This document shows positions 1 through 64,000 of a stretch of 64,000 bases of DNA, in pieces. This stretch comes from Schmidtea nova (lineage: Eukaryota). Where the stretch lies: the NCBI GenBank assembly GCA_044892505.1, contig CM097883.1:349680001-349744000 (forward strand), given 5' to 3'. The notes below the pieces were generated by a model. The model had not been told where the DNA came from. It searched no databases and saw nothing but the letters and a program-made list of their open reading frames with translations. Positions within the stretch are counted from its first letter, which is position 1, and each line of letters begins with the position of its first letter. Both the position numbers and the translations under genes were made by a program.

Positions 1-1946
1 TCATGGATGTTTGGGCAATTCACCTGGACTCGGAAATATGGGCTGATCGATTACGAATCGAACTAGCGATCCGCTCAGGCTACTTCCACCCGCTCGGCAC
101 AAGGCCAGAAACAGGTTTCAGGGGGTATGGAAAAAAAAATTAAATTTTTATTTATTTTTATCTTTTTTTAATAGATATCATTTAGAATAGATTGTGATTT
201 CAAAGCTGGGATTTGTGACAATAAAAAAATAAACAATAATAATAAAAAAAAATAATAAAAAAAAATATTCATTTAATATTTTGCTCATAAAATAATATAA
301 CAATAATAACAATAACATAATATACAATTATCAAAATAAAATATTACCGGGTACGGGGTAATCGAAAAGGCATGATGTTCGATGACCCCGTACCGAACAA
401 GAAAATGACACTTACCAATAAAGTCTTCCGGAAAATTTCGGTTTCAGAGTAAGATTTTGAATAATACAAAAGTTTTCACAAAACTCTAAATTCTTAAAAA
501 TTTTTAAAAATTCTGACAAATTCTTTAACAAAAAAAATTTTTTTTCACAAATTCAGATAACTTCTCATTATTTCCATTTTGATGGCGGTATATATACCAT
601 CGATTTTGAGTTACCTTCACTAGTGTAATAAAACAAATTGTTCTAGAATTTTCTTTATCATTAGTATAACAACTTGCCCTTGGCCAAGCCACTGTTCCCC
701 AGTTGGGATGAAGTGATCATGGATGTTTGGGCTATTCACCTGGACTCGGAAGTATGGGCTGATCGATTACGAATCGAACCAGCGATCCGCTCAGGCTACT
801 TCCACCCGCTCGGCACAAGGCCAGAAACAGGCTTCAGGGGGTACGGAAGCAAAAATTTATTTATTTATTTAATAATTTTTACTTGGACTACTAAAATTTT
901 TCAATTATGAGAATTTGTGATAAAAAAAATAATAAAATAAAAAAAAATTCATTAGATGCAATCCTTTATAATATTATCAAGATACAAATTAAGACATCCT
1001 AAATAATAAAAATAAAAAAATAACTAAATGAATCAAATAAAAAAACGGTGTCGACATGGAATGTCCAAAGGGCATGACTTTTTGGGCCTCCCATACCGAT
1101 AACGCATATATAATGAGATAAATATAACATAAAATGAGAAAATCCTTACGCTCAGTGTGGCTCTCCTGATACTTTCTTTTTCAAATTGAAATTGAAATTA
1201 CAAATTCTGATAACGTCTTCTCAAAATTCTTTTTTCCCAAAAATTCTACTAAATTCTTTTAAATTCTTTAAATTTCGAAATACTAAAAAAATTTCCACAA
1301 AATTCTGATTATTGTCATTTTGATGGCGGTATATATACCATCGATTTTGCGTTACCTTCACTAGTGTAATAAAACAAATTGTTCTAGAATTTTCTTTTTA
1401 ATTTTTCTAAATTAATTCTAATGATTTTCCGAAAATTAAATCCATAATTTTGTGTAATAGTTTTTTATAAAACACAAATAATTTATTTTAATTCAAAATT
1501 TTTATTTTTGAATCGAAATTTGTTCGATTTGATTTAATTTACGATATTCCGATCAATATTAGTTCTTTTTGTTGTTAATGTGAAATATTTTGATAAAATC
1601 ACAATTTTCGGCTAAAATTTTGTTAATTTTTCCTGCACTGAAGGTTTTATAACACAATTCCGTTTTTTTATGGGTATTTTCAATGGGTTTTCCGATTATT
1701 CTAACTTTCAAACGTTCTTCTTTTGACGACATTTAATTTTTCTCGAGGTTTTAATGTAAGGGCTTTCAGACTCACAGCTAGCGCGTTCTCTACTGGTTGA
1801 TGTGTTTTGAGTCCACTTCACCGTTTGGTGTTTTTCACTTAATCGCTTGGATTTTTAATGGATGTTTGGGTTAAAACTGAATCTTGCGCGCTCTCTAACT
1901 ATGGGGTTATCGCTTTATTAAAACAATTTGTAGTTTTTGCCCAACA
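1..1946 (-). mobile_element. Partial LTR of family C (runs off the window start), with an internal ~716-bp-period tandem duplication
   Basis: About 660-1946 is homologous to 53540-54798 and both end in GCCCAACA. The block starting TCATGGATGTTTGGG occurs at 1 and 717. Strand is inferred from the ORF in the other C copy. Confidence 0.75.
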
Positions 1947-3113
1947 TTCGTATGCAAATCCAACCAGAACTCAAATTGTGTGCTCTCTTTTGAGATGCAT
2001 CTTTTAAACCATTTAAACCCTATCTCTACCAACTTATAGAATGCTCTGTAGAATGAGCTCTTTTGAAGGTGCAATTATTAAGAAATGATTTTGTTTATAT
2101 AAGGGAAATTTCTGTTTAGATTTTAAATTGAAACGTTGTTGTTAATAAATTTTATATATTTATGTGCAACAATTTTCTAAACTTTGCTTTGCTTGCACTT
2201 TAGTTTATTTTTAATAAAAAAAATTCACAAATTTCCATTAGTTAACAAAGTTATTTGTATAAAACCCTTTCTCATAATTCCAATTTTTAAATAATTTGTT
2301 TGATTAATGCTACACTTAATTTAAATTTAAATTATTAAAATTTATTGTACTATTTTTTTAATAACGCTTTTATCTTGTTTGAAATGCACAACAACTATCC
2401 ACTTACTGCGGAATCTGTTGGTAATGATTCCGATTTGCAATCACTGGATATTTATATTGAGAAATTTTATTTTCTGTTTATTAATTTCAATAACCGACAA
2501 TAAACATGTAATCAAAGGTGAATTATTTATGATTATCAGCAGCAGTAGGTTTGAGTTTTTTGTTAGTTTAATTAAATAAATTTATTATTTATTCATATTA
2601 TCTATAAATTACTAAATTAAATTTTAAATTAAATTGATTTACAACTGTTGCAATTCGTTGAATTTAATAAATTATTTGAGGATCTTATACAGATTCATTA
2701 CAATTTTCGAGGAAATAAAAAATAATCTCTTCAGTAATTCGATTAAAAATCTCGCATTGGATGGTTTTGTACGGTTAAATCGTTCCGAATTCCAATATTC
2801 ATTAGGAATTTATTAATAATAATGATCTTGAATTGATTTTCCAATTAATTACTAGACACAAAGCTGCCGGAACGATTATAAGTTTGGGCTTGAAAGTTAT
2901 TCCAGATTTTATTGGTTGGTTTTTTGAATTAAATTAATATATTTTTAATGATAAATTATTTAATATTTATTTTAATATATAATTTAAATAAAAGTTTTCA
3001 ACAATTATTTTATTAATTAATTAAAAATGAAATTTTTTATATTATTATATTTATTAATCGTTTTCAATGATTATTTTATTTAAATTTTATTTAATAAATA
3101 ATTTTCATTTTAT

Positions 3114-5325
3114 TGGCTGGTTGTCTAGTTTTTATTTAGGGTCACCCGCATAAGCAATTATTTTTGACCATACACCCGTTAACTCGCGGACTAAGTCCGC
3201 GTTGGTACTGTGTATGTTGTCGCAGGGTAAATAGGCAGGTGAGCTATTTTTCAATGATTACTCTCTATTTACACCCACTCGGATTCCATGACCGATAGAA
3301 AGTCTTATCACTTCAGTTCAGAATCTCAATCGAACTCAAACAGCTAAATACATTTATTACCAATTACAACACAAAGTTCATTCCTCCAAGCACATGGGAT
3401 AACCTCCATGAGCAAGTCTGATTCAGATAGATTCTGCCTCTCGTTAACTTGCATGGTCAATTGATTTGCAAACCCCTTCTTTTGGAGACGTCGCATTGAG
3501 CCAATTTTCTTTCTCTTTGAGCCAATGCGAGTAGTAGCTGCTTATACTACTTGTACTTGTACTTTTATTTTTTTATTTTATTATTAGATTCGCGTTTTAT
3601 CTGTTATTGGTAATTTATTTTTTCTTGCTCTAGTTTTAGATTCTGTTGCGTGACGTGTTAAAAAAATATACCATATACCATTCTTGTACCCTCGCTGTTC
3701 TCCGCCTTTCAGTCGCTAGGGTTATAACACGCACATTAATATCTTACTGCCATGCACCCGTAAATACCCTATTTATTTACATTAGTACTGTGCATTACAG
3801 CCGACTACCAATCGACAGGTGAGCTCCGTTACTACTCTGGATCGGACACTCGTTCGGGTTCTACTAGACCGATAAGAGGTCACCTTTTCTTCCCCTCACC
3901 CTTTCGCAGGTTACTAATTTAGGGTGGTAACTCTTAATCCTTTTAAACCTGTCTTACTCACTCATCGTCGGAAAAACGTTATGTTACTTTAATTTCGAGA
4001 CATACATATACGATATTTTACCCCAAAACAACAAATTCATTTATATAATACATATAATTAAACCACATATCAGATTATACATATCAGTTCGATTTAAATT
4101 TTTGCTTCCGTCTCTTGCGGATTAGGTGACTGTCGACTCTGTTCTTCCTCTAACCTCTGCTTCGATCGACGTCGACGCTGAGCGTGAGTACGTTGACGTT
4201 GTCTCGTCCCCTTACTGGTTTCTCCATTCGTGAGAATTTCATCATTTCCCACTGGGTGTTGGATACCATTCCGCCAAGGTGATCAGCCTTATTAGCCCTT
4301 CTAACTCTTGCTACAAACTGTTGAGAGATGTGCTTCCTACAGTTTCCTAGCTCCATCTGTACTGCAGTTAACTCTAATCGGCACTCCTCCAGTGCCCTCG
4401 TCGTGTGCAGCAACTTATCCTACACAACCATCATCTCTCCCGGGGAGAAATAATTCCCCTCCAAATCTAGGATTCGTCTCATTAGGCCTCCGATTTTTCT
4501 CAAAGATTCTCTCTGTTCCTCTCTACTCGATAATTCTTGTAGATGGTTTATTTCGGTATACTGATGTTGCATTCTATTCTGAAAATGTCATACATACAGA
4601 TTTGATTTATGAAGGTTAGCGCGTTTTTTATTTTCTCTTTCCTCAATCTGGCGATTTTATAATCTCTCTGCGTTTATGTCGTCACTCGCAACTAACTGTT
4701 TTCACCCCGATCCTCCGTCTAACCCCTAATCTCGATATTCGATTCTAAGTGTGAAATACTCTGTCTCCTACCGAAGCTCGTTAACTCTCACGATCGCACC
4801 ACTGTCTACCATTTACAATCTACTAGGGTTATTCGCAACCGAATGAATTCAAGTCATCAAAAAAAATAAGACATGACCATTAATATTTTAACGTGAAAGC
4901 AAAACGACAACTATCACGAAAGTTACATCAAATCACAATTATTTATTCAATCCACTGAATCAAGCGACCGAGGGATTATGGGGCGACTAGGTGGGCTCGC
5001 TGGACGGCCCATCTGCCAGAACCCCTCTTGTGGAATCGTTCCATTATGCTGAATGAAATATCCACCAGGGATCTCACTTGGGCTCTCCACAAAATATTTC
5101 GGACAGTCCGGCGTGTACTCCCTCTCGAGATCGATCGGTCACTCCTGGCTTCCGTGCCAGATGACCTCATCAGGACTATCACAGAAGAGGCTGAAGGACG
5201 GTGCCTCTCCCGTACTTGCAAACGTGCGCTGGTGGTCTGTGGGAATGCATTTTAATGGCATCGCAAGGATCAAATGGTTGTTGAATATGGCGGGTTGGGG
5301 ATCCATGCTCAAGACCGACGCCTCC
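3114..5325 (-). mobile_element. Degenerate LTR-like unit (family E) with two copies of the conserved LTR motif; interrupted by the Chapaev element
   Basis: 3137-3900 parallels 43645-44040 (AGGGTCAC, CTAGGGTTA, CAGGTGAGC, GACCGATA). Contains a coiled-coil/Arg-rich ORF remnant. Boundaries are approximate. Confidence 0.5.
4084..4413 (-). pseudogene. LTR-encoded coiled-coil protein with Arg/Lys-rich tail, premature stop
   Basis: ORF 4150-4413 continues in frame past its TAG as RKNRVDSHLIRKRRKQKFKSN*. Resembles the ORFs at 12873 and 49656. Confidence 0.5.
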
Positions 5326-5668
5326 CACACTGTACCGGAAGGGCCATCTAAACTTTAAAAAACGACCCCTAAATGGATTGCGTTTTTTAATAGTACTATA
5401 GGCACAGATGTTGAAACAGTATATCTACAAAATCCTGATTGAGCTATTTAGGAGCAATTGACGAAAATCTGTAAAATGAGATTGAAGCAAAACTATTTAA
5501 ACCGTACGCAGATTTTTTTCACATGAAAACATGAGAACAATGACATGAGCCATCCATGTAATATGTACACTTTATTGTTGACTTATCAGATGCACAGTTC
5601 GTTAAACACAACGGGGTATAGATGGAGATGGACTGGAAGGTAATTATAATGTAATGGCATCATAGCAG

Positions 5669-7180
5669 TTACAAGTGTCGAGAATTGTAGCGAATAATAC
5701 AGTCCAAAAGGTGCTTATCGAAATGGACATGATTTTCACTAACTTTGCCAGCTGATATCCACATGGCTTTAAAATCTGTATGTACTGCCTCCGATGCTTG
5801 TTCATTGAAATGGCCGAGGCTGGAGTTCTTTAGTTTACAAAAATGAATCAAGTGAACACAAACAATGTGTACTGCTGTTGTTATTGCTATGCCCGTATTC
5901 ATATAAGCTGTCTCAAATTTTTTTATAGACTCTTCAAAACCAGCATGTAGCACCTGACCAAAACAGTCGCTAATAACACTGTTAAATGCTGCAAAGGATG
6001 TTGCAAACTTAATGATTTCAGATTTCTTACCAGTGGTGTGGAGAGTAGGTGCATGATGTAGAAGTCGACGACACATGTTACCTGTAAACTCGCCGCCATG
6101 AAGCTGAGGTTGTACGAGACCAATTTGTTGGAGCCACAGTTCAGCTACTTTAGGAAATGATGACTGCAGTTGATGAAACATTTTGTTTGTAACGCGCAGC
6201 ATTAAGTGGAGCTGCAGCGGAGGAATAATTTCAATCAGCATTTGTTTATCCTCGCCTTGAATCATAGGAGTGTGCACGCAGCTTTTGAAATCTTTAGCAG
6301 ATGCTTTAGGGTTGTATACTCTTCTCTTGTTCTCATAATCCCGAGCTTGCTTTTTGATTTCACCTATCGCTCTTAGTTTCCAATTGTTGTTGATTTTCTT
6401 GATATTTGAAAATTCTTTCTTTGGACATTCGCAAAACATACAAGGATACGCACTGGAATGTGATTGCAGTCCACATAATATGTTTGCTATTTTCAGATCC
6501 ACCGCGTTAACATACTGAAAGTCTATTTGATCAATTTTTAAGAGTTGTAGAATGTAACGAACATTCTCATATGTTTCTTTAACCTTATAGGCTATTGCGA
6601 TGATAATGAGCTTCTTCACGCTTGTATCGAGCATGGCTTTTTCAATAAGTTTCTTTGACGGATTAGTGATGGGTTTTTCGGTGGATTCAGCATTGCTAAT
6701 GTTTAGACAGAATTTAAAAAAATCTTCACCTGTATCAATTCCAATCTTGATGGAAACATTTTCTTTATCCAAATTTCTCTTCTCACACACTAGGTCTATC
6801 AGTCCGACAACATCATTACAGTAAACAACTGTACAGGATGCAGTCGCATCAACTCCTTTGTTGGTAGAGGTGCATTCAAAATCGTGGCTAAGGCAATCAA
6901 AATATTCAGCACATGTTTTGTTACGTCGTTGAAGTTGTTCTCCAATGAATGATTCTACCGAAGTTCGGCCAAACATGCTTCTAACAAAGGGTATAATTTT
7001 ACGTTTCATATCATTATTAGGCGCTGACAATAAATTTTGAAGTTTCGTTACACCATCTACACTAACTTGCACAATGGACAGACTTTCTTTAGAGCCAACT
7101 TGAACTTGCAGAGGGTATGAACCACCAGAATAAAACTCCTTGGTTGACACTTTGTATCTTTCAGTCGATCGTTTTATCAT
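5669..7180 (-). CDS. Chapaev transposase catalytic core (503 aa)
   Basis: Long ORF inside the TIRs with KIGIDTG, AVDLKIANILCGLQSHSSAYPCMFC, LQLHLML and LGHFNEQASEAVH motifs. Confidence 0.8.
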   Translation of the reverse strand: MIKRSTERYKVSTKEFYSGGSYPLQVQVGSKESLSIVQVSVDGVTKLQNLLSAPNNDMKRKIIPFVRSMFGRTSVESFIGEQLQRRNKTCAEYFDCLSHDFECTSTNKGVDATASCTVVYCNDVVGLIDLVCEKRNLDKENVSIKIGIDTGEDFFKFCLNISNAESTEKPITNPSKKLIEKAMLDTSVKKLIIIAIAYKVKETYENVRYILQLLKIDQIDFQYVNAVDLKIANILCGLQSHSSAYPCMFCECPKKEFSNIKKINNNWKLRAIGEIKKQARDYENKRRVYNPKASAKDFKSCVHTPMIQGEDKQMLIEIIPPLQLHLMLRVTNKMFHQLQSSFPKVAELWLQQIGLVQPQLHGGEFTGNMCRRLLHHAPTLHTTGKKSEIIKFATSFAAFNSVISDCFGQVLHAGFEESIKKFETAYMNTGIAITTAVHIVCVHLIHFCKLKNSSLGHFNEQASEAVHTDFKAMWISAGKVSENHVHFDKHLLDCIIRYNSRHL

Positions 7181-7230
7181 TGAAGTTGCGTTCTTCTATC
7201 TGTAGATACACACAATTCTACAATGTTCTT

Positions 7231-7722
7231 TCATAAAGCCTGTACCGTACACTTATGAGGAATGCCCCTCCCATAACGAGTCCGACATGCACTGCACACC
7301 GTCATGATTTTTTCCGGTGGGCCACAGGCTGTACTTTCGTCTTTTCGTGGGCGACCCTTCTTTGCCTTTGACATTGACTTCCCAGATTGCCTTGCTGTTT
7401 CGCAAATTTGACACTCGCAAACTGGAATCGGGTCTGATCTAGTTGTTGTAGTATATGGCGCTATCACACGGAAATCAAAAGGTGTCGGTAATACGCTGGT
7501 AGACTTCTTTCCGTCAATAATGTCTAGCAAATTAGAGCGACACCTGCTGCACATTCCACATGGTAAATTTTGTTTTGTCATCTCGTAAGTTGGCATAAAG
7601 TAACGACGAATTCTTGCTAACACGACATCTGTGATATTACAGTTTGATTGGTTGAAGCAAATAAGGCATACTTTCTTCCTGTTTTCTTCATGATTCAATG
7701 CACGGGTTTCATGAAATGGCAT
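7231..7722 (-). CDS. Chapaev transposase N-terminal exon (Chapa zinc finger, AT-hook)
   Basis: HEENRKKVCLICF...LPCGMCSRCR...CECQIC Cys/His pattern and KKGRPRK. Preceded by an acceptor-like TTTTCAG on the minus strand. Confidence 0.75.
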   Translation of the reverse strand: MPFHETRALNHEENRKKVCLICFNQSNCNITDVVLARIRRYFMPTYEMTKQNLPCGMCSRCRSNLLDIIDGKKSTSVLPTPFDFRVIAPYTTTTRSDPIPVCECQICETARQSGKSMSKAKKGRPRKDESTACGPPEKIMTVCSACRTRYGRGIPHKCTVQAL

Positions 7723-8015
7723 CTGAAAAGAAAATTTTAGCGTTACATTTTTAGAATACTAAACATGAATATCATATTTGAAAAAAAAACATTGCACTAA
7801 TAAAGTAACTTTTACAAAATACCTACTTAAAAATGAAATAAAATATGACACTCAATCTTACCACCGTATTTTTGTAATAATGACTTGTAGATCACACCAC
7901 CGCGCAAACTTGAACTTTAAAACAAACGAATAGTTTACTACTTAATACCAAATAATATTATTATATTCTGACATTGAAACATATTAAATGTGTCGCCGTC
8001 TAAAACTACAGAAAA

Positions 8016-8203
8016 NNNNNNNNNNNNNNNNNNNNNNNNNNNNNNNNNNNNNNNNNNNNNNNNNNNNNNNNNNNNNNNNNNNNNNNNNNNNNNNNNNNNN
8101 NNNNNNNNNNNNNNNNNNNNNNNNNNNNNNNNNNNNNNNNNNNNNNNNNNNNNNNNNNNNNNNNNNNNNNNNNNNNNNNNNNNNNNNNNNNNNNNNNNNN
8201 NNN
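8016..8203. other. Assembly gap (N run)
   Basis: Run of N bases. Confidence 1.
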
Positions 8204-8401
8204 ATTAACTTAAAACTATAACGTTCTATGCTTTACTCCTAAATAGCTCAATCAGGATTTTGTAGATATACTGTTTCAACATCTGTGCCTATAGTACTAT
8301 TAAAAAACGCAATCCATTTAGGGGTCGTTTTTTTAAAGTTTAGATGGCCCTTCCGGTACAGTGTGCTCCCCTATCGTTTGATTCAGTCGCAATTGGGTAT
8401 A

Positions 8402-9325
8402 CACTAAAACCTCGATTTGCGTCGGTAATAGGGACACAAATCGAAATAATTTTTCCTGTGTTTCTTCATGTTTTCTCTTAATTGGTTCTAGACTGAAATA
8501 TTTATAGAAAAAATCCAGAATCTTGTTTCTAATAAAAAATACACACACACATTTAATGCAACAAAATTTTTTTTAATTCCAAATAAGTTAAAAACATAAA
8601 ACTTAATAAAAAAAACATAAAAAATAATAAATAAAATAAAAAATATTAAATTAACACCAAAATAAGTATAATTTTCAGTTATAGTTTAGATAATTTATTT
8701 TTGTATTCCGAACTTGACGATTCTAACTCGATAACCGTTTCTGTTGACTGATTTATTTTGTCGTGCTGATTTTTTTAAAAAAAATAATCCAAAGTTTGCT
8801 GAATTTTATTTGCCTGTTTTTCCAAATAAATTTCTTTATAACAATTGATAGCGTCAGCTACAGATTTTGCCACTTTTAAACTTCGATTTTCGTCGGGATC
8901 ATTATCTGAAAATATGTCCATTGCTTGACCAGTCGTTAGATTTTTTATTTCTGGAATAACATCAGGTGTATCCGTATCATCCTCCAAAGCATGCTCAACA
9001 CTTACAGCAATCAAATCTTCATTAGTCAGCCCTTCATCGTGTGACACCAATAACTCATCAATATAATTCTCTTCCATACCTTCAAAGTTTGCTTCTCTAG
9101 CGAATTCAGCAAGTTCTCTACGAATTGATGGTAGAGCATCACTTTCCTCTGTAGGTTTTATTGTTTCCTTTGCGGTTTATGGTTGTTTTCTCTTTCTATA
9201 ACAGAAAAATTCGAATTTTGTTAGATATGACTGAAAAAATTGGGAATCCCTGTTTTAAATTTTAGAAACGCAAATAGAAAATTTAACGACGCAACTTCGA
9301 AACAACGCAAATCGAGGTTTTGGTG
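8402..9325 (-). mobile_element. Deleted pogo/Tigger-like DNA transposon
   Basis: Inverted ends CACTAAAACCTCGATTTGCG / CGCAAATCGAGGTTTTGGTG with TA on the left. ORF 8775-9077 (IDELLVSHDEGLTNEDL...QQTLDYFF) resembles a Tigger transposase C-terminus. Confidence 0.65.
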
Positions 9326-9381
9326 CAGATATTCATTGCTTGGTATTCCTATTTAAAAATCACAATTGTTAATTAATAAGA

Positions 9382-11366
9382 TGTTGGATTATGTTCTCGA
9401 ATTATGTCTGTCACGACTAATTTGAATGGTTTTACACAATCAACGTTCACCTATCTCCGTCCTCTTCAGCCCTACTCTGGCTTTACACTTTATATTGATT
9501 TGAAAACAATTTTATGTGTTTTTATATATTTATTTGTATTTTAATTATCCCTATATTTAATTTACTCTTTGTGAAAATCAGATACACATTAAAAACAAAA
9601 TTTAGCCACTCCAAATATTCAGCGCAGTCAACGTCTCCCATATCATTGCAATATGTGTTGCAAATAAAATGTCTCGCAGTCACTCTACTGTTTTGCCTCC
9701 CCTATCCCTAGTTATCTCTAATCGCCACCTGCTAATTTTTGCTAATGGAAATCCATTAGGAGAAAAACTCACCACCCGTCTCTCTCCACGAGTCACTGAA
9801 AAATCCATTAGTCGTAATCACGCAACTTTTCTACATCTTCCTCATACTCCCCCTCAAATGCTCTTCGGATAATGGATTTGCGTGCAATTACCACTTCATC
9901 GGTCGGATAATTTATTCAGCCAATTAGGAGCTATTATCTACTGCTTTGCTGGCTCTCGGGTTTCTACTGTAACACTCGCTTGTTGACTAATTGAAAATTT
10001 CAATTACATCATCTCTCCTCTATTGGCACACACTAGGATGACAACTAATTCCCGGACGTTGTATTTACGCTTCTCTCACATTTGATCAGTTTCGGGTTGG
10101 GATGGCAGGGTTTTATGAAAAATTTCCTCATTATAGAAATTGTTCAACTGGCCGAGGAGTGGCGGCTACTAATTCTGAATTACTCTAATTTACTCGTTGT
10201 GATGGAAAACGTATTAATAAATTTCAGATGGGATTTCTATCAACTTCTAGCGGCAAACTCATTCGAGTTGAGGGTTTTTTGGAAATAGGGTTTTACACCG
10301 GGGTCATCCCTACGATGTAAAAATTGGACAGGAAATTCTCGAACAGGAACATGTTGCTTGCACGAACTCGTTCGCGTATATTACCCAAACCCCACTGACG
10401 TTTAAAGGTCCATTTTGGAAATTTCGACCGAAACATTTCTCGTGATGAAATTCATTATGGCATCGACAACTGGTCACTGACTCGGAAAGATAATTCTTCA
10501 GGGCATCTACTGACATTTACTGAGATTCTACTTAAACCCTGGGGTTGATTTATGACGGGAATTACTGTTGTCGCAGCCTTCAGACATTCGCTACCAACTC
10601 TTCTAGATTTACTTATCTTGCTGTGCAGTGGTTCCTCCTTCCGTCCCACACTCGAAGCGCGAAATGGGAGGCGAAACTACCTGAGAGCCGGCAACTAAAC
10701 ATTATATGAGAAATAGTTCGTAAAAACCAAAATAACGCATTTTATACCAAAATATTTATTAAATAATAAAAATTTTCTTACAATTCCTTCTATTGATAAT
10801 TTCCGTGCAAGTTACAATTCGTCCTCCGAGTCTTGTCGAAAATGAATGAAAATGTTTGCTAAGATGTCCTAAGGCTTAAAGAATGCTCTCCATACTGACT
10901 TGAGCGCCCCTTTATATACAAATTTCGGCCCTCAAGCAGCCAGTGAGAATCGTTCTTGATTTTCATTGATTCATTTAGTCGTGAATTCAATATTTTTATT
11001 ATTTTCTCTTTCTGGTTAATTATTTTCTTTTTGTTATTATTTTCCATTTAATTCTATTAGTTAATTTTAATTCTTTTTCTTTTATGCATTGCAATCAGTT
11101 TTTCTCATTTTTATTTTATTTTAATCCGTTCTTTTTACTTGCCAATATTTTCTTAATTTTTTATGTTCTTTCATCATTGTTTACATTTGTTATTTTTTAT
11201 TTCTATTTAATTATTTAAATTTATTTCCTCATGTGTAACATTATTCATGTGTGTACTAACCCAACAATTCATTTCATCAATTTGGCTTTATCTGATAATT
11301 TTGGTTCATTTTATTTTTTATTTATTTATTTTATGTCTTGTTTTAGATCGGGTTGTCATCCCAACA
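9382..11366 (-). mobile_element. Old LTR-like unit related to families A/B
   Basis: Starts TGTTGGATTATG and ends CCCAACA, with a degenerate shared motif near 9900-9970. No TSD found. Confidence 0.35.
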
Positions 11367-11708
11367 TTACTAATTTAATTAATTAGATTAATTTTATTAA
11401 TAATAATAATTGATTAAGTTATAATATTTAATTGTTATTAAATTAATTAAATAAAAAAAATTTAGTGATAAATTATTAATAAAGAATAATTTTTATTAAA
11501 TTATTATAAAAAAATATCTTTAAAATTAAAATTAATAAATAGTAAATAAATAAATTAAAAATTAATTATAAATTGAAATTAATTAAATTTATCAACTTAA
11601 TTTTAAAATTTTTATAAATTAACTTATTACCAGTGTTGAAGTTATAAAGATAAAAATCCTAGACATAGACGGAATTTTTAAATTAGAACAATTTGAGTCA
11701 CATTATTT

Positions 11709-11710
<2 letters not shown>

Positions 11711-11768
<58 letters not shown>
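11711..11768. repeat. (AT)n microsatellite
   Basis: Direct inspection. Confidence 0.97.
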
Positions 11769-11772
<4 letters not shown>

Positions 11773-11774
11773 AT

Positions 11775-12331
11775 GTATATAATTTAAACAAAACCCAAAA
11801 TAGCGATAAAACTATAAAATAGCGCTTTTAATTTGAATAAATATTTACTTTATTTAAACAAAACACAAAATAATGAAAACTTCGAAAATAGCGCTTTCAA
11901 TTTAAATGAATATTTACTTTAGTTAAAGAAATACAAAACGGCTAACAATTATATTAAAAATAGCGCTTTAAATTTAAATAAATATTTACTTAATTTAAAC
12001 AAAACACAAAATGGCGATAAAACTATAAAATTGCGCTTTTAATTTAAATAAATATTTACTTAATTTAAACAAAACACAAAATGGCGATAAAACTATAAAA
12101 TTGCGCTTTTAATTTAAATAAATATTTACTTTATTTAAACAAAACACAAAATGGCGATAAAACTATAAAAATAGCGCTTTTAAATTTAAATAAATATTTA
12201 CTTTATATAAACAAAATACAAAATGGCGATAAAACTCTAATGGTAGCGCTTTTAATTTGAATAAATATTTACTTTATATAAACAAAATGGCGATAAAACT
12301 ATAAAAATAGCGCTTTTAATTTGAATAAATA
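11775..12331. repeat. AT-rich minisatellite (~60-65-bp unit), left part
   Basis: Tandem TTTACTTTATTTAAACAAAACACAAAATGGCGATAAAACTATAAAAATAGCGCTTTT... units. The array resumes at 29453. Confidence 0.9.
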
Positions 12332-12872
12332 TGTTGGATTCATGGAAGGTTTAATAAAAATTCTAATGATTGCTAGGGATCTCCCATCCATGATCATGCA
12401 TAAATAGTCGTAAGTTACACTCGAGCGCCCTTGATTATTTCCCTTGATAACCAAGTTGGTGATGCACAGGGTGGCTAAACAATGAGGGGCAGGTGAGCAC
12501 TATTGCTAGGACTACTCCCCCTTTATGTTTACGGGTTCACGCGGCCGTAGAAGGACTTACGCAATTGTTGTTATTCGGTGTACGTGTGATTTTATGTATT
12601 TATCATTAATCGCAAAAAAAAAAACAAAAACGAAACTACTAATTCGATAATATTTAACTTTTCAACGCTACTCCCTTTGTTGTGTGACATGTGATTTAAA
12701 TTTAATTATTATGAATTGTGTAACCGAAGGAAATACATAGGAAATAACAAAAAAAAACAAACAAGCAAAAGTTTAATAAACACAAAAATCTGATATCATG
12801 TTATGATTTTATTTGCTACAAAATTTCCTTGAAAATTCCTTCGGGAGGGAATATCTCTGATAACCACTCGGC

Positions 12873-13406
12873 TTACGACATTTCTGCTATAGTGGCCACT
12901 TGTGCTTGCAGCTGCTGAGAGAACAGCTTCCTTTGGCGACGGCGCTTGGAACCGATTCGCTTTCTCTTGTTCGTTTTTCCGACGGGATTTGGTGCAACGG
13001 TGGATTCTATCGGACTTTGTACTGTTGTTACTTCGAGACCATCGGTGTCGGTACTGACTGAGCAGGCCACTTTCTGTTCTCCTACCCATTTCTGGTAGGT
13101 GATGGGACGGATTTGTGATCTCAATTCGGACTCGATAAAAGAAGTCGTCACAGAATGGAGACATCGGCGCAACTCAATTTTTGTTGCTTCCCATTCTGTG
13201 CGATAATCTTCAGCTGTCTTTTGAGCCCTTTCCGTTCGACTCATCTGTTCCTTCATACGGGCTGGGGCGAACCAGCTGGTTCGTAAATACTGAATCTGAG
13301 CTTCTGCCTTAGCTCGTAATGCTTTTTCTTGATTTAACTCCTTTTCTAATGCTCGGCGGATTCTCCACGCCTTATCCAATTCCCGTTGTTGGCTGGTTTC
13401 CGTCAT
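12873..13406 (-). CDS. LTR A-encoded coiled-coil protein with C-terminal Arg-rich motif (177 aa)
   Basis: Intact GC-richer ORF with heptad-like N-half and KRKRIGSKRRRQRKL. Parallels 49656-50219. Confidence 0.6.
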   Translation of the reverse strand: MTETSQQRELDKAWRIRRALEKELNQEKALRAKAEAQIQYLRTSWFAPARMKEQMSRTERAQKTAEDYRTEWEATKIELRRCLHSVTTSFIESELRSQIRPITYQKWVGEQKVACSVSTDTDGLEVTTVQSPIESTVAPNPVGKTNKRKRIGSKRRRQRKLFSQQLQAQVATIAEMS

Positions 13407-13926
13407 GCTAAATGATAAACCTAGTTTATGATGCTGAAATTATACTACCCACGGCTAATACTATCCGCCGAGTGGAAAAATTTGGATAATTAAATTAATA
13501 AATGGATCGAAATTCAACTAATAACAAACAAAAAAAAAGATCAACACCATTTAATTGATGAAAACATATTAATTCATAGTAGTGTGAATAACATTGTCAG
13601 CGAAAACGCTTCGCTTGGAGGCCGTGAACGGGGGTAATGTGCAACCCGTGATTGACTGGATCTCGTCGGATGTGAGCCATTGAGCAGTTCAGTTTGGGGC
13701 GTCCTTGGCCCGTTTTTGGTAGGCGATTCGGGATCAACCCAAATTGAAGCAGCTTGTGAGGTGAGATATATCCCCAATGGATTACTGTTGTTGGATTTCC
13801 GGCGATGTCCGTTAAAACTATAATGAACTGAGTTGTCGTTTCGGGGTCTCCTTCGTCCGGAATTTCCCATCCGGGGCCTCCTTCGTTCGGAATTTCCCAT
13901 CCGGGGCCTCCTCGATATATGACAGT

Positions 13927-15067
13927 TGTTGAGGTTCCAAATATTTGCTATTTGCAATCTCAACTTGTTATTGGGGTGATTCTTATATAAATATCAAAAG
14001 CAAAGTTTGTTTTTCAAAATTTTATTAATACAATAAAATTACTTTTTATTTCGTTTACAATTGTCTACGAATAACTCAAATTCTTTATTACACAAATTTA
14101 AAAAGAAAAAGTCGTATCAAATCAATTCTTGCAATTGAACCTATTGGGTGACTGTTATGTAGTGCGTGCTATATTTAATTGTGGATCCAATGTTTCTGAT
14201 CCGGGTTTTAATAAGTTTTTCAAGATTGCCTTGAAAACTCAATTTGCGCTAATTTTAAATCTTGATTTTACACTAGATTTTAAAGCTAGGATTTTTTTGG
14301 GCCCCTTTACTGATTTTTTCTTTAGTTTATATAGTAAAATTTGGTATGGATAAATAATTTAATTTCCGGTCTGATATTAAAATATTATTAAATTTAGTTT
14401 TCAATTTATTCTATACTCTGCGATTAAAATAATTATATTTCAATTTCCGTTCTTGTCGTGATATTAAAATTTTCAATTTATTCTATACTCTGCGATATAA
14501 TTATATTTTAATTTCCGGTCTTGTCACGATATCAAAATTTCCAAATTATTTCGTATTCTGTGATATTAAAATATTATTTAGATTTGATTATTTTTAAACA
14601 ACTGAATTAAATTATTTTATTTATTGATCTGTTTGTTTTATATGTATATACAACTCATAAAATAATAAAAGGAATAAAATACACATCAAGATACACATCA
14701 AGATAAAAGGAATAAAATACACATCAAGATACACATCAAGATAAAAGGAATAAAATACACATCAAGATATATTAAAAGAAAACAAATGTTTGTTGAGAAA
14801 TGTCACAATAATAAAATGTCACAATCATATTAATTTTCTTGATTTCTGTGATGGGAGTTGCAATCTTTGTTGAGAAATGTCACAATAATAAAATGTCACA
14901 ATCATATTAATTTTCTTGATGGGAGTTGCAATCTTTGTTGTGTGGCTTGGATTGGGATTCTGTGTATTGGGATTCCGCGTAAATGTTGATCCTATAGCTG
15001 TTAGGCCCTGTCCTATAATATTTATTTAGGACAAATGCTTGGATGGGCTTCCCTCGATCATCCAACA
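13927..15067 (-). repeat. 3' LTR of element D
   Basis: TGTTGAGG...CATCCAACA; identical to 26731-27871 wherever spot-checked. Confidence 0.95.
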
Positions 15068-16877
15068 TTCCTCCCAGGGCCGTCAAGGTAATGTCCTCAT
15101 TACCTTTTTCACTCAGGACCATTTCAATTTCTTTATCCTTTAATTTCATTATTGTTCTCTTGAATCCTTTCTTGATTGCCAGATTTAGGGTATCATCTTC
15201 CTCAATTCGTCTTCCGAAATGGGTACATAATTGTTTTTCCGTTATCTCTTTTTGGTCGGCACTTATAATGAAGCTAGGTTCTTCCTCCTCTTCTATTTCC
15301 ATTTCAATGTCTGGTTCTGGTCCTAATTCGTCTTCTGCTTTTATTTTACTCTCCATTTCTTTTGTGAAGTCTTCTTCGTCGTCTTCCTCAACTGAAAAAT
15401 ACTCTTCGTCCGAATCTAAATCGCATATGTCTTCTCTTTCTTTGTATTTTTGTATTAGTTGCGGTTCGTTTTTGATCATTATTTGATTTTCTGGTGGTCC
15501 TTCTTCTTTTGTAATCATTAGGTCGTCATCACCATCTTCATGTATTGTTTCTTCCATATCTGAATTTTCATCCATTATTATACTTTCTTCTTCGCTTTCC
15601 TTCAACTCTTCCATACATGATTTTCTGTTTTGCATCTGGTATAGGTCTCCTTTCATTTCGATATCGTCTGTTATTGGTGTATCACTTTGTAACGATGTTG
15701 AATCTGCTGAATTCCATTTTATTATAGGTTCCCATTTGTCTTCTACTATTCCATATATTACCTTTAATATTGTTGTTGTCTTTCTGGCAGAAAATGGCTC
15801 ACTTTCTACTAATGCTTCATTCAGTCTCTTATCTTTGTACCATCTCTTATGGTATTTAATCACTTGGTAAGCTAAGTTAGATAGCTTAATTTTGAGTGGA
15901 TCCACGTTTTTCACGAATGAGCACATAAATTTATCTCCGGCCATTTCTCTCATTCCTGCAATGTTGTCTAGACCAAATGTTAGCATTTTTAATTTATCTA
16001 TCATATCAAATCCTATGATTATTTTTCCCCACAACAGCTCTCTAATATCCCATAGCGCCTGGTACTCATCTTCATTTCCGACGATACTTTCTTTATTAAC
16101 CATTGTTTTTTCTGTGCAGAAGTTTTTTATTTTCGTTCTTGGGGTTATCTTTTTGTTGTATATAATTTCACCGTTGTATTTTCTTATACATACTTCTACT
16201 GGTCGCTTGTTGTCATTTTTATCAATTGCAAATTTTGCATCCATGAATATAATTAGTTGGTGTCTCTCTTCTGTGGATAATTCATTGTGTGTGAAAGAGA
16301 TTTTTTCATTTATCCAGCTTTGATCGTACCAAGGTTTTGAAGGGATTGGCGGCATTGATTGGAATGGATTTGATATCAGAGGGATATAGAGTATCTCGAT
16401 TCCTATGACACACGGTAAGTTGTTCATTTGGATTATGAGGTGATTAAAATCGTCTGGCATACTTCTGTTGTTTGTAATTGTTTTGATGATGATTGAACAA
16501 TTACTTGTTGTGATTATTGGTACTTTATGTTGGCAAATTGATACCTCGGTTTTTGTCATGTGGAATAGGATTCTATGTGGTACCTTTTTTCCTTCGATTA
16601 CCGCTTTGTCGACATTAAGATGTTTTTCAAATGTGCCGATTAGGTCTTTTAATTTTGTTCGTCGAGCTTCATTAAATTTGATAATGTGTAGTTCTCTTTC
16701 TTCAATTTCCACTTTCATATCATTTGGGATGCATACTTGGTTTGGGAAGCTTCTGATTGTGATTGGATTTCCATCGGTACATATTTTGTTTTGTAGGGTT
16801 TTGTAAAAGTTTAGAGGGTGTTTGTTGATCATAGCCACATAGTTCATAGATCGAGAATAATTTGGCTCTGATTGCAT
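14907..16877 (-). CDS. Accessory ORF (~656 aa from MQSEPNY): DEDDh/REX4-ISG20-like exonuclease fold and acidic tail, ending inside the 3' LTR
   Basis: IIFMDAKFA...PVEVCIRKYNGEIIYNKKITP...NFCTEKTMV...RELLWGKIIIGFD follows the REX4/ISG20 pattern. The last ~53 codons lie in the LTR. Confidence 0.72.
   Translation of the reverse strand: MQSEPNYSRSMNYVAMINKHPLNFYKTLQNKICTDGNPITIRSFPNQVCIPNDMKVEIEERELHIIKFNEARRTKLKDLIGTFEKHLNVDKAVIEGKKVPHRILFHMTKTEVSICQHKVPIITTSNCSIIIKTITNNRSMPDDFNHLIIQMNNLPCVIGIEILYIPLISNPFQSMPPIPSKPWYDQSWINEKISFTHNELSTEERHQLIIFMDAKFAIDKNDNKRPVEVCIRKYNGEIIYNKKITPRTKIKNFCTEKTMVNKESIVGNEDEYQALWDIRELLWGKIIIGFDMIDKLKMLTFGLDNIAGMREMAGDKFMCSFVKNVDPLKIKLSNLAYQVIKYHKRWYKDKRLNEALVESEPFSARKTTTILKVIYGIVEDKWEPIIKWNSADSTSLQSDTPITDDIEMKGDLYQMQNRKSCMEELKESEEESIIMDENSDMEETIHEDGDDDLMITKEEGPPENQIMIKNEPQLIQKYKEREDICDLDSDEEYFSVEEDDEEDFTKEMESKIKAEDELGPEPDIEMEIEEEEEPSFIISADQKEITEKQLCTHFGRRIEEDDTLNLAIKKGFKRTIMKLKDKEIEMVLSEKGNEDITLTALGGMLDDRGKPIQAFVLNKYYRTGPNSYRINIYAESQYTESQSKPHNKDCNSHQEN
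15068..15080 (-). promoter_or_regulatory. Putative polypurine tract
   Basis: ...CTGGGAGGAA directly abuts the 3' LTR on the minus strand. Confidence 0.55.
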
Positions 16878-17301
16878 TGTTAATTGAAGATACAAGAATC
16901 GGGATATTGATTGACAATAAAACACTAAGAATCGGGATATCGACTGATAAGTTAGTAAACGATAAAACACTAAGAATCGGGATATCGACTGATAAGTTAG
17001 TAAACGATAAAACACTAAGAATATAGATTGATAATGAGATCGAGATATGATTTTACGACTTGATTTGTGATTGGATTGAAAATTGGAACGATTTGATTGG
17101 GAGTTGGTTTGATTGTTTTGATTGTGCTGAGGATTTGATGTAAAACTGGCTTTATTGGATTGTTTGCCAAATGGGTGACTTGTTTTTCTAAAAATAAAAT
17201 GTAAATTTTTATGTTGAGAGCGTATTTCAGGTTTAACCTTATACGCTCTTTTATAGATACAGATATATGTGATTTTAATATATATTATTGACCAATTTAA
17301 C

Positions 17302-19302
17302 TTATACCAATGTAGACCTCGAATATTCACCTGGTATATATTTACCCAAATGGAAATGCCCTGGTACATTTCTGACCAGTTGGCTCCGATACCGCTGCCT
17401 TTTCCATTTGTACTTTTTATAAACTTGTACGCTAGTTATTAAAGCTAAAACTGCTAATGCTATTATTGATGTTGTGATGACATAAAAAGGCCAATGTGGA
17501 TTTTTATCTTTTTTACGAAATGCTTGTAGTTCCTCTAAGTTATGTATCACTATTGGTCTTCCTTGCCTTATTTTGATAGGTTCTTGTTTTTGTTTTTTGG
17601 CATTGTATTGTTTTTGGAGTTTGGCTATTCCAGTTCTTGTTGGTGTTTCGTTTGTATGTAGTGTGGTATTTAGTCTATTATTTGATGTCGTTGTTGTGCT
17701 TTTTGTTATGTTTTGGTTTTTTATTATATCCTTGGGTAATTGTTCTGTTTTTATCTCTTTGCATCTCCATGTTGTTGTATCTGTGTTTCTCTGTATGCAG
17801 ATTTTATATATTGTATTAGGTGTTAGTTTTGTGAAATTAATATAGTTTCCTCTTTCAATTTCGTTGGTTGTTCTGTCGTCCTTTCCTTTTATCATCTTTG
17901 GGTTTTTTCCATTCGTTGTTTGCATGTATAAATCAATTACTCCTCTATTTATGATAAATGCTCTAACTTCGTTTGTTGATATTTTTATTAATACTCTGTC
18001 AAATTCTATTGTTTCGGTTGAGCCAACAATTGTTATGATTGTTAAGAAGATAGCTGATATTATTAGTTTGTTATGAGATCTTAGATTATACTTGTGAGGT
18101 TTATCTATCGTGACCTCGGCTTCCGCCAACTTGCATCTGTTGACATGTACTACTATTGGATCCTCGTTTTTATGCTTTTGTAAATGTAAATTCTCATTTA
18201 TTACTTTTACTACTTCATATGGACCTTTATATGGTCTTGCTAATTTTGTTGTCTTTCCCTTTCCTACTTGTGGTGACATAAGTCTAACCTTATCACCTAC
18301 CTTAAAGTTGTGTGGTTTACTATTTTTGTCGTAGTCGGCTTTGTATTGTTCTTGTCTATATTTGACTTTTAGATTGGCTACTTTATACACTTCTTGCAGT
18401 TTTTCCTGCATTAGTGTGACATAATCTGGTGCATCCAAATATTGTGATACTCGAGGTTCAAATATTGTATCTATTGGTGTTGCTGGTTCTCTTAAAAACA
18501 TTAAATAATACGGCGAATACCCTGTTGTTTCGTTTGGAGTGATATTATGAATGTATGTGCATTGACTTATGTATTCGTCCCAATCATTTTGATTTTTTCC
18601 TACAAAAACAGCTAGTCTGCTTAGTAATGTCCCATTAAATCTTTTTACTAGTCCATCAGTTTGAGGGTGATACGCTGTTGTGTTGATCTTTTGCATGTTA
18701 AAAATATTAGCTACTCGTTTTATTAATTCACTAGTAAAATTTGTTCCTTTATCTGTTAATAATCTTTTGGGTGTGCCTATCTTGAAAATAATTTTTTCTA
18801 TAAGCAATTTAGCAACTGTTTCTGCTGTTTCGTCTTTTGTTGGAAATGCTTCTGCCCATCTAGTAAAATAATCACTAAATACTAGTATATGTTTATTCCC
18901 ATTAATTGTAGTAGGTAATTTACATAGAAAATCCATTGCACATAGTTCCATTGGTGATGTTGTTGCTGGAATGGGGTGTAACGGCGCTTTTGTTTTTGTA
19001 CCTGTATTTTTTCTTGTTGCACATATTGTACACGCGTTACACCATCTCTTAACATCTTTCTTTAGTTCTTCCCAGTAATATTTTTGTAATAATCTACTTG
19101 CTGTCTTTCTAGATGATAAGTGACCTCCTAATGCTCCATCGTGATATTGTAGTAGGAGTATTTGTCTTAATTTCTGAGGTACTACTATTAATTGCTTACC
19201 GTTGAAATCTTCTATTACTACTAATTTCTTTGATATTTTATATTTTGAATTGTTTTCTTTTCTGATTTCATTCCTTATTCTATTGATCTCTGGGTCTTTC
19301 AT
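17302..19302 (-). CDS. Integrase (HHCC, DD-K, GPY) fused to a predicted type I membrane protein
   Basis: HDGALGGH...CNAC; MDF; TDKG; GLVKRFN; KGPY. Then hydrophobic LIISAIFLTIITIVG, FN3-like LTPNTIYKICI, a Thr-rich stalk, and TM FYVITTSIIALAVLALITSV with a basic tail. Confidence 0.9.
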   Translation of the reverse strand: MKDPEINRIRNEIRKENNSKYKISKKLVVIEDFNGKQLIVVPQKLRQILLLQYHDGALGGHLSSRKTASRLLQKYYWEELKKDVKRWCNACTICATRKNTGTKTKAPLHPIPATTSPMELCAMDFLCKLPTTINGNKHILVFSDYFTRWAEAFPTKDETAETVAKLLIEKIIFKIGTPKRLLTDKGTNFTSELIKRVANIFNMQKINTTAYHPQTDGLVKRFNGTLLSRLAVFVGKNQNDWDEYISQCTYIHNITPNETTGYSPYYLMFLREPATPIDTIFEPRVSQYLDAPDYVTLMQEKLQEVYKVANLKVKYRQEQYKADYDKNSKPHNFKVGDKVRLMSPQVGKGKTTKLARPYKGPYEVVKVINENLHLQKHKNEDPIVVHVNRCKLAEAEVTIDKPHKYNLRSHNKLIISAIFLTIITIVGSTETIEFDRVLIKISTNEVRAFIINRGVIDLYMQTTNGKNPKMIKGKDDRTTNEIERGNYINFTKLTPNTIYKICIQRNTDTTTWRCKEIKTEQLPKDIIKNQNITKSTTTTSNNRLNTTLHTNETPTRTGIAKLQKQYNAKKQKQEPIKIRQGRPIVIHNLEELQAFRKKDKNPHWPFYVITTSIIALAVLALITSVQVYKKYKWKRQRYRSQLVRNVPGHFHLGKYIPGEYSRSTLV

Positions 19303-19362
19303 CTGTTCCTCATATATATCTATTGGCTTTTCTGCTACTAGTGCAAATATTTCAAGTGCTCC

Positions 19363-22300
19363 TTATTCTGGTATTCTTGATAGTGCATCTGCGTTTTTAT
19401 TTATTCTACCTTGTTTATATATAATTTTTAGGTGCATGTCTTGTATTTTCATTGCCCATTTAAGTAATCTACTTGATGTATCTTTATGTTTCCATAAGCC
19501 TTCTAATGGTTTATGGTCTGTTCTTATTATCACTTCAGTTCCGTAGATGTATGGTTTGAATTGTTTTAGGGCAAATACTATTGCGTAACATTCTTTTTCT
19601 ATTGTTGAATACCTCAGCTGTGCTCCTTTTAATGTTTTACTGGCATATGCTATTACGTAATCTTTCCCTTTCTCTTCTTCTTGGCCTAATACTGCTCCTA
19701 CGGCTTTCCCGCTGGCATCCGTCATTACTATAAATTGGTTTTCGAAATTTGGGTATCTTAACACTGGTGCTGTTATCAATCTTTCTTTTAGTTTGTCGAA
19801 TGCTTCTTGATGTTCTTTTGTCCATTTCTTTTGTATCTTGTTAACTTTATTGTTAATTTCTTGTACTATTAACACGTCTTTGCATTCTCCTTTTGTTTTA
19901 ATTCCCTTTGTTAGTTCTATTATAGGTGTTGCTATCTTTGCATAATCTTGTATGAATTTACGATAGTATCCTGTTAAGCCTAAAAACCCTTGTACTTGTT
20001 GTACTGTTTTTGGTATTGGGAATTTCTTTACAACTTCTATTTTTTCTGGATTTGGTTTTATCCCTTCTACTGTGACTATATGCCCTAAAAATAGTGCCGA
20101 AGACTCTGCCCATTTACATTTGGTTGGTTTAATTTTTATCCTTGCTTTTCTTAGTCTCTCAAGTACGTTTGTTATATCTTTTAGATGTTCCTCGAATGTC
20201 TTTGATGATATTAATATGTCATCCATGTAAACTGCGCAATGTTGTACATTTACTAATATTGTGTTCATTAGACGTTGAAATGTAGCTGGCGCATTAGTTA
20301 ATCCGAAGGGTAATCGTGTGTACTCATATAAACCATGCTCAATAACAAATGCTGTTTTTTCTGCATCCCCTTCTTCCATTTGAATTTGCATATACCCCTT
20401 ATTCGCATCAATGACTGAAAAATACTTAGCATCCCTAAGTTTATCATATTGCTCTTGTGCTTTTGGGAATGGATATGAATCTTTTACTGTTACATCATTT
20501 AATTTACGATAGTCAATGCACATTCTTATTTCTCCGTCTTTCTTTTTGACGGGTACAATGGGTGATGCCCACTGTGAAAAACTTTGTTTTATTACACCTG
20601 CGTCTTTTAATTCTTTAATTTGTCGCTTTATCTCCTCTCTTAGTTTGTATGGTACGCTATATGGTCTTTGTTTTATTGGTCTTGCATTGCCCGTATCTAT
20701 TACATGTTTGATTATGTCAGTATCTCCTAAATCAAATTCATGTTTTGCAAAAACATCGCTGTATTCATCTATTAGTGTCTGTAATTGTGCTTGTTGTGTT
20801 ATTGTTAGGTATTTATTATTGATTTTCACTTTGTCGTATGATTTTATACTATTTGTCTTACTAGGTTCGACTACTCCATTGCCGTTATTATTCATCACGC
20901 TTATCTCACTGACTTCGTATGTTTTTTCTAATTCACCTTTGAATAATTTTCCCAATTTCGTACCTTTGTGTATTTTAACATTACTTTTTTCATAATTTGC
21001 TATTCTCAATGGTATTATTCCCTTTCTCGGAATTACGCATTCATTGGTTAGCATTATATTCTGATTTTGTATAATTGCCGTTTCTGGCTCAAAAATAAAA
21101 GTGTCCTCACTTTTGATGTTAACTTTTAAGGGAATTATATGATCGCATTCATATTCCAATTCAAATGCTTCTAATACAACAACTTCTGTGAACTTGGATT
21201 TATGTTTAATTGCTTTTCTCTTTATCGTATTATCTGTTAAATCTATAATGCAATTTTCTAACTTGTTGAGTATATCGATTCCCAATATACATATGCTATT
21301 ACATTCTTGCACCACTTTAAATATGTGGTTTATTACCTGTTCTGGTGTTTCGACTATTAGTTCTATGTCTCCCTTTAGTGGAATACGATGTGCTGATAAC
21401 GATACTACTTTATCCGTTGTGCTCATAATATTTCTTTTTTGATCATCTGTCAGTTGATCTTCTCTAATTAAGGATGTTGCTGCTCCTGTGTCTACTAATG
21501 CATTTATGATTATATTGTTTATAATTATTCTAAGTCTTGGTCTTGCTTCGTTTGCTGCATCTAATCGTTCCATTGTTTCGACTTCTAAGCTATAACAACC
21601 ATATATCTTTTTAGGTTCACAATGACAATTCTTGTTTTCTCTAGGAATTTTGATTTCTATATTTTCTTGTAGCTCTTTTAGTTGTTCTCGTTGGTTTTCA
21701 TATAGTCCTTGTTGTGGTACATTTCCTTCATGTGATATATGCGCTTTAATTATTTCCTCATCGTTTTCATCATCTACCAGTAATTGCCTTTCTTCATTCC
21801 TTTGGACTTTTATTAAACGTATTTCCTTGTCGTGTTTCGCCGTAATAAGATATTTAGCTATAAATGGGCACAAACATGCTAATAATTTATATGAATTTCC
21901 AAATACTTGTTTTAGCTGTCTCAGTGATACTAGAGAAGAACATATCATTTTTAGTAATGCAACCGTATAATATAAACCTAAGATTGTAGAAAACATGTTT
22001 CCAAGGACTGCAAAGTATCCCCATATGCTATATAGTACTTTATATGCTACTTTTTTGAAGTATTCTTTTGATAATAACACATCAAAGTTGTAATTTCCTC
22101 CGTAACTTCCTTCGATAACTCTGTTAACCATTATTGAAAGTACTCTTTCTTTTTCGTTTGGAAATAGCATGTGTTTTCTTGCACTTTCTATAGCTTCTCT
22201 CGTATATATGCCATTACTGTCCATATCGTTGATTTCTTTAAACTCTAATCTTTTTTCTAGCTCTATGAGTTCTAATTTGAGTGGTTTCATTGCCTCCTTT

Positions 22301-23283
22301 CTATCTGACATAGATATCCACATTTCGTCATTTATTTTGTATAATGGGTCTAATAGGTTAGTGCATTTTTCTATTTTTCTCGGTATATATGTTTTTTCTG
22401 TTAATATTCTAGTAATTGGTTGAAGGTATACCCTTTCTCCTTTATATATTACCGGTAATTCATTAGTGCACTGATTATTTGTTGCTAACGATACACTAAC
22501 AGGTTTACATTGAAATGTCTGTATCACTTCTCCTACTATCCTTGCAAATGTTCCTTCTTCTGAGAAGATAATTGGTGCCATTAAATCTGGGTTTGTTACC
22601 GCCACTGCCATTTTTGTCTTCAATATTTCTCTGTTGAGTTTGCAATCGCTCATAATTGTTGATTGATATACTTTATCTAATTGTACTAGTTGGTTATGAT
22701 AGAAAAAATCGATTTTATTGTTGAAGTATGATGCAAGTTTGACGTCGAATTTATTTACTTTTTGTTTTGCATCTTTGACTTCTTCTTTGCTTATGTATAT
22801 CCCTTCATAATTAGTTTGTATTATTTCCTTACCACATTTTACACTTTTCCTTTTACTAACAAACCTCATTGCTTCGTTTTCAGATTCTGACATATATATT
22901 GTTGGTGTATCTTTTTCTTGTACAATTGTTGTTTTCCTTTTTTGATCTCTCACCCTTTTTGAGTCTACTTCTGTGAACTGTTTTCCTTTGATTTCCCTAA
23001 ATTTTAATGATTTTAATTTTGTTAACTGACAATCATATTTATCTATTTTGTATATTAGCATTGATTCTCCTGTATCGCAATAAGATTCTTCTAATGTACA
23101 AAATTTGTATATCATCATTTTCTTTGAGCTGCTGTCGAATGATGCTTTGAACTTTCTCAGTTCTACCATGTAGTGTCTCCTTACTACAACATTACTCAGT
23201 TTTTCGCCCCATATTGTATATTCTCCTCCTTCACAATATCCTCCTTTTGATGCCCATCCCACGACATTTACATCTTGTCTCAT
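19363..23283 (-). CDS. pol: Chuvirus-like glycoprotein ectodomain and TM fused in frame to protease, RT and RNase H
   Basis: GYCEGGEY...VVVRRHY; GEVIQTFQCKPV...CTNELPV...YLQPITRIL; TM at ~21870-22040; LVDTGA (PR); SPIVPVKKKDG..RMCIDYRKLN and YMDD (RT); TDAS/EKEC/TDH/DALSR (RH). Confidence 0.92.
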   Translation of the reverse strand: MRQDVNVVGWASKGGYCEGGEYTIWGEKLSNVVVRRHYMVELRKFKASFDSSSKKMMIYKFCTLEESYCDTGESMLIYKIDKYDCQLTKLKSLKFREIKGKQFTEVDSKRVRDQKRKTTIVQEKDTPTIYMSESENEAMRFVSKRKSVKCGKEIIQTNYEGIYISKEEVKDAKQKVNKFDVKLASYFNNKIDFFYHNQLVQLDKVYQSTIMSDCKLNREILKTKMAVAVTNPDLMAPIIFSEEGTFARIVGEVIQTFQCKPVSVSLATNNQCTNELPVIYKGERVYLQPITRILTEKTYIPRKIEKCTNLLDPLYKINDEMWISMSDRKEAMKPLKLELIELEKRLEFKEINDMDSNGIYTREAIESARKHMLFPNEKERVLSIMVNRVIEGSYGGNYNFDVLLSKEYFKKVAYKVLYSIWGYFAVLGNMFSTILGLYYTVALLKMICSSLVSLRQLKQVFGNSYKLLACLCPFIAKYLITAKHDKEIRLIKVQRNEERQLLVDDENDEEIIKAHISHEGNVPQQGLYENQREQLKELQENIEIKIPRENKNCHCEPKKIYGCYSLEVETMERLDAANEARPRLRIIINNIIINALVDTGAATSLIREDQLTDDQKRNIMSTTDKVVSLSAHRIPLKGDIELIVETPEQVINHIFKVVQECNSICILGIDILNKLENCIIDLTDNTIKRKAIKHKSKFTEVVVLEAFELEYECDHIIPLKVNIKSEDTFIFEPETAIIQNQNIMLTNECVIPRKGIIPLRIANYEKSNVKIHKGTKLGKLFKGELEKTYEVSEISVMNNNGNGVVEPSKTNSIKSYDKVKINNKYLTITQQAQLQTLIDEYSDVFAKHEFDLGDTDIIKHVIDTGNARPIKQRPYSVPYKLREEIKRQIKELKDAGVIKQSFSQWASPIVPVKKKDGEIRMCIDYRKLNDVTVKDSYPFPKAQEQYDKLRDAKYFSVIDANKGYMQIQMEEGDAEKTAFVIEHGLYEYTRLPFGLTNAPATFQRLMNTILVNVQHCAVYMDDILISSKTFEEHLKDITNVLERLRKARIKIKPTKCKWAESSALFLGHIVTVEGIKPNPEKIEVVKKFPIPKTVQQVQGFLGLTGYYRKFIQDYAKIATPIIELTKGIKTKGECKDVLIVQEINNKVNKIQKKWTKEHQEAFDKLKERLITAPVLRYPNFENQFIVMTDASGKAVGAVLGQEEEKGKDYVIAYASKTLKGAQLRYSTIEKECYAIVFALKQFKPYIYGTEVIIRTDHKPLEGLWKHKDTSSRLLKWAMKIQDMHLKIIYKQGRINKNADALSRIPE

Positions 23284-23406
23284 TTTTGCCCCTATCCTTG
23301 CTTCTAATTCTATTCCTTTATGACCGCTATATTTTACTTTTTTTGTTTTAAATGCATCTTCACACTATTGGTGACAATATTACTGCTTCGGGTGTCCACG
23401 TAGGTT

Positions 23407-26064
23407 TTAACACTGTTCTTGCCCCAACATGACATATATATATGCTTCCTCCTGATACTTTACTATGCACTCTTTGGCCTCTGTATGAATAAAGTCTGAT
23501 TCTTGATAAACATGGAATATTTGAGGCTCTGACATGATTAATTTAGTTGGATTTGCTTCAGGGCAATTTTCAACATCTAACAGTGAGTATTTTTGTCCCC
23601 ACTTTGGATTTTGACAATCATATGCTACCATTGCATTGCCTCCCTTGATTAAATCTAATAACAAAGTGATAATGACTATTACTATGGAGGTTATCGATTT
23701 ACTCTCTGTCTTTGGTTTTACTGTTGCTTTCTTTATTAATTGTTTTATTACCTCATCTGTATCACTCTCTTTATTCGTCGTATCTTTATCATATAATACT
23801 TTCCATCCTCCTTTCTTTTTTATCCATGGTATTGCCTCTACTTTCAATCTTTTAAACATCATTGTTGCTACTTTTTCTAATTGCTCTTTTGGATTTTCCT
23901 TTATGAGCTTTTTATATCTTGCGGCCAAGTATGCCATGGCCGTTATTATTTTATCTTTATCTATCCCTGTATTAAACATGATTTTTAACACTGTTTTTTC
24001 ATTTGCTTCCTCTGTAACTAGTTCTTTAGTATCCTTTTTAATTAACATCATCCTTTCAGTTATATTTTCAATAAGTACTGTTGGCTTTGTTTCTGGAAAT
24101 AGCTTAATATTCATTGCTTTTATTACTTCTTTTATTTTGTTTACGTCATTATTATCGTCTTGATACTCTGGTTGTTCATGTTTATGTTGATTTGCAATCT
24201 CTCTTAATCGTTCTGCTGTCTTCCTATTCTCCGATTTTTCTATTATTTCTGATTTTCGAGGTCTTCCTCTACCTCGTTTTGATGTTTCTGCATCTTTTGT
24301 TTTTGCTTCCTCAGCTATTCTTTCTATTGTTTCTTGTAAGTTACTATACTTTTCATCTATAGGTTTAAATATAATTTCTTCATCCATTACTGATTTCTTT
24401 GTTTCGCTAGGTGATTTATCCCATAGCCTAAATAATCTATCAAAATCGTTTTCTTCATTTATACTCAACTCAACCGACGGTACTGGCGTCATTATTTCAT
24501 TGATCATTTGTTTTTCTACTGTGGCTACCACAATATTATCACTTACTGGGTTTATCCCATAATCGATTAAGTACTCGTCACTTAATAATTCTATTCCGTT
24601 AAAATATAATTTTATTACATCTTTCTCTCCTATGGTTCCTGGCCATTTGGCTCTTACCATTCGTTTTAATTTGCTCACTTTAGTGCAAGTATGCATCTTT
24701 TGTTTAATACTAAAAAAATAATTATCATTTGATTCAATCGTTACATTTAGTGTTTCATGCAATTTTTCATTTTTTCTTATATATTCTCCATAACATTTCA
24801 ACATCTCTTTTATTTCTATTTCTAATTCAAATACTCTCGTTACATTTTGTCTCTTTACCATCATTGGTATTAAATTTCTAAGTCTCTCTAAATCAATCCC
24901 ATTAACCTGTATTTTATTGATTACTCTTAATGTTTCATTGTCATCAAACGGTTGCTTATGCAATACCTCTTTAAATTCCTCTATTAATTCTTTTTGTCTA
25001 TTTTCTTCTGTAAGAAATATTTCATCTGCTTTTCTAATTTCCTTTAACTCATCATTATCAATATCTACTTCATTTGTAAAGGTGCTAAATTCATTTATAG
25101 ACATTTCAAGTTTTCTCTCAATAAGTCTTCCATATTGAGTTTTAAATTCTTTTAGTTCCTCTCTTAATATATTTATTTCTTTATTTGCTGATTCGAGCTC
25201 AGCACTATTTACTTGTTTTATCTCAGGCTCATTTTTAAATCTTACTCTTATTGGTGAATCTGCTCGTGGTTTATTACATACCTTTGCTAGGTGGCCATAC
25301 TTTTGGCAATTATAACATTTTATTTGTCCATTAAAATTCACTTTATCTCTACCATCATTATTATAAGTATTTCGCCTCACTGGGCTATCTTGCCTATTTC
25401 TCGAATTATCTCTATATCTATTATCTCTTCTATTATATTCGAAGCGACTATCTCTATTATTTTTATTATATCCACTGTAACTGTTTCTGTTATAACCAGA
25501 ACGACTATCTCTAAAATTATCGAAATTTTTATTTCCTGGACTATTAAACCTTCCCCTGTTTTCAGGTGATTGGCTTCTATTAGGACTAAATTTTCTTCTA
25601 TTATTAACAAAATTCAAGTATAATTGTTTCATTTCTTCCCAGGGAATACTATCATCCTTATTTCTCAACTCAGGTTTTACCTCGGGTTGTTTTTCAACTT
25701 CTACAGCATCTACCTCTGGTTTAAATCTATCTCTTTGTATTGCTTCGATACGTTTTGCCTTTTGAACTAACTCATTTAAGTCTTCATACTCAATTGTAAT
25801 TAATGCTTTGTATAAATATTTTTGGATGCCGTTCCAAAACTGATCCTCAATAAATTTACTAGTGTGATCTCCGGCACCAAATGCCTTTTTTGCTAATTCT
25901 GTTATCGTGTATATATATTCACCTACTGATTCTCTGGCTCCTTGGTATCTACTTCTAAATTTTTGAACATTTATTTTTTGTAAGTCTCGATCTATTACTA
26001 TTTCTTTTCTAAGGTTTGTAACCAACTCTTGATAATTAATACCGGCATCAATCTCCGGCACCAA
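23407..26064 (-). CDS. gag: Gag continuation with CCHC knuckle, ubiquitin-like domain, AT-hook, Bcl-2-like domain, signal peptide and glycoprotein N-terminus
   Basis: CYNCQKYGHLAKVC; KVSKLKRMV...KLYFNGIELLSDEYLIDYGI; KRGRGRPRK; IMFNTGIDKDKIITAM...WIKKKGGW; hydrophobic ITSIVIVIITLLLDL followed by AYDC...SLLDVENC. Confidence 0.85.
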   Translation of the reverse strand: MVPEIDAGINYQELVTNLRKEIVIDRDLQKINVQKFRSRYQGARESVGEYIYTITELAKKAFGAGDHTSKFIEDQFWNGIQKYLYKALITIEYEDLNELVQKAKRIEAIQRDRFKPEVDAVEVEKQPEVKPELRNKDDSIPWEEMKQLYLNFVNNRRKFSPNRSQSPENRGRFNSPGNKNFDNFRDSRSGYNRNSYSGYNKNNRDSRFEYNRRDNRYRDNSRNRQDSPVRRNTYNNDGRDKVNFNGQIKCYNCQKYGHLAKVCNKPRADSPIRVRFKNEPEIKQVNSAELESANKEINILREELKEFKTQYGRLIERKLEMSINEFSTFTNEVDIDNDELKEIRKADEIFLTEENRQKELIEEFKEVLHKQPFDDNETLRVINKIQVNGIDLERLRNLIPMMVKRQNVTRVFELEIEIKEMLKCYGEYIRKNEKLHETLNVTIESNDNYFFSIKQKMHTCTKVSKLKRMVRAKWPGTIGEKDVIKLYFNGIELLSDEYLIDYGINPVSDNIVVATVEKQMINEIMTPVPSVELSINEENDFDRLFRLWDKSPSETKKSVMDEEIIFKPIDEKYSNLQETIERIAEEAKTKDAETSKRGRGRPRKSEIIEKSENRKTAERLREIANQHKHEQPEYQDDNNDVNKIKEVIKAMNIKLFPETKPTVLIENITERMMLIKKDTKELVTEEANEKTVLKIMFNTGIDKDKIITAMAYLAARYKKLIKENPKEQLEKVATMMFKRLKVEAIPWIKKKGGWKVLYDKDTTNKESDTDEVIKQLIKKATVKPKTESKSITSIVIVIITLLLDLIKGGNAMVAYDCQNPKWGQKYSLLDVENCPEANPTKLIMSEPQIFHVYQESDFIHTEAKECIVKYQEEAYIYVMLGQEQC

Positions 26065-26512
26065 ATGCCTTTTTTGCTAATTCTGTTATCGTGTATATAT
26101 ATTCACCTACTGATTCTCTGGCTCCTTGGTATCTACTTCTAAATTTTTGAACATTTATTTTTTGTAAGTCTCGATCTATTACTATTTCTTTTCTAAGGTT
26201 TGTAACCAACTCTTGATAATTAATACCTTTACATGCTAAATTATTGTATGCCTGTAATGCGTATCCCTTTAAGTATAATGGGATTCGTTGTTTTAATTCA
26301 TTTGTTTTCCATCCGCAAGCCTCTGCATACTGTGTGATTTCGGCAAAAAGGTCGTCGAACTTTTCAGGGTCTCCCTTATATGATTCTATTGGTAATGTTT
26401 TTATAAAATTATGGCTTCTTATGTTGTCTGTATTACTGTTACTTCCACTATTGCTGCTGCCTGTACTATTATTACTCATTTTGTATATTATCTTTTTTCT
26501 CAACTTGTGCAA
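26048..26512 (-). CDS. gag: Gag N-terminus, truncated by an internal tandem duplication
   Basis: IESYKGDPEKF...AEACGW...IPLYLKGYALQAY resembles a retrotransposon gag core. First ORF after the PBS. Confidence 0.8.
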   Translation of the reverse strand: MHKLRKKIIYKMSNNSTGSSNSGSNSNTDNIRSHNFIKTLPIESYKGDPEKFDDLFAEITQYAEACGWKTNELKQRIPLYLKGYALQAYNNLACKGINYQELVTNLRKEIVIDRDLQKINVQKFRSRYQGARESVGEYIYTITELAKKAFGAGD

Positions 26513-26710
26513 TATTTCAGGTGGCTTATCTATAATGACTTTCTTTATCTTTTTACCTATTTTGTTATTGTTAACCTTAAATGTTTGTATATCTTTGAAT
26601 TTCTGTTTTGGTCAATAATATTTAGATAAATATATTTTCCCGATATATATATTACAATATCCCTCTGATCGCAATTCCTATCCCCCAATTGATATTATAA
26701 TATTTTATGG

Positions 26711-26728
26711 TCCCGGTTCGCGGCACCA
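26711..26728 (-). promoter_or_regulatory. Primer-binding site (tRNA-Phe-like 3' end; tRNA-His not excluded)
   Basis: TGGTGCCGCGAACCGGGA lies 2 nt inside the 5' LTR. Its complement UCCCGGUUCGCGGCACCA resembles the metazoan tRNA-Phe 3' end. Confidence 0.8.
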
Positions 26729-26730
26729 AA

Positions 26731-27871
26731 TGTTGAGGTTCCAAATATTTGCTATTTGCAATCTCAACTTGTTATTGGGGTGATTCTTATATAAATATCA
26801 AAAGCAAAGTTTGTTTTTCAAAATTTTATTAATACAATAAAATTACTTTTTATTTCGTTTACAATTGTCTACGAATAACTCAAATTCTTTATTACACAAA
26901 TTTAAAAAGAAAAAGTCGTATCAAATCAATTCTTGCAATTGAACCTATTGGGTGACTGTTATGTAGTGCGTGCTATATTTAATTGTGGATCCAATGTTTC
27001 TGATCCGGGTTTTAATAAGTTTTTCAAGATTGCCTTGAAAACTCAATTTGCGCTAATTTTAAATCTTGATTTTACACTAGATTTTAAAGCTAGGATTTTT
27101 TTGGGCCCCTTTACTGATTTTTTCTTTAGTTTATATAGTAAAATTTGGTATGGATAAATAATTTAATTTCCGGTCTGATATTAAAATATTATTAAATTTA
27201 GTTTTCAATTTATTCTATACTCTGCGATTAAAATAATTATATTTCAATTTCCGTTCTTGTCGTGATATTAAAATTTTCAATTTATTCTATACTCTGCGAT
27301 ATAATTATATTTTAATTTCCGGTCTTGTCACGATATCAAAATTTCCAAATTATTTCGTATTCTGTGATATTAAAATATTATTTAGATTTGATTATTTTTA
27401 AACAACTGAATTAAATTATTTTATTTATTGATCTGTTTGTTTTATATGTATATACAACTCATAAAATAATAAAAGGAATAAAATACACATCAAGATACAC
27501 ATCAAGATAAAAGGAATAAAATACACATCAAGATACACATCAAGATAAAAGGAATAAAATACACATCAAGATATATTAAAAGAAAACAAATGTTTGTTGA
27601 GAAATGTCACAATAATAAAATGTCACAATCATATTAATTTTCTTGATTTCTGTGATGGGAGTTGCAATCTTTGTTGAGAAATGTCACAATAATAAAATGT
27701 CACAATCATATTAATTTTCTTGATGGGAGTTGCAATCTTTGTTGTGTGGCTTGGATTGGGATTCTGTGTATTGGGATTCCGCGTAAATGTTGATCCTATA
27801 GCTGTTAGGCCCTGTCCTATAATATTTATTTAGGACAAATGCTTGGATGGGCTTCCCTCGATCATCCAACA
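26731..27871 (-). repeat. 5' LTR of element D
   Basis: Direct repeat of 13927-15067, adjacent to the PBS. Confidence 0.95.
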
Positions 27872-29452
27872 CAGTGTCTGATCCACCGGTCCAAATTGAA
27901 AATGGACATTTTTTCCCCAGTTCTCGTCTCCACTTGTACATCAACGCATTTAGCGTTCTGAGGAGCTCTTGTGGAAGCGATTTCAATCTCTTCTGCTGCG
28001 TCCGGATCGGCTGGTCATCAGCCTGGGCCGCACGTCGTTGGATCGCCAAAAATTCCTCCACTTTTGTTTGTTTCATCTGAGATAAGAATGATTCCAATAA
28101 AAATTAATGTGACAAATTCGCTAATCGTAGTGAAATCCGATGAAGTATGCTCCCCTCGTTGATGAAAAAAATATATATATTGATAAATTTTAATTCAAGG
28201 ATTCATTGGTCTTGCCGTGAGGAGATTGATCATTTAAAACCCCCAAAAAAATGAAGAGAAGGAATGAGAAAAATTTTCTAAAACTATTAACTTAACACCG
28301 TCGCTATATACAGCGATCGGGATACGTTTATAAGAAATCTAAATATTATTGCCTGCGCTATTTACAGCGATCAGGTTACTGTTTTATTTATCCAATCTGT
28401 GATTTAAATTCGATTATGTTACTATTTATACCCTAGTCAGAATTTCACTATACTATCGGAATCTCCTCGGTGTGTCCGGATGCATCTATTTGTCTAGATC
28501 AGCTGCAGTTGTGTGGATTCGACATAACGTACATAAGGTGAAACCGATTTAGTTGATTTGTTAAGTTATATAATCAATGATATTTTAATTACTCTTGGAC
28601 ATCTCCTGTTTGATCGAACGCTACCTAACCAACACTAGACCCTGTTTGCAAGCACAACCCTGGCCCATGCACAATTCTACTTTAAGGTAAACCTCTGATA
28701 GCACTCAATTAAATAAAATAAAACTGTCAATAGAGACTTCGCTCACCATCTTGTGGAACGGTGAAATCCCACACTTACGGCTTACTCCCTCGCAGCGTGA
28801 GCTACTGAGGAAGTGTATTTATTATAAAATAATGAAATAAGAAAAATAAACCAAATCATTAATAATAAACTATATTAAAATAAAATCAAATGGGAATCAT
28901 GAGAAACATGTAATAAAAAAAATTTTAATAACAATAAAAACAAAATTACTCTCTAAGATCCGATTTTGATGCGTTCCCAAAAATTATTTCGAAAATTTAT
29001 CGTAATAAAGTTGATGTGACTGAATCGATTGTTATAGATCAGTTCGGTAATCAAAATTTTTATGTCTGTTTTTATGATTTTTGGATCGGTATTGACCAAT
29101 CAGGATCAGGCCATCCATCAAAGTAATTTTGTTATTTTATTTTAATATAAACCATTTTAAATTTCCGGTTCAGGTTTCTCGCTGGGTGGTCCTGATTTTT
29201 CAAGTAATTAACTAATTAATTGTACTCTTATTTGATTTTATTTGTAATTTTCTTATTTCAGACCCCCATGCTGCTCGTTCCCGTGTCAATTTGATTTTTT
29301 TCCTTTGCTGGAAATTTAGTTATTATTATTTATTATTTTATTTTTATTTTTAATTTAGGTTTTTCCAATGTTTTTTGTATTTATTATTTGTATTTTTTGT
29401 TTAAATTATTACATTATTCTTGTCTTTTTTATACCATTTGGTGTGCCCAACA

Positions 29453-29760
29453 AAAATTTACTTTATTTAAACAAAACACAAAATGGCGATAAAACTATAA
29501 ATTAGCGCTTTTAATTTGAATAAATATTTACTTTATTTAAACAAAACACAAAATGGCGATAAAACTATAAAATAGCGCTTTTAAATTTAAATAAATATTT
29601 ACTTAATTTAAACAAAACACAAAATGGCGATAAAACTCTAAAAGTAGCACTTTTAAATTTATATAAATATTTACTTTATTTAAACAAAATATAAAATGGC
29701 GTAAACTTCGAAAATAGTGCTTTAAATTTAAATGAATATTTACTATAGTTAAAGAAAAAT
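29453..29760. repeat. Right part of the AT-rich minisatellite split by LTR A
   Basis: Same unit as 11775-12331, resuming in register. Confidence 0.9.
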
Positions 29761-32700
29761 TCCAATACAAGTCTATAAACCTTAAACTCAACCCTAACAT
29801 TATAAACGAATGATTGTCGTTTGCTTTGTATTTCTGTGCAGCCCATTTTGAACGATTCCCCATTTCCCTTTATAATAAATGAAAGAATTGTTTTTGTTGG
29901 TGTTTCACGTGGTCTATTTCAATACTTTATTCGCAAATTCCGCTCAAGAAGTTGAAACCTAGCTTGATAATCATCAAGTGTATACTCACGATTGTCTTTA
30001 ACACAATTCTGTTGGTACTGTATACCACGGTTTTTAGGATCAACAGACAAGTAAGCTCCTGTGATAACTGCTCTCTGTCAGTTCCTACCATTATGGGTTC
30101 ATTTTTTGGTCGATAGAAGACCATTGGTTGTAACCTCATTTCTACACTAGCACTATTTCGCCCCTTATATGACATGGGACCTTTTGGAATACCCATTACA
30201 TGTACAGACCATTCATTCATTGTAGGAAGAAGAAGACTGTTGATGGTATCGAGATACTTAAGTACATTCATAGTCTCCGTAATGAGATTAAGTGGTGACT
30301 GAAATACCTCCAGAACATTGATCCTTTAAGAAAAGTTCGATGTTGGGCTGTAAAACGGGTCTACCCTGCACACATTTCACAAAATGAGAGCGAGGTTGTG
30401 AATAATGAATAGCCGTTTTATCTGAGAAAACTACCTACAAAGATTCATGAAAAGGTTAAGCTCAAGTGCACATGCAATATTGAGAAATAACTTTTTCCAT
30501 TGATGAGCATTCCAATTTTGATGTGCTTTAGCTTAATAAAAATGAATATGCGTATGTTTAGAGGTTCATGATGGTTATTTCACAGGCCTGTGACTCACAA
30601 TTCCTGACCGAGCTAGCAAGCGTTTAACAGTAGAAAGACTAACTCCTGGACCTTACCACTAACAGAGACCATTCTTAAATTTGTCGGCCGTCTTAGACAC
30701 GGTAACATTTTCACTTGTAAAATACTAGCACTTAACGATTCGGATTAACACTTGGTTTTAAACTAGCGTTTCCTTTCTCACAAATGATCCTATATAAATT
30801 AGGGTGATGTCGTTGAATATGACGCTTCATATTCGATACTCTACTAGGCGCACTATATCCTTTCCCACCGAAAGCACTAATTTTTATGCCACAAATTTGT
30901 TTTTCCGAGTCATCCTCAGCTTGACAAATAGATCGTCCTCAGTCTTCTCATAATATTCATTAACCGTGGATTTTTCCTCGATCCCCGAGACATCTTAAAC
31001 AAAGATTAATTTTTCAATTTTTATTTACTCTAATAAAATTAGCTTAATATAACTATAATAAAAAATTAAATATGTTTTATTACAAAGAAAACCCACCTCT
31101 GATTTTTTGAATTACAAAAGAAAACACAGAAATGAAAAGTAGTTAGTATATATTACGCAATGGTACACAGATGCGATTGATGCAAAACAATGACTGGAAA
31201 AAATGCGTGAATTTTACCGAGCAAACAAATATATGCATTTCAAGTAACAGATGAAACATATCAGATCTTGCTTTTCGACATAAAAAGAAAAGGACCAATA
31301 GTTTTTGCGTTGACTTGTATGCATTGGATTTTGGGGATTTTGGTGACTCTGTCTCAGCGCAACTAATGACACATACACGTTTAATATTCATACGTCATAC
31401 ACATTCATTATTACGCAATTAAAACTATAGAAATTTCGTAATAAATAAAATGCATTTCATAGAAAAAATGGTTGGAGTCGCTTATCTTTCACGACTCCGG
31501 TTCCAATTTCGGACAAAACACCGCGATTCCACGACTTTAACTCCGACTTCGACCCCACAGCTCTGGAATATTCCCTATTCATTTGTTAACTCGTGCTTGC
31601 TAAAATATCCTCAAATATAAAAAGAAATTGTTTGAATAATTTTGAAATTTATGTTGTATTTAAAAATAAAGCTTTTTGAAATTATGGATGTTATTAATTT
31701 AAGAAACCAAAAATATAAAATTTGTATTTTTGAGGCTAACCCACCCAATAGGTTATCCGTAAAATAGATTTTAATCCTTGTAAGTATTTCGTCACGGATT
31801 TTGCAACTGCGTATTTGGAAACTCTTCTCAGTCCTTCTCCTTCACATTGCTTTAAATGAGCTTCATAATAAGCAATTGTCTTAAGCACGACTACAAAGTT
31901 GAAATTTACTAAGAAAACTAACACTTCTTATAGATTAGTAGTCTGATAGGAATAACATCCGGAGTTTAAACATCTCCATTTATAACCGTCAACGTTTTTC
32001 GCTTGTCGTTTTAATTTCATATTGCAGTTATTACAGTGCTTCACATCATAAATATGTTTATTTTACATTAACCATGCTAATTGTTCTATTGCTTCAATAT
32101 TTATAAATCGGTATCATGCTAAAACCACCCTCCTTCCGGGAAGTAATTTGGACCTGATCCACAAAAATTTTCAAAAACCAAGATAAAGACACATTTTTGT
32201 TACTTCCGAAAAATCAAACTCTGATTGGACGCACACACAACATTTCCATTCAATTTCTAATCCAATCGATCCTTTGGTAACAATTCTATCAACTCGATTG
32301 GTTGCACACCAAAATAGAAAACATCCTGATTGCACATTCCATAACAATATTAACATAAATAAAAATATTATTTGTTTGTTATTAGCGGAGTATTTTTTAA
32401 ATTTTAATGCTAAAATTTAAAATTGGTAAGCCTTCTCCGCAATGTTTAATTCTGTCGATGTTCCAAATTCTCAATTTCGGTTTATTATAAATAAATTATG
32501 ATAACACTGATTAAAGGATTTATTTATTAAATACAATTTTTTACAAATCCAATTACCCTTCACCAAAACTTTATGCTGATAATAGTTTTCAATGCGATTG
32601 TTTGTTTTCAAATGCTGTTGCCCAAGTTAGGTTACGTACACTAGGCTTTATTTTAATAATTCTATTCTTTGACAATTAGAAACTTAAGATAAAGATTTTA

Positions 32701-35700
32701 TTGGTGGTTTGACCGAGAATTTACTCAGTATTTATACTATTTTGCGTTTGTTTTTCATATACTTGAGGGTTATTATTGATTGTCGATAAATGGCAGTATA
32801 TGCTCCTATTTTTATCTAAGTATTTAACACTTAAGAATCTGTGATTTTAGTCCTTAATAACTTAAATAAATTTATTTATTTCTATTATTACCATATTATT
32901 TATTAACTCATTGTTCGCAATTTTGTCCGTTCATCCGACTAACCAAAAAGATTTAAAATCATATATAATCCCAAATCAGTTAATCCAAAGGCATTACGAA
33001 CCGCACACACAGACGTGACCAAAACGAAAACACAAAACAAATGCTCACATAGACGAGACTAAAGTGTTATTAAAAATCTTAACGCACGCAGACGCGAAAA
33101 CTCACACATGCTCAGCCGAATCAATATTATTATTATTATAATTATAATTATAATTATAATAATTATTATTATTATTATGATAAAGTATATTTTTTGTCGT
33201 TAGCAGAGTTTATTAAAATATAATGTAAATGTAAAATTAGTAAGTTTTTCTCCGAAATGTTTATTTGAAAAAATATTTCGATCTTAAAGGGATCCTGATC
33301 ACTATAACACAAAAGTCTTTCCAATTGATTTATCACTTCTTTCCGAATATTTCATTTCTCCTGAATTAATTAATTCGTTTCATGATCCAAAAATATTCAA
33401 AAATTTGCTAAGACAAAATATACGTGGTCACGCCCGGTTGCTGCCATAATAAAAATGATAAATAAACAAATAAGACTTAAAATTAAAATTAAATAAATTA
33501 AAATAAACTTTAATTAATAAAAAAAACAGTTTGGATTTTCATTGGTATGAGAGGTTTCGGGGGAAAACCAGTGATAACAAAAATTTTACAGTCTATTCGA
33601 AATGTTTAATTATGTTTTATGATTTCTCAAGTCATATTAGTAAATGTCGGAAAGTAAAAGCAAAAATTTAATAACTGTGTCACAAATCGAACAGAATGAA
33701 AATTCTAAAATGTCAATTATGACATTGAATGCAAATAAAATTCATACCGAAATAGAAAATTATAATAAATAAAATAATGAACAAAATAATGAACATTTAT
33801 AATTAAATTAATTATGGAAATCAATTCACTTGCGGAAATATTATTTTTGAAGAGATATTTTAGAGTTTTAACAATTAAGAGAAGTGAATAAATAATTTTA
33901 TAAAAATAAAACAAATAACACAAACATAGCTAGATGATAATTTATTCTTAAGATTAGACTTTTCATTTACTAAATTATTAGATTTATTTATAAATGTATA
34001 ATTATTACCATTTAAGTAATTCTAAATAAAGTTTAACTTACAATGTTTCTTATCCCAATCTGACATCGTCTCACTCTAATCTGACATCGTCTCATCAATT
34101 TCTGACATTGTCCCATTAATTTCTGACAAGCGCCTGATATATATTAATATGACTAAAAAATTATTTTTTTAATAAAGCGAAATAATTTTCGTTGATTTAA
34201 AAAAACATTTTATAGTGGTGTCCAAAAAAAAGAAAAACTATATAAACAAAAAAGTAAGAAGTATACTTATGATTCACATTAGTATTTCTGAAAAGCAAAT
34301 CGAGATACTGCTTGTTTAATTGGATTTATGCCATTAGTTTAAGGGGTATAGTAGTTATGTTGCGGAATTTAGTATTTTATTAAGTTTATAAATTGTTTTT
34401 AAGGAAATTTGTTGAGCCCAGCCGAGTCTCCTGTAAAAAAATTTTGTCGGGACAGCTGGGGTGCTTGGTATGTACAATAACCTTTATTAAGTCAAACACA
34501 ATAAAACAAAATATATCTACTCACGAAGTAAAATGGATATAGTTCGTTTATCATAAATCTTCAATTTTCTATTTCCTTTTTATCAATTGTTGTTCTCTTA
34601 TTTTGTCATAATTCTGCTTCTGTAATTTTAGTTTTTGAAATTTTCCATAGTTTTTATTTCTGTTATTATTTTCTATAGTAATTTGTAATTTGATTTGTTA
34701 TTAATTTTTTTATTTCAATTTTTATAATTTATTATTATTTTAATTTTCATGGAAAATTTGCCAATCAACCAAAATAATAAAAAGGGAAGGGGTCATACTG
34801 TGTCTGAAAGGATGCCCACAATAATAACAGCGATTATAAATCAGTCTTTATAAATTAAATTAATAATAACAATAATAATAATAAGTATACAACATTAACA
34901 AAGGGTACCACATGTATACTATACACCTACCTTGTCAGTTATCACCGCAATTTTTACTTTATAGATTTTTATGTGTTACTATAGGTAATCATCACCCTCG
35001 GCGTTATAATGTCCAAGAATAAGCCTCAAATTTTTAGCACATTTTTATTTCAATCAGGTGTCCAATTTTGGTCATTTAAACATTTTTGATATTATGACAT
35101 TTTTTACATTATGACATTTATTCCTTTTATAACACAGACTACAAAATAAAATAAAAATTATTATGACAAAATAAAAAATTTATATAATTTAACTTTAACA
35201 ATTCTTCTTACTGATTTGCTGATACTTCCAATATTGCGATTATATAAATACAAATATAATAGCATTTTTAATTATTTCATAATTATTATTACCACTACTG
35301 TTATTATTATTATCATATGACATTGCTTCTCCCGCACTTAAAGATATTGACACTGATATTGACATTAATATTGACACTGATATTGCCACTGATATAAAGT
35401 GACTATGATTGATTTAAAACACCTAAATTTTCTAAAAAATATAAACAAATTAGTCCCTAGAGGGCTTTCATTAATTTAAAATACAATTATATAAAAATTA
35501 AATTACACATTTAAAAAAAATATTAAAAAATACATTTACCCTTTCAACAATAAATTAAACATTAAATATTAAACCCTATCAAAGACAAAATTAAAATTAA
35601 AATCAATTGTTATTGTAATCAAATAAATTGTCAAATAAATCAGATCATAATCAAAATTAATTGTCATCGTAGATTGTTATTCGAGATAAGTTGGGTTGGC

Positions 35701-36657
35701 TTTGTTATATATCTATGTTTAACCTTTATCTATTTGTCCTTATTTTATTTTATTTTATTTTTGTTAATTTCAAAGGCTTTTACAAATTTTCCTGAATCTG
35801 ACATTTACACGACTTAATAAAAATACTATTCAATATTGAAGTTTTTATATTTTTTAATCATTTTAACTGCAAGCTACTGCCCCACTTTCAATAGTTTATA
35901 TTAAAAAAAATTATTTTATTAAAATTTAATTAAAAAACGATCAACTTCAATTTCGTTTATCCACTTCCTACTACTTGATCTAACTTCGGTTCAACACTAA
36001 CGGTTGAACCTAAAAACACCATCTCTGAAAATGACATATTTTCTTCATAATTTTTTTCCGATTTAGTTGTTGTTTTTGAAACATTGGAGAACTTTCTCTT
36101 CTTCAATCTCCAATTCTAAAGTGCATAACTAAGAGATAGGTCGTATTATTTCCTTGCTACTGTATCGCAATAGTACCACCTTGGATTTGGGAGAATATCA
36201 TATTCTTTGTTAGGAATTGGTAAAATATCTGAAATATCAAAATAAAATTAATAAAATTTTAAAATGTAATAAAATTTTACAATAAGTTTGGTTGAACATA
36301 TTATATTTTGAAAATTGTGAGTGACAAAATCAAAATTGTTCATAATAATATAACAAATTTTATGCGATAACCAATCAGATTCAAGAAAGATGGGGATATG
36401 ATTGAATACTATTAATAACAACATATGACGTTCGCACAAATACATTATATGAGACAAATAAACAATGTAACCATGATGTTATACGTAACAATAAGAAACG
36501 TCTGAAACACTAAAAATAACAAACACACAACATATTTACGATTACCTTTCTTAAATGACACTACAACCAATAAAATCACAAACATGTTTAGCCTATTCAC
36601 ATAAGTCCTAATTTTATCACTTCTGCACCGTTAAAATCACAACTTCGAAAACCACCA

Positions 36658-36840
36658 ATGTCTAACATCTCCAAACATAAATGTCTTTGCCGTTCTACGA
36701 CCAGATGCTTTTGCTTTTCCAAAAATATAGTATATAAACTTACCCGTATAAAATGTGAGGCTTGTTACATAGGAGAAACACATAAAACTTATCGAACCAG
36801 ACTTAATGAAGACACTAAAAATAAAACTAGTAATTATTAC
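36658..36840 (+). pseudogene. GIY-YIG endonuclease fragment of a Penelope-like element, truncated at LTR B
   Basis: NIVYKLTRIKCEACYIGETHKTYRTRLNE matches the PLE VYxxxCxxCxxxYIGETxRxLxxRxxEH pattern. Confidence 0.75.
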
Positions 36841-38806
36841 TGCTGGGTTCATGGAGGGGTTAGATGAAAAATATTCTAACAATGACTAGGGATCCATCAT
36901 CCATGATCATGAATAAAATGCGTAAATTTCTACACTCAAGCGCCCTTGGTTATTTCCCTTTATACCCAAGATGGTGATGCGCAGGTGGTTAAACAATGAT
37001 GGGCAGGTGAGCACTTTTGCTAGTACTACTCCCCATTTATGTTTACGGGTTCATCGCTGCTGATAGAAGGACTTTGATAGAATCCTAGTTTACGCAATTC
37101 CTTTCGGGGAATGTGTCCCCAGTAGATCAGTTGGTTGGGCCTTCCTTCCGCATCGTTCACCCGTATTATCATTTGGCCAAACCTTTTAGAATATGGTTTA
37201 CTGGAGATCGGCCAGCCTGGGCCTCTTCGGTACATTACGAGGTCCCGTCCATCTGCCCAGAATGAAAAGGGACATTGTCGGTTGAAGCCTCGGCGCCATT
37301 TGTACATTTGTGCGTTTATTGTACGCAGGATCGGTGGTGGAAGTTCCTTGACTCTGTCAGCCGCTAATCTTTCATCGATCGCCTCTACCGAGTTTCGGAG
37401 ATCGGTTATCATATGGTATATTCCTGCTGTCGACATCTGTGTTATCCCAACTTCATTAACTTGTTATAGATATGATTTATTTAATGCAAAAAAAATTTCT
37501 TATAATTCAAGTTATCTTCGCCGTGATGTACCACGGTCGGAATAATGTGCTCATAACTTGTCCTGCGCTATGTACAGCGATCAGGATAACGATTAAAACA
37601 AAATTATTACTGAAATTCTTGCGCTATTTACAGCGATCAGGCTAACCTAATATGTATATTTAAACTGGAATTCCGTCGCTGTCTGGCGCGATCGGAATTC
37701 GGCTGATTTATGTATATGTGTGTCGTAGGGTTTACAATTCGGATTTAATTTTTGTCGATCAATATTCAGTGTTCTTATCGAAGTCATAAACGAATTTCGA
37801 GAAAAATGGACTTTGGTCCTCGGTTGAATTGATAATGGATATCCATCTAAATTGATTTTTCTGACTTTTTATTCAATGATAATTTATTCCCTGGGCCTAT
37901 GGTTGACGCGTTCTGCTCAACCTTCGGGTGGAGAGTACCTAATACCTCCTGGGTGCCCCTTGCCATCAGGCAGCCCTCTAATCACCTCCCTTTGCTCATA
38001 ACGACTTATCCTCTGTGCAATCATCCAAAATTTACAATCATAAATTTGTCAATTACAATCATTTGAACTATCTAAAATTTTACTGATTCTAAAAAGGTAG
38101 AACCGCCACGTGAGACCGTGAAGCCCCACAACGACGACTCGGGCTCCCTCGCCGCGTGAGCAGCCAAGGAAGCATAACTATATTCATTAATATGAATGAA
38201 ATAAAATAAAGTTAAACATAAAATTATAATTCAAATATAAATGTAAATCATGGGTACAACAAAAATTATTCAAGAATAAAAACAAATAAAAATTTTACTG
38301 TTCCGTACCGTGATCTTGGTTTGAAAATTCTCGAACAAAAAATCGGTTGATAATAAGAATTACGCTTAGAATGCAATTCTCCAAAATATATTTTATAAGT
38401 GTTATAGTTGTGATTTTCGGATCGGTATTTATACTGATGCGGCTGGTCAGATTGGCCAATCAGGATCAGACCGTCCATCAAAGTGATTCTGTTATTTTAT
38501 TTTAATATAAATATTATTTTGTTTCCTGTTCAGGTTTCTCGCTGGGTGGTCCTGATTTTTAAAGTAATTAATTAATTACTTGCACTATTATTTTATTTTA
38601 TTTACAATATTCTTATTTCAGGCCCCCTTTACTGCTTGTTTCCGTTTTATTTTTGAATTTTCCTTTTGCTGGAAATTTATTAAATATTATTTATTATTTT
38701 ATTCTTATTTTTAATTTGACCTTGATATTTTTTGTATTTATTATTTTATTCTTATTTAAACTTTTATATTATTTTGGTCGTTTCAGCCTATTTGGCGGGC
38801 CCAACA
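36841..38806 (-). mobile_element. LTR of family B (1966 bp)
   Basis: TGCTGGG...CCCAACA termini with multi-block homology to LTR A. Its first 17 nt recur at 61131. Confidence 0.8.
37026..37436 (-). CDS. LTR B-encoded YKWRR-family protein of unknown function (136 aa)
   Basis: Intact ORF (LRTINAQMYKWRR..CPFSFW..YRRGPGW..GRP..IYWG), homologous to the split gene in LTR A. Confidence 0.7.
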   Translation of the reverse strand: MSTAGIYHMITDLRNSVEAIDERLAADRVKELPPPILRTINAQMYKWRRGFNRQCPFSFWADGRDLVMYRRGPGWPISSKPYSKRFGQMIIRVNDAEGRPNQLIYWGHIPRKELRKLGFYQSPSISSDEPVNINGE

Positions 38807-39647
38807 TCACTCGGGGACCCCTAAAATTGCGTCCCGCAATTAATTATACATAACTACTTACATCATCATACCTAAAAAGGTTATAGAAATATATACATAA
38901 ACATACAGTCACATAAGGTGATCAAATTTAATCATATTGAGTGTCAATTGATAGTCAAAATATAATACAATTATTGTCACGAATAGTTCAATGTATATCA
39001 TGAATGTTTTATACAATTTGTTCGATTATCTGGCTCGCTTTGGGTTGGGTTCGGGTTTTCTCATTGATTGTTGGTAGTTCATAGTGGGTTTGAATTCGAT
39101 TGAGATGGCTCTTCATTCGTTTTAAGGATCTGTTATCTCGCCTTGAAGTTTGATTGAAGATGACTTGTTTCTGCTTAAGGATTTTTATTCTGTAAGAGGC
39201 AATCAGGATTGTGATTGCAATGACAGTTACGCTGATTGCGAGGATTATTATGATGGATATAATCCATTTCTCTTGGTATTCTATTTCGGCTTGGTATAGA
39301 CTTTTTATGGGTTCTCTACCTTCTTTCAGGATTTTTCGGATCTCTTTTAATTATTTGTTGTTTATCGAGGATTTGCTGGATTTGCTGGTCTTGATTATAG
39401 GGTACTTTCTGTCGATATTCATTGATTTCTTGAATTACTTCACTGATTAGGTTGTCTACTTTGTAGATTTTGTCGGGTAGGACTCGTAACTGTTTCTCGG
39501 TGAGTTGTAACTCTTCTCTTTATAGGGTGATGGTTATTAACCATAGGAGTAGTGGTATTGCGAGCTTTCTCATCTCTTTCTTTACACATGGGTCAATACA
39601 GCTTGACACTTTTTACATATTTTATTTACACTTAATTTTCGCTTTGT

Positions 39648-40707
39648 TTAAATCAGGGTTTCATTTAGTTCGTGGAAACCTTCGTATTGCGGTTCCACCT
39701 GATTTATGGGGAGTGTCATCCATATCACCGTACTCCTCCACATTCCAACTTCCTCTCGGTATGTGTGGGATATCTGGATTTCTTCAACTAGTAAGTATTC
39801 CAGATAGTTTGCCTGCTCTGTCAGGGTTTCTATTTGTTTTTCTAATTCTGTTAATTTTTTCTCTTTCTCTTCCTTCTCCATCATTTCTGTTACTGCTGCT
39901 GTAATGCTTGTTTCTTTTGTTGGTATTGGTTTTTCTGTCAGCTTCTTTCTCAGTTCTTCGTTTTCTTTTGTCAAGTTTGTTATGTTTTCTTCATAACTCT
40001 GTTTCGTCTCTTCAGTCTTTCTTTGGTTCTTTTTAATTCTATTTTCTTCTGGGTAATCACTCCTTGATACCCATTTATATCTCTTTTCATGTTTTCCTCC
40101 TTGTGATTCCACATTCCGGTAAGCATATTTTTTAGTTGTTCTTGGTTAGCTAAGTCTTCTCCCATTCTTTGCACTTGATAAGTTAGTTCTTTAATTTTCT
40201 TTGCCTGTTCCCGGATAAATTGTTGTCTCTTTTTATTCCATTTTTTATTTGACTTCTCTTGACTGATTTTCTGTCCCAACTCCTCTTTTAGTTCGTCAAT
40301 TTCTTTATATAATTTCCAGTCATCACTGTATGCTGTTCTTTCTATTATCTCCCTTGCTTCCTTGTAAGATTCTTTCGCCTCTTTCTTCCAGTATCTTGCC
40401 TGTTCTGTGATTGAATGAATCTTATGATCTTTTTTATCTGCTGTCTATCTCTCTCTTCTCGTCGCTCTTTCATCATTCCTCTGTAGTATTCATTCTGATG
40501 TTTTAACGTTTTGTAAACCTCTTCTATTTTTTCTCGACTTCTTTGATTTGCTTTCTCCGCTTCTCTTAGTAATTCGGCTTGTCTCTCAAATTCTTCCTGT
40601 TTCCGATAATATGCGTTGATCCATATTTCGATTTGCTCCATGTAATTACTGATCGCCTCATCTTGGTGTATGGTGATTTCCTGTAGATATACCTCTATAT
40701 TTCCCAT
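39648..40707 (-). pseudogene. Frameshifted long coiled-coil protein gene (three consecutive, partly overlapping ORFs)
   Basis: ORFs 40345-40707, 39980-40279 and 39648-40112 are all E/K/Q-rich heptad-like and lie in different frames. Confidence 0.55.
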
Positions 40708-40813
40708 TTCTATAATTACAGATAAATTTTAATCATTTTATTTTTTATTATTTTTGTTTATTTGTTATTTTATATTGTTTCTGTACATTTTATTTACATG
40801 ATCACTCCTCTTG

Positions 40814-42178
40814 TCACGACAACCATCCTTTTCTATTCGCTTTCTCGTTCCTTTCCATTTCTATGTATAAGGTGTCCGCATATAGTCGTTGCCATAGGTT
40901 TTCTTGCATTATAAACATCGGTTCTCCCGCTGCTAGTCCACATTCTGTTGTTGGTTTTTCGCTCGTACTCGCATGTTTATCTGTCTCAAAGAATTTTTCC
41001 ACCGGTTTTCCTACACTTATGATTCTTATAATGACTCCTACTTTCAGGGGCCATTCTATTAGGTCGTCGTATTCCCCTTTACATAGTGAAAAAAACATTG
41101 ACACATGTGTTCCTCGTCCTCTTCCGTCTCCATTTGGGTATAGTTTCAATCTCACATTAGCCCCGTTTTTCCATAAATAAAATGGTGGGCTTATTACTGC
41201 CGTTTTCGTCATATTTCGGGCGTCTGCTAGTTTGTCTCTGAAATCTGTTGTTTTCCATAAATAAGGTGCAATTGGTAAATCCTTTCTCGTCAATTTCTCG
41301 TATTAATTTGTTATACTGTACTTTCATTTCTTTTCCCAATTCTTCGATGGCTATTATTTTTTCTTCCATCTTTTCGCGGGTTACTTCGAATTGTTCTCTC
41401 GTTTCTAATAGTAAGTTCATCATTATTTTATGCGATTCTACTTCCTTTTCTTGTTTCCGAATTGTCTGTTCTGATTCTTTTGTCGTTTCGTTTGTCATCT
41501 CAACGTGCGTTAGCAATGCTTCTTCCAGGTGTTGTTTCATTGTTTGTCGCGTCCTTTTTTCCTTGCATCCATGTTTGTTATATGGACATTCTCTTGGTCT
41601 CTCGGTACATACTTCCAGTGTTCGTGTAAATTCATTTCTTCTGTCATTTTACATTTGTTTGGACATTTGCTTACGTATTGTCCGCATACTTTCTCCTCTG
41701 TTATATTCAGGTGTTCTTCGATTTTTTTCCTTGTTTCTCGAATTCCGCAGTATTCGCATAAGATTTCTTCTTCTTTACATTCGTCTTTGTGTTCTTTATT
41801 CTTTAGAATTATTGTTTGTTGACACTTCTCGCATTCGGTTCTCTTCTCGCAATTTTCCATATGATTTTCCAGATTGTTTATTTGTCCTTGCCATCTACAA
41901 GGTGTATTTACACATTCGATTACTGTGCTCATAATTTCTCTCTGCGTTGCTTTATCCGATCTGGTTTCGCCCCACACTATTATTCCTTCTTTATATTCTG
42001 GGCATGCTGTTATTCCTGTTGCACCTAATTCTTGTATGCATTTAGTACATATTCTACATCCACATATAGTTTGTCTAGGTTTTCGTAGTAAGTTGTTACA
42101 ATTCCCGCATGTGAGCCTCTTGCTCCATTTTCTGTTTTCAGATCTCAAAATTTCGACTACTCGTTTTTCCCTGTCCAT
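40814..42178 (-). pseudogene. Intronless TRAF-family gene (RING, TRAF zinc fingers, coiled coil, MATH) with two frameshifts
   Basis: CGNCNNLLRKPRQTICGCRICTKC; CVNTPCRWQGQINNLENHMENC; SPPFY...LKLYPNGDGRGRGTHVSMFFSLCKGEYDDLIEWP is a TRAF-type MATH signature. Confidence 0.9.
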
Positions 42179-42269
42179 TTCTACAATAATATATACATTC
42201 GACTTGTTGTTTATTTTTGATTTTTCTTGTTTTTATTTTTACATATTTAAAATTTTCCGCTTTATTTAT

Positions 42270-42626
42270 CTATGGCTTATTTGTCGAATCTGGTTCCAGC
42301 TCGTTGTTTAATCTATTTATTACCCAACTCATCCATCCTTCTTCGGATTCTTCCCTTTCTCCTCTTGTTAAACGGTTTATTTCTACCGCTTGTCTTTGAT
42401 TTATATTGCTTATAGTTTGATTTTCTCTAGTGAGCTCAGTTATAACTCTTTGTTGTTCTTCTATTCTATGTAATTGTTCAAAACAGTTGTTATAACTCTC
42501 CGATAATAGAATTTGTCTTTCCACTAGTTGGTTTTGTAATGAGTTGACTGTTCGTACCATTAAATCGCACTGCGCTTTCCATCTCATGGCCATAGTTATT
42601 TCAGTTGTTTCGTCTTGTTCGTTCAT
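42270..42626 (-). CDS. Short coiled-coil ORF, unknown function
   Basis: 118-aa heptad-rich ORF co-oriented with the neighbouring cluster. Confidence 0.45.
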   Translation of the reverse strand: MNEQDETTEITMAMRWKAQCDLMVRTVNSLQNQLVERQILLSESYNNCFEQLHRIEEQQRVITELTRENQTISNINQRQAVEINRLTRGEREESEEGWMSWVINRLNNELEPDSTNKP

Positions 42627-42751
42627 TTTCTAAATTATATACATCAATCACTTTCTCGTTTTCTCTTTTTATGTATTTTATAATATCGATACCCATACTA
42701 TTACGGTAATGCTTTGTTATTTACACTATTATTTACAGTCATAATCCGCCC

Positions 42752-43233
42752 CTATATACTCCTTACTATCCTTTCGTTGTATCTCTCTTCATCTTCTACT
42801 TGCTTCCAAAATTCTTTACCTTTCGTTCTTCTTTGAAATTCTTTCTGTATTTCTTCTGGTATTTCTATTCTTTGGTTCGTAATTTTAATATCTGGCCATT
42901 GTATGGCTATTGTTTTATTTTTCCTCCTGTATATCACATATACTATTATGCTTGTTGTCAGTATTCCACACACTATTAATATTCCCATACTAATCGATCC
43001 TATTACTACTTTTCCAATGCTTGTTTCTTTGGTTTTATTCTGATTTACTTTTATCTCATATTTGTTTTGGGTTTGAGCCTCCGGCTTCTTCTTAGTTGAT
43101 AATTATGTTGGATGAAATGAGTTACAACTCGCTTCCATCGTCCGAGCTGTAAATCATGATCCTCCAAGAAAGTTAAATCAATGGCACTTGTGTACCCATT
43201 ACTATCTTCATTAGCTATGCTGTTAATATTCAC
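42752..43233 (-). pseudogene. C-terminal remnant of a single-pass membrane protein
   Basis: GILIVCGILTTSIIVYVIY followed by RRKNK. The upstream ORF 43051-43233 may be a broken ectodomain. Confidence 0.4.
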
Positions 43234-43592
43234 ATTACGGCTACTCTTTATCTAGAGACGATGTTATTTCATATTATCATTGTGTCTTGAGAATTTTCAG
43301 CCAAATAACAACCATTTAATTTTAACAAAACAAACAAAAAATCTTTTGACACTAAAAAATTTATTACGCAAGTTCACATCCAATATCTATGATAATAAAC
43401 AGTTGCGACCTTAACGTCATCTATAAAAAATTGACCTGTTAATATTTTTATTTTAATTGAGGATCACAGAACTCATTAATCTTTTTTGATTTACTAATAT
43501 CGATCTACTCTTTTATTTTATTTTCATGGCATTAACATCAACTTATGTTGTTATTTACTTAAATCATTTCATTAGCACTGATTTATTAATTT

Positions 43593-44768
43593 TGGCTGTG
43601 CGTTCAAAATTTTATGAATTACAGTTTTTCTTTACGTTTCAGGCTAGGGTCACGCATCAATGCATAAATACCCATTGTACTTATACCTGTATATATTCAC
43701 TGGTAAATACTGTTGGCGTGTTGTAGGTTTTCAAAATTTATTTATTTCCTAACGAGCGTCTTCCTAACTCCGCTTGGAATTATAACCATATAATCTATTA
43801 TCCGCTCTACTTTCTAGGGTTACAACACACACATAAAAAGATTTACTGTTCATACACCCGTAAGTACCCTATTTATTTTCGTTGGAAATGTGTATAACAG
43901 CCGACCGCAAATCAGCAGATGAGCTCCTTCACAAGAACTACTCCTGATTTGTCGCATCGTTCGGATTCTGCTTGACCGATAGAAGGTCTTCTCATTTCAA
44001 CTCCTCACCCGGTCGTAGGTCTCTCATTTAGGATGATCGTATTACTCTAACTTAACCTATTCTCTATAGTGATTCTTGACACTTCATGACTCTACTCCTG
44101 TTCATATACTTTCCATACACTATCAAAATTCAAACTGTAATAACTACGACGAAGATTTGTACTAGATTTGTACAACGAAGATTTGTACATAGATTTGTAC
44201 TAAGATTTTGACTTTAATATTTCCCCCGTTTAGCTTGGATCGATTGGCGTCAATTTCTGCCAATTTCTGTTTCAGTTTATGTCTTCGTTGGGCATGAGAT
44301 TTTCGGCGAGTCCTCGTTTTGGGCTTTGCTTATCCCGTTGTTACTTTCTCTGTTCTCTCCTCTATCTCTGGCGCGGGGAACCATTTTCGAGCGTTGTGGG
44401 TCTAATCATATCCGCTAGCTGAGCGGCTATGAAATGCTTGGTAATAATCCGGTGACAGTTATTAGCCTCTATCCGGGCTGCCTCCAACTCAACGCGTTGG
44501 TCTTCGATCGTGTCGATAGCCCGTCGTAGTCTCTTTTGCAACTTTCATCTCCGCAGGGGCGAAGTAACTTTCCTCCAATTCGATAATTCTCCGTTTCAGT
44601 TTCCCGATAGTTTTCATTTATGATGACGTTGGTTCCCTTGAAAATTACAATTAATACCTCGCATTCCACACCCTGATCATTCTCCAGTAACTATTCCTTG
44701 AATACCTCTGTTAGAGACAGTGAAAATAGTAGAAAAATATTGAGTTAGATGAAGACTATAGCATAGGG

Positions 44769-44833
<65 letters not shown>

Positions 44834-44850
44834 CTAAACATACACATAGA
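43593..44850 (-). mobile_element. Second degenerate family E LTR-like unit with Arg-rich ORF remnant (44200-44669)
   Basis: Homology to 3114-3900. The remnant ends ...RRKSHAQRRHKLKQKLAEIDANRSKLNGEILKSKS*. Boundaries are approximate. Confidence 0.5.
44773..44831. repeat. (AT)n microsatellite
   Basis: Direct inspection. Confidence 0.97.
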
Positions 44851-45360
44851 TACATCATCTAACAAGATCTCTCCCGATGAAAAGATGGAATTCAGATAAC
44901 AATCTATTGTATTGTTCGATAATCCTACTGTGTGACAAACTCATTCAACCTTGTGATTCAAATAACAATCTATTTTATCTTTCGACAATTTTATTGTGTG
45001 ACAAATTTATTCTATTTTATCCTTATTCAATCTATTTTCTCTTTATAATTATGATGACATCCTTGTAATTGTATTAATTGTTTATGTGATTGATTTTAAT
45101 AATTTTCTATATTGATATGATTAATCTGATAGATGTATATAAGGATATATATATGTGTATATATGGCAGCGATTTGGCCCAGGAAAAATGCATTTTATAT
45201 GTTTCGACAAATTCTCTATCCTCATCATAAAGGAATACCCAAACCCCTATACATATATATTTTAATTAATTAAACCCTCTAGGGGCTAATTAATTATAAT
45301 TTTTTTTTTATTATTAAAATAAATATTCTTTAAATTGACGCTAGGCGTCATTGCAATTAG

Positions 45361-45790
45361 CTCTTTCAGAGCAAACAGAAAAATAGGAGAGCAATGAATT
45401 GCTTGTACAAATAACAAGCACTGCTCATTGATTTCCAATCAATATTCCTATGATTGGGAAATCGAAAAAAAATATTTTTAAAAGAAAATTTATTGTTTCA
45501 AATGGTTTATTTGCCTCGAAGGAATTTTTTAATGCACAGAAAAAAAGGAGGTCATGTTCTTTTGTTTATCTCTGTAAATGGATCCGGTCAGTTCTGTGGA
45601 ATAGCAGAGATGACATCAATTGTAGATGAAAGCGTTGTGACTGGGGCTTGGGGTATGGATAACTGTAGAGGGAAATTTTTAGTCAAATGGATATTTTTGA
45701 AAGATGTTCCATCTCATATCGACGAAAGTTAAAACCCCAAAATCTAATTACTAATCTGCGAGATGCAACTGAACTCAAATCGGAAAGAAC
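45361..45790 (+). pseudogene. Decayed YTH (m6A reader) domain, YTHDF-like
   Basis: VLLFISVNGSGQFCGIAEMTS...GAWGMDNCRGKFLVKWIFLKDVP, then LITNLRDATEL after a break. Matches YTHDF FSVNGSGHFCGVAEM...WIFVKDVPN...VTNSRDTQE. Confidence 0.85.
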
Positions 45791-46937
45791 TTCTGAATCT
45801 ACATATAAAGATGATCCCGGGTATTAGGCTTTGTACATGATTATGGATTGTAAAAGTAATATGTCGATATTCGATGATGTTCTGCATTATGGAAAAAGAG
45901 AATTGGAATTGAAATTTGAACTCAAAAACAATACGTAGAAAGTTGTACACAAAATTTTTATTGATTATTTTTCTACAAAAAGATTTAATTCATACTTCCA
46001 TTTCTCCTATTGTCTAAAATTTGGTCTAACTCGCCTAAAACCCATTCACCAAGGGATATTTCGGCTCCACCGAATTCACTTGCTATTGCTTCTCGTTAGG
46101 TGGCCCAGGGTCAATAGGTTTCCGGGTTAAAATAATCTATAATGGATTTCAATTTCGATTGTACAATAGATTTCTTGATATAAACAATTGAGGTCGATTT
46201 TATCTTCGACAATAGATTTCCGAATTGGAATTTGAACTATTGGTATTATGTTTCGTTCAAACAATAGATTTCCTGCTTTGGGTTTTCTTCAATTTTTATT
46301 TAAATAACGATATCGAGTGGTTTGCTCTCAGAAGAATTTCCCACATTTTTTTCGGGCCATTACGTGATCTTTTCTAGATGACTAATACTACTTATTTTTC
46401 TGAAAAACATATAATTGGTAGAAGTCTTGCAACCGATGCAATAAATTATCTCAACTGTTAAGCTTAATGAATGACTTTTATGAATCTTAAATGCGACGGC
46501 TTCACCTGGTAAATCCATTACTTCTGCACATCCTACAAAAATTAAAATACAAAATTTGTCCCTTTACTCAAAATTATAAATAATTAATGTCCTAATTCCC
46601 TTGTTACTTATCCTCCAAAATCTAGGTAAATTTACCGATGACTTAAACCATCCGTTCCACCTGTGCGGGACCGATGACTCGAGCAACCGAAGGTCAGCGA
46701 CCCGGGGGGTCGTCATGACCTTAAACATCATTAATATTTTAAATAAACTTATTCGCATGAAAACTAAAAATGCTAAATATATGAGGGGTTATCCGAAATA
46801 TTAATTAAATCATAATAAACAATGAATTACTAGTAATAAGTTGTATTTAACGATAAATACACAAATGTTCCAAATGTTTCCACTAATTACCAGTTTAAAG
46901 TGCGTTAGTTAAAAAGTGTTGTCTGTAAACTTTAAAG

Positions 46938-47122
46938 CAGTGGTTTCCAACCTTTCTGGTGTTGTGACTCCATGATAACATTTGCCAATTTGTGGCGACC
47001 CAAACAATAAAATCAATAGGGTTGCACTTCAGTTACAGCATTTTTGCAGCCTAATAGTATGATAATTATGTTTTGTCGACCCCTGACAAACTGTTACGCG
47101 ACTCCAAGGTTGGGAACCGCTG
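46938..47122. mobile_element. hAT (Charlie-like) MITE, 185 bp
   Basis: TIRs CAGTGGTTTCCAACCTT / AAGGTTGGGAACCGCTG and perfect 8-bp TSD CTTTAAAG. Confidence 0.92.
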
Positions 47123-49195
47123 CTTTAAAGTAAAATAGTGTGTAACAGATAAAAGTAAAAAATGTGTTAGAATACTGAAATTGGCTAGCCCTTATGTATT
47201 ATTTTGCTAATGCTGCCGGCCAATCAGCGTTCAGTTGCCCCCATAATTGGTTGAGAATATTAAATAATTTATCCAATTAAATTGGATTGTTTTATCTTTA
47301 TAAGCTTATCAGCATTAATCGATATCGGAATATCAACATAATTAATATTTGAAGTTGGATCATTTATTGGAACAACATTTTCAATTGGATTGGATGTAGT
47401 TGTTCCTAAAAATGATTTTAATTATTTATTTATAAAATATTAAAAATTTACCATCATAATTTTCATTATCATTAACTAATGACCAATCAATGACTTTTTA
47501 TGGAATCCCATAATTTTTGATCAAAATGATAACCTAAATAAATAAATGAATACTTGAATAAAAAAATATTAAAATTGCCAGATGATTTCGTCGACAAATC
47601 TAATGATTGGTCATCTTGAACTTGAGTTGATAAATAAATAAATTTAATTTAAATATAAAATATACCTAAATCCATATTAAAAGTCATATTGTTTGAGTTA
47701 GATGTATTTGATAAATCTGAAGCTAAATAAATATTAAAAAAATTTACCTTCTATATTAGACAAATTTTGTAAATCAAGTGCTCGTGAATAATTGTAAGTC
47801 TTGTTTTAGATGATGTGAAAATAAATGTGCAACGTAATATAAAAACAATATTTTATGAATCAACTAACGTGAATCGAGATTGAAAATAATTACTTAAGTC
47901 GCGGTATTTTAAAAGTATTTTAAAGTTTTATATCGTATTTTGACACTCAAGTTTTTAAGTATAAACATTATTAATATAGTTTAATATTCAAATGTACTCT
48001 TTAAACGAAAATGGTAATAATAATTTTGGTAAGATATTTTGCGGAATGAATTGATGAAATAACAGGAATAAATGTGTTTCCATCTATCAGAAATTTTAAT
48101 TCTATACAGGAGGAATATCATTATTTATCAGACACAGTATCATTTGATGAAAACGATATTGCTTAAGAATTGGATGAAACGGAATGTACAGGCAGGGCCG
48201 GCACTAGAGTATTTGGAACTATAAGTGATCATGTCGCACTGCGCTCCCCCACGCCCACGACAACTAAGATTGAATTAATATTAACTTTCACAAAGGAATG
48301 TTATGGCTCTTTTTGTTTTAATTCGCATTTGCATTCAATAGAAAGAATATAATAGAACATTTATAATCTATATAATGGTATATTCGTTTATACCGGTAAT
48401 GTAATTTCAAAACTTTATTTTTCGCGTTTTTGCTTTAGCAAATGTAGAAAAGAGTTCCATCAGTTCAATGTCTTTCGCAATATCATGTTCAATTGACAGA
48501 GTAGCTAGACCAACAAGTCTTTCTTGTAGATTGGACGTCCGCAAATATGTTTTTATCAGTTTGAGCTTAGAGAAGCTTCGCTTCTCACTAGCCACGGAAA
48601 CTGGAAGTGTCAAGAGAATTCACAGAGATATAAAAATGTTGGGGACACTATCTGTTAGATTATTTTTCAATATAAAGTTTAGTACAGTATGTGGCGATAC
48701 ACACCTTGCAACTCGTCTTGAAATGACTTTTAGTTCACTGCTTAGATCAACTGCATCAATATCTTTTGAGTTTCCATGTTGTTAAGCTTTTTCAAGATTC
48801 AAGCAATTGTTGAGGTCTCAAATATGTGTATTTGAAATCTCAACTGGGGGTGGTGATTCCTATATAAATAAATAAGACAATAAGATGTTCGTTTGAAAAG
48901 TTTTATTAAACAATAAAATTATTACTGATAAAAATTGTACACTGATTCAATCCTTTTTACTATTTCAATACAATTTTTCAAATTCAACTTTAAAATTCTT
49001 TTTACTGTTTAAAATTTTAGTTAATTTTATATATTTTTGACCAACTGGCCTATTTTAAAAGCTCTACAGGATTTGTACCTGAGAGAACAAAATTGTTCGC
49101 AGAAATTTTAAAACTAGATTTTATGGCAATTTGATTGAATTGCCTTCTCCTTTTATACCAAAATTTAACATACAAATTACATACATTATTAATAT

Positions 49196-52100
49196 TGGTG
49201 GGTTGTTGATCGTCAATATGACCTTGACGTTGCTATGGCTCGTGTCAACAACTCAACACATAAAACATTGGAATTACCATCTTGTTACCCGTCACTATGT
49301 AACGTTGGTACTGTAACAAGTGGGTGGGTAATCGCAATCAGTGAGCGTCGTCAATACGAAACTATGATTGACCGAATATCTCCTGGGTCCAAGGGCTACC
49401 GATAGAAGGTTTAATGCCCATTTTGTCCCTACTATGTATTATTTACTTCAGAAAAACTTCATGAACTTCATTTACTATTAAACCTCAGTTGATTTTACTA
49501 AATTTATTCCATACATCCCTTTATTCAATCCAATCATTCAAATCAATAAATCAAAAAAAAAACAAGAGAAAACTTTAATGTTAACAAAAAAAACAACAAC
49601 ACCAACTACAAAGAAAATAAATAGATACACGATAAAATATTCCTTGTCAATTAAATCACAAATGAGTAATGTCTATTACTTCTGAAGATTCCTTGCGAAT
49701 TTGTCCCAGCAGTCTCGCTTCCTGCCGACGTCTTCGGCGAGCCCTCACCCCTTTATTGGGTTTCTGTCTGGCTGTTTTGGCGGGAACAGGAGGTGTCGAT
49801 ATCTGTTCCTCGACCCTCACTGGGAACAACTCTTGAGACAGACAGGGTGGTTTTGGCAGGACGGCAGCAATGAGGCCACTGTCCAATCTCAGTGTTTCAT
49901 TTTGGGTTTCCAATTCCCGGATTGTGACTCGGCACGCCCGCAATCTCATTGCGTCGTCCGCAGCCTGCTGCAACAGCATCTGGTTTTGTTTGCGGAGTTT
50001 GTCGACGGTCTCTTTGTCCGACCACGTCGACTCCATCTCCCGACATCGCGCTCGGAACTTCTCCATCCGAGAAGTCATGATTTGTAGCGCATCTGTATTG
50101 GAGGTTTTCGCCCTCTCCATCTCGGCGAAACACTGGTCTACCCGACGATTATGGCGGGCATTTTCCACAATCAGTTTGTGTATCTTCTCGAATTTCTGCT
50201 CTATATTCATTCCGGACATCTAAAAATTATACAATCATAACCCATTCCAGTCGTCATTTGACATTCACTTTCAAATATTCATTTTAAATCAATAAAAATA
50301 AAATCATTTTGATCGATGAACATTCATCGATCTTTTACAACCAACTATTATACACAAAATTTATCTCAAATCACGCATTCATTATTGCTTACAATGTTTA
50401 CCCTCAAATATACCATAGCCAACTCAATTCGGAGATTAATTCTTCCTATAAAGATGCATCTATTCGGGGACTTTCAATCGCTGTTAACTTTATCAAATTA
50501 ACTATTATATTCAAAGTGGTGCAAATTTTTGTGTTTTCCATATTTAAAATTTAGAGAAACTTGATTTATATCCTAATCCTATTGTCTATCTTGCTTTATA
50601 AATCTTTAACATTTTATTAAAATTGATCATTTGGACTTTTCAAAAATTCGCCGAGGCCTTAGCAACGGTAATAATATACATTCTATAATTTGCATGTTAA
50701 TTTTATTCTGCTGATGATCCTCTTATTTATCAATTTTAATTTTATTTCCAATTTCGAATTAAATTTTTAATTAGGAAATCCGATCTCAACCGCAACTCCT
50801 TCAAAACCCTCAACGTTCCCCCGCAAAAAGGAGAAACTATATAAACGCCAAGCAAAAATTCCACGATTTCCATTGGTTAATTCACATTATGGGATTTTCA
50901 AATCCCATAATATATTCATTGATTTTTCAATTCCTATTTTTAGGAATGGATTTCCCCTTATGAAAATTTGTCGTTGGTAAGTTAATTTTTACTTTTCCTA
51001 CAATTTTATAATTATCATTCATTTCTTTAAGCCAATTGACAAACTCTCAATCCGATGCTGATTCCAGAAAATTGCATCAATCAGTTGAACAAGATCTCCT
51101 ATCAGAGTTAAAGTAATATTTCGTAATTTATTACATAATTCAGATTTAACGTGATTTAAGTTTTAGAAGTTGCCTTGGTGAAAATCAATTTTTCGTCTGG
51201 GAAGGAAATTGGCTCTGCAATGAGGGACTTAGTATGTGATTCCGAATCTTTTTCACATACGTACTGCTAGTTCCTGCACTCCTCCAGGTTCGAATAGCAA
51301 CTTTTGTCAACTGGATTTTTTCAATTCCATCGCACTGTGATATTTCTCATTTCGTCACTCAAGGAAATTATGATCGTAGATTTATTTATGGAATTTTTCT
51401 TTCTGCTACTTGTGATGTGAAGTTTCGAACCCGATTTTAGTCCGATAACTATAGTAAGTAGATGTAGTCGACATGTTACATTTTGATAAATAAATTATTT
51501 ACTATTTGGATGTTTTCTTTTCTTAACTTGATAACGTTTATCATATATTAACTATTGTTATTAGCACTTTTTAGTTTAGCATGATACAATTGGAAAGTGA
51601 TATTTTTAGGAGTTAGACTGGGGAAATTAATACTCAAACATGAAATATTATTGAAAGGTAGTCCGAGAAGCTTAACATACTTCACCCTTTTCCCATGCAC
51701 AGTTAGCCACTAATTTTACTAAGAGTCGGAAAAAATTTGATTTGTAACCAGTTTATTGGTATAAGAATTTGGTTTTCTAAATAGGTAGTGGGAAAGTTAG
51801 GATATTGCATTAAAAGGCGAGAAATGGGGTAAGAAACTGACATTGCCACCTGGATGTAGATTACTGCTGTTAGGTATATTTAGCAAAGGAAGGTGAACTG
51901 ATCTCGATAAATATGTAGAGGATCTAAATCTCGTGTGTGGCGTGATTGATGTAGATGCAGATTGTTGGATACAATGATCGAGTGTGGTTTGTGAATAGGC
52001 ATGTTGTGTTTTATAATGCAATTTCTATATGGGATGTCGTATTTTGTTGTGGTATGGGGAAATGTAGTGATTGTAAGTTTGTGTGTATGTATATATTATT

Positions 52101-54798
52101 ATAAGTCTGCAATACCTATCGTATTGTTATAATTTTTTGTGATTTGCGTGTGTTTGTATGTTGGGAATGATACTGTGGTAATATGCTATAAACAATAGAT
52201 GAATATTATATGAATATTTGAGGGGATCGTCTGGATGTGTGTGTGCTAGTGTATATTGTTAAATAAAACCACGATGTGTATGTTGGTGAGCGGATGTATG
52301 GTTTATGGGATTATTTATTATAGAAAATCCTATTGATCGAAATGTGGTAGTGTGTGTGTGTGTTGGTGAATGTATTTTGTATTGTATTAAATATGGGTGT
52401 TACTATTGAATGAAATGGATGTAAATTTTTGCAAATAGGGATGCATTATGATTTGGAGATATCGTGGGGGTATTTTATGAAGTAATATAAATTTATATAT
52501 ACAAAATATTTTCAGAATTAAAATAATAATAATATTTTTATTATGGTTTTATAAATTTATAACTTTATGAAAATAATAAAATTTCTAAATTTTTATAATA
52601 TACATTTTGAATTCAAATTCTTATATTTTAATATATATATTAATCGTAAAATTTTCCTATAAAATCTCGAACTTAGAATTTTAAAAGATGATAAAAATTG
52701 TTAATATAATAATAATATTCTCGATTTACAATTTTTATGGGTTTCAATACAAGTTTTGATTTATAAATTCTTAGGAATTTTATAAAATGACAAAATCTTT
52801 TATATAATAACAGTGTCTTAGATTGGTAATTTTTAGGGGTTTGATATAATTTTTGATTTACAAATTCTTTTGAAACAAATTTTTTGGTTCACAATTTTTT
52901 ATTATAAAATTTTTTCAATATAATAAAAAGTAAATTTTTATTTTTGATCAACACGAAATCCACATAATAATAAAATTCTTATCCATAAATTTAGAAATCC
53001 AAATAAGCATTCAACCTAAAAGTTTTATATACTAAATAAAAATAAAATAAGTTATCAATTTTTCAACGAATAATTTTTTCGACATCGAGTAAAGTGAACT
53101 TCGATTTCGTTCGAGCATGAATTTCCCAACCAAAGTGCGCGCGAATTTTTCGGGACACTTCCTTTAGGAACTTCAGGCTCCCGAAAACAAGGTTCACTAG
53201 AGAAAATTATTTAGATAATATATGAGGTTTAATTCAGATTAATCAACACTTGTCTTCACAGTTCATTTCATTATATCAGTTTTGAGCATTATTTCATATG
53301 ATTCTTTTTCCAACATTAGCTTCCATTTACTTGCGTTTCGGATAAGATGACAGTTGTTGCGAGAGTGAAGGCGACGACGAGTAAAATGTTCTTGTACAAT
53401 TATTTTTCCTAATGGAAAAGACATTGCTGGAGAAAATCGTCTTTACGTTTACATGTGGTATTAATTTTTAAATGATAAATATGTCAGAAATTATAAATTC
53501 AGATAAACTACATTTATTATAAATTAAATATCATTAATATAACAACTTGCTTTTGGCCAAGCCACTGTTCCCCAGTTGGGATGAAGTGAACATGGATGTT
53601 TAGCCTATTCACCTGGACTCGGAAATATGGGCTGATCGATTTACGTATCGAACCAGCGATCCGCTCAGGCTACTTCCACCCGATTGGCACAAGGCCAGAC
53701 ACAGGCTTCAGGGGGTACGGAAGTAAAAAAAAATTAATTATACTTGTCTTTCTGCAACCAAATTTTTAAATAAATATTAATTTAATATGGGTATTTGTGA
53801 CAGTAAAACATATAGAATTAACATTTCATATAGATTTAGTGGAATAATTTATTCAATAATAAAAAAAATTGATATTACATATGAGTTAAATTCATAATAA
53901 ATAAATAAATGAATAATTAAATATATAAAATAACTAAAATACTGGGCATGAGATGATCAACGGGCATGACGCTTGATGATCTCATCCCCAGGAAAAGATT
54001 AAAAATAAAAATAACCTCTTACGTTACTGTTCCACAATGCGGGATAATATTACAAATTTTTCACAAATTCTTTCTTTAAAAATTTAAATTCAAATTCTGC
54101 TCAGTTCTAAATACGGTTAAATTGAAAATCTTACGATTCTAAAAATTTTCCACTAAATTCTGATTATTGCCATTTTGATGACGGTATATATACCATCGAT
54201 TTTTGTCACCTTCACCAGTGTAATAAAACAAATTATTCTAGAATTTTCCTTTTAATTTTTCTAATTTAATTCTAATGATTTTCCGAAAATTAAATCCATA
54301 TTTTTGTGTAATAATTTTTTACAAAACACAAATAATTTATTTTAATTCAAATTTTTTATTTTTGAATCGAAAATTGTTCGATTTGATTTAATTTACGATA
54401 TTTCAATTAATATTAGTTCTTTTTATTGTTAATGTGAAATATTTTGATAAAATCACAATTTTCGGCTAAAATTTTGTTAATTTTTTCTGCATGAAGGTTT
54501 TATAACACAATTTCGTTTTTTATGGGTATTTTCAATGGGTTTTCCGCCTATTCTAACTTTTAAACGTTCTTCTTTTGATGGCATTTGATTTTTCTCGAGG
54601 TTTCAATGTAAGGGCTTTCAGACTCACAGCTAGCGCGTTCTCTACTGGTTGATGTGTTTTGAGTCCACTTCACCTTTTGGTGTTTTCCACTTAATCGTTT
54701 GGATTTTTAATGGATATTTGGGTTAAAACTGAATCTTGCGCGCTCTCTACCTATTGGTTTATCGCTTTATTAAAACAATTTGTGGTTTTTGCCCAACA
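49196..54798 (-). mobile_element. Solo LTR of family C (5.6 kb, may contain further nested DNA)
   Basis: TGGTGGG...GCCCAACA termini, 4-bp TSD ATAT, shared motif near the left end, and right part homologous to 660-1946. Confidence 0.75.
49656..50219 (-). CDS. LTR C-encoded coiled-coil protein with Arg-rich tail (187 aa)
   Basis: Intact GC-rich ORF ending KGVRARRRRRQEARLLGQ. Confidence 0.65.
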   Translation of the reverse strand: MSGMNIEQKFEKIHKLIVENARHNRRVDQCFAEMERAKTSNTDALQIMTSRMEKFRARCREMESTWSDKETVDKLRKQNQMLLQQAADDAMRLRACRVTIRELETQNETLRLDSGLIAAVLPKPPCLSQELFPVRVEEQISTPPVPAKTARQKPNKGVRARRRRRQEARLLGQIRKESSEVIDITHL

Positions 54799-56302
54799 AT
54801 ATCTATATTTACAATTATTGATAATTCCAAACTGAAACAATTATTGAAAATAGAAAATCTGACATTTACAATTATTGAAAATTCCAAATTGAAAATCTAA
54901 TTATTGAAAATTCCCAAATAGCGAAATATGATATTTATATAAAATAATTTCTAAGTTCTAATACATTGTAAATTCCTAATAATAAATAAAATCAATCAAA
55001 ATCAATTAAATCAAGCATGCTCAGAGATAAAATCAATAAAAATTAATAAAATAATTAAAGTCAAGCAAGCTCAAAAGTAAATAATGAAATAGTCATGTTA
55101 ATCAGTTCAAATGTTGGGGCTTGCTTTGCATTGACAGACACTAGTTAACTGATGATCACAAAGATTGATAGAGTGAATTAGAGTTTTTGATAGTTTATAG
55201 TTATTTTTGGATCACAAACATTGATAGAGTGAATTAGAGTTTTAGATAGTTTATAGTTATTTTTCGAAAGGGATTTCTGATGATTTGATTAAGATGATTG
55301 AAACGGACGATTAGGCGGACAATTAATGCTTTGAATGATTGAGATTGAGATGACTGAGATTTGATCGGGGATTACTTTTCTAGATAGATATTTATTCGGT
55401 ATCTATTGTTACCAATATGATAATATTTATTGATTTTGAATGCCTCTATGGGTCTTCCCTCGTCATCCAACACAATGTTCCATAACTTACTTACTAGTTT
55501 TATTCTGCAAACTGTGAACATTATAGAGGAAACCAAACACAGAACTAATTTTTTGCATCATACTGAATCTTTCTTCAACCGATTGTCGCATATGATCATC
55601 AAATTTGGTCCAAATAGCTGGATCGCCATAGTTAACAAATAAACCAGTAAAATTATCGATTTTATGCACTTCAGATTTTGATTCTTGGTGCGTATCGTCC
55701 ATTTCATTTTGTTGTTCAACCTTTTCTGATATTGTCATTTTGTTGGATTCCTCCGCTTCCTTGTCTGCTTCGGCTTGATTGTTTAACTCCTTTGGACTAC
55801 CTTCGTCTCTGTGCGGTGTAGATAGATACTTTTACAACGAGTCTCCTTGCTTTGTTACGTCTTTTTCTTTTTCAGCCCGTCGTTTACGATACTGTGCACC
55901 AGACAATCGTTTTCTCTCTGCCATTGGAGATTGAAATAACGACGGAAACTGCAAAATAAAATTTTATTATGATTTAGCTACTATTTTTCTATATTATTAA
56001 TTCATTTTTGTAAAATAAATAAAATATAAATAAAATAATTACAATTTACATATTCAAATTTAAATATTTAAATCAAATGATTTTAAATATAACGTTGTAC
56101 AAAAGTAAAACTAAATATCTTACTTAAAGTATTTGAGTAGCCAGTCGACGACAATCGAATTTCAAATATTTAATTTATTTTCAATATTTATATTATATTT
56201 ACACTCCAGATTTTGATTTCGAAATGACGTCACCGGATGTGGCGTTATTTCCCATAACGTAAGTAAGCAAACTAGTGATCATATTTATACTATGCAATAT
56301 AA

Positions 56303-58788
56303 TAAGGTGACCAACTATTTTTTGTTCAAAAAGAGTACATTTGGCAAGTATTTCATAGGTGAAAAAAAGAAGAAGAAAAACTGACAAAAACTTTATTTTC
56401 TTTTAAAAACATATTTTTTTTCGGAGTGGATTTTTGTGCTAAATGAGGTTGTTCGTCTAATAAAGTAGCCACATCAAAACAACTTTCATTTTGCATATTA
56501 AATTTGACTGTTAAGACGGCAGATAATGTTTTTACTGAAAGTTGCGACTTCTCACTGCTCCAATAATCATTCCCCAATGAAAATACCCTTTCAACTGCAG
56601 CATTAGTGCCTGACAACATAAAGAAATTTCTATTAAAACTTTCAATTTTTCATGTGTGATATGTTCTAGTCTAAAATGCTGAAAATTTTCTACCCACCTT
56701 TTGTCAAGTTCTATTTTCTCATCGTTCCATTGCTTCAATTTTTCTTCATTTAAATATAAATTTACTCTTCGAATTTCTTCAAACAGAAAATTGTCATTAA
56801 TATCAATATCTTTTACTTCCTTCATTACAAATTCGAATGCTGAAGAAACTATTTTACTATTCAGAAGGGTCCATTTGAAACAATTTAATGCTCTAAAGTT
56901 CACTATCCATTCTTCGATATATTCATAGCAAATTTTATAAAAATTCTTAAATTCTTTTAAAAGATCTTTTTTTATTCCGGGATTGGAATCTTCCAAAACG
57001 GCCAGCTTATTCTTTAGAATTAGTGGTAAAAATTCACCATTAAATCTTGATTTACATTGCAGTATGAAATCGTTTAATATAGTACAAACTTCTGCTGCTG
57101 AGATTTTATCTCCTTCAATTTGTAAAGTAATTTTATGAAACAACGACGCCTGACTGTGAATAAAATAAAGCATAGGTTCTGACATATCGTTTTGAAAGAG
57201 TTTTTTCAGAATTGTAGGACATTTGTCAAGGGTTAAAAAATATGAGCGTAGTGGATCATATAACTGCAAAACGCGTTCCAATGCTGGAGTTAAAGCAAGC
57301 CATCTAACTTTGGAATAACCAAGAAGTTTTTTGAATTGGACACCAGCCTCTTCACAAAATTCTTTTAAACTTGCTACCGATTGAAATATAAATATATATT
57401 TGAAATAATTACTTCCACATCTATCGACATTGAACTTGATGCTGTATTGATGGCATTTGATATAACGTGAGCATTACAACCAATCCCCAAAATGTTTCTT
57501 TTCAGAAAATCTTGTAATTTTGTGTACACATTATTGACACCTTTACGGCTGCGTCCTCCAAAATTAGTATTTGTGTTATCAGCCGAGAGGGCCACAATTT
57601 TCTTATTCAAATTGTTGTCTGTTATAACTTGAAATAAGTGATTAGACAAAATGTCTGATGTTTCCCCTTCGATTGATTCCAAATTTAAAATCTTAATTTG
57701 AATACCGTTCTTAATATCGAAATACCTTACTAAAATTGGATAAAGTTTTATTTCATTGTGATTCAATGCGTCTGATAGAATAGATATATATGATACAGAA
57801 TCCAGATTTTCTGATAGCATTTTCTTGCAGTATTCATTAAACACGCTGGTTCCGATAGACTCACATTTTGTTCGCGCACAAGAAAATTTTTCGTCACAGA
57901 ATTTTTTAAATAATTTAGTAGTGCAGTCCATGCTGCGAAAACTTTGATTATGGATTATTGTGTGATAAGCGAAAGTACCCTCCATAACTGCCAATTTTTT
58001 TTCATTAGTTCCAAAAGTATTCCCTTTAAAAATGTTCTCAATTTGGATGTTGACGCTGCTGTGTCATGAGACGTTTTATGTACTTTAGTTTTCGATGTGT
58101 GCCGTTACTGCACTACGCCCATGAATTGCAATTGAAAATTCCCTATTGCAGATTGTGCATTTTACCAAGGAGTCATCATTTCGATTTGTAACTACAATGA
58201 ACGAAAACTCCTTTTTTAAATTTTCGTTTAACCGATTTTTCCTTCTTTTGTTATCCCTCATATTTGAATTAATAATCTAAAAATTATATTAGTAATAATA
58301 TTACTTTTTATTTTGATTTCAAATAAATATTATAATCTGATATTATTTAAGTAAATTGAAAATGAAACTATAATATTAATACTTACATGCAACTTAACTT
58401 TCACTAGATAAATAAAATAAAATTTTTATTTTGTGCACCTCAAATCTTGTTAACTTGAACAAAAAGTACGAAATTGTTGGTTTTCTCTAACTTCAAATTA
58501 ATTAAACAGAAAGGGAATTCCCATGAAACTTTGCCATACATATTACGCAATGCGTCAAGACGGTCAAGCATTCCGTACATATTGCACATCAAAGATCAGC
58601 CTGGGTATAGCGTACACAAATATTGGAGAGATAGAATTTAAATATTTAATTAATAAAGTTGAAATAAAATAGTCTAAAAAATGTTTTAGAAATACAAATG
58701 AGTACTTTCAGAGTACAGGATTTGAAAAGAGTACGGTTTGCGAAAAAAGAGTACAAAACTCAGTAAATGAGTACAGTTGGACACCTTA
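56303..58788 (-). mobile_element. hAT element (Blackjack-like TIRs) with fragmented transposase
   Basis: TIRs TAAGGTGACCAACT / AGTTGGACACCTTA and GAGTAC subterminal repeats. BED-like CTICNREFS..H..H, EGTFAYHT..H.QSFRSMDC, GCNAH, SKVRWL and GTNAAVERVFS motifs spread over ORFs 56353-57994. No clear TSD. Confidence 0.8.
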
Positions 58789-61130
58789 AAAATAACTAAA
58801 AATGATGAAAATGTTAAATGAAAAACCTCAATTATCGAAAAAATGTTTAACGAAGAAAAACCGAAAAACTTCAAACGATAAATAATATGGACAAATTCCG
58901 ACCAATGAAACTATTTCACAATTATAGGCTGTATTTCTTGATCAATCCAATCGATATGAAATTTACAAATTCAACCAAGCTTTGAAAAACTCCTTATTTT
59001 CAACTGATCGCTACTTTATCAGTTACGGATATTGATTCTATTAATGAAGTGTTTTGAAAAATCAATACCAGACTAAAGTGCACAGCATTTCTAAGTGATA
59101 GAAAAAATCGATTTTATGATGCTTTCCAAGAAATAATATTCAAGGACGATGATAACTTGGTACTGTCAAACACAATTCTTGGTTTCAAAGACGACCAAAA
59201 CGATGTATGTTCAAAAATTTGGAGAATTAATAGAACTACAATATCTATTGATTTTCAAATGTATTGGAAAGAAATATTTTAGTCAATGAATCTTTTCTTT
59301 TGTTATAAAAGTAGAAAAATAAAAATATATAAAATATTGTGATGGGATAATGTTAAAATTTTTATTAAGTAATTAAAATTTTTAAAAAATCTGATTTTGT
59401 AGAGAATTCTTTTCTCGTTAAAATGATCAATAACTTTTTAAAGTCCGATATGTAGAAAACTTTAAATTTTAATAAGATTTAAATTTTTTTTATTTTTTTA
59501 GTATCTTGAGTATCCCAAGTACTACTAGAACAAATCGAAAATCATTTTATAGGGAATTTGAGTCTTTCAATATCTGTAATTAAATATTGTTGAGAAGTTT
59601 GAGAAAATTTTGATTCTTTACCTTGGACCATTATATGCCTAATGCTGGGTTGTTGGTGAAATTTAAAAGTTATGAATCAAATCGCTGACTCCAAATCGTG
59701 CTTTTTATTGATTCTTCAAATAACAATTTTCAGGCAATATAAACCTTTATTGATAATCACAGTTAATTACACAAATTTGAAAAACCCGATCAATTCAACA
59801 CTGGAGTAGGAAATTATACGGAGATTAATACAACACTTCGTGAGGAATAGCTCTAAGTGTATAATTCCCCAATACTCTAACAATCGTTAGCCGCTGATTT
59901 GACTCAACAATTTGGTAAATTGGTTTCGATTGTCCTCGTGCTTTTACTTTACATTATTAAATATACTCTGATTCCTTTATTTTAATTCAGATTTCGTCAC
60001 ACCGTTTAATTAAATTATCTCGATATTGGTTTCCTACAATATCACGCAGCTTATTCTTCTACTGCTTTCTCCCACAACTTTTCCAAATACCTCTAAATTC
60101 TCAATTACAAATTTCTCTAATTCACTTTTAAATTACAAATCAAATTCTCTACTAAAATTTCAAATATCGCACACTTCTCAAATTCAATTTTTAACACCAC
60201 TTAACTTTCTGATTAAACTTTCCTTTTATAGCTCGTCAGTTTCCGGCACTCGTGATAATTTGTTTTTCTACGTAGCGAGAATTCAAATGTTAAATTGATC
60301 TAAGAATAACTTATTTATTTGTGATATAAATAACGTGTTTCCAAGCATTTAGTTTTTAACTTATTTAAACAATAAAAATTATAAAAATTAACAATTACAA
60401 AAGTTGATTACAGCATTTTCCATATTTTATCGAGTTCCTACATGATCTCCGACCGCTGTCAAGATATAGATTTTGTTTTCCAATTTTGGAATTAATTCTC
60501 ATTTTGTACTTATTAATTATTAATGACCTTTCTCTACTTTGTTCTTTAATTTCTTTTATTTTGTTAGTACTTCCTTCGTTCTCAATTTTTGCTTTTTCGT
60601 TTTCTTCTCCAAATCCCAGAATACTATCTCAATCACCCTATCACTTTTCCCCTAATTTATTCCATTTATTTATTATTTAGGTATCCTCAACACTAAGAAT
60701 CTTTTATACTTTTAAACTCCCCATCACAAAGATCATCTTTTGAAATACTTTTTGTCAAATATAAAACTTTTCGACACTTTGACCCACCGTAAAACCCTTG
60801 AAAAAATTATCATCATACGCGTTACATGATTTTCTATTGATACAAACCAAAAAAATCTTTAATTTTTTCGACCCTTTGAAGGTTTTGAACTCATCAAGTT
60901 TAATCATCACCAACAAACTCACCATGTATTTTGCTATTGACTGATATAAAAGTAATAAAATTTGTAAGATTTTTAAACCTTTAAAGGTTTTTATCCATCC
61001 ATAAAACCTTCGAAATTATCGTTATCAAACTCAATTAAAAATGTCAATTTTTAATTTTTCTAAATTTTTCATTACTTTTTGTACTTATTTATAAATTGTG
61101 AATTTAACACTTTTGTTGGCACCATAGTAG

Positions 61131-61147
61131 TGCTGGGTTCATGGAGG
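61131..61147 (-). repeat. First 17 nt of a family B LTR, immediately interrupted by a hAT insertion
   Basis: TGCTGGGTTCATGGAGG is identical to 36841-36857. A PBS-like TGGTGCCAAC lies 6 nt inside on the minus strand. Confidence 0.6.
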
Positions 61148-64000
61148 CAGGGGCGCTCCAAGCGGGCGTGCAACGCGTGCGTGGCACGCAGGCGGCCGTT
61201 TGAAAGGCGGCAAATTAAAAAAATGCATTTGCAAAAACAACAATTTCATTTTGTAAAATTCATTTTTTCATTTTGTAAAATAAAAAAAAAGTTTCGACTA
61301 TTTTGTTACTGAACCGTTCAGTAACAAAATAGTCGAAACTTTTTTTATATATCTGTCTTGGCTTGTCATTGACAAATACTATTACACTAAATAACTTTGA
61401 CAAGTTGTCAAAGTCATTTAGTGTTTTAATTTTTGATTCAAAACAACATTAATATTTCCAGTTTTTAAATTTATAAAAATCAATAAGATTTTTATTTTAA
61501 AAAAAAATAGAGATATATAATATTAGATTAGAAAGCAGGATTGTATTATAGAATTTGGTAAGTATAATGCAACTTTTTCTATATTTTTGTTATTGTACGT
61601 TAGATATTTATTATTTGTATTATTTGCACCATTAGATATGACCGGAAGAAAAACAAAACGTTTATCTGGCGCACAATACAAAAAGCAGCGTTTAAATAAA
61701 CTGAAATCAATGCAGAGTTTGAAGAATTCGCTTTTAAAATATTTTGAAAATACACCAACAGCGTCGTCAAGCACACCTATAGAAATAGAAAATAATGTTA
61801 CCATATCTGTTGACGATAATAAAAGTTCTAGCGATAGCGATGAGAATGAATATGAAATTTTTACAGAAATTCGGTCTGAAAATTCATCTGTTGGAAATTC
61901 ATCTGACGAAAATTGTGAAGCAAATATAATATTGGACGATCCAGGTATGTGGGCAAATAATATATCAAGTATTACCGCACGTAACCTTGTTGAAAGAGGA
62001 CCAATTCAAATAAAAAATTTCGAATTTCCATTGTCAAGTGGGCGTAAATTTTCAAAAAAGTATTATTTAAGACAATTGCCGAACGGAGAAGAAACACAAC
62101 GCGAATGGCTTGTGTATTCAATTACTAAAAATTCTGTGTATTGTTTTTGCTGTAGGATATTTGATTTCAGTGATAAAAGCAGTCTATCCGATTCATCTGG
62201 TTTTTCTGATTGGCAACATTTATCGTTAACTTTGTCTCGACATGAAAAAAGTCAGTTTCATAATGAAAATATAAAAAAATGGATATTGTTAAAAAAATCA
62301 TTAAAAAATAATACTACAGTTGATAGTGCGAACCAAAGTCTATTACAAACCGAACGAAAGTATTGGTATGAAGTAATTCAACGAATAATATCTATTATTC
62401 AATATCTTTCTAGGCAATGCCTTGCCATAAGAGGAAAGTCAAATCAATTATATGCAAATAACAATGGAAACTTTTTGAAAGCAGTAGAAATGGTTGCCAG
62501 ATTTGACCCTATTATGCAAGAGCATGTACAACGGATTGAAAAGTCTCGAAACAATTTGAAATATATGCCTCATTATTTGGGGGATAAAATACAAAACGAA
62601 ATTATCAATATTATTAGCACAAGTATTAAAAACGCTATATTAGATTTAATTAGAAAAGCAAAATATTTTTCAATTATATTAGATTGCACACCAGATGTTA
62701 GTCATACTGAGCAATTAACTATTGTAATAAGAATTGTGAATTTGTAATCAAAAAAAATTGAAATACGTGAACATTTTTTGGGTTTCTATCAAATAACAAA
62801 TACTACCGGCGAGGGGTTAACCGAATTTGTTTCAAAAGAACTTTCAAATCTTAATTTAAATATTCATAATATGCGTGGACAGGGATATGACAATGGTGCC
62901 AATATGCGAGGAAAGCATAATGGCTTACAAAAAAGAATTTTAAATATCAACCCGCGAGCATTTTTTGTACCATGTTCTGCTCATAGCTTAAATTTAGTTG
63001 TTAATGATGCGGCACATATTTCACATGAAACAGTAACATTTTTTGATTTAGTACAAGAAATATATGTAGTTTTTTCGGCGTCAACTAAAAGATGGGCGAT
63101 AATAGTAAAATATTTACCGAATTTAAAATTAAAACCCCTGAGCGATACAAGGTGGTCAAGTAGAATTGATGCCATACAACCACTAAGGTATCATACTGAA
63201 CAAATTTATAAATCTCTTCTTGAAATATCAAATGATCAATTGATTGACTTTAAAACCAGACATGTGGCAAATTCTCTTTCACTAAAAATATCAAGTTATC
63301 GTTATTTATGTTCCATTGTTATTTGGCATGAAATTTTGATGAAAATTAAAGTTGTTAGTCAAATATTACAGAACCCAAACACCGATATCAATAGAAGCGT
63401 TACCGCGTTAGATGATTTAATAGAGTTTTTTAAAAATTGTCGTAATGATAATGGATTTGAAAAAATGCTTACATCAGCTAGTGAATTAGCCGAAAAATTA
63501 CACGTAGAACCTAAATTTCTAGAAGTTTCAAGTTTAAGAATAAGAAGAAAAACAACAAATTTTGATTATGAAGGCAAGGATGAACCAATATTAGATCCAA
63601 AAACAAATTTTAAAATTAACTTTTATTTCTGCATTATCGACCAAGCATTAGTATCAATTACAACAAGATACGAAGCGTTAAAATCGTATAATGATATATT
63701 TGGATTTATGTATAATATTAAAGATATAACAGAAGAAATACTTTTGAAAAGCTGCAAAGATTTACATTTGAAATTAACTGACGAACAAAGAAATGAGTCC
63801 GATATTAATGGAATTGATTTATTCGAAGAGATAAAAACTATAAAGGTATTTTTAAAAGAAGAAGATATTAAACCTCAATCTATATTATTATATATTTTAC
63901 AAAATGATCTTCAGGCAACATTCCCAAATATATTTATTGTGACCAGAATTCTATTAACATTACCAATCTCAGTTGCAACAGGTGAAAGATCGTTTTCAAA
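61148..64000 (+). mobile_element. hAT (Tip100/ZMYM1-like) DNA transposon running off the window
   Basis: CAGGGGCG terminus followed by a near full-length transposase. Confidence 0.9.
61638..64000 (+). pseudogene. hAT transposase with an in-frame stop at 62745-62747
   Basis: WLVYS..VYCFCC TTF zinc finger, LDCTPDVSHTEQL, RGQGYDNGANM, PCSAHSLNL, SDTRWSSR and LPISVATGERSF. Confidence 0.9.

Follow-up and report, generated by a model that had tools for sequence, protein, structure and literature searches.

A selected gene for a basic-tailed protein inside the multi-kilobase LTRs of three families of Burro-type elements in Schmidtea nova

Retrotransposon LTRs are regarded as control regions without coding function; complex expression driven by a regulator is known mainly from retroviruses. 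Complex retroviruses export intron-containing RNA with Rev-type proteins (PMC3856414); according to an extract of the same article, unspliced foamy virus RNA is exported without a Rev-like protein. Extra ORFs have been described in plant LTR retrotransposons (Grande gene23, Retand and PvRetro13), and an extract of the source presents them as orphan, some of them nuclear or SMC-like, and as proposed to act like retroviral accessory proteins (PMC7264820). Burro, or GYPSM1, elements are giant gypsy-like elements of dugesiid planarians, up to ~30 kb in length and with multi-kb LTRs (PMC6431247). Section 7 of that article mentions accessory ORFs, and within that section there is no LTR-internal gene, selection analysis or basic-tail protein. 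In listings and abstracts covering Burro, extra or LTR-encoded ORFs, Rev-like retrotransposon proteins and trans-spliced retrotransposons, no description of ORFs inside Burro LTRs was found; Grohme 2018, Jurka 2007, Lee 2026 and Rossi 2014 lie outside this scope and may bear on novelty.

The window analysed here is a stretch of 64,000 nucleotides from Schmidtea nova. The earlier note on this DNA had quoted four ORFs in LTR-like units, and the peptides it gave are present in the minus-strand translations at 12873-13406, 49656-50219, 4084-4413 and 44200-44669. The units are true LTRs, and the ORFs occupy a similar place in them, as had been claimed. The four are real copies of one gene slot, referred to below as ORF-B, which is sense to gag-pol and lies ~450-500 bp from the 3' end of LTRs of 3.1-5.6 kb in three families (A, B and C). 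In each unit the distance from the end of ORF-B to a shared 3' motif is ~180-260 bp, and the motif is 200-265 bp from the LTR 3' end. Two features had been overlooked: a fifth ORF-B, partial, at 3395-3517, and another LTR gene, ORF-A, upstream of ORF-B.

The family A copy (12873-13406, minus strand) encodes 177 amino acids with the basic tail KRKRIGSKRRRQRK and has a T-rich acceptor-like YAG immediately 5' of its ATG. It ends at a premature stop at codon 178, and most close copies have 196 codons. Its solo LTR, U1, is split by a younger element at 13927-27871 into a 3' part (12332-13926, minus strand) and a 5' part (27872-29452, minus strand), the latter with two TGTAHATA-loop hairpins near 28312 and 28366; ORF-A of U1 is split by the same element (3' part 13603-13926, minus strand; 5' part 27872-28076). 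The family B copy (49656-50219, minus strand; 187 amino acids) is intact, with a T-rich TAG directly before its ATG. It lies in the 5.6 kb solo LTR U5 (49196-54798, minus strand; TSD ATAT), whose host site is a solo LTR of family D at 48808-55472 (TSD ATTG). These two best-preserved ORFs had been described as intact despite low mutual identity; they give no direct mutual alignment (BLASTP E 0.12), and intactness applies to the family B copy but not to the family A copy.

Both family C copies are remnants. In the solo LTR U3 (3644-11266, minus strand; TSD GAAT), which is interrupted by a DNA transposon at 5326-8365, ORF-B (4097-4572, minus strand) starts near 4572 and contains two frameshifts and one stop, and an ORF-A remnant is found at 4962-5288. 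The basic tail in the family frame is RQRQRTHAQRRRRSKQRL, at 4130-4204, whereas HLIRKRRKQKF, quoted as the tail for 4084-4413, sits after a stop and off the family frame. U4 is the 3' part of a family C LTR (43711-44650, minus strand; 3' end at 43711 or 43719), and its 5' end was not found. Its ORF-B (44165-44650, minus strand) has the tail RRKSHAQRRHKLK; the tail quoted for 44200-44669 is in the family frame, but the ORF is broken by frameshifts and stops. The fifth copy (3395-3517, minus strand) is the C-terminal part of an ORF-B of family A type; it lies in the end of an older LTR that U3 has cut. U2 (36841-38806, minus strand) is a 3' LTR whose element is truncated and family A-like; it keeps ORF-A at 37026-37463 and has lost ORF-B through a deletion found in U2 alone. 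An ORF-B-less lineage behind U2 was rejected, as no other listed copy spans the U2 junction and the relatives of U2 have ORF-B.

The hosts of ORF-B are giant Burro-type Ty3/gypsy elements of three families, with paired LTRs ending in TG...CA, a TSD, a primer site and a unit length of 20-30 kb (element sizes 22-30 kb). ORF-B sits in both LTRs of full elements. A full family A element has LTRs of 3076 bp, 99.7% identical, enclosing Gag/fusion/PR/RT/RH/IN/ankyrin/TRAF, and the LTR pairs of families C and B measure 3598 bp and 5507 bp. No RT/IN match was found in the family C element examined; the family B element examined in full has cargo genes, with gag-pol not found, and none of four candidates examined was an autonomous family B element. 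The young nested element D that splits U1 (13927-27871, minus strand; TSD CAGT) has LTRs of 1141 bp and encodes Gag, a Bcl-2-like protein and a fusion glycoprotein between gag and pol. The order PR-RT-RH-IN and a fusion glycoprotein in this position are found in both the family A element and element D. No ORF-B was found in the LTRs of element D. Cargo across these elements comprises TRAF/MATH, BIR, RING, ankyrin and Bcl-2-like genes, and Gag has CCHC knuckles.

A profile match of 98% (E 6e-14) unites three of the four window ORFs in one protein family, and families A and C show protein similarity though a DNA self-search gave none. The family B protein (49656-50219) is probably a remote homolog of those of families A and C: hhalign gives 10% and E 0.003 over 105 colinear columns, with a score above 60 of 60 block shuffles, and the two groups have the same LTR position, the same predicted helix break and a common downstream motif. 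The predicted architecture comprises a pair of long helices whose kink is fixed, a disordered, weakly constrained linker of 25-35 residues and a basic helix; families C and B share this layout, and their helix breaks coincide in the alignment. A stretch of 12 residues with at least seven R+K is present in 14 of 19 rows from families A/C and in 10 of 21 from family B; among the other accessory ORFs that these elements carry, 1 of 17 has one. The coiled-coil family with Arg-rich tails that had been proposed stands as LTR-borne, predicted to be helical and basic-tailed, with three members certain and the fourth only probable. All 16 family C rows (16 of 16) have an export-signal-like leucine pattern at a single position. 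In family A it is found in 0 of 3 rows; in family B it occupies the aligned position in 8 of 21, and no young intact copy is among these eight. Alignment A1 has one conserved Cys; alignment A2 has one invariant and one common Cys, far apart.

Searches with alignments A1 and A2 yielded no homologs among proteins of similar length. Two matches among 1.84 billion representatives were set aside as repetitive bacterial surface proteins (FIVAR, MucBP) with summed repeat matches, and the ESM Atlas gave a best score of 0.85 and no family. A viral fold search with the ORF-B model (pTM 0.32) gave 0 matches at E <= 0.001, and a PDB sequence search nothing below E 0.1. Kinship with Rev, Tat and Rex, which the earlier note had entertained, finds no match: the Pfam, PDB sequence and viral fold searches show no similarity to Rev, Rex, Rem, Rej or Tat. 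The homolog searches above likewise gave none outside this genome.

Copies of ORF-B for selection tests were collected via non-coding DNA. Among shared variants, dN/dS is 0.16 in family A (15N:37S), 0.10 in family B (3N:12S) and 0.24 in family C (33N:50S), against 1.0-5.2 in the other two sense frames, and private differ from shared variants in family A (p 7e-5) and family C (p 0.0025). Shared dN/dS in the basic tail is 0.29, 0.06 and 0.15, compared with 0.36, 0.58 and 0.40 in the linker, all from small counts. The helical core and the basic tail are under purifying selection during element replication, and ORF-B decays neutrally after insertion. A dN/dS comparison had been proposed as a check on the ORFs, with failure to align and neutral decay as the contrary outcome; in replicating lineages the range of 0.10-0.24 is purifying, and that outcome is not what is seen there. 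Selected persistence in solo LTRs, also proposed, does not hold, since sister LTRs differ neutrally (27 N : 9 S), and among the ORF-B copies of the window one is intact and one truncated, two are broken and one has been deleted. Because shared variants are constrained and sister-LTR differences are neutral, ORF-B serves the replicating element and not solo LTRs.

That the ORFs are non-functional frames or GC-rich cis-elements, open since the copies are young, is highly improbable and already largely refuted. The lack of a homolog outside this genome and the neutral decay after insertion would suit such frames, as would a low dN/dS (0.17-0.42) in one antisense frame; however, that frame has codon positions in common with ORF-B, shared variation is third-position-biased in the coding frame in all three families, and family A and C proteins are similar where the DNA self-search showed nothing. 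Selection only during replication, together with a genome of 22-30 kb, would also suit a component of the particle or integration complex, a basic oligomer that condenses or chaperones the ~28 kb RNA or carries the complex into the nucleus, in the manner of hepatitis delta antigen or LINE-1 ORF1p. N-terminal helices, a C-terminal basic tail and a positive net charge in 40 of 40 aligned ORF-B rows are consistent with such a part, but Gag already has CCHC knuckles, one would expect a structural protein to be made together with Gag and not from the LTR leader, and this role is quite unlikely.

A putative promoter, called from CCAAT and TATA motifs, lies ~340-385 bp into the LTRs of families A and C; of 13 further LTR-bearing sequences 7 have these motifs, and family B has none near its 5' end. 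An acceptor-like site precedes 12 of 26 first ATGs (3 of 5 for LTR ORFs) versus 37 of 1535 other ATGs, a count of 12 that 0 of 2000 shuffles reached. Of 25 ORF stops, 13 have TGTAHATA no more than 40 nt away (at most 3 in shuffles), and gaps between cistrons are 75-264 nt in 16 of 17 cases, with one of 448. Contigs from four runs, of unrecorded type, were compared with the family A LTR and leader; among 15 of 77 joints, 0 had GT..AG ends. Contig depth on this LTR and leader is uneven and cannot rank parts of a gene, so neither the joints nor the depth were used.

The conserved 3' motif lies at 12490-12554, 3816-3879, 43916-43986 and 49341-49409 (minus strand) and includes the interrupted palindrome ACC-N7-GGT. 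It had been suggested as a structured RNA target, which the data do not favour: the only structure is an invariant 3-bp hairpin with 0 compensatory pairs on either strand, and covarying RNA structure was looked for on both strands and not found. An HDV-like or other ribozyme, considered from the 3-bp hairpin, was rejected in the absence of an enclosing stem and of covariation. An Rfam search of the window gave no match, and 80-nt windows behind the putative TATA box contain no TAR-like hairpin (z -1.1 to +0.9). Across 22 diverse copies drawn from all three families the primary sequence is conserved and compensatory changes are absent, as expected of a DNA site, and ORF-B may be a dimeric DNA-binding transactivator (foamy Tas/bZIP-like by analogy) whose long helices dimerise and whose basic helix reads an LTR site such as ACC-N7-GGT. 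The predicted helical basic region and a gene that adjoins the putative promoter, like an early gene, are consistent with this. It is nevertheless rather unlikely, as the disordered linker of 25-35 residues parts the basic helix from the long helices, unlike in bZIP proteins, the motif is ~2.5 kb downstream of the TATA box and ORF-B has no significant match to any DNA-binding family.

The cargo row, dominated by apoptosis and ubiquitin modules (BIR, RING, TRAF/MATH, Bcl-2-like, ankyrin), brings in the somewhat unlikely alternative of a host-directed effector, nuclear or nucleolar, that blunts silencing, apoptosis or stress responses and uses its basic tail only for import. Consistent with an effector, all young family B LTRs (30 of 30) keep ORF-B intact, and in the family B element examined in full cargo genes were found and gag-pol was not; stem cells are reportedly protected by the Burro1 IAP region (Lee et al. 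2026, as cited in an extract of PMC13465017). Against an effector, no host homolog of ORF-B was found and inserted copies show no sign of host-level selection.

The reading tentatively preferred is that ORF-B is a selected accessory gene of multi-kb Burro-type LTRs whose product may be nuclear and self-associating and may bind the RNA of its own element through its Arg-rich tail, favouring unprocessed full-length RNA; it would be Rev-like by analogy, not by descent. The LTR promoter would transcribe ORF-A and then ORF-B as first cistrons, each released at the acceptor just 5' of its ATG by cis-splicing or SL trans-splicing, and the downstream cargo genes would form an operon-like row. Because this row carries 3'-end (poly(A)-like) signals and acceptors, the ~28 kb genomic RNA would have to bypass them; the Rev-like role is proposed from this need, and ORF-B may supply the bypass in trans. 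Counted against the Rev-like reading are the lack of Rev/Rex/Rem/Tat similarity, of a covarying motif and of a TAR-like hairpin; an export-signal-like pattern absent from family A and patchy in family B; TGTAHATA-loop hairpins confined to family A LTRs; a promoter called by motifs alone; the recent transposition of element D (LTRs 100% identical), with ORF-B not found in its LTRs; and the foamy virus precedent given above. The basic tail fits a plain NLS or DNA binding equally well. It is unlikely that ORF-B is more specifically an independently evolved Rev analogue inside a transcribed LTR, switching operon-like RNA between processing (3'-end cleavage and SL trans-splicing) and full-length escape, with every young solo LTR a self-contained two-gene unit that can act on related elements in trans.

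The presence of an orphan gene under selection, its basic tail conserved, within LTRs of three Burro-type families suggests a dedicated gypsy regulator, and ORF-B offers a test of how a ~28 kb multi-gene element yields both single-gene mRNAs and a full-length genome. With at least 150 near-complete copies in family A and at least 150 in family B, LTR-derived ORF-B proteins could be abundant; selection after insertion is not seen. Burro activity in planarians has been linked to the survival of stem cells (as cited in an extract of PMC13465017), so ORF-B can be tested by knockdown in a standard model animal.

Among known systems, the extra ORFs of plant elements are placed, in an extract of the source, between pol and the 3' LTR and are mostly antisense, whereas ORF-A and ORF-B are sense and present in both LTRs (PMC7264820). 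The elements resemble Burro/GYPSM1 in the mononegavirus-like fusion glycoprotein between gag and pol and in the TRAF/MATH, BIR, RING, ankyrin and Bcl-2-like cargo (PMC6431247). ORF-B resembles HIV-1 Rev, HTLV Rex, MMTV Rem and JSRV Rej in being small, basic and probably expressed from processed RNA of an element with many acceptors (PMC3856414). A further likeness, in composition and selection only, is an arginine-rich segment under selection; the export-signal-like pattern is constant in family C. In contrast to these proteins, ORF-B has no sequence or fold similarity to them, lies wholly inside the LTR behind a putative promoter, has no RRE-like structured target at the conserved 3' motif and does not carry the export-signal-like pattern in all families. 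Tat has a cysteine-rich domain and a TAR hairpin at the RNA 5' end, whereas ORF-B is without such a domain and no TAR-like hairpin was found behind the putative TATA box. MMTV sag, HIV nef, the foamy bel region and HTLV HBZ are genes in or overlapping retroviral LTRs, and like them ORF-A and ORF-B have their coding sequence within LTR DNA. Those retroviral genes are located in U3 or are read antisense from the 3' LTR. ORF-A and ORF-B, by contrast, have sense orientation and follow the putative TATA box, so that a solo LTR would contain promoter and genes together.

ORF-B is a real, selected, orphan gene near the 3' end of the multi-kb LTRs of three giant Burro-type Ty3/gypsy families, A, B and C. 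Its host element, a Burro-type gypsy element, is of an already known kind. Burro elements of dugesiid planarians share the architecture of the window's elements (PMC6431247), so the host organism is probably a planarian. The literature searched, with the primary Burro papers and a figure of PMC6431247 lying outside its scope, showed no account of genes within the LTRs of Burro elements.

The window, from an AT-rich animal genome of 1.25 Gb, holds LTR retroelements nested in one another, almost all of them in minus orientation. The young element D (13927-27871, minus) has LTRs of 1141 bp that are identical to each other, the target duplication CAGT, and domain matches to Gag, Bcl-2-like, fusion glycoprotein, protease, RT, RNase H and integrase. 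Its fusion glycoprotein lies between gag and pol, an exact internal duplication of 177 bp occupies 25867-26227, and a frame of 842 codons (14907-17435) runs into the 3' LTR and terminates there. Insertion of element D separated the halves of a family A LTR (12332-13926 and 27872-29452), whose own insertion target was a 70-bp tandem repeat array (11770-12331 and 29453-29760). A family B LTR (49196-54798, TSD ATAT) is nested in a family D solo LTR (48808-55472, TSD ATTG), and a family C solo LTR (3644-11266, TSD GAAT) holds a DNA transposon (5326-8365) with 133-bp terminal inverted repeats, a 508-codon frame and a weak DUF1280 match. Another LTR of family C has its end at 43711 or 43719; the 5' part of a further family B LTR (1-1946), with an internal duplication of ~700 bp, crosses the left edge. 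Decayed transposase-like frames lie at 56532-58063 (minus) and 61527-62747 (plus; DUF4371 match).

The four peptides quoted in the earlier note are all present in the window's translation. The ORF at 49656-50219 is intact; that at 12873-13406 stops at codon 178 of the 196-codon family frame. Those at 4084-4413 and 44200-44669 are broken remnants, and the basic motif quoted for the former is off-frame, the family-frame tail lying at 4130-4204. A fifth, partial copy occupies 3395-3517, and one LTR (36841-38806) lost ORF-B by a deletion absent from the other copies listed. In the LTRs of families A and C a second gene, ORF-A, lies upstream of ORF-B. By eye its proteins in the two families share a central motif; the family B LTR of the window gave no match to ORF-A.

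Own-genome searches with four queries gave at least 150 matches each, and many of those listed are paired, 20-27 kb apart. In elements read as separate stretches, ORF-B is present in both LTRs, in the same sense as the internal genes. The family A element (LTR 3076 bp, 99.7% identical) has full gag-fusion-pol, ankyrin and TRAF; the family C element (3598 bp, 99.8%) has Gag, fusion, protease, ankyrin and TRAF, with no RT or integrase match found in the ORFs scanned; and the family B element (5507 bp, 99.9%) has ankyrin, TRAF and BIR-RING without gag-pol. A primer-binding site, near-identical in all three, lies a few bases behind the 5' LTR and presumably resembles the tRNA-Pro type. Within family B, a young subfamily (L186-L189; LTRs of 5.5 kb) carries only cargo (RING, ankyrin, TRAF, BIR-RING and membrane proteins) and no gag-pol, yet forms many recent pairs ~22 kb apart. 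Families A and B have a coiled-coil ORF with a C-terminal RING-like region, identified by eye, between 5' LTR and gag (L031:4799-5257; L187:890-1369). The family B ORF-B unit also occurs within an LTR as a tandem array of ~18 copies with a 1257-bp period (G000:C2:408222092-408244013; L296, L297), and a similarly multiplied unit lies at G000:C1:222.14 Mb (L298).

Profile alignment joins ORF-B of families A and C (probability 98%, E 6e-14, 73 columns). Family B against A+C reaches a probability of only 10% (E 0.003), colinear across 105 columns, with a score of 25.6; the highest of 60 block shuffles reached 20.0, and the profile in reverse 12.3. The A/C alignment comprised 19 rows picked by hand to give open frames and a diverse set (16 of 26 family C entries and 3 of family A), the family B alignment 21 rows (the window copy and 20 chosen, some naturally frameshifted old copies). 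AlphaFold models of both predict two helices parted by a short break, then a disordered linker and a basic helix; the break falls at corresponding positions of the alignment. The pTM values of 0.32 and 0.28 do not define how the helices pack. A downstream DNA motif is common to all families at a similar distance from ORF-B. Family B ORF-B is probably homologous to that of A and C.

For the analysis of selection, 30 loci per family (the best 30 of 40 scored) were gathered through non-coding LTR 3' DNA, because choice of copies by protein similarity was to be avoided, and near-identical rows were collapsed, which left 26 of the 30 rows in A, 14 in B and 25 in C. For shared variants, those present in at least two copies, dN/dS was 0.16 (A), 0.10 (B) and 0.24 (C); for private variants it was 0.73, 0.15 and 0.65. 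In the two remaining sense frames shared variants gave 1.0-5.2. The value of 0.17-0.42 in one antisense frame is what a frame sharing codon positions should show. Frames are open in 26/30 (A), 30/30 (B) and 15/30 (C), the last partly due to a common stop at the last codon. In partly protein-selected sets, dN/dS is 0.10-0.16 in the helical core, 0.36-0.58 in the linker and 0.06-0.29 in the basic tail (7-10 shared variants each); core and tail are under selection. ORF-A is likewise selected (0.37 and 0.11).

Since the two LTRs of one element diverge after insertion, their differences are post-insertion changes. Across 29 pairs these were 27 N : 9 S (dN/dS 1.18, p 0.85 against neutrality), with 16 pairs lacking any difference and one contributing 8 of the 27 N (ratio ~0.83 without it). 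The idea that ORF-B is kept by selection after insertion is therefore not supported by the paired LTRs of elements, the class covered here as distinct from solo LTRs, and intact copies are intact mainly through youth. Selection on shared variants together with neutral sister-LTR differences indicates that ORF-B works for the replicating element. Of the contrary outcomes named in the earlier note, failure to align is contradicted by families A and C and neutral decay by the shared variants, while neutrality after insertion did appear; a non-functional ORF-B is very improbable.

CCAAT and TATA boxes lie 340-385 bp into A and C LTRs and in 7/13 further LTR-bearing sequences checked; neither was seen near the 5' end of family B. 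Should these boxes be the promoter, both LTR genes would fall within R or U5, in contrast to U3-encoded genes of retroviruses. Acceptor-like sites precede 12/26 first ATGs of element ORFs, including 3/5 LTR ORFs, against 37/1535 other ATGs (10/224 in AT-rich context). Gaps between internal cargo genes measure 75-264 nt, mostly with AATAAA, and TGTAHATA lies 15-20 nt behind the stop in 13/25 ORF ends (shuffle maximum 3) and in 0/5 LTR ORFs. The cargo row runs stop, TGTAHATA, AATAAA and acceptor just before the next ATG in three families (L033:5896-9098, L137:8850-9443, L138:1292-2790, L187:6742-9265, L188:934-3552; remnants in the window at 38688-43092). Parasitic flatworm operons have gaps up to 300 bp resolved at UUNYAG acceptors (PMC12582326). 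With this precedent, the short gaps, 3'-end signals and acceptors make the cargo row look operon-like, and cis- or trans-splicing may free ORF-A and ORF-B. In family A LTRs, pairs of short hairpins whose loops read TGTAHATA (Pumilio-like) precede ORF-A (28312, 28366, 37576, 37632; minus); the B and C LTRs checked lack them.

The selected core and tail suggest nuclear import and nucleic-acid binding. Genomic RNA would hold several acceptors and 3'-end signals that it must escape, and Rev-like proteins solve the same RNA-bypass problem in complex retroviruses (PMC3856414). By this analogy, a Rev-like role is tentatively the best fit for an early, promoter-proximal, arginine-rich and probably oligomeric product; a full switch, in which ORF-B would shift operon-like RNA between processing and full-length genome, is doubtful. 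Against a Rev-like role, an export-signal-like pattern is constant in family C only, and no TAR-like hairpin was found when looked for. The conserved LTR 3' motif (12490-12554, 3816-3879, 43916-43986, 49341-49409), earlier proposed as the RNA target, yielded no covarying structure when this was sought. The same basic tail could serve a DNA-binding transactivator, which is unlikely, or a packaging or import factor, which is more unlikely still. The conserved LTR 3' motif includes an interrupted palindrome, ACC-N7-GGT, to which families A and C add a donor-like CAG/GTGAG read on the antisense strand; the motif could serve as an antisense promoter or a splice signal. Element D, whose LTRs yielded no ORF-B, is mobile, which also counts against the Rev-like role; a host-directed effector is a rather unlikely alternative for this selected orphan.

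New here are the three-family comparison of ORF-B, the selection on its basic tail, its neutrality after insertion and the negative tests of the proposed RNA target. The suggested kinship with Rev and Tat is not upheld: the searches run found no homology or fold match, a further point against a Rev-like role, and ORF-B does not belong to the Rev, Rex or Tat families. Its likeness to Rev may lie in mode of action and not in family membership.

What the first reader, a model, noticed from the sequence alone, without database searches (positions are those of the whole stretch)
15750..16270. REX4/ISG20-like exonuclease fold with several catalytic acids apparently swapped to lysine
Seen: ExoI reads MDAK (canonical DxE), ExoII GFDMIDKL (canonical GHxLxxDL), and the ExoIII-like position reads FSARKT (canonical HxxxxDA). 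Inference: by-eye alignment gives three acid-to-Lys swaps, suggesting a metal-free pseudo-nuclease that binds or shields RNA ends, for example against host silencing.
Basis: partly seen in the sequence, partly recalled or inferred. Interest (0 to 1): 0.7.

Follow-up and report, generated by a model that had tools for sequence, protein, structure and literature searches.

The report
Dead exonuclease gene in envelope retrotransposon
A retrovirus-like jumping gene in an animal genome carries an extra gene whose exonuclease-type domain has lost four of its five catalytic residues yet stays strongly conserved, so it likely binds RNA without cutting it, while related elements keep the catalytic residues and one carries both forms side by side.

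Summary
The domain is real, and it is an ISG20/REX4-type DEDDh fold (profile E 3e-17; model pLDDT 79.5, best structure matches ISG20L2 and ISG20). It lies in the last ORF of a young, envelope-bearing, Burro-like Ty3/gypsy element, behind a predicted cupin-fold domain. Two acids became Lys (ExoI Glu, ExoII Asp). The third Lys sits on a non-catalytic, variable column; the ExoIII Asp is Thr and the catalytic His is Phe. This D-K-K-F-T set is kept in five variants whose silent sites are saturated (omega about 0.02-0.06), so it is not decay. Two sister families in the genome keep D-E-E-H-D at the same place. In public data, 24 of 46 two-domain relatives are intact and 17 degenerate; one element carries both forms in tandem. 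Loss of canonical catalysis is likely (about 0.85); RNA binding without cutting is inferred only (0.45), and nothing here links it to silencing. The gene plus LTR also behaves as a swappable cassette on a near-identical core. The scan had noted Burro-type elements elsewhere in this genome, not this gene.

The parts
15732..16268 (-). DEDDh (ISG20/REX4-type) exonuclease-fold domain with degenerate active site (D-K-K-F-T)
16233..16241 (-). ExoI D-x-K: Asp kept, Glu column is Lys
   Evidence: D and K in 61 of 61 covered rows
15993..16013 (-). ExoII G-F-x-x-x-D-K: catalytic Asp/Glu column is Lys, with a family-invariant Asp one column before
   Evidence: aligned to ISG20L2 D267; K in 61 of 62 rows, one Met
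15777..15794 (-).
   Evidence: F and T in 62 of 62 rows, K in 35 of 62
15804..15851 (-). Family-specific basic and aromatic insertion of about 13 residues just before ExoIII
   Evidence: 8 of 16 positions invariant over five variants; loop 23 against 9-11 residues in most intact relatives
16383..16814 (-). N-terminal domain, predicted cupin-like double-stranded beta-helix, homologous in intact and degenerate relatives
   Evidence: Foldseek cupin hits only at E about 1e-3; conserved IPN.K, Arg, His, Glu
14907..17435 (-). Last ORF of the element (842 codons stop to stop; first ATG 17369, another at 16877; true start not determined); acidic tail; its last 161 nt lie in the 3' LTR
13927..15067 (-). 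3' LTR, 1141 bp, identical to the 5' LTR; purine tract just upstream; target-site duplication CAGT at 13923-13926
26731..27871 (-). 5' LTR; primer-binding-site-like sequence directly behind it; target-site duplication CAGT at 27872-27875
23407..26611 (-). gag region with zinc knuckle and a Bcl-2-like segment (about 23803-23997); in this copy interrupted by a 184-nt tandem duplication
   Evidence: zf-CCHC 3.9e-4; Bcl-2 6.9e-6, below the curated cut-off
19363..23364 (-). Fusion-glycoprotein (env-like) domain followed in frame by protease, RT and RNase H; this copy is broken at both ends of this frame
   Evidence: Monjiviricetes_fusion 1.3e-75, RVP, RVT_1, RT_RNaseH
17302..19362 (-). Integrase, followed in frame by an unassigned segment with two hydrophobic stretches
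   Evidence: no Pfam family for 17305-18120

Best explanation
This is the accessory 3' gene of an envelope-bearing Ty3/gypsy retrotransposon, encoding a predicted cupin-fold domain joined to an ISG20/REX4-type DEDDh domain that has lost four of five catalytic residues and is likely a dead nuclease kept to bind RNA without cutting it. Shown: the fold assignment, the residue losses, strong purifying selection on the altered form, and intact-looking relatives at the same position in related elements. Inferred: an ancestral element captured a REX4-like exonuclease; a copy lost its metal ligands, perhaps after a duplication like the intact-plus-degenerate pair in L137; the kept ExoI Asp would be neutralised by the two Lys residues where the two metal ions normally sit; the new basic residues and the basic insertion beside the pocket would hold RNA. 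The most likely use is handling or protecting the element's own RNA, or tying up RNA that host defence needs. The target is not known.
For: Residues: D-K-K-F-T against D183/E185/D267/H322/D327 of ISG20L2; each single mutation of these abolishes ISG20L2 activity (PMC10899777, passages). Constraint: among five variants pS 0.72-0.88 against pN 0.13-0.25; omega 0.02 for five variants and 0.06 for nine sequences, log-likelihood -2184.96 against -2428.60 with omega fixed at 1; the K, K, F and T codons have each changed silently between variants. Structural residues shared with intact relatives are kept (PR, D255, GIR, Y360, W367). About 13 positions are K/R in all five variants and not in the intact relatives. 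K or R also stands at the ExoI Glu column in 8 of 17 degenerate library relatives. Precedent: PXL and Exuperantia keep the fold, lack the DEDD residues and bind nucleic acid (PMC13659232, passages).
Against: No binding or activity was measured. Net charge of the domain (+7 to +12) is not clearly above that of intact sisters in the same genome (+7, +9). ISG20L2's RNA-contacting R226 and W229 align to Cys and Lys, though they are also changed in intact family C. Removing ExoIII from ISG20 abolishes its RNA binding (PMC9157404, passages). The residues kept by both intact and degenerate forms include a set in the cupin-like domain, so selection may act on a function away from the pocket. The domain itself shows purifying selection, not the positive selection often seen in defence conflicts. 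The model's coordinates could not be inspected, so the Asp-Lys geometry is an inference from the alignment.
Confidence: 0.45

Rival explanations
1. The nuclease is dead, but the protein works through protein or small-ligand binding, centred on the cupin-like domain and its interface; the Lys, Phe and Thr simply plug an unused pocket. It could be a decoy for a host factor or a partner or inhibitor of the intact form made by other elements.
For: IPN.K, Arg46, His91, Glu146, SF, PR, D255 and GIRD are kept in both intact (20) and degenerate (16) library proteins, while the catalytic columns scatter in the degenerate ones. The N-domain is at least as conserved as the nuclease domain across variants (75 of 144 positions invariant). 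One element encodes a degenerate and an intact copy next to each other (L137/L138).
Against: In this family the replaced pocket residues are themselves fixed across saturated variants, more than a mere plug seems to need, and new basic positions are fixed too. The window element has no intact copy of its own. No partner was tested.
Confidence: 0.3
2. The site is rebuilt, not dead: the kept ExoI Asp, a family-invariant Glu on strand 2 and the Asp before ExoII hold one metal, and a Lys acts in catalysis as in PD-(D/E)xK nucleases.
For: D198, E213 and D279 are invariant over the five variants, and E213 and D279 are not shared with the intact relatives. A DEDD-less Maelstrom with RNase activity is recalled from memory; the search for it returned nothing.
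Against: Three of four acids and the general-base His are gone. Other degenerate relatives lose even the first Asp (16 of 17). D279 lies one step round the helix from the canonical position.
Confidence: 0.12
3. A decaying relic carried along by a successful element.
For: Four catalytic residues are lost, and the stem branch to the family is long. This copy has breaks in its other frames.
Against: Omega 0.02-0.06 with saturated silent sites; the same long open frame recurs in many copies of each main variant.
Confidence: 0.03

Closest known systems
ISG20 / ISG20L2 / REX4 / SDN1 subgroup of DEDDh exonucleases (Pfam PF00929; PMC10899777 and PMC9157404, passages)
   Same: Fold, strand order and scaffold residues; best sequence and structure matches.
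   Different: E, D, H and D replaced by K, K, F and T; 13-residue insertion before ExoIII; fused to a predicted cupin-like domain; encoded by a retroelement.
DEDDy ORF3 of bdelloid Juno and Vesta LTR retrotransposons (PMC5408684, passages)
   Same: An exonuclease as last accessory ORF of an LTR element; the DEED variant reported there is also seen in sister families B and C here.
   Different: Those are DEDDy (RNase D-like) with intact residues; this one is DEDDh, degenerate, has an extra N-terminal domain and sits in an element that also has an env-like gene.
Host DEDD pseudonucleases: Exuperantia and PML PXL (PMC13659232, passages), Maelstrom and EXD1 (as mentioned in PMC5408684)
   Same: DEDD fold kept without catalytic residues; PXL also keeps just one of four acids. 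This is the works-like model.
   Different: They are host genes, Exu and PXL with a SAM-like domain. The matches here are to ISG20-type enzymes, so the loss appears independent. Binding is shown for them and not for this protein.
Burro / GYPSM1 giant gypsy elements of planarians (PMC6431247, passages)
   Same: gag - Bcl-2-like - fusion glycoprotein in frame before PR-RT-RH-IN; accessory ORFs.
   Different: This element is 13.9 kb against more than 30 kb. No MATH, BIR or ankyrin hit in the frames scanned. The passages on Burro name no exonuclease or cupin.
CERV of C. elegans Cer1 (PMC10309623, abstract only)
   Same: An accessory protein of an invertebrate LTR element acting on the element's own genomic RNA: a precedent for one possible role.
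   Different: No homology was tested or is claimed.

Membership tests
DEDDh exonuclease superfamily (fold) | DnaQ-like alpha/beta fold with three Exo segments in order | tested here: met
   Profile E 3.4e-17 to ISG20L2; Foldseek E 1.7e-7, target TM 0.75-0.79 for ISG20L2 and ISG20; Atlas RNase_T 0.93
Active DEDDh exonucleases (ISG20/REX4) | Four acidic metal ligands D, E, D, D | tested here: not met
   D, K, K, T
Active DEDDh exonucleases (ISG20/REX4) | ExoIII general-base His | tested here: not met
   Phe in 62 of 62 rows
Active DEDDh exonucleases (ISG20/REX4) | Metal-dependent 3'-5' cleavage | not testable with these tools
   Needs an assay
DEDD pseudonucleases (Exu/PXL type) | Fold kept, catalytic residues lost, under constraint | tested here: met
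DEDD pseudonucleases (Exu/PXL type) | Nucleic-acid binding without cleavage | not testable with these tools
   Only indirect hints, one of them neutral (net charge)
DEDD pseudonucleases (Exu/PXL type) | EXO-SAM domain arrangement | tested here: not met
   The modelled partner domain is N-terminal and beta-rich; the acidic tail was not modelled
Ty3/gypsy LTR retrotransposon | LTRs TG..CA, target-site duplication, PR-RT-RH-IN order | tested here: met
Burro-type elements | Bcl-2-like motif and env between gag and pol | tested here: met
   (Bcl-2 hit below the curated cut-off)
Burro-type elements | Giant size, over 30 kb | tested here: not met
   13,945 bp
Burro-type elements | RT groups with described Burro elements | not tested
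   No Burro reference sequence was available from the tools
Cupin superfamily (N-terminal domain) | Double-stranded beta-helix | tested here: inconclusive
   Foldseek cupin and 2OG-oxygenase hits at E about 1e-3 to 4e-4; Pfam Pirin_C_2 at 0.083 in 2 of 18 members; no cupin family in 37 library proteins; VIA-align did not complete

The most novel reading that the evidence does not exclude
Envelope-bearing invertebrate retroelements carry an unrecognised cupin-DEDDh accessory family that exists as an active small-RNA- or dsRNA-degrading enzyme and as a lysine-for-metal dead form that clamps RNA ends; the dead form, swapped as a cassette with the LTR among near-identical cores, is an element-encoded antagonist of RNA-based host defence.
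Probability: 0.18. Interest if true: 0.85.

Novelty: new variant of a known kind. Interest (0 to 1): 0.58.

Why it matters
Retrotransposon-borne exonucleases and host pseudonucleases are each known. A retroelement-encoded, strongly conserved dead DEDDh domain with natural intact-looking relatives was not found in the paper searches run here. It offers a matched natural pair, intact against dead and in one element side by side, for asking what these accessory genes do for the element, which PMC5408684 leaves open. The Pfam-invisible dead forms also show that such accessory genes are being missed in annotation.

Tried and rejected
Pfam gives no family for the window ORF or domain. The word-based protein search with the window ORF found nothing among 2404 candidates; the full profile search then found the family, so that blank was a sensitivity limit. 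MAFFT misplaced the insertion in alignment A2; A3 is used. No RNA holder was listed, which says nothing on expression. Four unlabelled contig sets from one study cover the whole element; their depth is no copy number and was not used. No relative was found in viral contigs or for P0050 in metagenome contigs, so the context of the library's degenerate proteins is known only for the L137/L138 case. The tree of 81 rows is the quick version, and 4 of its 26 'degenerate' rows are merely truncated; it cannot count the losses, and long branches may pull the dead forms together. Positive selection as the cause of the 60-67% identity between variants was rejected, because silent sites are saturated. 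A dUTPase-like reading of the N-domain's IPN motif (recalled resemblance) was dropped because no dUTPase is among the listed structure matches. The arenavirus nucleoprotein row in the Atlas (0.88) is a lead only. VIA-align did not complete. The original Burro paper was not held, so its text and supplements, which may annotate this ORF, were not seen; Repbase-type annotations were not available either. No complex prediction was run.

Full report
Setting. The finding lies on the minus strand in an 842-codon stop-to-stop frame, 14907-17435. This is the last ORF of an LTR element at 13927-27871. Its 1141-bp LTRs are identical, begin TG and end CA, and are flanked by a CAGT duplication, so the insertion is recent. 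The order is gag with a zinc knuckle, a Bcl-2-like segment, a mononegavirus-type fusion glycoprotein, protease, RT, RNase H, integrase, an unassigned segment, then this ORF, which runs 161 nt into the 3' LTR. This matches the layout described for Burro elements (PMC6431247, passages) but at less than half their size. This copy is broken in gag, at the start of the env frame and between RNase H and integrase. The host was not identified.

Fold. Alone, the domain is nearly invisible: no Pfam family, ISG20L2 and ISG20 at E 0.003-0.004. A profile of 18 family members hits ISG20L2 at 3.4e-17, ISG20 at 3.8e-14 and SDN1 at 2e-10. The model of residues 1-373 has pLDDT 79.5 and pTM 0.79. Its best Foldseek matches are ISG20L2, ISG20, Pan2, SDN1 and RNase T. 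The Atlas agrees (RNase_T, 0.93). The upstream domain is beta-rich and matches cupins only weakly (E about 1e-3), so that label is a prediction.

Residues. ISG20L2 uses D183, E185, D267, H322 and D327, and each single mutant is inactive (PMC10899777, passages). Through these columns read D, K, K, F, T in the window. The third Lys is on the preceding, non-catalytic column. One search tallied 62 rows of fetched family copies. They were chosen from two hit lists, not at random; four duplicate or partial loci were left out, and one duplicate remains (L089 = L009). Most rows are near-identical copies; the independent units are five variants.

Selection. The genome holds at least 150 scored matches of 2057 candidates, in variants from 100% down to 60% identity. 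Between variants pS is 0.72-0.88 and pN 0.13-0.25. A codon model gives omega 0.02 (five variants) or 0.06 (nine sequences), against a much worse fit at omega 1 (-2184.96 against -2428.60). Saturation makes the exact value rough. The codons for the two Lys, the Phe and the Thr have changed silently while the residues stayed. The altered site is therefore maintained.

Relatives. Pfam RNase_T gives 88 matches in the genome. Of 30 loci fetched, 28 belong to a sister repeat family with D-x-E, GHDLxxEL and H-x-x-x-x-D, one is a host-type gene and one is spurious. A third family reads the same. Both sit behind integrase in elements of the same layout, with RT 53-55% identical. The profile search listed the best 150 of 2672 hits. 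With one earlier hit added, 46 of 151 proteins carry both domains: 24 intact, 4 intact as far as covered, 17 degenerate, 1 not covered; none reads D-K-K-F-T. Eight of the 17 have K or R at the ExoI Glu, and two of them also have K at ExoII. In a quick tree the host-like proteins join the intact element forms, and the degenerate forms group apart with weak support. The direction is intact to degenerate; the number of losses is open. In metagenome contigs, 4 of 12 loci reach into pol, and in all four the gene lies behind RT-RNase H-integrase. L137 carries a degenerate and an intact copy as two open frames; the window element has only the degenerate one. 'Intact' means residues only: activity has not been shown for any retroelement-borne DEDD protein in what I read (PMC5408684, passages).

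Cassette behaviour. Over 21 copies (20 picked to span four variants, plus the window) the ORF differs by 27.5-35% between variants and 0-2.4% within, while env differs by 0.5-4.1% between them (15 copies covered). Protease and RT distances do not follow the variant. The window's LTR matches copies of its own variant and not the others, apart from the 94 nt overlapping the ORF. Old alleles of ORF plus LTR thus ride on a recombining core, as template switching would produce (inference).

Mechanism. Loss of canonical two-metal catalysis is likely (about 0.85). What the domain does instead is inferred. For RNA binding: two Lys in the metal-ligand columns beside a kept Asp, about 13 family-specific fixed basic positions, a basic and aromatic insertion next to the pocket, and the precedent of PXL and Exuperantia (PMC13659232, passages). 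Against: net charge is similar to that of intact sisters, known RNA-contact residues are changed, ExoIII is needed for RNA binding in ISG20 (PMC9157404, passages), and a conserved set shared by intact and dead forms lies in the N-domain. I put RNA binding without cutting at 0.45, protein or ligand binding at 0.3, a rebuilt active site at 0.12 and decay at 0.03. A role against silencing is one reading of the first option and has no direct support. Expression is unknown.

Novelty. Exonuclease ORFs in LTR elements (PMC5408684) and DEDDh genes in DNA transposons (PMC9587614, passages) are known, and so are host DEDD pseudonucleases. The searches listed no paper that, by title, abstract start or the passages read, describes this cupin-DEDDh family or a dead form in a retroelement. 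The original Burro paper and its supplements could not be seen. Earlier notes of this scan mention Burro-type elements in this genome but not this gene. Verdict: a real feature, a new variant of a known kind, interest 0.58.

Noticed in passing
window 13927-17435 against L084-L089, L114-L133: The last ORF and the LTR travel together as a cassette. Over 21 copies the ORF differs by 27.5-35% between variants and 0-2.4% within, while env differs by only 0.5-4.1% between them and protease and RT are mosaic.
   Followed up: yes
L137:6539-9642 (same sequence in L138): A related element carries a degenerate copy (S-R-Q-T-E) and an intact copy (D-E-D-H-D) as two open frames behind integrase.
   Followed up: partly
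L052-L079, L081-L082, L090-L094: Two sister families in the same genome with D-E-E-H-D at the same position; RT 53-55% identical to the window's.
   Followed up: yes
window 16877-17435 (-): The low-complexity 5' part of the frame stays open in three variants and keeps a Met motif that overlaps the end of the integrase frame; it holds 45-nt tandem repeats. The start codon is unresolved.
   Followed up: partly
window 17305-18120 (-): Segment behind integrase with two hydrophobic stretches and no Pfam family; 82-85% identical between variants, against 97-99% for integrase.
   Followed up: partly
window 23803-23997 (-): Bcl-2-like segment in front of the env-like domain, 96-99% identical among copies.
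   Followed up: partly
window 12300-13926 and 27872-29400: The element is inserted in an older repeat; a related copy lies at about 36850-38700.
   Followed up: partly
window 40814-42232 (-): TRAF-like gene (RING, TRAF zinc finger, MATH) spread over three frames.
   Followed up: partly
window 5354-8336: DNA-transposon-like unit with 104-nt inverted ends (98%) and two ORFs without a clear Pfam family.
   Followed up: partly
window 61527-63998 (+) and 56532-58063 (-): hAT-type transposase in two pieces (DUF4371, Dimer_Tnp_hAT); the second stretch looks transposase-like by eye but has no Pfam hit.
   Followed up: partly
window 12873-13439 and 49656-50219 (-): Two ORFs of about 188 codons with similar Arg-rich ends by eye and no convincing family.
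   Followed up: no
L051:1180-2364 (oriented): A canonical DEDDh gene, the strongest RNase_T match in the genome (E 1.3e-23) and unrelated to the element profile; ERI1-like by recalled motif.
   Followed up: no
P0103; P0038, P0052, P0054, P0057, P0061, P0066: One degenerate relative ends in a RING finger; several library proteins hold two to four tandem DEDDh domains of mixed intact and degenerate state.
   Followed up: no

Follow-up and report, generated by a model that had tools for sequence, protein, structure and literature searches.

In a Burro-like retroelement of Schmidtea nova, the integrase is followed in the same reading frame by what is supported as a second predicted type I membrane protein, and a downstream ORF (ORF2) overlaps the tail of this protein in the +1 frame, opening at an invariant CGG-AGY; this overlap is new. 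The element lies within a window of 64,000 nucleotides (the whole stretch analyzed; CM097883.1, forward-strand positions 349,680,001 to 349,744,000) and is a Burro-like Gag-Env-Pol Gypsy element, present as a young but broken copy with identical LTRs. Its features, in the order in which they are read, are:

26731..27871, minus strand: 5' LTR, 1141 bp, TG...CA, no mismatches to the 3' LTR, with a 4-bp target-site duplication
After the 5' LTR, minus strand: primer-binding site starting TGG (sequence reading)
23407..26076, minus strand: Gag part, comprising a CCHC knuckle, a Bcl-2-like domain (23803-24000) and an internal signal run, and the beginning of Env (ORF and Pfam)
19363..23364, minus strand: remainder of the gB-type (class III) Env with its TM, then protease, RT and RNase H (PF24664, E=1.3e-75; RVP, RVT_1, RT_RNaseH)
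18094..19362, minus strand: integrase (H2C2, core, GPY at 18217-18225; PF17921, PF00665, PF22938)
18019..18093, minus strand: basic KYNLRS stretch (18076-18093, sequence reading) and internal signal-like run, comprising the hydrophobic run LIISAIFLTIITIVGS (18019-18066, hydropathy), with a predicted signal-peptidase site after V-G-S
17746..18018, minus strand: predicted FN3 domain, 91 aa, beta-rich, containing LTPNTIYKICI (fn3 profile and structure model)
17581..17745, minus strand: Thr/Asn/Lys-rich stalk, length-variable and near-neutral, three sequons (alignment, pN/pS)
17494..17580, minus strand: juxtamembrane segment with conserved I-x-N-x-E-E-x-Q (alignment)
17422..17493, minus strand: predicted TM helix starting W-P-x-Y (hydropathy and alignment)
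17383..17421, minus strand: basic cytoplasmic motif YKKYKWKRQRYRS, pattern Y-x-K-Y-K-W-K-R-Q-R-Y-R-S (alignment)
17382..17388, minus strand: candidate heptamer for a +1 frameshift, CGG-AGY-N, following CAG CGK TAT (from sequence)
17302..17316, minus strand: C-terminal S-T-L-V and stop (17302-17304), of PDZ-type pattern
14907..17435, minus strand: ORF2, stop to stop, +1 relative to the polyprotein and overlapping its last 134 nt (ORF list and profiles)
17188..17199, minus strand: T-rich AG splice-acceptor-like site, 107 nt past the polyprotein stop, with a matching place kept in sister families
~15747-16253, minus strand: ISG20-like DEDDh domain of ORF2 (ISG20L2, E=2.6e-8)
13927..15067, minus strand: 3' LTR, with a purine-rich PPT-like run ahead of it

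The Ty3/Gypsy (Metaviridae-like) features are all present (LTRs, target-site duplication, PBS/PPT, PR-RT-RH-IN order and GPY), and a class III (gB/mononegavirus-like) Env sits in frame between Gag and protease. The Bcl-2-like domain before Env (E=6.9e-6) falls below the curated cut-off in the window copy and above it in some copies. The window copy has a frame disruption near 23364-23434, a 177-bp tandem duplication (25867-26227) and a premature stop (19363-19365), whereas a natural unbroken copy reads as a single 3059-aa frame. Pfam profile searches gave no chromodomain after GPY in the 686-aa ORF and no BIR, MATH, ankyrin or dUTPase match in the element's ORFs, and the end of a giant Burro polyprotein, sought upstream of BIR-bearing loci, was absent in 4/4 loci.

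As described in PMC6431247, Burro1-4/GYPSM1 are giant gypsy-like elements of planarians, longer than 30 kb and encoding ~4900 aa; they share with the window element one long frame with Gag-CCHC, a Bcl-2-like domain, an in-frame Env lying between that domain and protease, PR-RT-RH-IN and a downstream accessory ORF. The window element differs in its size (13.9 kb, ~3060 aa) and in having no BIR, MATH/TRAF, ankyrin or dUTPase, and the section on Burro in that paper mentions neither a membrane protein after integrase nor a frameshift. Compared with this published description, the window element works like a giant Burro but is not one. GAG-ENV-POL errantiviruses of the HSV/gB type are known from Platyhelminthes, Nematoda and Bryozoa, with six Schmidtea elements of 14.5-18 kb listed among them (PMC13524379); they too are multicopy, with intact LTRs and a gB-type Env between Gag and Pol. 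At the Pol C terminus, the main text of that study examines only chromodomains, and 'fibronectin' occurs 0 times in it; some of the listed Schmidtea elements may be relatives whose module is unannotated. In the open-access literature we found no published report of a post-integrase FN3 membrane module.

The first-pass annotation had described, after GPY, a signal-like run, a ~90-aa beta-rich segment with LTPNTIYKICI, a Thr/Asn stalk, a TM helix and KKYKWKRQRYR, and each of these was located in frame with the integrase within the 686-aa ORF (17302-19362, minus strand). This ORF has only two 19-residue hydrophobic peaks, the signal-like run and the TM, and the natural 3059-aa copy has exactly four hydrophobic segments, in the order signal/TM/signal/TM. 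The signal assignment is based on hydropathy together with small residues at (-3,-1), a rule satisfied in 9/9 lineages inspected, and signal-peptidase cleavage within the polyprotein is likely. The predicted FN3 domain has a conserved Cys pair in its last two strands and one N-glycosylation sequon, the stalk has 11 Thr and 7 Asn among its 55 aa, and KYKWKRQRYRS is nearly invariant between families.

Assignment of the 91-aa domain to fibronectin type III comes from an AlphaFold model and three structure searches, with matches to NCAM2 FN3 (E=7.2e-4, TM 0.57) and sDscam FNIII1 (Z 8.6, rmsd 2.9, 79 aligned). The model is of moderate quality (pLDDT 69.6, with the C' region <50), and the VIA Z of 8.6 barely exceeds background; the model forms the seven-strand beta-sandwich of FN3 domains, with the C' region uncertain. 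The Pfam fn3 score of 13.4 bits (E=0.093) is below the gathering cut-off of 25, and ESM Atlas matches at 0.88 and 0.89 (<0.9) point to FN3 as leads only. We therefore regard the domain as a predicted divergent FN3 member by fold only, in keeping with the FN3-like ectodomain that the first-pass annotation had anticipated. Single-FN3 and FN3-repeat type I adhesion and receptor proteins with PDZ-binding tails are well known, and the module resembles FNDC5/irisin, sDscam and NCAM2 in its order of signal, FN3, stalk, TM and short tail; it differs in being encoded inside a retroelement polyprotein and in having only 8-18% identity to such proteins, with no specific donor. The structural matches are generic ties over many host FN3 domains, and the search for a host source gene that the annotation had proposed came up empty in homologue, representative-library and PDB sequence searches. 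No homologues of the 257-aa module were found among proteins of 141-450 aa and 451-2000 aa, and of two PDB sequence searches with FN3 profiles, one gave a single unrelated match (E=0.51) and the other nothing. The lone representative-library match to the module falls on the Thr-rich stalk only and was set aside as compositional.

The module is abundant, with at least 158 matches in its own genome (148/838 candidates scored); these fall into identity classes of ~96-100, 88-93 and 75-77%, many within single open frames of 3043-3082 aa, and with further families at ~41-44% identity the module is present in hundreds of genomic copies. Each of the three Env-bearing family groups that we inspected in this genome has it, and in relatives from other samples it takes a form with a three-repeat ectodomain and an identical C-terminal ending. 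The one-FN3 and three-repeat ectodomains showed no significant similarity in a profile comparison (probability 0.5%), and the ectodomain model of family 2 has a pLDDT of 32.9. A sub-clade of relatives (P0005, P0007 and P0008) has no module, so the clade can do without it. Scanning metagenome and viral contigs with an alignment of the tail turned up no relative, a P0004-based contig scan gave one short contig with integrase and nothing more, and own-genome searches with P0087 and P0006 returned only families already known.

Conservation is unevenly distributed along the polyprotein. Between families 1 and E, identity is 86% for integrase, 82% for RT, 71% for the Env ectodomain, 30% for signal plus FN3, 42% for the TM and 76% for the tail, making the second ectodomain the least conserved part. 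In the subfamily A-C pair, pN is lower than pS for linker plus signal (P=0.00014; omega 0.06 for the KYNLRS/signal segment), FN3 (P=0.009) and tail (P=0.004), and not significantly so for stalk (0.41), juxtamembrane segment (0.08) and TM (0.12). FN3 evolves about ten times faster than integrase (dN 0.099 vs 0.009, P=3e-9), yet remains under purifying selection. Because the tail is kept while the ectodomain diverges, selection points to the tail rather than to a fixed receptor-binding face, and conservation concentrated on the cytoplasmic side favors an inner-side role such as scaffold docking or cargo attachment. The proposal of a second type I membrane protein fused behind integrase has thus held up, with a predicted FN3 fold, conservation over hundreds of copies and a gB-type fusogen between Gag and protease; the outcome that the first-pass annotation had named as telling against it, a module both lacking a signal and unconserved among copies, is not what is seen, with a signal predicted by hydropathy and the (-3,-1) rule and pN below pS.

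Class I PDZ ligands have the C-terminal pattern S/T-x-hydrophobic, and an S/T-x-V/C ending is present in 66/67 loci. Family 2 ends in E-T-F-V and the metagenome relatives P0004 and P0006 in S-T-L-V; families E and F end in Cys, which is less usual as a PDZ terminus. Among 118 other integrase-bearing homologues, just five have a PDZ-type ending, and the tail probably docks on host PDZ scaffold proteins. Neither this ending nor the +1 overlap with ORF2 was part of the first-pass annotation.

ORF2 also contains an acidic region and a C-terminal domain. Active DEDDh exonucleases have catalytic D-x-E, D and H...D residues; in the window family the first motif is D-x-K and the His motif is missing, with degenerate motifs throughout families 1, E and F, whereas family 2 retains D-x-E and H-x-A-x-E-D. 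Bdelloid rotifer LTR elements, likewise Gypsy-like, also have a DEDD-family nuclease ORF after pol, as described in PMC5408684; theirs (ORF3) is a DEDDy exonuclease, whereas ORF2 here is ISG20-like DEDDh and possibly fused to a membrane protein by frameshifting.

Past the polyprotein stop, the +1 frame of intact representatives has 0 stops in 420 nt, compared with 5-13 in other frames (shuffle P<=1e-4), and it is open in 51/66 loci. The natural polyprotein has 165 Arg codons, only two of which are CGG, both inside the heptamer motif region, and TATCGGAG is present in 99 of the 100 matches listed, out of 406 genomic matches. A single pattern for tRNA-Arg(CCG), which a divergent gene would escape, gave 0 matches vs 2591 of NCG type. 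The codons immediately after CGG-AGY avoid +1 stops (P 0.004-0.25 per lineage), and the +1 linker after the stop has no amino-acid constraint (pN/pS 0.67-1.34). We also considered whether the invariant basic motif is a mere by-product of the overlapping frame; we rejected this, as substitutions in the motif are silent when read in frame 0 (pN/pS 0.06-0.34), unlike in +1. No conserved RNA structure was found after the candidate site (z -2.05 to +1.99). As in Ty3-type +1 frameshifting, the overlapping ORF in the +1 frame opens at a rare-codon heptamer that is conserved. Precedents for +1 shifting include Ty3 GCG_AGU_U, EST3 CUU_AGU_U and glass-sponge CGG_(A), and the candidate site resembles those of Ty3 and EST3 in its P-site codon, which may lack a cognate tRNA, the AGY Ser codon next to it and the overlapping +1 ORF (PMC12661321, PMC5009743); it differs in its CGG P-site, its animal host and its location where Pol's membrane appendage ends, not at a gag/pol junction. 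The open +1 frame together with an invariant rare-codon site resembling that of Ty3 makes a long FN3-TM-pseudonuclease fusion, produced by a +1 shift at CGG-AGY, somewhat likely.

It is nonetheless possible, at a lower probability, that ORF2 is translated only as a separate, free protein, from an RNA that is spliced or arises at an internal promoter, the open +1 frame reflecting this other entry route. The acceptor-like site, promoter-like words and an AUG at -68 in family 1 mean that ORF2 may arise without a frameshift: T-rich AG sites lie at +104 to +107 in family 1 and +199 to +203 in E/F, with an AUG 4-15 nt later in some copies, and a TTTTAG acceptor-like word with TATA/CCAAT-like words lies downstream, including CCAAT four times, and TATA-like words, in E/F. 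Family 2 has just this layout, with no overlap and a separate ORF2 that has an acceptor and an AUG of its own. At the tail, four runs (contigs of one study) yielded no splice joint that could be used, and a bacterial promoter scan, whose model is not applicable here, was at background. A free ORF2 leaves unexplained why, in E/F, the 210 nt before the acceptor contain 0 stops, vs 6-9, although no AUG is conserved there, the avoidance of stops upstream of the family-1 AUG, and the invariant CGG, since the common AGG would equally keep the third-frame Ile.

For the module itself, one unlikely but respectable reading is that FN3 is the receptor-binding partner of the gB-type fusogen, carried on particles and picking the target cell. 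Herpesvirus gB needs separate attachment proteins, and the module would be produced 1:1 with Env from one frame, has a predicted surface topology, accompanies Env in all three family groups noted above and combines fast change with purifying selection, as a host-facing binder would. An ectodomain that varies between a single domain and three repeats, with 30% identity compared with 71% for Env, fits this poorly, as does a conserved part that is cytoplasmic; the reading is compatible with the one that we prefer below, and the two are not exclusive. Atlas virus (Belpaoviridae), described in bioRxiv 10.64898/2026.03.22.711591, indicates that two glycoproteins after Pol are possible, and like the window element it has two membrane glycoproteins per polyprotein with such proteins in frame behind integrase; however, it belongs to another family and uses a class II fusogen, and its Gn- and Gc-like proteins both follow Pol as one phlebovirus-like cassette, whereas in the window element Pol lies between the fusogen and a host-like FN3 protein.

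Less probable still is a host-modulating decoy, in which a captured receptor or adhesion fragment on the producing cell competes for ligand or PDZ scaffolds and dampens defense or cell death alongside the Bcl-2-like domain and pseudonuclease. The structural matches include FN3 domains of cytokine receptors and adhesion proteins, the element has other domains of host-interference type, and Burro elements are noted for such cargo in PMC6431247, but the tied, low-identity matches and missing source gene speak against capture, and in-frame fusion forces coexpression with Env and Pol rather than separate regulation. That signal 2 and the TM form a pure membrane tether, anchoring Pol and, by frameshift, ORF2, with FN3 a generic foldable stub, we consider improbable: such anchoring would be needed because Env splits Gag from Pol, removing the usual Gag-Pol fusion, and the ectodomain is interchangeable in size and sequence with a neutral stalk, yet Pol is already anchored by the Env TM, FN3 is under purifying selection with its Cys pair kept, and the PDZ-type end persists in family 2, where the overlap is absent. 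The broken state of the window copy might suggest a neutral passenger or chance hydrophobic runs, a reading that purifying selection and a layout kept over a deep clade and in other samples contradict and that we regard as extremely unlikely.

The explanation that we prefer overall, with about an even chance of being right, combines a second membrane protein, inner-side docking and a frameshift tail. A single Gag-Env-Pol frame would continue beyond integrase into a predicted internal signal peptide, where host signal peptidase would free a type I membrane protein with predicted FN3, stalk, TM, basic motif and PDZ-type end. From the four hydrophobic segments, we infer a topology with Gag and the Bcl-2-like domain cytosolic, signal 1, Env luminal and the Env TM, followed by PR-RT-RH-IN as a cytosolic loop fixed at either end, signal 2, a luminal FN3, the TM and a cytosolic tail. 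Docking on host PDZ scaffolds would let the freed protein act from its cytoplasmic side, and shifting to +1 at CGG-AGY would give it a long second tail, the ISG20-like ORF2 protein. Its job may be to mark and organize a membrane patch, at a cell junction or polarized surface, that gathers Env, Pol and particles so that they can pass from cell to cell; the fast-changing FN3 would form an adhesion-like outer face, and the pseudonuclease would be delivered to the patch or particle. Whether the module plays such a role in spread could go either way. More tentatively, in a clade of animal envelope retrotransposons each polyprotein may yield two surface proteins: ahead of Pol, a class III fusogen, and behind integrase, an FN3 adhesion protein that targets junctions. 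A Ty3-like +1 shift at a tRNA-less CGG would swap the PDZ tail for an ISG20-like pseudonuclease, and the resulting receptor-shaped FN3-TM-pseudonuclease would travel with the element as anti-defense cargo.

It is an open question in the field how invertebrate retrotransposons with an envelope select their target cells and pass from one to another, and the Gag-Env-Pol order raises the further puzzle of how Pol gets packaged when Env lies between it and Gag. A clade-wide second membrane protein whose PDZ-type tail is conserved suggests an answer that can be tested, with Pol tethered to the membrane and spread directed to junctions, in a tractable, stem-cell-rich animal group. The frameshift reading can be tested with a short reporter and, if true, a Ty3-like +1 frameshift in an animal retroelement would represent a new recoding site as well as a novel means of delivering accessory proteins.

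The membrane module sits in a type of element that is already known, an LTR retroelement, which is listed here with the other features of the window.

13927-27871, minus strand: LTR element of 13.9 kb, with 1141-bp LTRs (0 base differences), TG...CA ends and a 4-bp target-site duplication
39648-42232, minus strand: fragmented TRAF-like gene in several frames, with RING, zinc fingers and, by eye, a MATH-like segment
5354-8336, 56532-58063 and 61527-62747: a unit bounded by inverted ends of 104 bp and, by eye, two remnants of hAT-like transposases

Pfam places a CCHC knuckle, a Bcl-2-like domain, a class III fusion glycoprotein (Monjiviricetes/gB-type, E=1.3e-75), protease, RT, RNase H and integrase in that order, which matches the available text on planarian Burro elements (PMC6431247) and on GAG-ENV-POL gB-type errantiviruses (PMC13524379). 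Such an arrangement of domains suggests a planarian-like host. The window copy is broken: its frame is disrupted near 23364-23434, it stops prematurely at 19363-19365, and it has a duplication of 177 bp; many genomic copies carry the whole series as a single unbroken frame of about 3050-3080 aa. The hydrophobic run that is Env's internal signal lies shortly after the Bcl-2-like domain (window 23570-24000, minus; copy L049), and from this closeness the place where Bcl-2 proteins usually have their tail anchor may also serve as Env's signal peptide. A stretch at 24700-24900 (minus), lying between Gag and the Bcl-2-like domain, looks ubiquitin/SUMO-like by eye, as is likewise reported for Burro, and has no Pfam match. 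The same foreign sequence interrupts three element copies (L056:5663, L058:5520, L061:6631), where its junction translates to an identical short peptide; it bears an A32-like ATPase motif and further ORFs, and is a Maverick/Polinton-like insertion.

The first-pass annotation had proposed a second type I membrane protein fused after the integrase (17302-18075), and every part that it named was found at that place. The module is also multi-copy: the genome holds 158 matches in three identity classes (148/838 candidates scored), a family of about 41% identity adds 150 (counting a further family 58-60% identical to it), and a sister family with a 3393-3401-aa frame and a longer module ectodomain (family 2) adds 111. 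Exactly four hydrophobic segments occur in a natural unbroken copy; in sequence they are predicted to be a signal, the Env TM, a second signal and a second TM, and small residues occupy -3 and -1 of the predicted cleavage sites in 9/9 lineages inspected. Because the window family lacks any Met from GPY to the second signal, the membrane protein most likely derives from the polyprotein.

The FN3-like character suggested for the beta segment is supported by structure prediction. AlphaFold2, from a 13-sequence alignment, gives a seven-strand sandwich (pLDDT 69.6, pTM 0.62; residues 47-57 under 50), for which the top Foldseek matches in the PDB are FN3 domains of NCAM2, contactin and sDscam (best E=7.2e-4, TM 0.57), with nearly all of the matches listed being FN3. 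Matches in a viral library are FN3-type phage and giant-virus proteins, and VIA-align places sDscam FNIII1 (Z 8.6, rmsd 2.9, 79 aligned) in a tie with IFNAR, Sevenless and NCAM2. On these matches we predict an FN3 fold without a specific donor; the Pfam fn3 score falls below cut-off, and the families share a conserved Cys pair in the last two strands.

Among relatives (120 integrase-bearing homologs listed), P0004 and P0006, from other samples, have a signal, a beta-rich ectodomain of about 330 aa, a TM and an S-T-L-V end, P0003 and P0087 have a signal and a truncated ectodomain, and P0005, P0007 and P0008 lack the module. Within the longer ectodomain, a unit of about 88 aa is repeated (HHalign 83.7%, E=8e-6) and shows FN3-like E-F signatures; the profile of this ectodomain does not align significantly with single FN3, and the ESM Atlas points to FN3 at 0.89 as a lead only. 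In the tree built from 24 integrase rows (L021, L080 and P0087 not included), carriers flank the deepest split within one clade (100/99) and the three non-carriers form a weakly supported sub-branch, so the simplest reading is that the module is ancestral and was lost in the non-carriers; two separate gains are a possible alternative. P0007 and P0008, of the same clade, have retropepsin-like domains behind the integrase in place of the module. In P0087, ankyrin repeats follow the integrase, ahead of the terminal signal-like run and truncated beta-rich segment, a hint that Burro-like elements with ankyrin repeats also have a membrane module of this kind.

Selection is uneven along the module. 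When subfamilies A and C are compared, integrase has an omega of 0.03, linker plus signal 0.06, the beta domain 0.37 (0.15-0.78 across all 11 pairs computed), the stalk 0.79, the TM 0.43 and the tail 0.25. In the signal, the beta domain and the tail, pN falls significantly short of pS; in the stalk, the juxtamembrane part and the TM it does not. Family 1, that of the window element, and family E share 86% identity in integrase, 82% in RT and 71% in the Env ectodomain, 30% in signal plus FN3, 42% in the TM and 76% in the cytoplasmic tail. The KYKWKRQRYRS motif is nearly invariant, with synonymous third-position changes, and an S/T-x-V/C terminus ends 66/67 loci (at least two being duplicate places) and only 5/118 other homologs; family 2 ends in E-T-F-V. 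Since this pattern is kept in the loci and rare elsewhere, it fits a class I PDZ ligand, and the lasting constraint is on the inner side of the membrane. The receptor-binding role first proposed is possible but unlikely, and that of host decoy, likewise first proposed, is less likely still; a host-facing domain may evolve fast, which leaves room for both. A pure tether seems slightly less probable again, and neutrality, set beside the depressed pN, highly improbable.

In a high-copy element (L063, L064, L097, L100, L103), ankyrin, TRAF (RING-zf-MATH) and BIR-RING are encoded together with two ORFs that each have a signal and a TM; the E-E-T-F-V end of one ORF is like that of the family 2 tail, and one membrane ORF resembles one in the Maverick-like insertion. 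No retroelement polyprotein was found within 20-30 kb upstream in 4 loci.

ORF2, the next reading frame, encodes an ISG20-like DEDDh domain (E=2.6e-8) with catalytic motifs intact in family 2 and degenerate in families 1, E and F; the available text of PMC5408684 describes rotifer LTR elements with DEDD ORFs, and inactive DEDD proteins in piRNA pathways. It lies in the +1 frame and overlaps the polyprotein's last 134 nt (family 1) or 101 nt (E/F). For 420 nt past the polyprotein stop, this frame has 0 stops in intact representatives versus 5-13 in other frames (shuffle P<=1e-4), and it is open in 51/66 loci, the remainder being lesion-bearing copies; the first 210 nt in E/F have no conserved AUG, yet 0 stops versus 6-9. 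Codons right after the candidate shift motif, CGG-AGY-N, avoid common Leu/Val/Ile codons that would make +1 stops (P 0.004-0.25 per lineage, the lineages not being independent), and with this avoidance a +1 stop 4-5 codons upstream narrows the point of entry to a bracket of about 18 codons. The bracket contains TAT CGG AG in 65/67 loci (99/100 among the matches listed, of 406 genomic matches), and a natural polyprotein uses CGG for only two of its 165 Arg codons, both of them inside this bracket. One search pattern found no tRNA-Arg(CCG) versus 2591 NCG-type genome matches, all TCG among the 100 listed; at G000:C1:272776507-272804978, tRNA-Arg(TCG)-like units form a large tandem array with 264/330-bp spacing. 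The motif parallels the yeast Ty3 GCG_AGU_U and EST3 CUU_AGU_U sites, described with CGG_(A) sites of glass-sponge mitochondria in the available text of PMC12661321 and PMC5009743.

Other observations count against a frameshift: we detected no amino-acid constraint in the +1 linker and no conserved RNA structure downstream of the site, where a T-rich AG acceptor-like site and TATA/CCAAT-like words occur; family 1 has an AUG at -68, and family 2 has a separate ORF2 behind an acceptor-AUG. Entry by splicing or AUG alone is thus a serious, if less favored, explanation, and both routes may coexist. After the E/F polyprotein stop (L059:6620-6720, L078, L080, L081), CCAAT occurs four times, at fixed offsets of 10, 37, 64 and 100 nt, followed at 109 nt by a TATA-like word, a possible internal promoter for ORF2.

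In the open-access literature searched, neither this frameshift nor an FN3 membrane protein behind integrase is described; Atlas virus, in the available text of bioRxiv 10.64898/2026.03.22.711591, is a known case of in-frame glycoproteins downstream of Pol. The scheme that we propose as the most likely has, taken whole, an even chance of being right. The ribosome would make Gag-Bcl2-signal-Env-TM-Pol-signal-FN3-TM-tail, with a fraction of ribosomes shifting +1 to append the pseudonuclease; signal peptidase would release Env and the FN3 protein, and Pol is predicted to form a loop in the cytosol with a tether at either end. The tail of the FN3 protein would engage host PDZ scaffolds, and may therefore help to set the membrane site of assembly or of cell-to-cell passage.

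Follow-up and report, generated by a model that had tools for sequence, protein, structure and literature searches.

The locus analysed here raises the question of how a viral-type glycoprotein came to lie inside an LTR retrotransposon, between gag and protease, and what use the element makes of it. The original prediction had read the protein as a chuvirus-like glycoprotein captured independently by a Ty3/gypsy element at an unusual position, and took this to suggest infectious particles. The window, by which we mean the whole 64,000-nucleotide stretch of Schmidtea nova DNA that was analysed, contains a Ty3/gypsy element of 13.9 kb (13,927-27,871, minus strand). Its termini and its gag and enzyme regions are as follows.

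27,872-27,875 and 13,923-13,926: target-site duplication CAGT, 4 bp, flanking the LTRs
26,731-27,871, minus strand: 5' LTR, 1,141 bp, TG...CA, 100% identical to the 3' LTR (0 mismatches)
26,711-26,728, minus strand: primer-binding site (PBS), complementary to the 3' end of tRNA-Phe(GAA)
25,276-26,479, minus strand: gag, with a capsid-like region and one CCHC knuckle (25,317-25,276), from Pfam
19,438-21,549, minus strand: protease (DTG at 21,498), reverse transcriptase (RT; YMDD at 20,229) and RNase H
18,130-19,182, minus strand: integrase, with H2C2, core and SH3-like end, from Pfam
15,068-15,075, minus strand: short polypurine tract (PPT), from the sequence, adjoining the 3' LTR
13,927-15,067, minus strand: 3' LTR, 1,141 bp, from sequence comparison with the 5' LTR

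The Pfam domains in the window follow the order RVP, RVT_1, RT_RNaseH, Integrase_H2C2, rve, which is the gypsy-type order PR-RT-RH-IN. This order, together with the LTRs, the duplication, the PBS and the PPT, identifies the backbone as Ty3/gypsy (Metaviridae). A BEL/Pao backbone was considered and rejected, since Pao domains were absent and gypsy-type domains present in the Pfam analysis. The gag region of the window gave a weak match to Retrotrans_gag (E 0.06) and a zf-CCHC match at the cut-off; Retrotrans_gag lies above the Pfam cut-off in the sister families described below. Between gag and protease the same strand encodes the following parts.

24,150-25,275, minus strand: about 370 polyprotein residues without a domain call, weakly conserved (about 24%) in sister families
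23,803-23,997, minus strand: Bcl-2-like domain, BH1-BH2 part (Pfam Bcl-2, 27 bits, E 7e-6, below the cut-off of 31.4)
23,638-23,694, minus strand: hydrophobic segment, likely the internal signal peptide of Env (KD19 2.12)
22,009-23,637, minus strand: predicted Env ectodomain, class III (gB/chuvirus-like), from Pfam and a structure model
21,928-22,008, minus strand: hydrophobic transmembrane (TM) anchor of Env, followed by a tail or linker of about 125 residues in the protease frame

Every motif in the series that had been claimed was located on the minus strand of this region: AYDC at 23,625, YSLLDVENC at 23,589, GYCEG at 23,241, GEVIQTFQCKPV at 22,533, CTNELPV at 22,470, LQPITRIL at 22,425 and PLYKI at 22,347. 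A CCHC knuckle lies upstream, and the retropepsin DTG (21,498), RT, RNase H and integrase lie downstream; the glycoprotein therefore sits between gag and protease, as had been proposed. The complete order of parts is gag, the 370 or so uncalled residues, Bcl-2-like domain, hydrophobic segment, Env, TM segment, PR-RT-RH-IN, hydrophobic segment, fibronectin type III (FN3)-like domain, stalk, TM segment and basic tail, after which comes a second open reading frame, ORF2. The polyprotein thus holds four hydrophobic segments, two of them signal-like and two TM. The Bcl-2-like domain has lost the NWGR motif of BH1. Of its 56 weak matches to PDB sequences, 55 belong to the Bcl-2 family, nearly all of them Bcl-xL/Bcl-2 (best E 0.02), and the domain occurs at the equivalent place in the sister families and in the database protein P0003.

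We examined the identity of Env by profile and by structure. The Pfam family PF24664 (Monjiviricetes_fusion) matched the window from 23,364 downward with 255 bits (E 1.3e-75, cut-off 27) and an unbroken copy with E 9e-86, and had no match in any of 14 control genomes. An AlphaFold monomer model was built from an unbroken natural sister copy with a 13-row alignment; its mean pLDDT was 61 and its pTM 0.45, with 216 of 540 residues below pLDDT 50 and TM-scores of 0.2-0.46. In a Foldseek search with this model all 40 PDB rows listed were herpesvirus gB (best E 1e-10, TM-scores about 0.28, identity 10-13%), and the best rows in BFVD were chu-like, qin-related and xinmovirus glycoproteins (E 8e-30 to 7e-24, identity 16-21%). 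The first 14 VIA-align rows were all class III fusogens, from gB, thogotovirus, rhabdovirus and baculovirus GP64 (Z 9.2 to 4.2, rmsd 23 A). With moderate confidence and a high rmsd, the monomer model matches the gB-like multi-domain fold with its long central helix. By sequence alone, the ectodomain had no match among PDB chains at E<=1 and none among 50,697 phage records, and a metagenome scan confirmed one of 92 candidate stretches, a broken match of 32%. From profile and model together, Env is a predicted class III fusogen of the Monjiviricetes type, with chu-like G proteins as its nearest viral relatives. The original prediction had named the lack of any significant profile or structural match to a viral fusion glycoprotein as the outcome that would speak against it; significant matches of both kinds were found (PF24664; gB and chu-like proteins), and this part of the prediction therefore stands.

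Two further features bear on how Env is made. The order of basic residues, hydrophobic segment and AYDC is kept in all four aligned rows, sister families included, and stand-alone relatives begin 20-30 residues ahead of the AYDC-equivalent point; both features are compatible with a retained signal peptide. The ectodomain of the window family lacks both N-glycan sequons and an RxxR site, which is unusual for a surface glycoprotein; the sister-family ectodomains have one or two sequons. The number of cysteines is 14 in each of three families.

Three lesions interrupt the window copy, one each in gag, env and pol. The gag break is a 184-bp tandem duplication (about 25,867-26,227) whose junction occurs once in the genome, the env break consists of three in-frame stops (23,409, 23,382 and 23,367) within a short out-of-register stretch, and the pol break is a stop at 19,363-19,365, after RNase H and before integrase. 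Both halves of env share one frame with gag and pol. A single env frameshift was rejected on the ground that the halves on both sides lie in the same frame, and a stand-alone env ORF was likewise rejected. Four contig sets, from one study and of unrecorded kind, cover the element; they are silent on expression and on whether the lesions are real or assembly errors. We read the window copy as a recent insertion that is defective and could be mobile only by means of proteins from other copies.

To place this copy within its family, we searched its own genome (1.25 Gb), scoring 80 of 3,632 candidates. Across the env piece each of the 80 scored matches had 99-100% identity; for 26 of them the matched stretch was uninterrupted by stops and belonged to an open frame of 3,054-3,082 codons. 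Among 30 fetched loci, 25 were free of stops from AYDC to the protease; the window copy and four more had env breaks. In ten long-frame copies, chosen for frame length and examined in halves, the frame ran from gag to the tail, and each had an ORF2 of 548-898 codons. The tail domain had at least 150 matches in the genome (150 scored among 282 candidates). Multiple copies with uninterrupted ORFs are therefore a property of the family and not of the window copy. A profile search also recovered sister families with frames of 3,393-3,401 codons and the same order of parts, in which RT is 52-53% and env 38-41% identical to that of the window family.

Comparison of these copies indicates how env has been maintained. 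Four env pairs were run, and the values within the family are for env. There, the 540 env codons of two subfamily copies differed by 24 synonymous changes and 2 non-synonymous ones (dN/dS 0.019), and a second pair gave 0.020. Between sister families dN/dS was 0.033-0.046 for env, 0.021 for RT and 0.125 for the tail, values that are rough because dS is near saturation. These data demonstrate that env is under purifying selection (dN/dS 0.02-0.05), and thus that Env function matters to the lineages that spread. They also bear on the idea that Env is nothing but a relic, a spacer whose frame stays open for the sake of pol, which is read after it in one frame. An in-frame position does force an open frame whatever the function, and five of the 30 loci do carry env breaks. 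However, an open frame does not explain the excess of synonymous changes or an RT-like dN/dS, which was far below 1 in all four env pairs; the cysteines are also constant, and between sister families the Bcl-2-like domain (46% identity) and tail region (60%) have drifted faster than env (85%). We consider a relic spacer extremely improbable.

If Env is maintained, its origin can be sought among its relatives. A HMMER search over 1.84 billion representatives gave 1,061 matches, of which the best 150 were examined. The best 24 of these 150 (28-57% identity) are polyproteins or fragments; a second tier among the matches listed (22-29% identity) consists mostly of stand-alone proteins of about 650 residues, and the first stand-alone full-length glycoprotein among them appears at 26% identity. 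By Pfam, env lies in frame before protease or RT in P0005-P0010, P0013, P0015, P0017 and P0019. We then computed a quick, midpoint-rooted IQ-TREE of 60 rows, with fragments and about 95 other matches set aside. The 18 polyprotein-type envs, four of which (P0001, P0012, P0014 and P0016) are labelled as embedded by similarity and without a visible gag/pol fusion, form one branch (SH-aLRT 99) apart from the 42 stand-alone rows, and nesting of the window env among viral G proteins was not seen in this tree. P0123, a BEL/Pao-type protein with DUF5641 and the fusion domain, groups with the stand-alone rows, across the tree from the window env. Env identity also drops along with RT identity in five polyproteins, the RT/env values being 57/38, 54/40, 51/35, 49/28 and 46/28%.

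The separate polyprotein branch and the parallel fall of env and RT identity point to one old association rather than to capture by this element, and Env has likely come down to this family through an old lineage of elements of this kind. The claim that this element took up a chuvirus glycoprotein recently and independently, and at an unprecedented place, draws on the nearest named viral relatives, which are chuvirus-like: the BFVD rows, and P0031, the glycoprotein of Wufeng shrew chuvirus 2 (26% identity), the only named chuvirus among the 42 stand-alone rows. It is possible that a Monjiviricetes-like virus was the source of one ancient capture. Recent capture is nonetheless very unlikely and largely refuted by the polyprotein character of the best 24 matches, by the distance of the first stand-alone protein among those listed, and by the tracking of RT identity by env; the place itself is in print, a gag-env-pol layout having been published for planarians (PMC6431247, PMC13524379). 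The original prediction is therefore retained for the chuvirus-like class III glycoprotein and for the Ty3/gypsy host element, the latter on the PR-RT-RH-IN order, and is set aside for independent capture and for novelty of position.

Downstream of integrase the element encodes two further products.

17,302-18,063, minus strand: second predicted type I membrane protein, in the polyprotein frame, from hydropathy and a model
18,063-18,007, minus strand: signal-like segment of this protein
about 18,018-17,731, minus strand: predicted FN3-like domain (95-residue)
17,484-17,428, minus strand: TM segment, followed by a basic tail
14,907-17,435, minus strand: ORF2, 842 codons from stop to stop, first likely Met at 16,877, in another frame than the polyprotein

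The stalk between the FN3-like domain and the TM segment is Thr-rich and carries N-glycan sequons. The domain itself models as a beta sandwich (pLDDT 61). FN3 domains dominate its VIA-align list, led by an FN3 domain of Dscam (Z 8.7, rmsd 2.6, 76 aligned), and Foldseek gave FN3-like rows, the best at E 4e-3 and none reaching E 0.001. In the ESM Atlas the whole tail lay near FNDC5/9/10 (0.90 to FNDC5), at a recognition value below threshold. Pfam fn3 did not match the tail domain, nor, among the genome matches listed, any frame of 3,000 codons, and the tail had no significant match among PDB sequences and long proteins. A signal-ectodomain-TM plan after integrase is found in four lineages, namely the window family, the 3,400-codon sister families, P0007 and P0009. 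HH-align probabilities between tails of different lineages were below 1%, and a 4-row tail profile did not recover the sister-family tails. Two tail pairs scored above shuffles, window-P0009 (z 4.7, 0 of 300) and P0007-P0009 (z 4.4, 1 of 300), and seven other cross-lineage comparisons did not. From the model, the tail is a predicted FN3-fold membrane protein that may help particles attach to cells. Its sequence changes more quickly than that of env, which is what one would expect of a receptor-binding protein.

ORF2 encodes an ISG20/ISG20L2-like DEDDh exonuclease domain (profile matches to ISG20L2, E 4e-11, and ISG20, 1e-8) followed by an acidic tail. Its catalytic residues are eroded in the window: it reads DAK and GFD, and lacks the H-x-A-x-x-D block that is kept in all four sister-family rows. 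In the papers searched we found no description of a catalytically eroded ISG20-like ORF2 or of an FN3-like tail in LTR elements; figures, repositories or other papers may contain them.

In polyproteins such as those of flaviviruses, alternating signal and stop-transfer segments thread the chain through the membrane. By analogy, translation in the cytosol would yield Gag and then the Bcl-2-like domain, and the hydrophobic segment would then start translocation of Env into the ER lumen. Judging from hydropathy, host signal peptidase would free the N-terminus of Env just before AYDC. The Env TM segment would return the chain to the cytosol, where PR-RT-RH-IN would stay attached to the Env tail pending cleavage by the protease of the element, and the second signal and TM segments, again on hydropathy, would place the FN3-like domain outside. 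With this alternating topology, Gag, Env and Pol would thus begin on one membrane, an arrangement that would favour budding of enveloped particles; trimers of Env could then fuse these with further cells in the body, which for inheritance would be stem or germ cells. A single frame would give equimolar (1:1:1) output of Gag, Env and Pol, which is awkward for particle assembly and counts against the model.

Our preferred reading, which we hold with reasonable confidence, is that the window contains a recent defective copy whose sisters encode capsid, class III Env and enzymes in one frame, with Env likely an old inheritance and likely used for passage from cell to cell. Given the selection and the intact frames, infectious particles, as originally suggested, are plausible for the family; the window copy is defective. 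Env might instead act within the same cell, with budding into the ER or endosomal lumen and fusion back to the cytosol or nucleus, and no intercellular spread. Purifying selection and an ER-coupled topology would be explained equally well, and the absence of sequons from the window family's ectodomain would fit. We regard such confinement as unlikely, however: extracellular viruses use the relatives of Env to enter cells, the predicted surface protein after integrase is kept, stalk and sequons included, and errantiviruses of Drosophila infect the germline from the soma by means of env (PMC13524379). It could also be proposed that the main role of Env and of the FN3-like protein is a service to the host, or a block to superinfection by receptor interference, while the element itself moves within cells like any ordinary retrotransposon. 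Cargo of the planarian element Burro1 is described as benefiting host stem cells (PMC13465017), and solo chuvirus glycoproteins of mosquitoes have been suggested to act by interference (PMC7642597). Such a role seems barely credible here, as the selection was measured between mobile subfamilies and not at a fixed host locus, and hundreds of copies still have their env joined to gag and pol.

The preferred reading, passage between cells, could be carried further: these may be active invertebrate retroviruses in which one polyprotein yields a gB-like fusogen and a host-derived FN3 attachment protein or receptor mimic, the tail anchor of the Bcl-2-like domain doubles as the Env signal, and Gag and Pol are consequently both made already attached to the membrane from which particles bud. 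We treat this fuller scheme as speculative and rather doubtful. The value of the family lies in its being very young and high in copy number, with intact frames and RT-like constraint on env, in animals for which RNAi and stem-cell tools exist. Intercellular movement of gB-type errantiviruses could become testable with it, and its FN3-like membrane protein is a concrete candidate attachment partner for a lone gB-like fusogen.

Closeness to published Schmidtea elements points to a dugesiid planarian as the probable host. Among the closest published systems are those of Chary and Hayashi (eLife 2026, PMC13524379), who report gB-type GAG-ENV-POL elements in Nematoda, Bryozoa and Platyhelminthes, nine of them in flatworms and not all in one clade, and name the movement of gB-type errantiviruses between cells as an open question. 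Their Smed_errantivirus_3 is likewise a multi-copy Ty3/gypsy element with an HSV/gB-type env between gag and pol. Counted by eye, 129 of 176 residues of env domains I-II (about 73%) are identical to those of the window; the cysteines also align by eye, C1a being the planarian cysteine-bridge configuration of that paper. It differs in being given with three copies and no LTR or tRNA, whereas the window family has at least 150 copies by its tail, LTRs and a tRNA-Phe PBS. The main text of that paper has no mention of polyprotein, Bcl, fibronectin, FN3 or exonuclease, and the last four are absent from its seven supplements; its figures and repository may differ.

Close in architecture is Burro/GYPSM1 (Arkhipova and Yushenova 2019, PMC6431247), whose ORF runs Gag, BCL2-like, env, protease, pol, and whose env, termed there the first in frame between gag and pol, matches mononegavirus fusion proteins. 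The window element shares this in-frame BCL2-env-protease order. Burro is more than 30 kb long, its ORF counts 4,873 aa, and its cargo comprises MATH, BIR, ankyrin, SUMO-like and dUTPase domains (PMC6431247). The window element, in contrast, has 13.9 kb and about 3,070 codons, shows none of these cargo domains by Pfam, and adds the FN3-like membrane protein and the exonuclease-like ORF2. Nematode NERVs reportedly have a continuous gag-env-pro-pol ORF. They are Metaviridae with a flipped env/pol order (Sacco et al. 2022, as cited in PMC13524379), like the window element but in nematode hosts. Pao captures of chuvirus glycoproteins are known (Dezordi et al. 2020, PMC7642597; Dezordi 2023); of these, the BEL/Pao element Anakin (PMC7642597) is an LTR element with the same Pfam fusion family but a Pao backbone. 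The G proteins of Jingchuvirales/Monjiviricetes and herpesvirus gB share with the window Env a class III fold, the signal-ectodomain-TM plan and an AYDC-type start, whereas the window Env is embedded in a polyprotein and is 22-28% identical to the stand-alone proteins and 10-13% to gB. Rotifer LTR elements (Rodriguez et al. 2017, PMC5408684) carry a DEDDy exonuclease as a separate ORF3 after pol, the position of ORF2 here; ORF2 differs in being ISG20/ISG20L2-like and in having lost catalytic residues that its sister families keep. The layout is known, so it will not surprise specialists: the element is a very young relative of Smed_errantivirus_3, built like a compact Burro. Less familiar than the layout is the second membrane protein after integrase, with its predicted FN3 fold.

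The polyprotein of these Ty3/gypsy elements appears, from its sequence, to end in a second signal-ectodomain-TM protein in four lineages. This protein and ORF2, which follows the main frame, occupy the following positions:

17,302-18,063, minus strand: predicted second signal-ectodomain-TM protein, window copy; also at loci L083, L087 and L089 of this genome and in the related database proteins P0007 and P0009
14,907-17,435, minus strand: ORF2, ISG20-like exonuclease, window copy; also at loci L031-L050 and L083-L089

In the window family, as well as in P0007 and P0009, the protein located after the integrase is predicted to be of a fibronectin type III-like (FN3-like) form. The corresponding terminal protein of the sister families is longer and has no detectable similarity to the FN3-like tail, and the P0017 polyprotein carries a long tail of another kind. 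NCBI lists P0007, a polyprotein with complete env and pol, under a Flavobacteriaceae MAG and labels it a hypothetical protein; this record probably represents animal DNA binned with a bacterial genome. Two to four aspartic-protease-like domains are found 3' of env in the related polyproteins P0005, P0009 and P0015.

Based on sequence, the ORF2 exonuclease of the sister families is apparently catalytic and that of the window copy eroded. Element copies with cores 95-98% identical carry three types of ORF2, mutually only about 50% identical, and also differ in their LTRs. This pairing of near-identical cores with different ORF2 types and LTRs points to swapping of an ORF2-LTR module.

The window copy has identical LTRs and contains three disabling lesions, and this coexistence suggests either a defective template mobilized in trans or an assembly error. 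By genome search, the sequence of the env break (23,424-23,454, an AT run) was found at 4 places in the genome, and the junction of the gag duplication (26,031-26,062) nowhere else in the genome. The tRNA-Phe(GAA) genes matching the primer-binding site of the element lie in a 240-bp tandem array at 566.9 Mb (G000:C1, L090); the primer-binding-site pattern has 2,549 matches genome-wide.

Elsewhere in the window, a probable DNA transposon occupies 5,354-8,336: its 104-nt terminal inverted repeats (98%) flank an ORF of 508 codons that weakly matches DUF1280. A hAT-type transposase (61,527-64,000, plus strand; DUF4371 and Dimer_Tnp_hAT) is interrupted by one stop, and a 70-bp AT-rich tandem repeat forms two arrays (11,696-12,332 and 29,379-29,757). 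An intronless TRAF-like gene with a broken frame (40,814-42,232, minus strand), encoding RING, TRAF zinc finger and MATH domains (E 2e-19 for MATH), could be a copy of a host TRAF or Burro-type cargo.

Follow-up and report, generated by a model that had tools for sequence, protein, structure and literature searches.

A full-length TRAF gene as cargo of a Burro-like LTR retrotransposon in Schmidtea nova

The window analysed here is a stretch of 64,000 nucleotides from Schmidtea nova (GCA_044892505.1, contig CM097883.1, positions 349,680,001 to 349,744,000). Open reading frames and Pfam matches revealed an intronless RING-zinc finger-coiled coil-MATH gene on the minus strand at 40814-42178, as the preliminary description of this DNA had reported. 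That description had placed the TRAF gene beside an LTR called B. The link to the element holds, but "beside" does not: the gene lies inside an LTR element, 2.0 kb upstream of its 3' LTR (36841-38806), and comes second among the four accessory genes that separate this LTR from a giant gag-env-pol polyprotein. The window keeps just the decayed 3' 6.3 kb of the element, from 43092 to 36841, colinear with sister copies. The features are as follows.

42752-43092, minus strand: C-terminal tail of the polyprotein with a hydrophobic segment; similarity to the sister copies ends at 43092, the 5' truncation point
42270-42626, minus strand: accessory ORF2, an open frame of 118 aa with a predicted coiled coil and no Pfam match above the cut-off
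42180-42200, minus strand: A/T-rich stretch that resembles a splice acceptor, terminates in TAG directly ahead of the TRAF ATG and is conserved in sister lineages; putative function
40814-42178, minus strand: TRAF accessory gene with RING (Cys replacing a His ligand), zinc fingers, coiled coil and MATH; breaks near 41614 and 41288
41537-42232, minus strand: stop-to-stop frame with RING and zinc fingers
41157-41648, minus strand: stop-to-stop frame with the last zinc finger and the coiled coil
40814-41302, minus strand: stop-to-stop frame with MATH
39648-40707, minus strand: accessory ORF4, coiled coil, 353 aa in open copies; broken near 40430 and 40013
39648-39700, minus strand: site of the ORF4 tail motifs DEGFxE and ETxV-stop, kept in four lineages
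39009-39573, minus strand: accessory ORF5, approximately 187 aa in open copies; broken in the window
36841-38806, minus strand: 3' LTR, TG...CA, 1.97 kb, approximately 1.1 kb shorter than that of the closest sister copy
27872-29452, minus strand: first part of a solo LTR of the TRAF element's LTR family, split by element D
13927-27871, minus strand: element D, 14 kb, gag-Bcl2-env-PR-RT-RH-IN, with 1141-nt LTRs that are 100% identical and a 4-nt target duplication
12332-13926, minus strand: second part of the solo LTR, carrying the LTR-internal ORF 12873-13439

The window copy is a dead 3' remnant. Its truncation junction at 43092 was bridged without differences by a 625-nt contig in three of four public runs, which may derive from the same material as the assembly. 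The remaining 5' part of the element was found neither in 43093-64000 nor in the 40 kb that follow the window, and a different repeat occupies approximately 43700-44700. In ORF4 of the window a degron-like motif is altered. ORF5 has an N-terminal hydrophobic stretch and one transmembrane-like segment. The other LTR that had been labelled B (12332-29452) is a solo LTR of the TRAF element's family, interrupted by element D. The latter is a separate element whose RT/RH is 49% identical to that of the TRAF-bearing family, and it has no TRAF. Two ORFs of approximately 170-200 aa without a Pfam family are carried by the LTRs (in the window at 12873-13439, 13574-13993 and 37026-37463, minus strand).

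The TRAF gene has its ATG at 42178, and its stop codon ends at 40814. The locus consists of three stop-to-stop frames on the minus strand; RING and MATH share one frame and the middle, coiled-coil piece is shifted, in agreement with the two frameshifts that the preliminary description had noticed. At both breaks, which are accompanied by stops, the window copy departs from 29 of 29 sister copies; both are private to it. Three in-frame 3-nt deletions are found in addition. A full-length open frame is absent at this locus; it is open, with 452-458 aa, in 20 of the 30 close copies that were fetched. The window pieces matched zf-C3HC4_4 (E 0.004), zf-TRAF (E 2.5e-4) and TRAF-mep_MATH (E 3.6e-19) in Pfam. 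An open sister TRAF of 458 aa matched the MATH domains of TRAF3/5/2 (E 1e-20 to 3e-23) and the RING regions of TRAF6/5/2 (E 1e-8 to 1e-11) in the PDB. Its predicted fold (mean pLDDT 81.7) consists of RING, zinc fingers, a 77-residue helix and MATH, and TRAF domains rank top in Foldseek. The domain order is that of the TRAF family, with the RING deviating by its Cys for His. Several MATH positions that we take to form the peptide groove differ from host and outgroup TRAFs, so the cargo may have binding partners other than the canonical ones.

A DNA search of the same genome with the window TRAF gave 40 scored matches among 526 candidates; 39 of these are other loci, 87-94% identical across nearly the whole gene. 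An exact 20-nt TRAF word occurred 162 times (control: 0). Over three lineages, such words mark at least 162, 115 and 9 sites, and hence at least 286 element-borne loci, all of these counts being lower bounds. Linkage was scored at 20 sites, taken as every fifth among the first 100 of the 162 and located on contig C1 and part of C2. At all 20 of them, at least one cassette gene adjoins the TRAF: ORF2 at 19, pol at 18, ORF4 at 19 and the LTR start at 15, and the 458-aa TRAF frame is open at 14. Two further lineages have an equal cassette with a TRAF approximately 51% and 45% identical, which brings the lineages with a TRAF at the equivalent position to at least three. Decayed intermediates (64-77% identity) and a more distant copy (37%) were also found; overall, the TRAFs of the further cassette-bearing lineages are 45-75% identical.

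The organization of the complete element could be read from sister copies: 5' LTR, polyprotein, ORF2, TRAF, ORF4, ORF5 and 3' LTR, with the accessory cassette co-oriented with the polyprotein in all copies. In five of seven extended copies the paired LTRs are 99.58-99.97% identical; the other two have no paired LTR within 40 kb. In four copies both outer ends could be defined; these are 29.2-29.9 kb long, with TG...CA ends and 4-nt target duplications in all four. The LTRs are 3.0-3.2 kb long in the sister elements, and after the 5' LTR of these four copies lies a tRNA-primer-like stretch, which we presume to correspond to tRNA-Pro; no purine-only tract was seen preceding the 3' LTR. The polyprotein exceeds 5000 aa and contains, by Pfam matches in sister copies, CCHC, fusion glycoprotein, PR, RT, RH, IN and ankyrin regions. 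Its reading frame is interrupted at least once in every copy examined. As to the BCL2-like motif that Burro elements have ahead of env, the Pfam Bcl-2 match in lineage 1 is weak (E 0.19); the Bcl-2 stretch of element D matches lineage 2 at E 0.001 and nothing in lineage 1 at E 0.01. BIR, dUTPase-like, SUMO-like and midasin-like segments gave no Pfam match in the sister copies; the published calls came from HHpred. Deletion derivatives were observed as well (L111:1527-5438; L136:893-2341; L012; L187-L188), comprising an in-frame fusion of an RT piece with MATH, a TRAF-ORF4 tail fusion, an LTR piece abutting TRAF, and an LTR-gag piece with ORF2-TRAF.

Relatives of the element differ in this cargo. 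In another family of the genome, the polyprotein itself includes MATH, placed between gag and env; the RT/RH of that family is 89% identical to that of the TRAF family, and an RT tree gave no resolution of the three TRAF lineages versus this family. A TRAF-less relative, an LTR family of 23-25 kb without RT or integrase and with LTRs of 4.2-4.4 kb (L185, L218-L246), is very young and abundant (40 of 40 scored matches at 100% identity; 2937 first-look candidates). No TRAF match was obtained in 15 of its loci. There, ORF2 directly precedes ORF4, extra membrane-protein ORFs are present, and tandem units with a common LTR also occur. One old copy, 95% identical to this relative, does bear a TRAF. 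Since both the young, abundant relative and element D are without TRAF, not all relatives require the gene in cis.

The TRAF cargo is under purifying selection, as judged from its substitution pattern. dN/dS is approximately 0.12, with pairwise values of 0.11-0.15 in every dS bin up to 0.45 (190 non-independent pairs of 20 open copies, broken ones being left out). Variants common to several copies gave 0.11 and private variants 0.27. By domain, with one divergent copy set against 19, the values are 0.28 for the N-terminus and RING, 0.12 for the zinc fingers, 0.09 for the coiled coil and 0.13 for MATH. Lineage 2 gave 0.12-0.20, and between sub-lineages dN is 0.12 at a dS of 0.85. In a common set of 10 pairs, RT/RH is more constrained than TRAF, which has a several-fold larger dN.

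To place the cargo among other TRAFs, trees were calculated. In the MATH tree (63 rows), the 13 element rows form one clade with a support of 100/99, and none of the 37 host-type rows falls inside it. The element TRAFs also form one clade in the full-length tree (100/100). Twenty-five intron-split host genes, mostly from the distal end of C2, cluster apart together with one single-exon gene (99/93). At approximately 405-455 Mb of C2 (L079-L098, L119-L137) lies a large tandem cluster of intron-split host TRAFs, a clade apart from the cargo. The genome has at least two sources of TRAFs, retrotransposon cargo and the intron-split tandem host cluster. All eight element rows have the RING His-to-Cys exchange, as do 17 of the 19 host-type loci that were scanned, one of which yielded no match. 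Seven of eight outgroup proteins have His at this position, and among 95 public hits that could be parsed, 17 have Cys. Because the element TRAFs form one clade and have the RING Cys in common with host TRAFs, one old capture from the host's own TRAF family is likely. A capture from the host lineage is likely also because the host-type genes group with named triclad TRAFs. As sister of the element TRAFs, the AU test rejects neither the tandem cluster of the host (p 0.235) nor the polyprotein MATH (p 0.43), so either is compatible with the data. No supported host sister gene of the cargo was found; the nearest rows are two public proteins (P0148/P0169) at 31-33% identity, and the cargo is approximately 25-37% identical to any non-element TRAF found.

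The preliminary description had pointed to the lack of introns. This is not diagnostic: several host-type TRAFs run from RING to MATH in a single open frame with no adjoining element gene, and because they are themselves single-exon, the lack of introns proves little. Poly(A) tails were found after none of six single-exon host TRAFs. The single-copy intronless TRAF L155, which the MATH tree places close to the element clade, could have been a donor or an escapee, but this was discarded because it groups with Dendrocoelum TRAFs. Adjoining it, at L177:3715-7110, are PolB2/endonuclease VII pieces, which we take to be Polinton-like. The central proposal of the preliminary description, that the TRAF is cargo of the element, is borne out by the linkage at 20 of 20 sampled sites, by the equivalent position of the gene in at least three lineages, by the dN/dS of approximately 0.12 and by the single clade. 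The result that it had named as refuting, a linkage unique to this locus, was not obtained. Its further suggestion of a route for TRAF family expansion applies to copy number only, as no host-type row is nested among the element TRAFs and the tandem cluster is a separate clade.

The accessory gene next to TRAF has a conserved end. In four lineages (L021, L101, L169, L185), 25-48% identical to the reference copy, the ORF4 tail consists of DEGFxE followed by ETxV-stop. DEGFxE is present in 60 of 68 ORF4-type frames, some copies being counted twice owing to overlapping loci. A looser degron pattern was absent from 1836 other frames, three of which had an E[ST]x[VIL] end. By motif match, the tail resembles a phospho-mimetic beta-TrCP degron joined to a class 1d PDZ ligand. 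Phospho-mimetic degrons recognized by beta-TrCP include DDGFVD of CDC25B and the engineered DEGYSE (available part of PMC9606124), and class 1d ligands are defined as ETXV in the portion of PMC2553845 at hand; the similarity is one of motif only and belongs to ORF4, not to TRAF. One beta-TrCP D-domain match was found in the genome, and the host beta-TrCP gene is split into exons. In the ESM Atlas, ORF4 had only generic coiled-coil neighbours and low recognition. PDZ-ligand-like tails were seen elsewhere, namely ETLV in an accessory ORF of the polyprotein-MATH family (L109:6063-6755, plus strand) and STLV at the end of the element D pol frame (window 17302-19362, minus strand).

The starts of the accessory genes are also marked. 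A YAG lies 1-8 nt upstream of the start in 11 of 12 lineage-by-ORF cases (read by eye, one case using the second ATG), compared with 103 of 615 background ATGs (17%). A pattern built afterwards from the acceptor-like sites matched 2 of the 615. No splice donor was conserved across all four leaders checked. The acceptor-like signals of the window (42180-42200, 42630-42645 and 40708-40722, minus strand) include an A/T-rich word that begins with TGTA; in several cases it reads TGTATATA or TGTAAATA, and we liken it to a Pumilio element. Genes downstream of a polyprotein stop require messages of their own. Because each accessory start has an acceptor-like signal, the TRAF would be expressed from a separate spliced, subgenomic RNA, produced either by cis-splicing, with the donor located in the LTR or leader, or by trans-splicing.

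We give a probability of roughly 60% to the reading that the TRAF is a conserved cargo of a Burro-like element, likely from one host capture, and that intact copies likely act as an adaptor or decoy damping host stress and death signalling. Since all TRAF domains are under selection, we infer a working adaptor. The cargo would trimerize with host TRAF2/3/5-like proteins, or compete against them, at the TBK1 or TAK1-MAPK step, with which planarians respond to foreign nucleic acid and wounding; damped signalling would spare the cells that transcribe the element. ORF4 would supply the same cassette with a PDZ ligand and with a beta-TrCP-type degron that is constitutive. In the available part of PMC13563047, TBK1 limits the expression of foreign DNA and induces TRAF2/3/5 homologues in a planarian, and the accessible text of PMC7586133 reports that TRAF RNAi raises cell death in a planarian. 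NF-kB, named as the output in the preliminary description, is doubtful, as PMC13563047 states, in the same part, that no clear NF-kB homologue was found in a planarian. A Rel-homology search of the genome gave no match and is uninformative on NF-kB.

More tentatively, the whole 3' cassette may be a virus-style host-control module, in which a captured TRAF, as decoy or rewired ligase in the TBK1/TAK1 pathway, is combined with a coiled-coil ORF4 protein mimicking a phosphorylation-independent beta-TrCP degron as well as a PDZ ligand, each from separately spliced RNAs. The cassette resembles the accessory genes of complex viruses. If this is true, a sizeable part of the planarian "TRAF expansion" traces to these elements, as does the piRNA attack on traf mRNAs that is described in the accessible portion of PMC6824462.

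The main rival to the decoy or rewired-adaptor reading is a role in the element's own life cycle, which we regard as unlikely. Here, the TRAF would serve as a ubiquitin ligase or scaffold for the trafficking or turnover of Gag/Env, for particle assembly, or for evasion of the chromatoid body and piRNAs. The constraint on all TRAF domains, RING included, would suit such a role, as would the altered groove residues, the neighbouring coiled-coil and membrane proteins with their degron-like and PDZ-ligand tails, and the related family with MATH alone in the polyprotein between gag and env. However, the entire signalling architecture is kept rather than MATH only, a very successful relative does without TRAF, and the cargo theme (Bcl-2-like, ankyrin, and BIR according to PMC6431247) points to host pathways.

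Selection at the level of the host is improbable. According to this explanation, element TRAFs raise the TRAF dose and aid cell survival or immunity, as mutualism or early domestication; it draws on the at least 286 element-borne loci and on the essential role of host TRAFs for cell survival in one planarian (accessible text of PMC7586133). The looser private variants (0.27 versus 0.11) indicate instead selection on active lineages and not on fixed insertions, and no free-standing gene is nested in the element clade. That the TRAF is a neutral passenger, captured by template switching and with a low dN/dS due to ascertainment, is strongly disfavoured. TRAF-less relatives do thrive, broken copies such as the one in the window exist, and dN/dS was counted on open copies only, but a shared-variant dN/dS of 0.11 at dS up to 0.45, a dN of 0.12 at dS 0.85 between sub-lineages, frames that stay open across lineages 45-51% identical and 14 open frames at 20 sampled sites are contrary to it. 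An independent processed pseudogene that happens to adjoin an LTR, as the intronless, broken and 5'-truncated window copy might suggest, is refuted by its colinearity with the sisters from 43092 to 36841 and by the element linkage at 20 of 20 sites.

The interpretation of the TRAF as signalling cargo can be set beside known systems. Planarian Burro elements were reported to carry MATH_TRAF_C, BIR, BCL2-like and ankyrin cargo; MATH_TRAF_C is part of ORF1 in S. mediterranea, and in D. tigrina it is found on an accessory ORF that lies upstream. The idea that this cargo meddles with apoptosis and ubiquitination was raised there (PMC6431247). By that description, the present elements resemble the giant gypsy-like Burro/GYPSM1 elements in their length of approximately 30 kb, multi-kb LTRs, MATH/TRAF cargo, accessory ORFs, and a single very large ORF in which gag is followed by in-frame env, then by PR-RT-RH-IN and ankyrin repeats. 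They differ in that pol is followed by a cassette of four genes, one of them a complete RING-ZnF-CC-MATH gene, conserved in at least three lineages. Unlike in Burro1/GYPSM1 proper, where MATH_TRAF_C is in ORF1, the TRAF is a separate downstream ORF; an ORF1-embedded MATH is present in this genome too, as the sister family. MATH/TRAF cargo on Burro is already published (PMC6431247), and what is added here is the DEGFxE plus ETxV tail of ORF4. We found no paper on a full-length downstream TRAF under selection in Burro-like elements, and the Grohme 2018/Repbase entries may show one.

The cargo shares domain order and fold with TRAF2/3/5-type adaptors such as Dugesia japonica TRAF2-like A and Dendrocoelum TRAF-2/-4/-5, and its best PDB matches are TRAF3/5/2. 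In contrast to these, it is element-borne, approximately 25-37% identical, and changed at several MATH groove positions. To our knowledge, it is rare for a retrotransposon to maintain a complete host signalling gene by selection. A search of the genome with the MATH family PF21355 gave 2419 first-look candidates. The abundance of TRAF-like loci agrees with the planarian TRAF/MATH expansion described in the available parts of PMC6109357, PMC7586133 and PMC8807557, which, as far as those parts go, do not split element-borne from host copies, whereas at least two sources are present here. In counts of planarian TRAF/MATH sequences, element cargo must be kept apart from the tandem host cluster, and probes or RNAi directed at TRAFs may also hit elements.

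Three other features were noted in the window. At 45454-45830 (plus strand) lies a YTH-domain fragment (Pfam E 1.9e-13) with frame shifts, which looks like a decayed copy. The region 5326-8365 is DNA-transposon-like, with inverted ends (5326-5457 and 8233-8365) flanking two ORFs, and 61527-63998 is likewise DNA-transposon-like, with a DUF4371-type transposase-like ORF pair.
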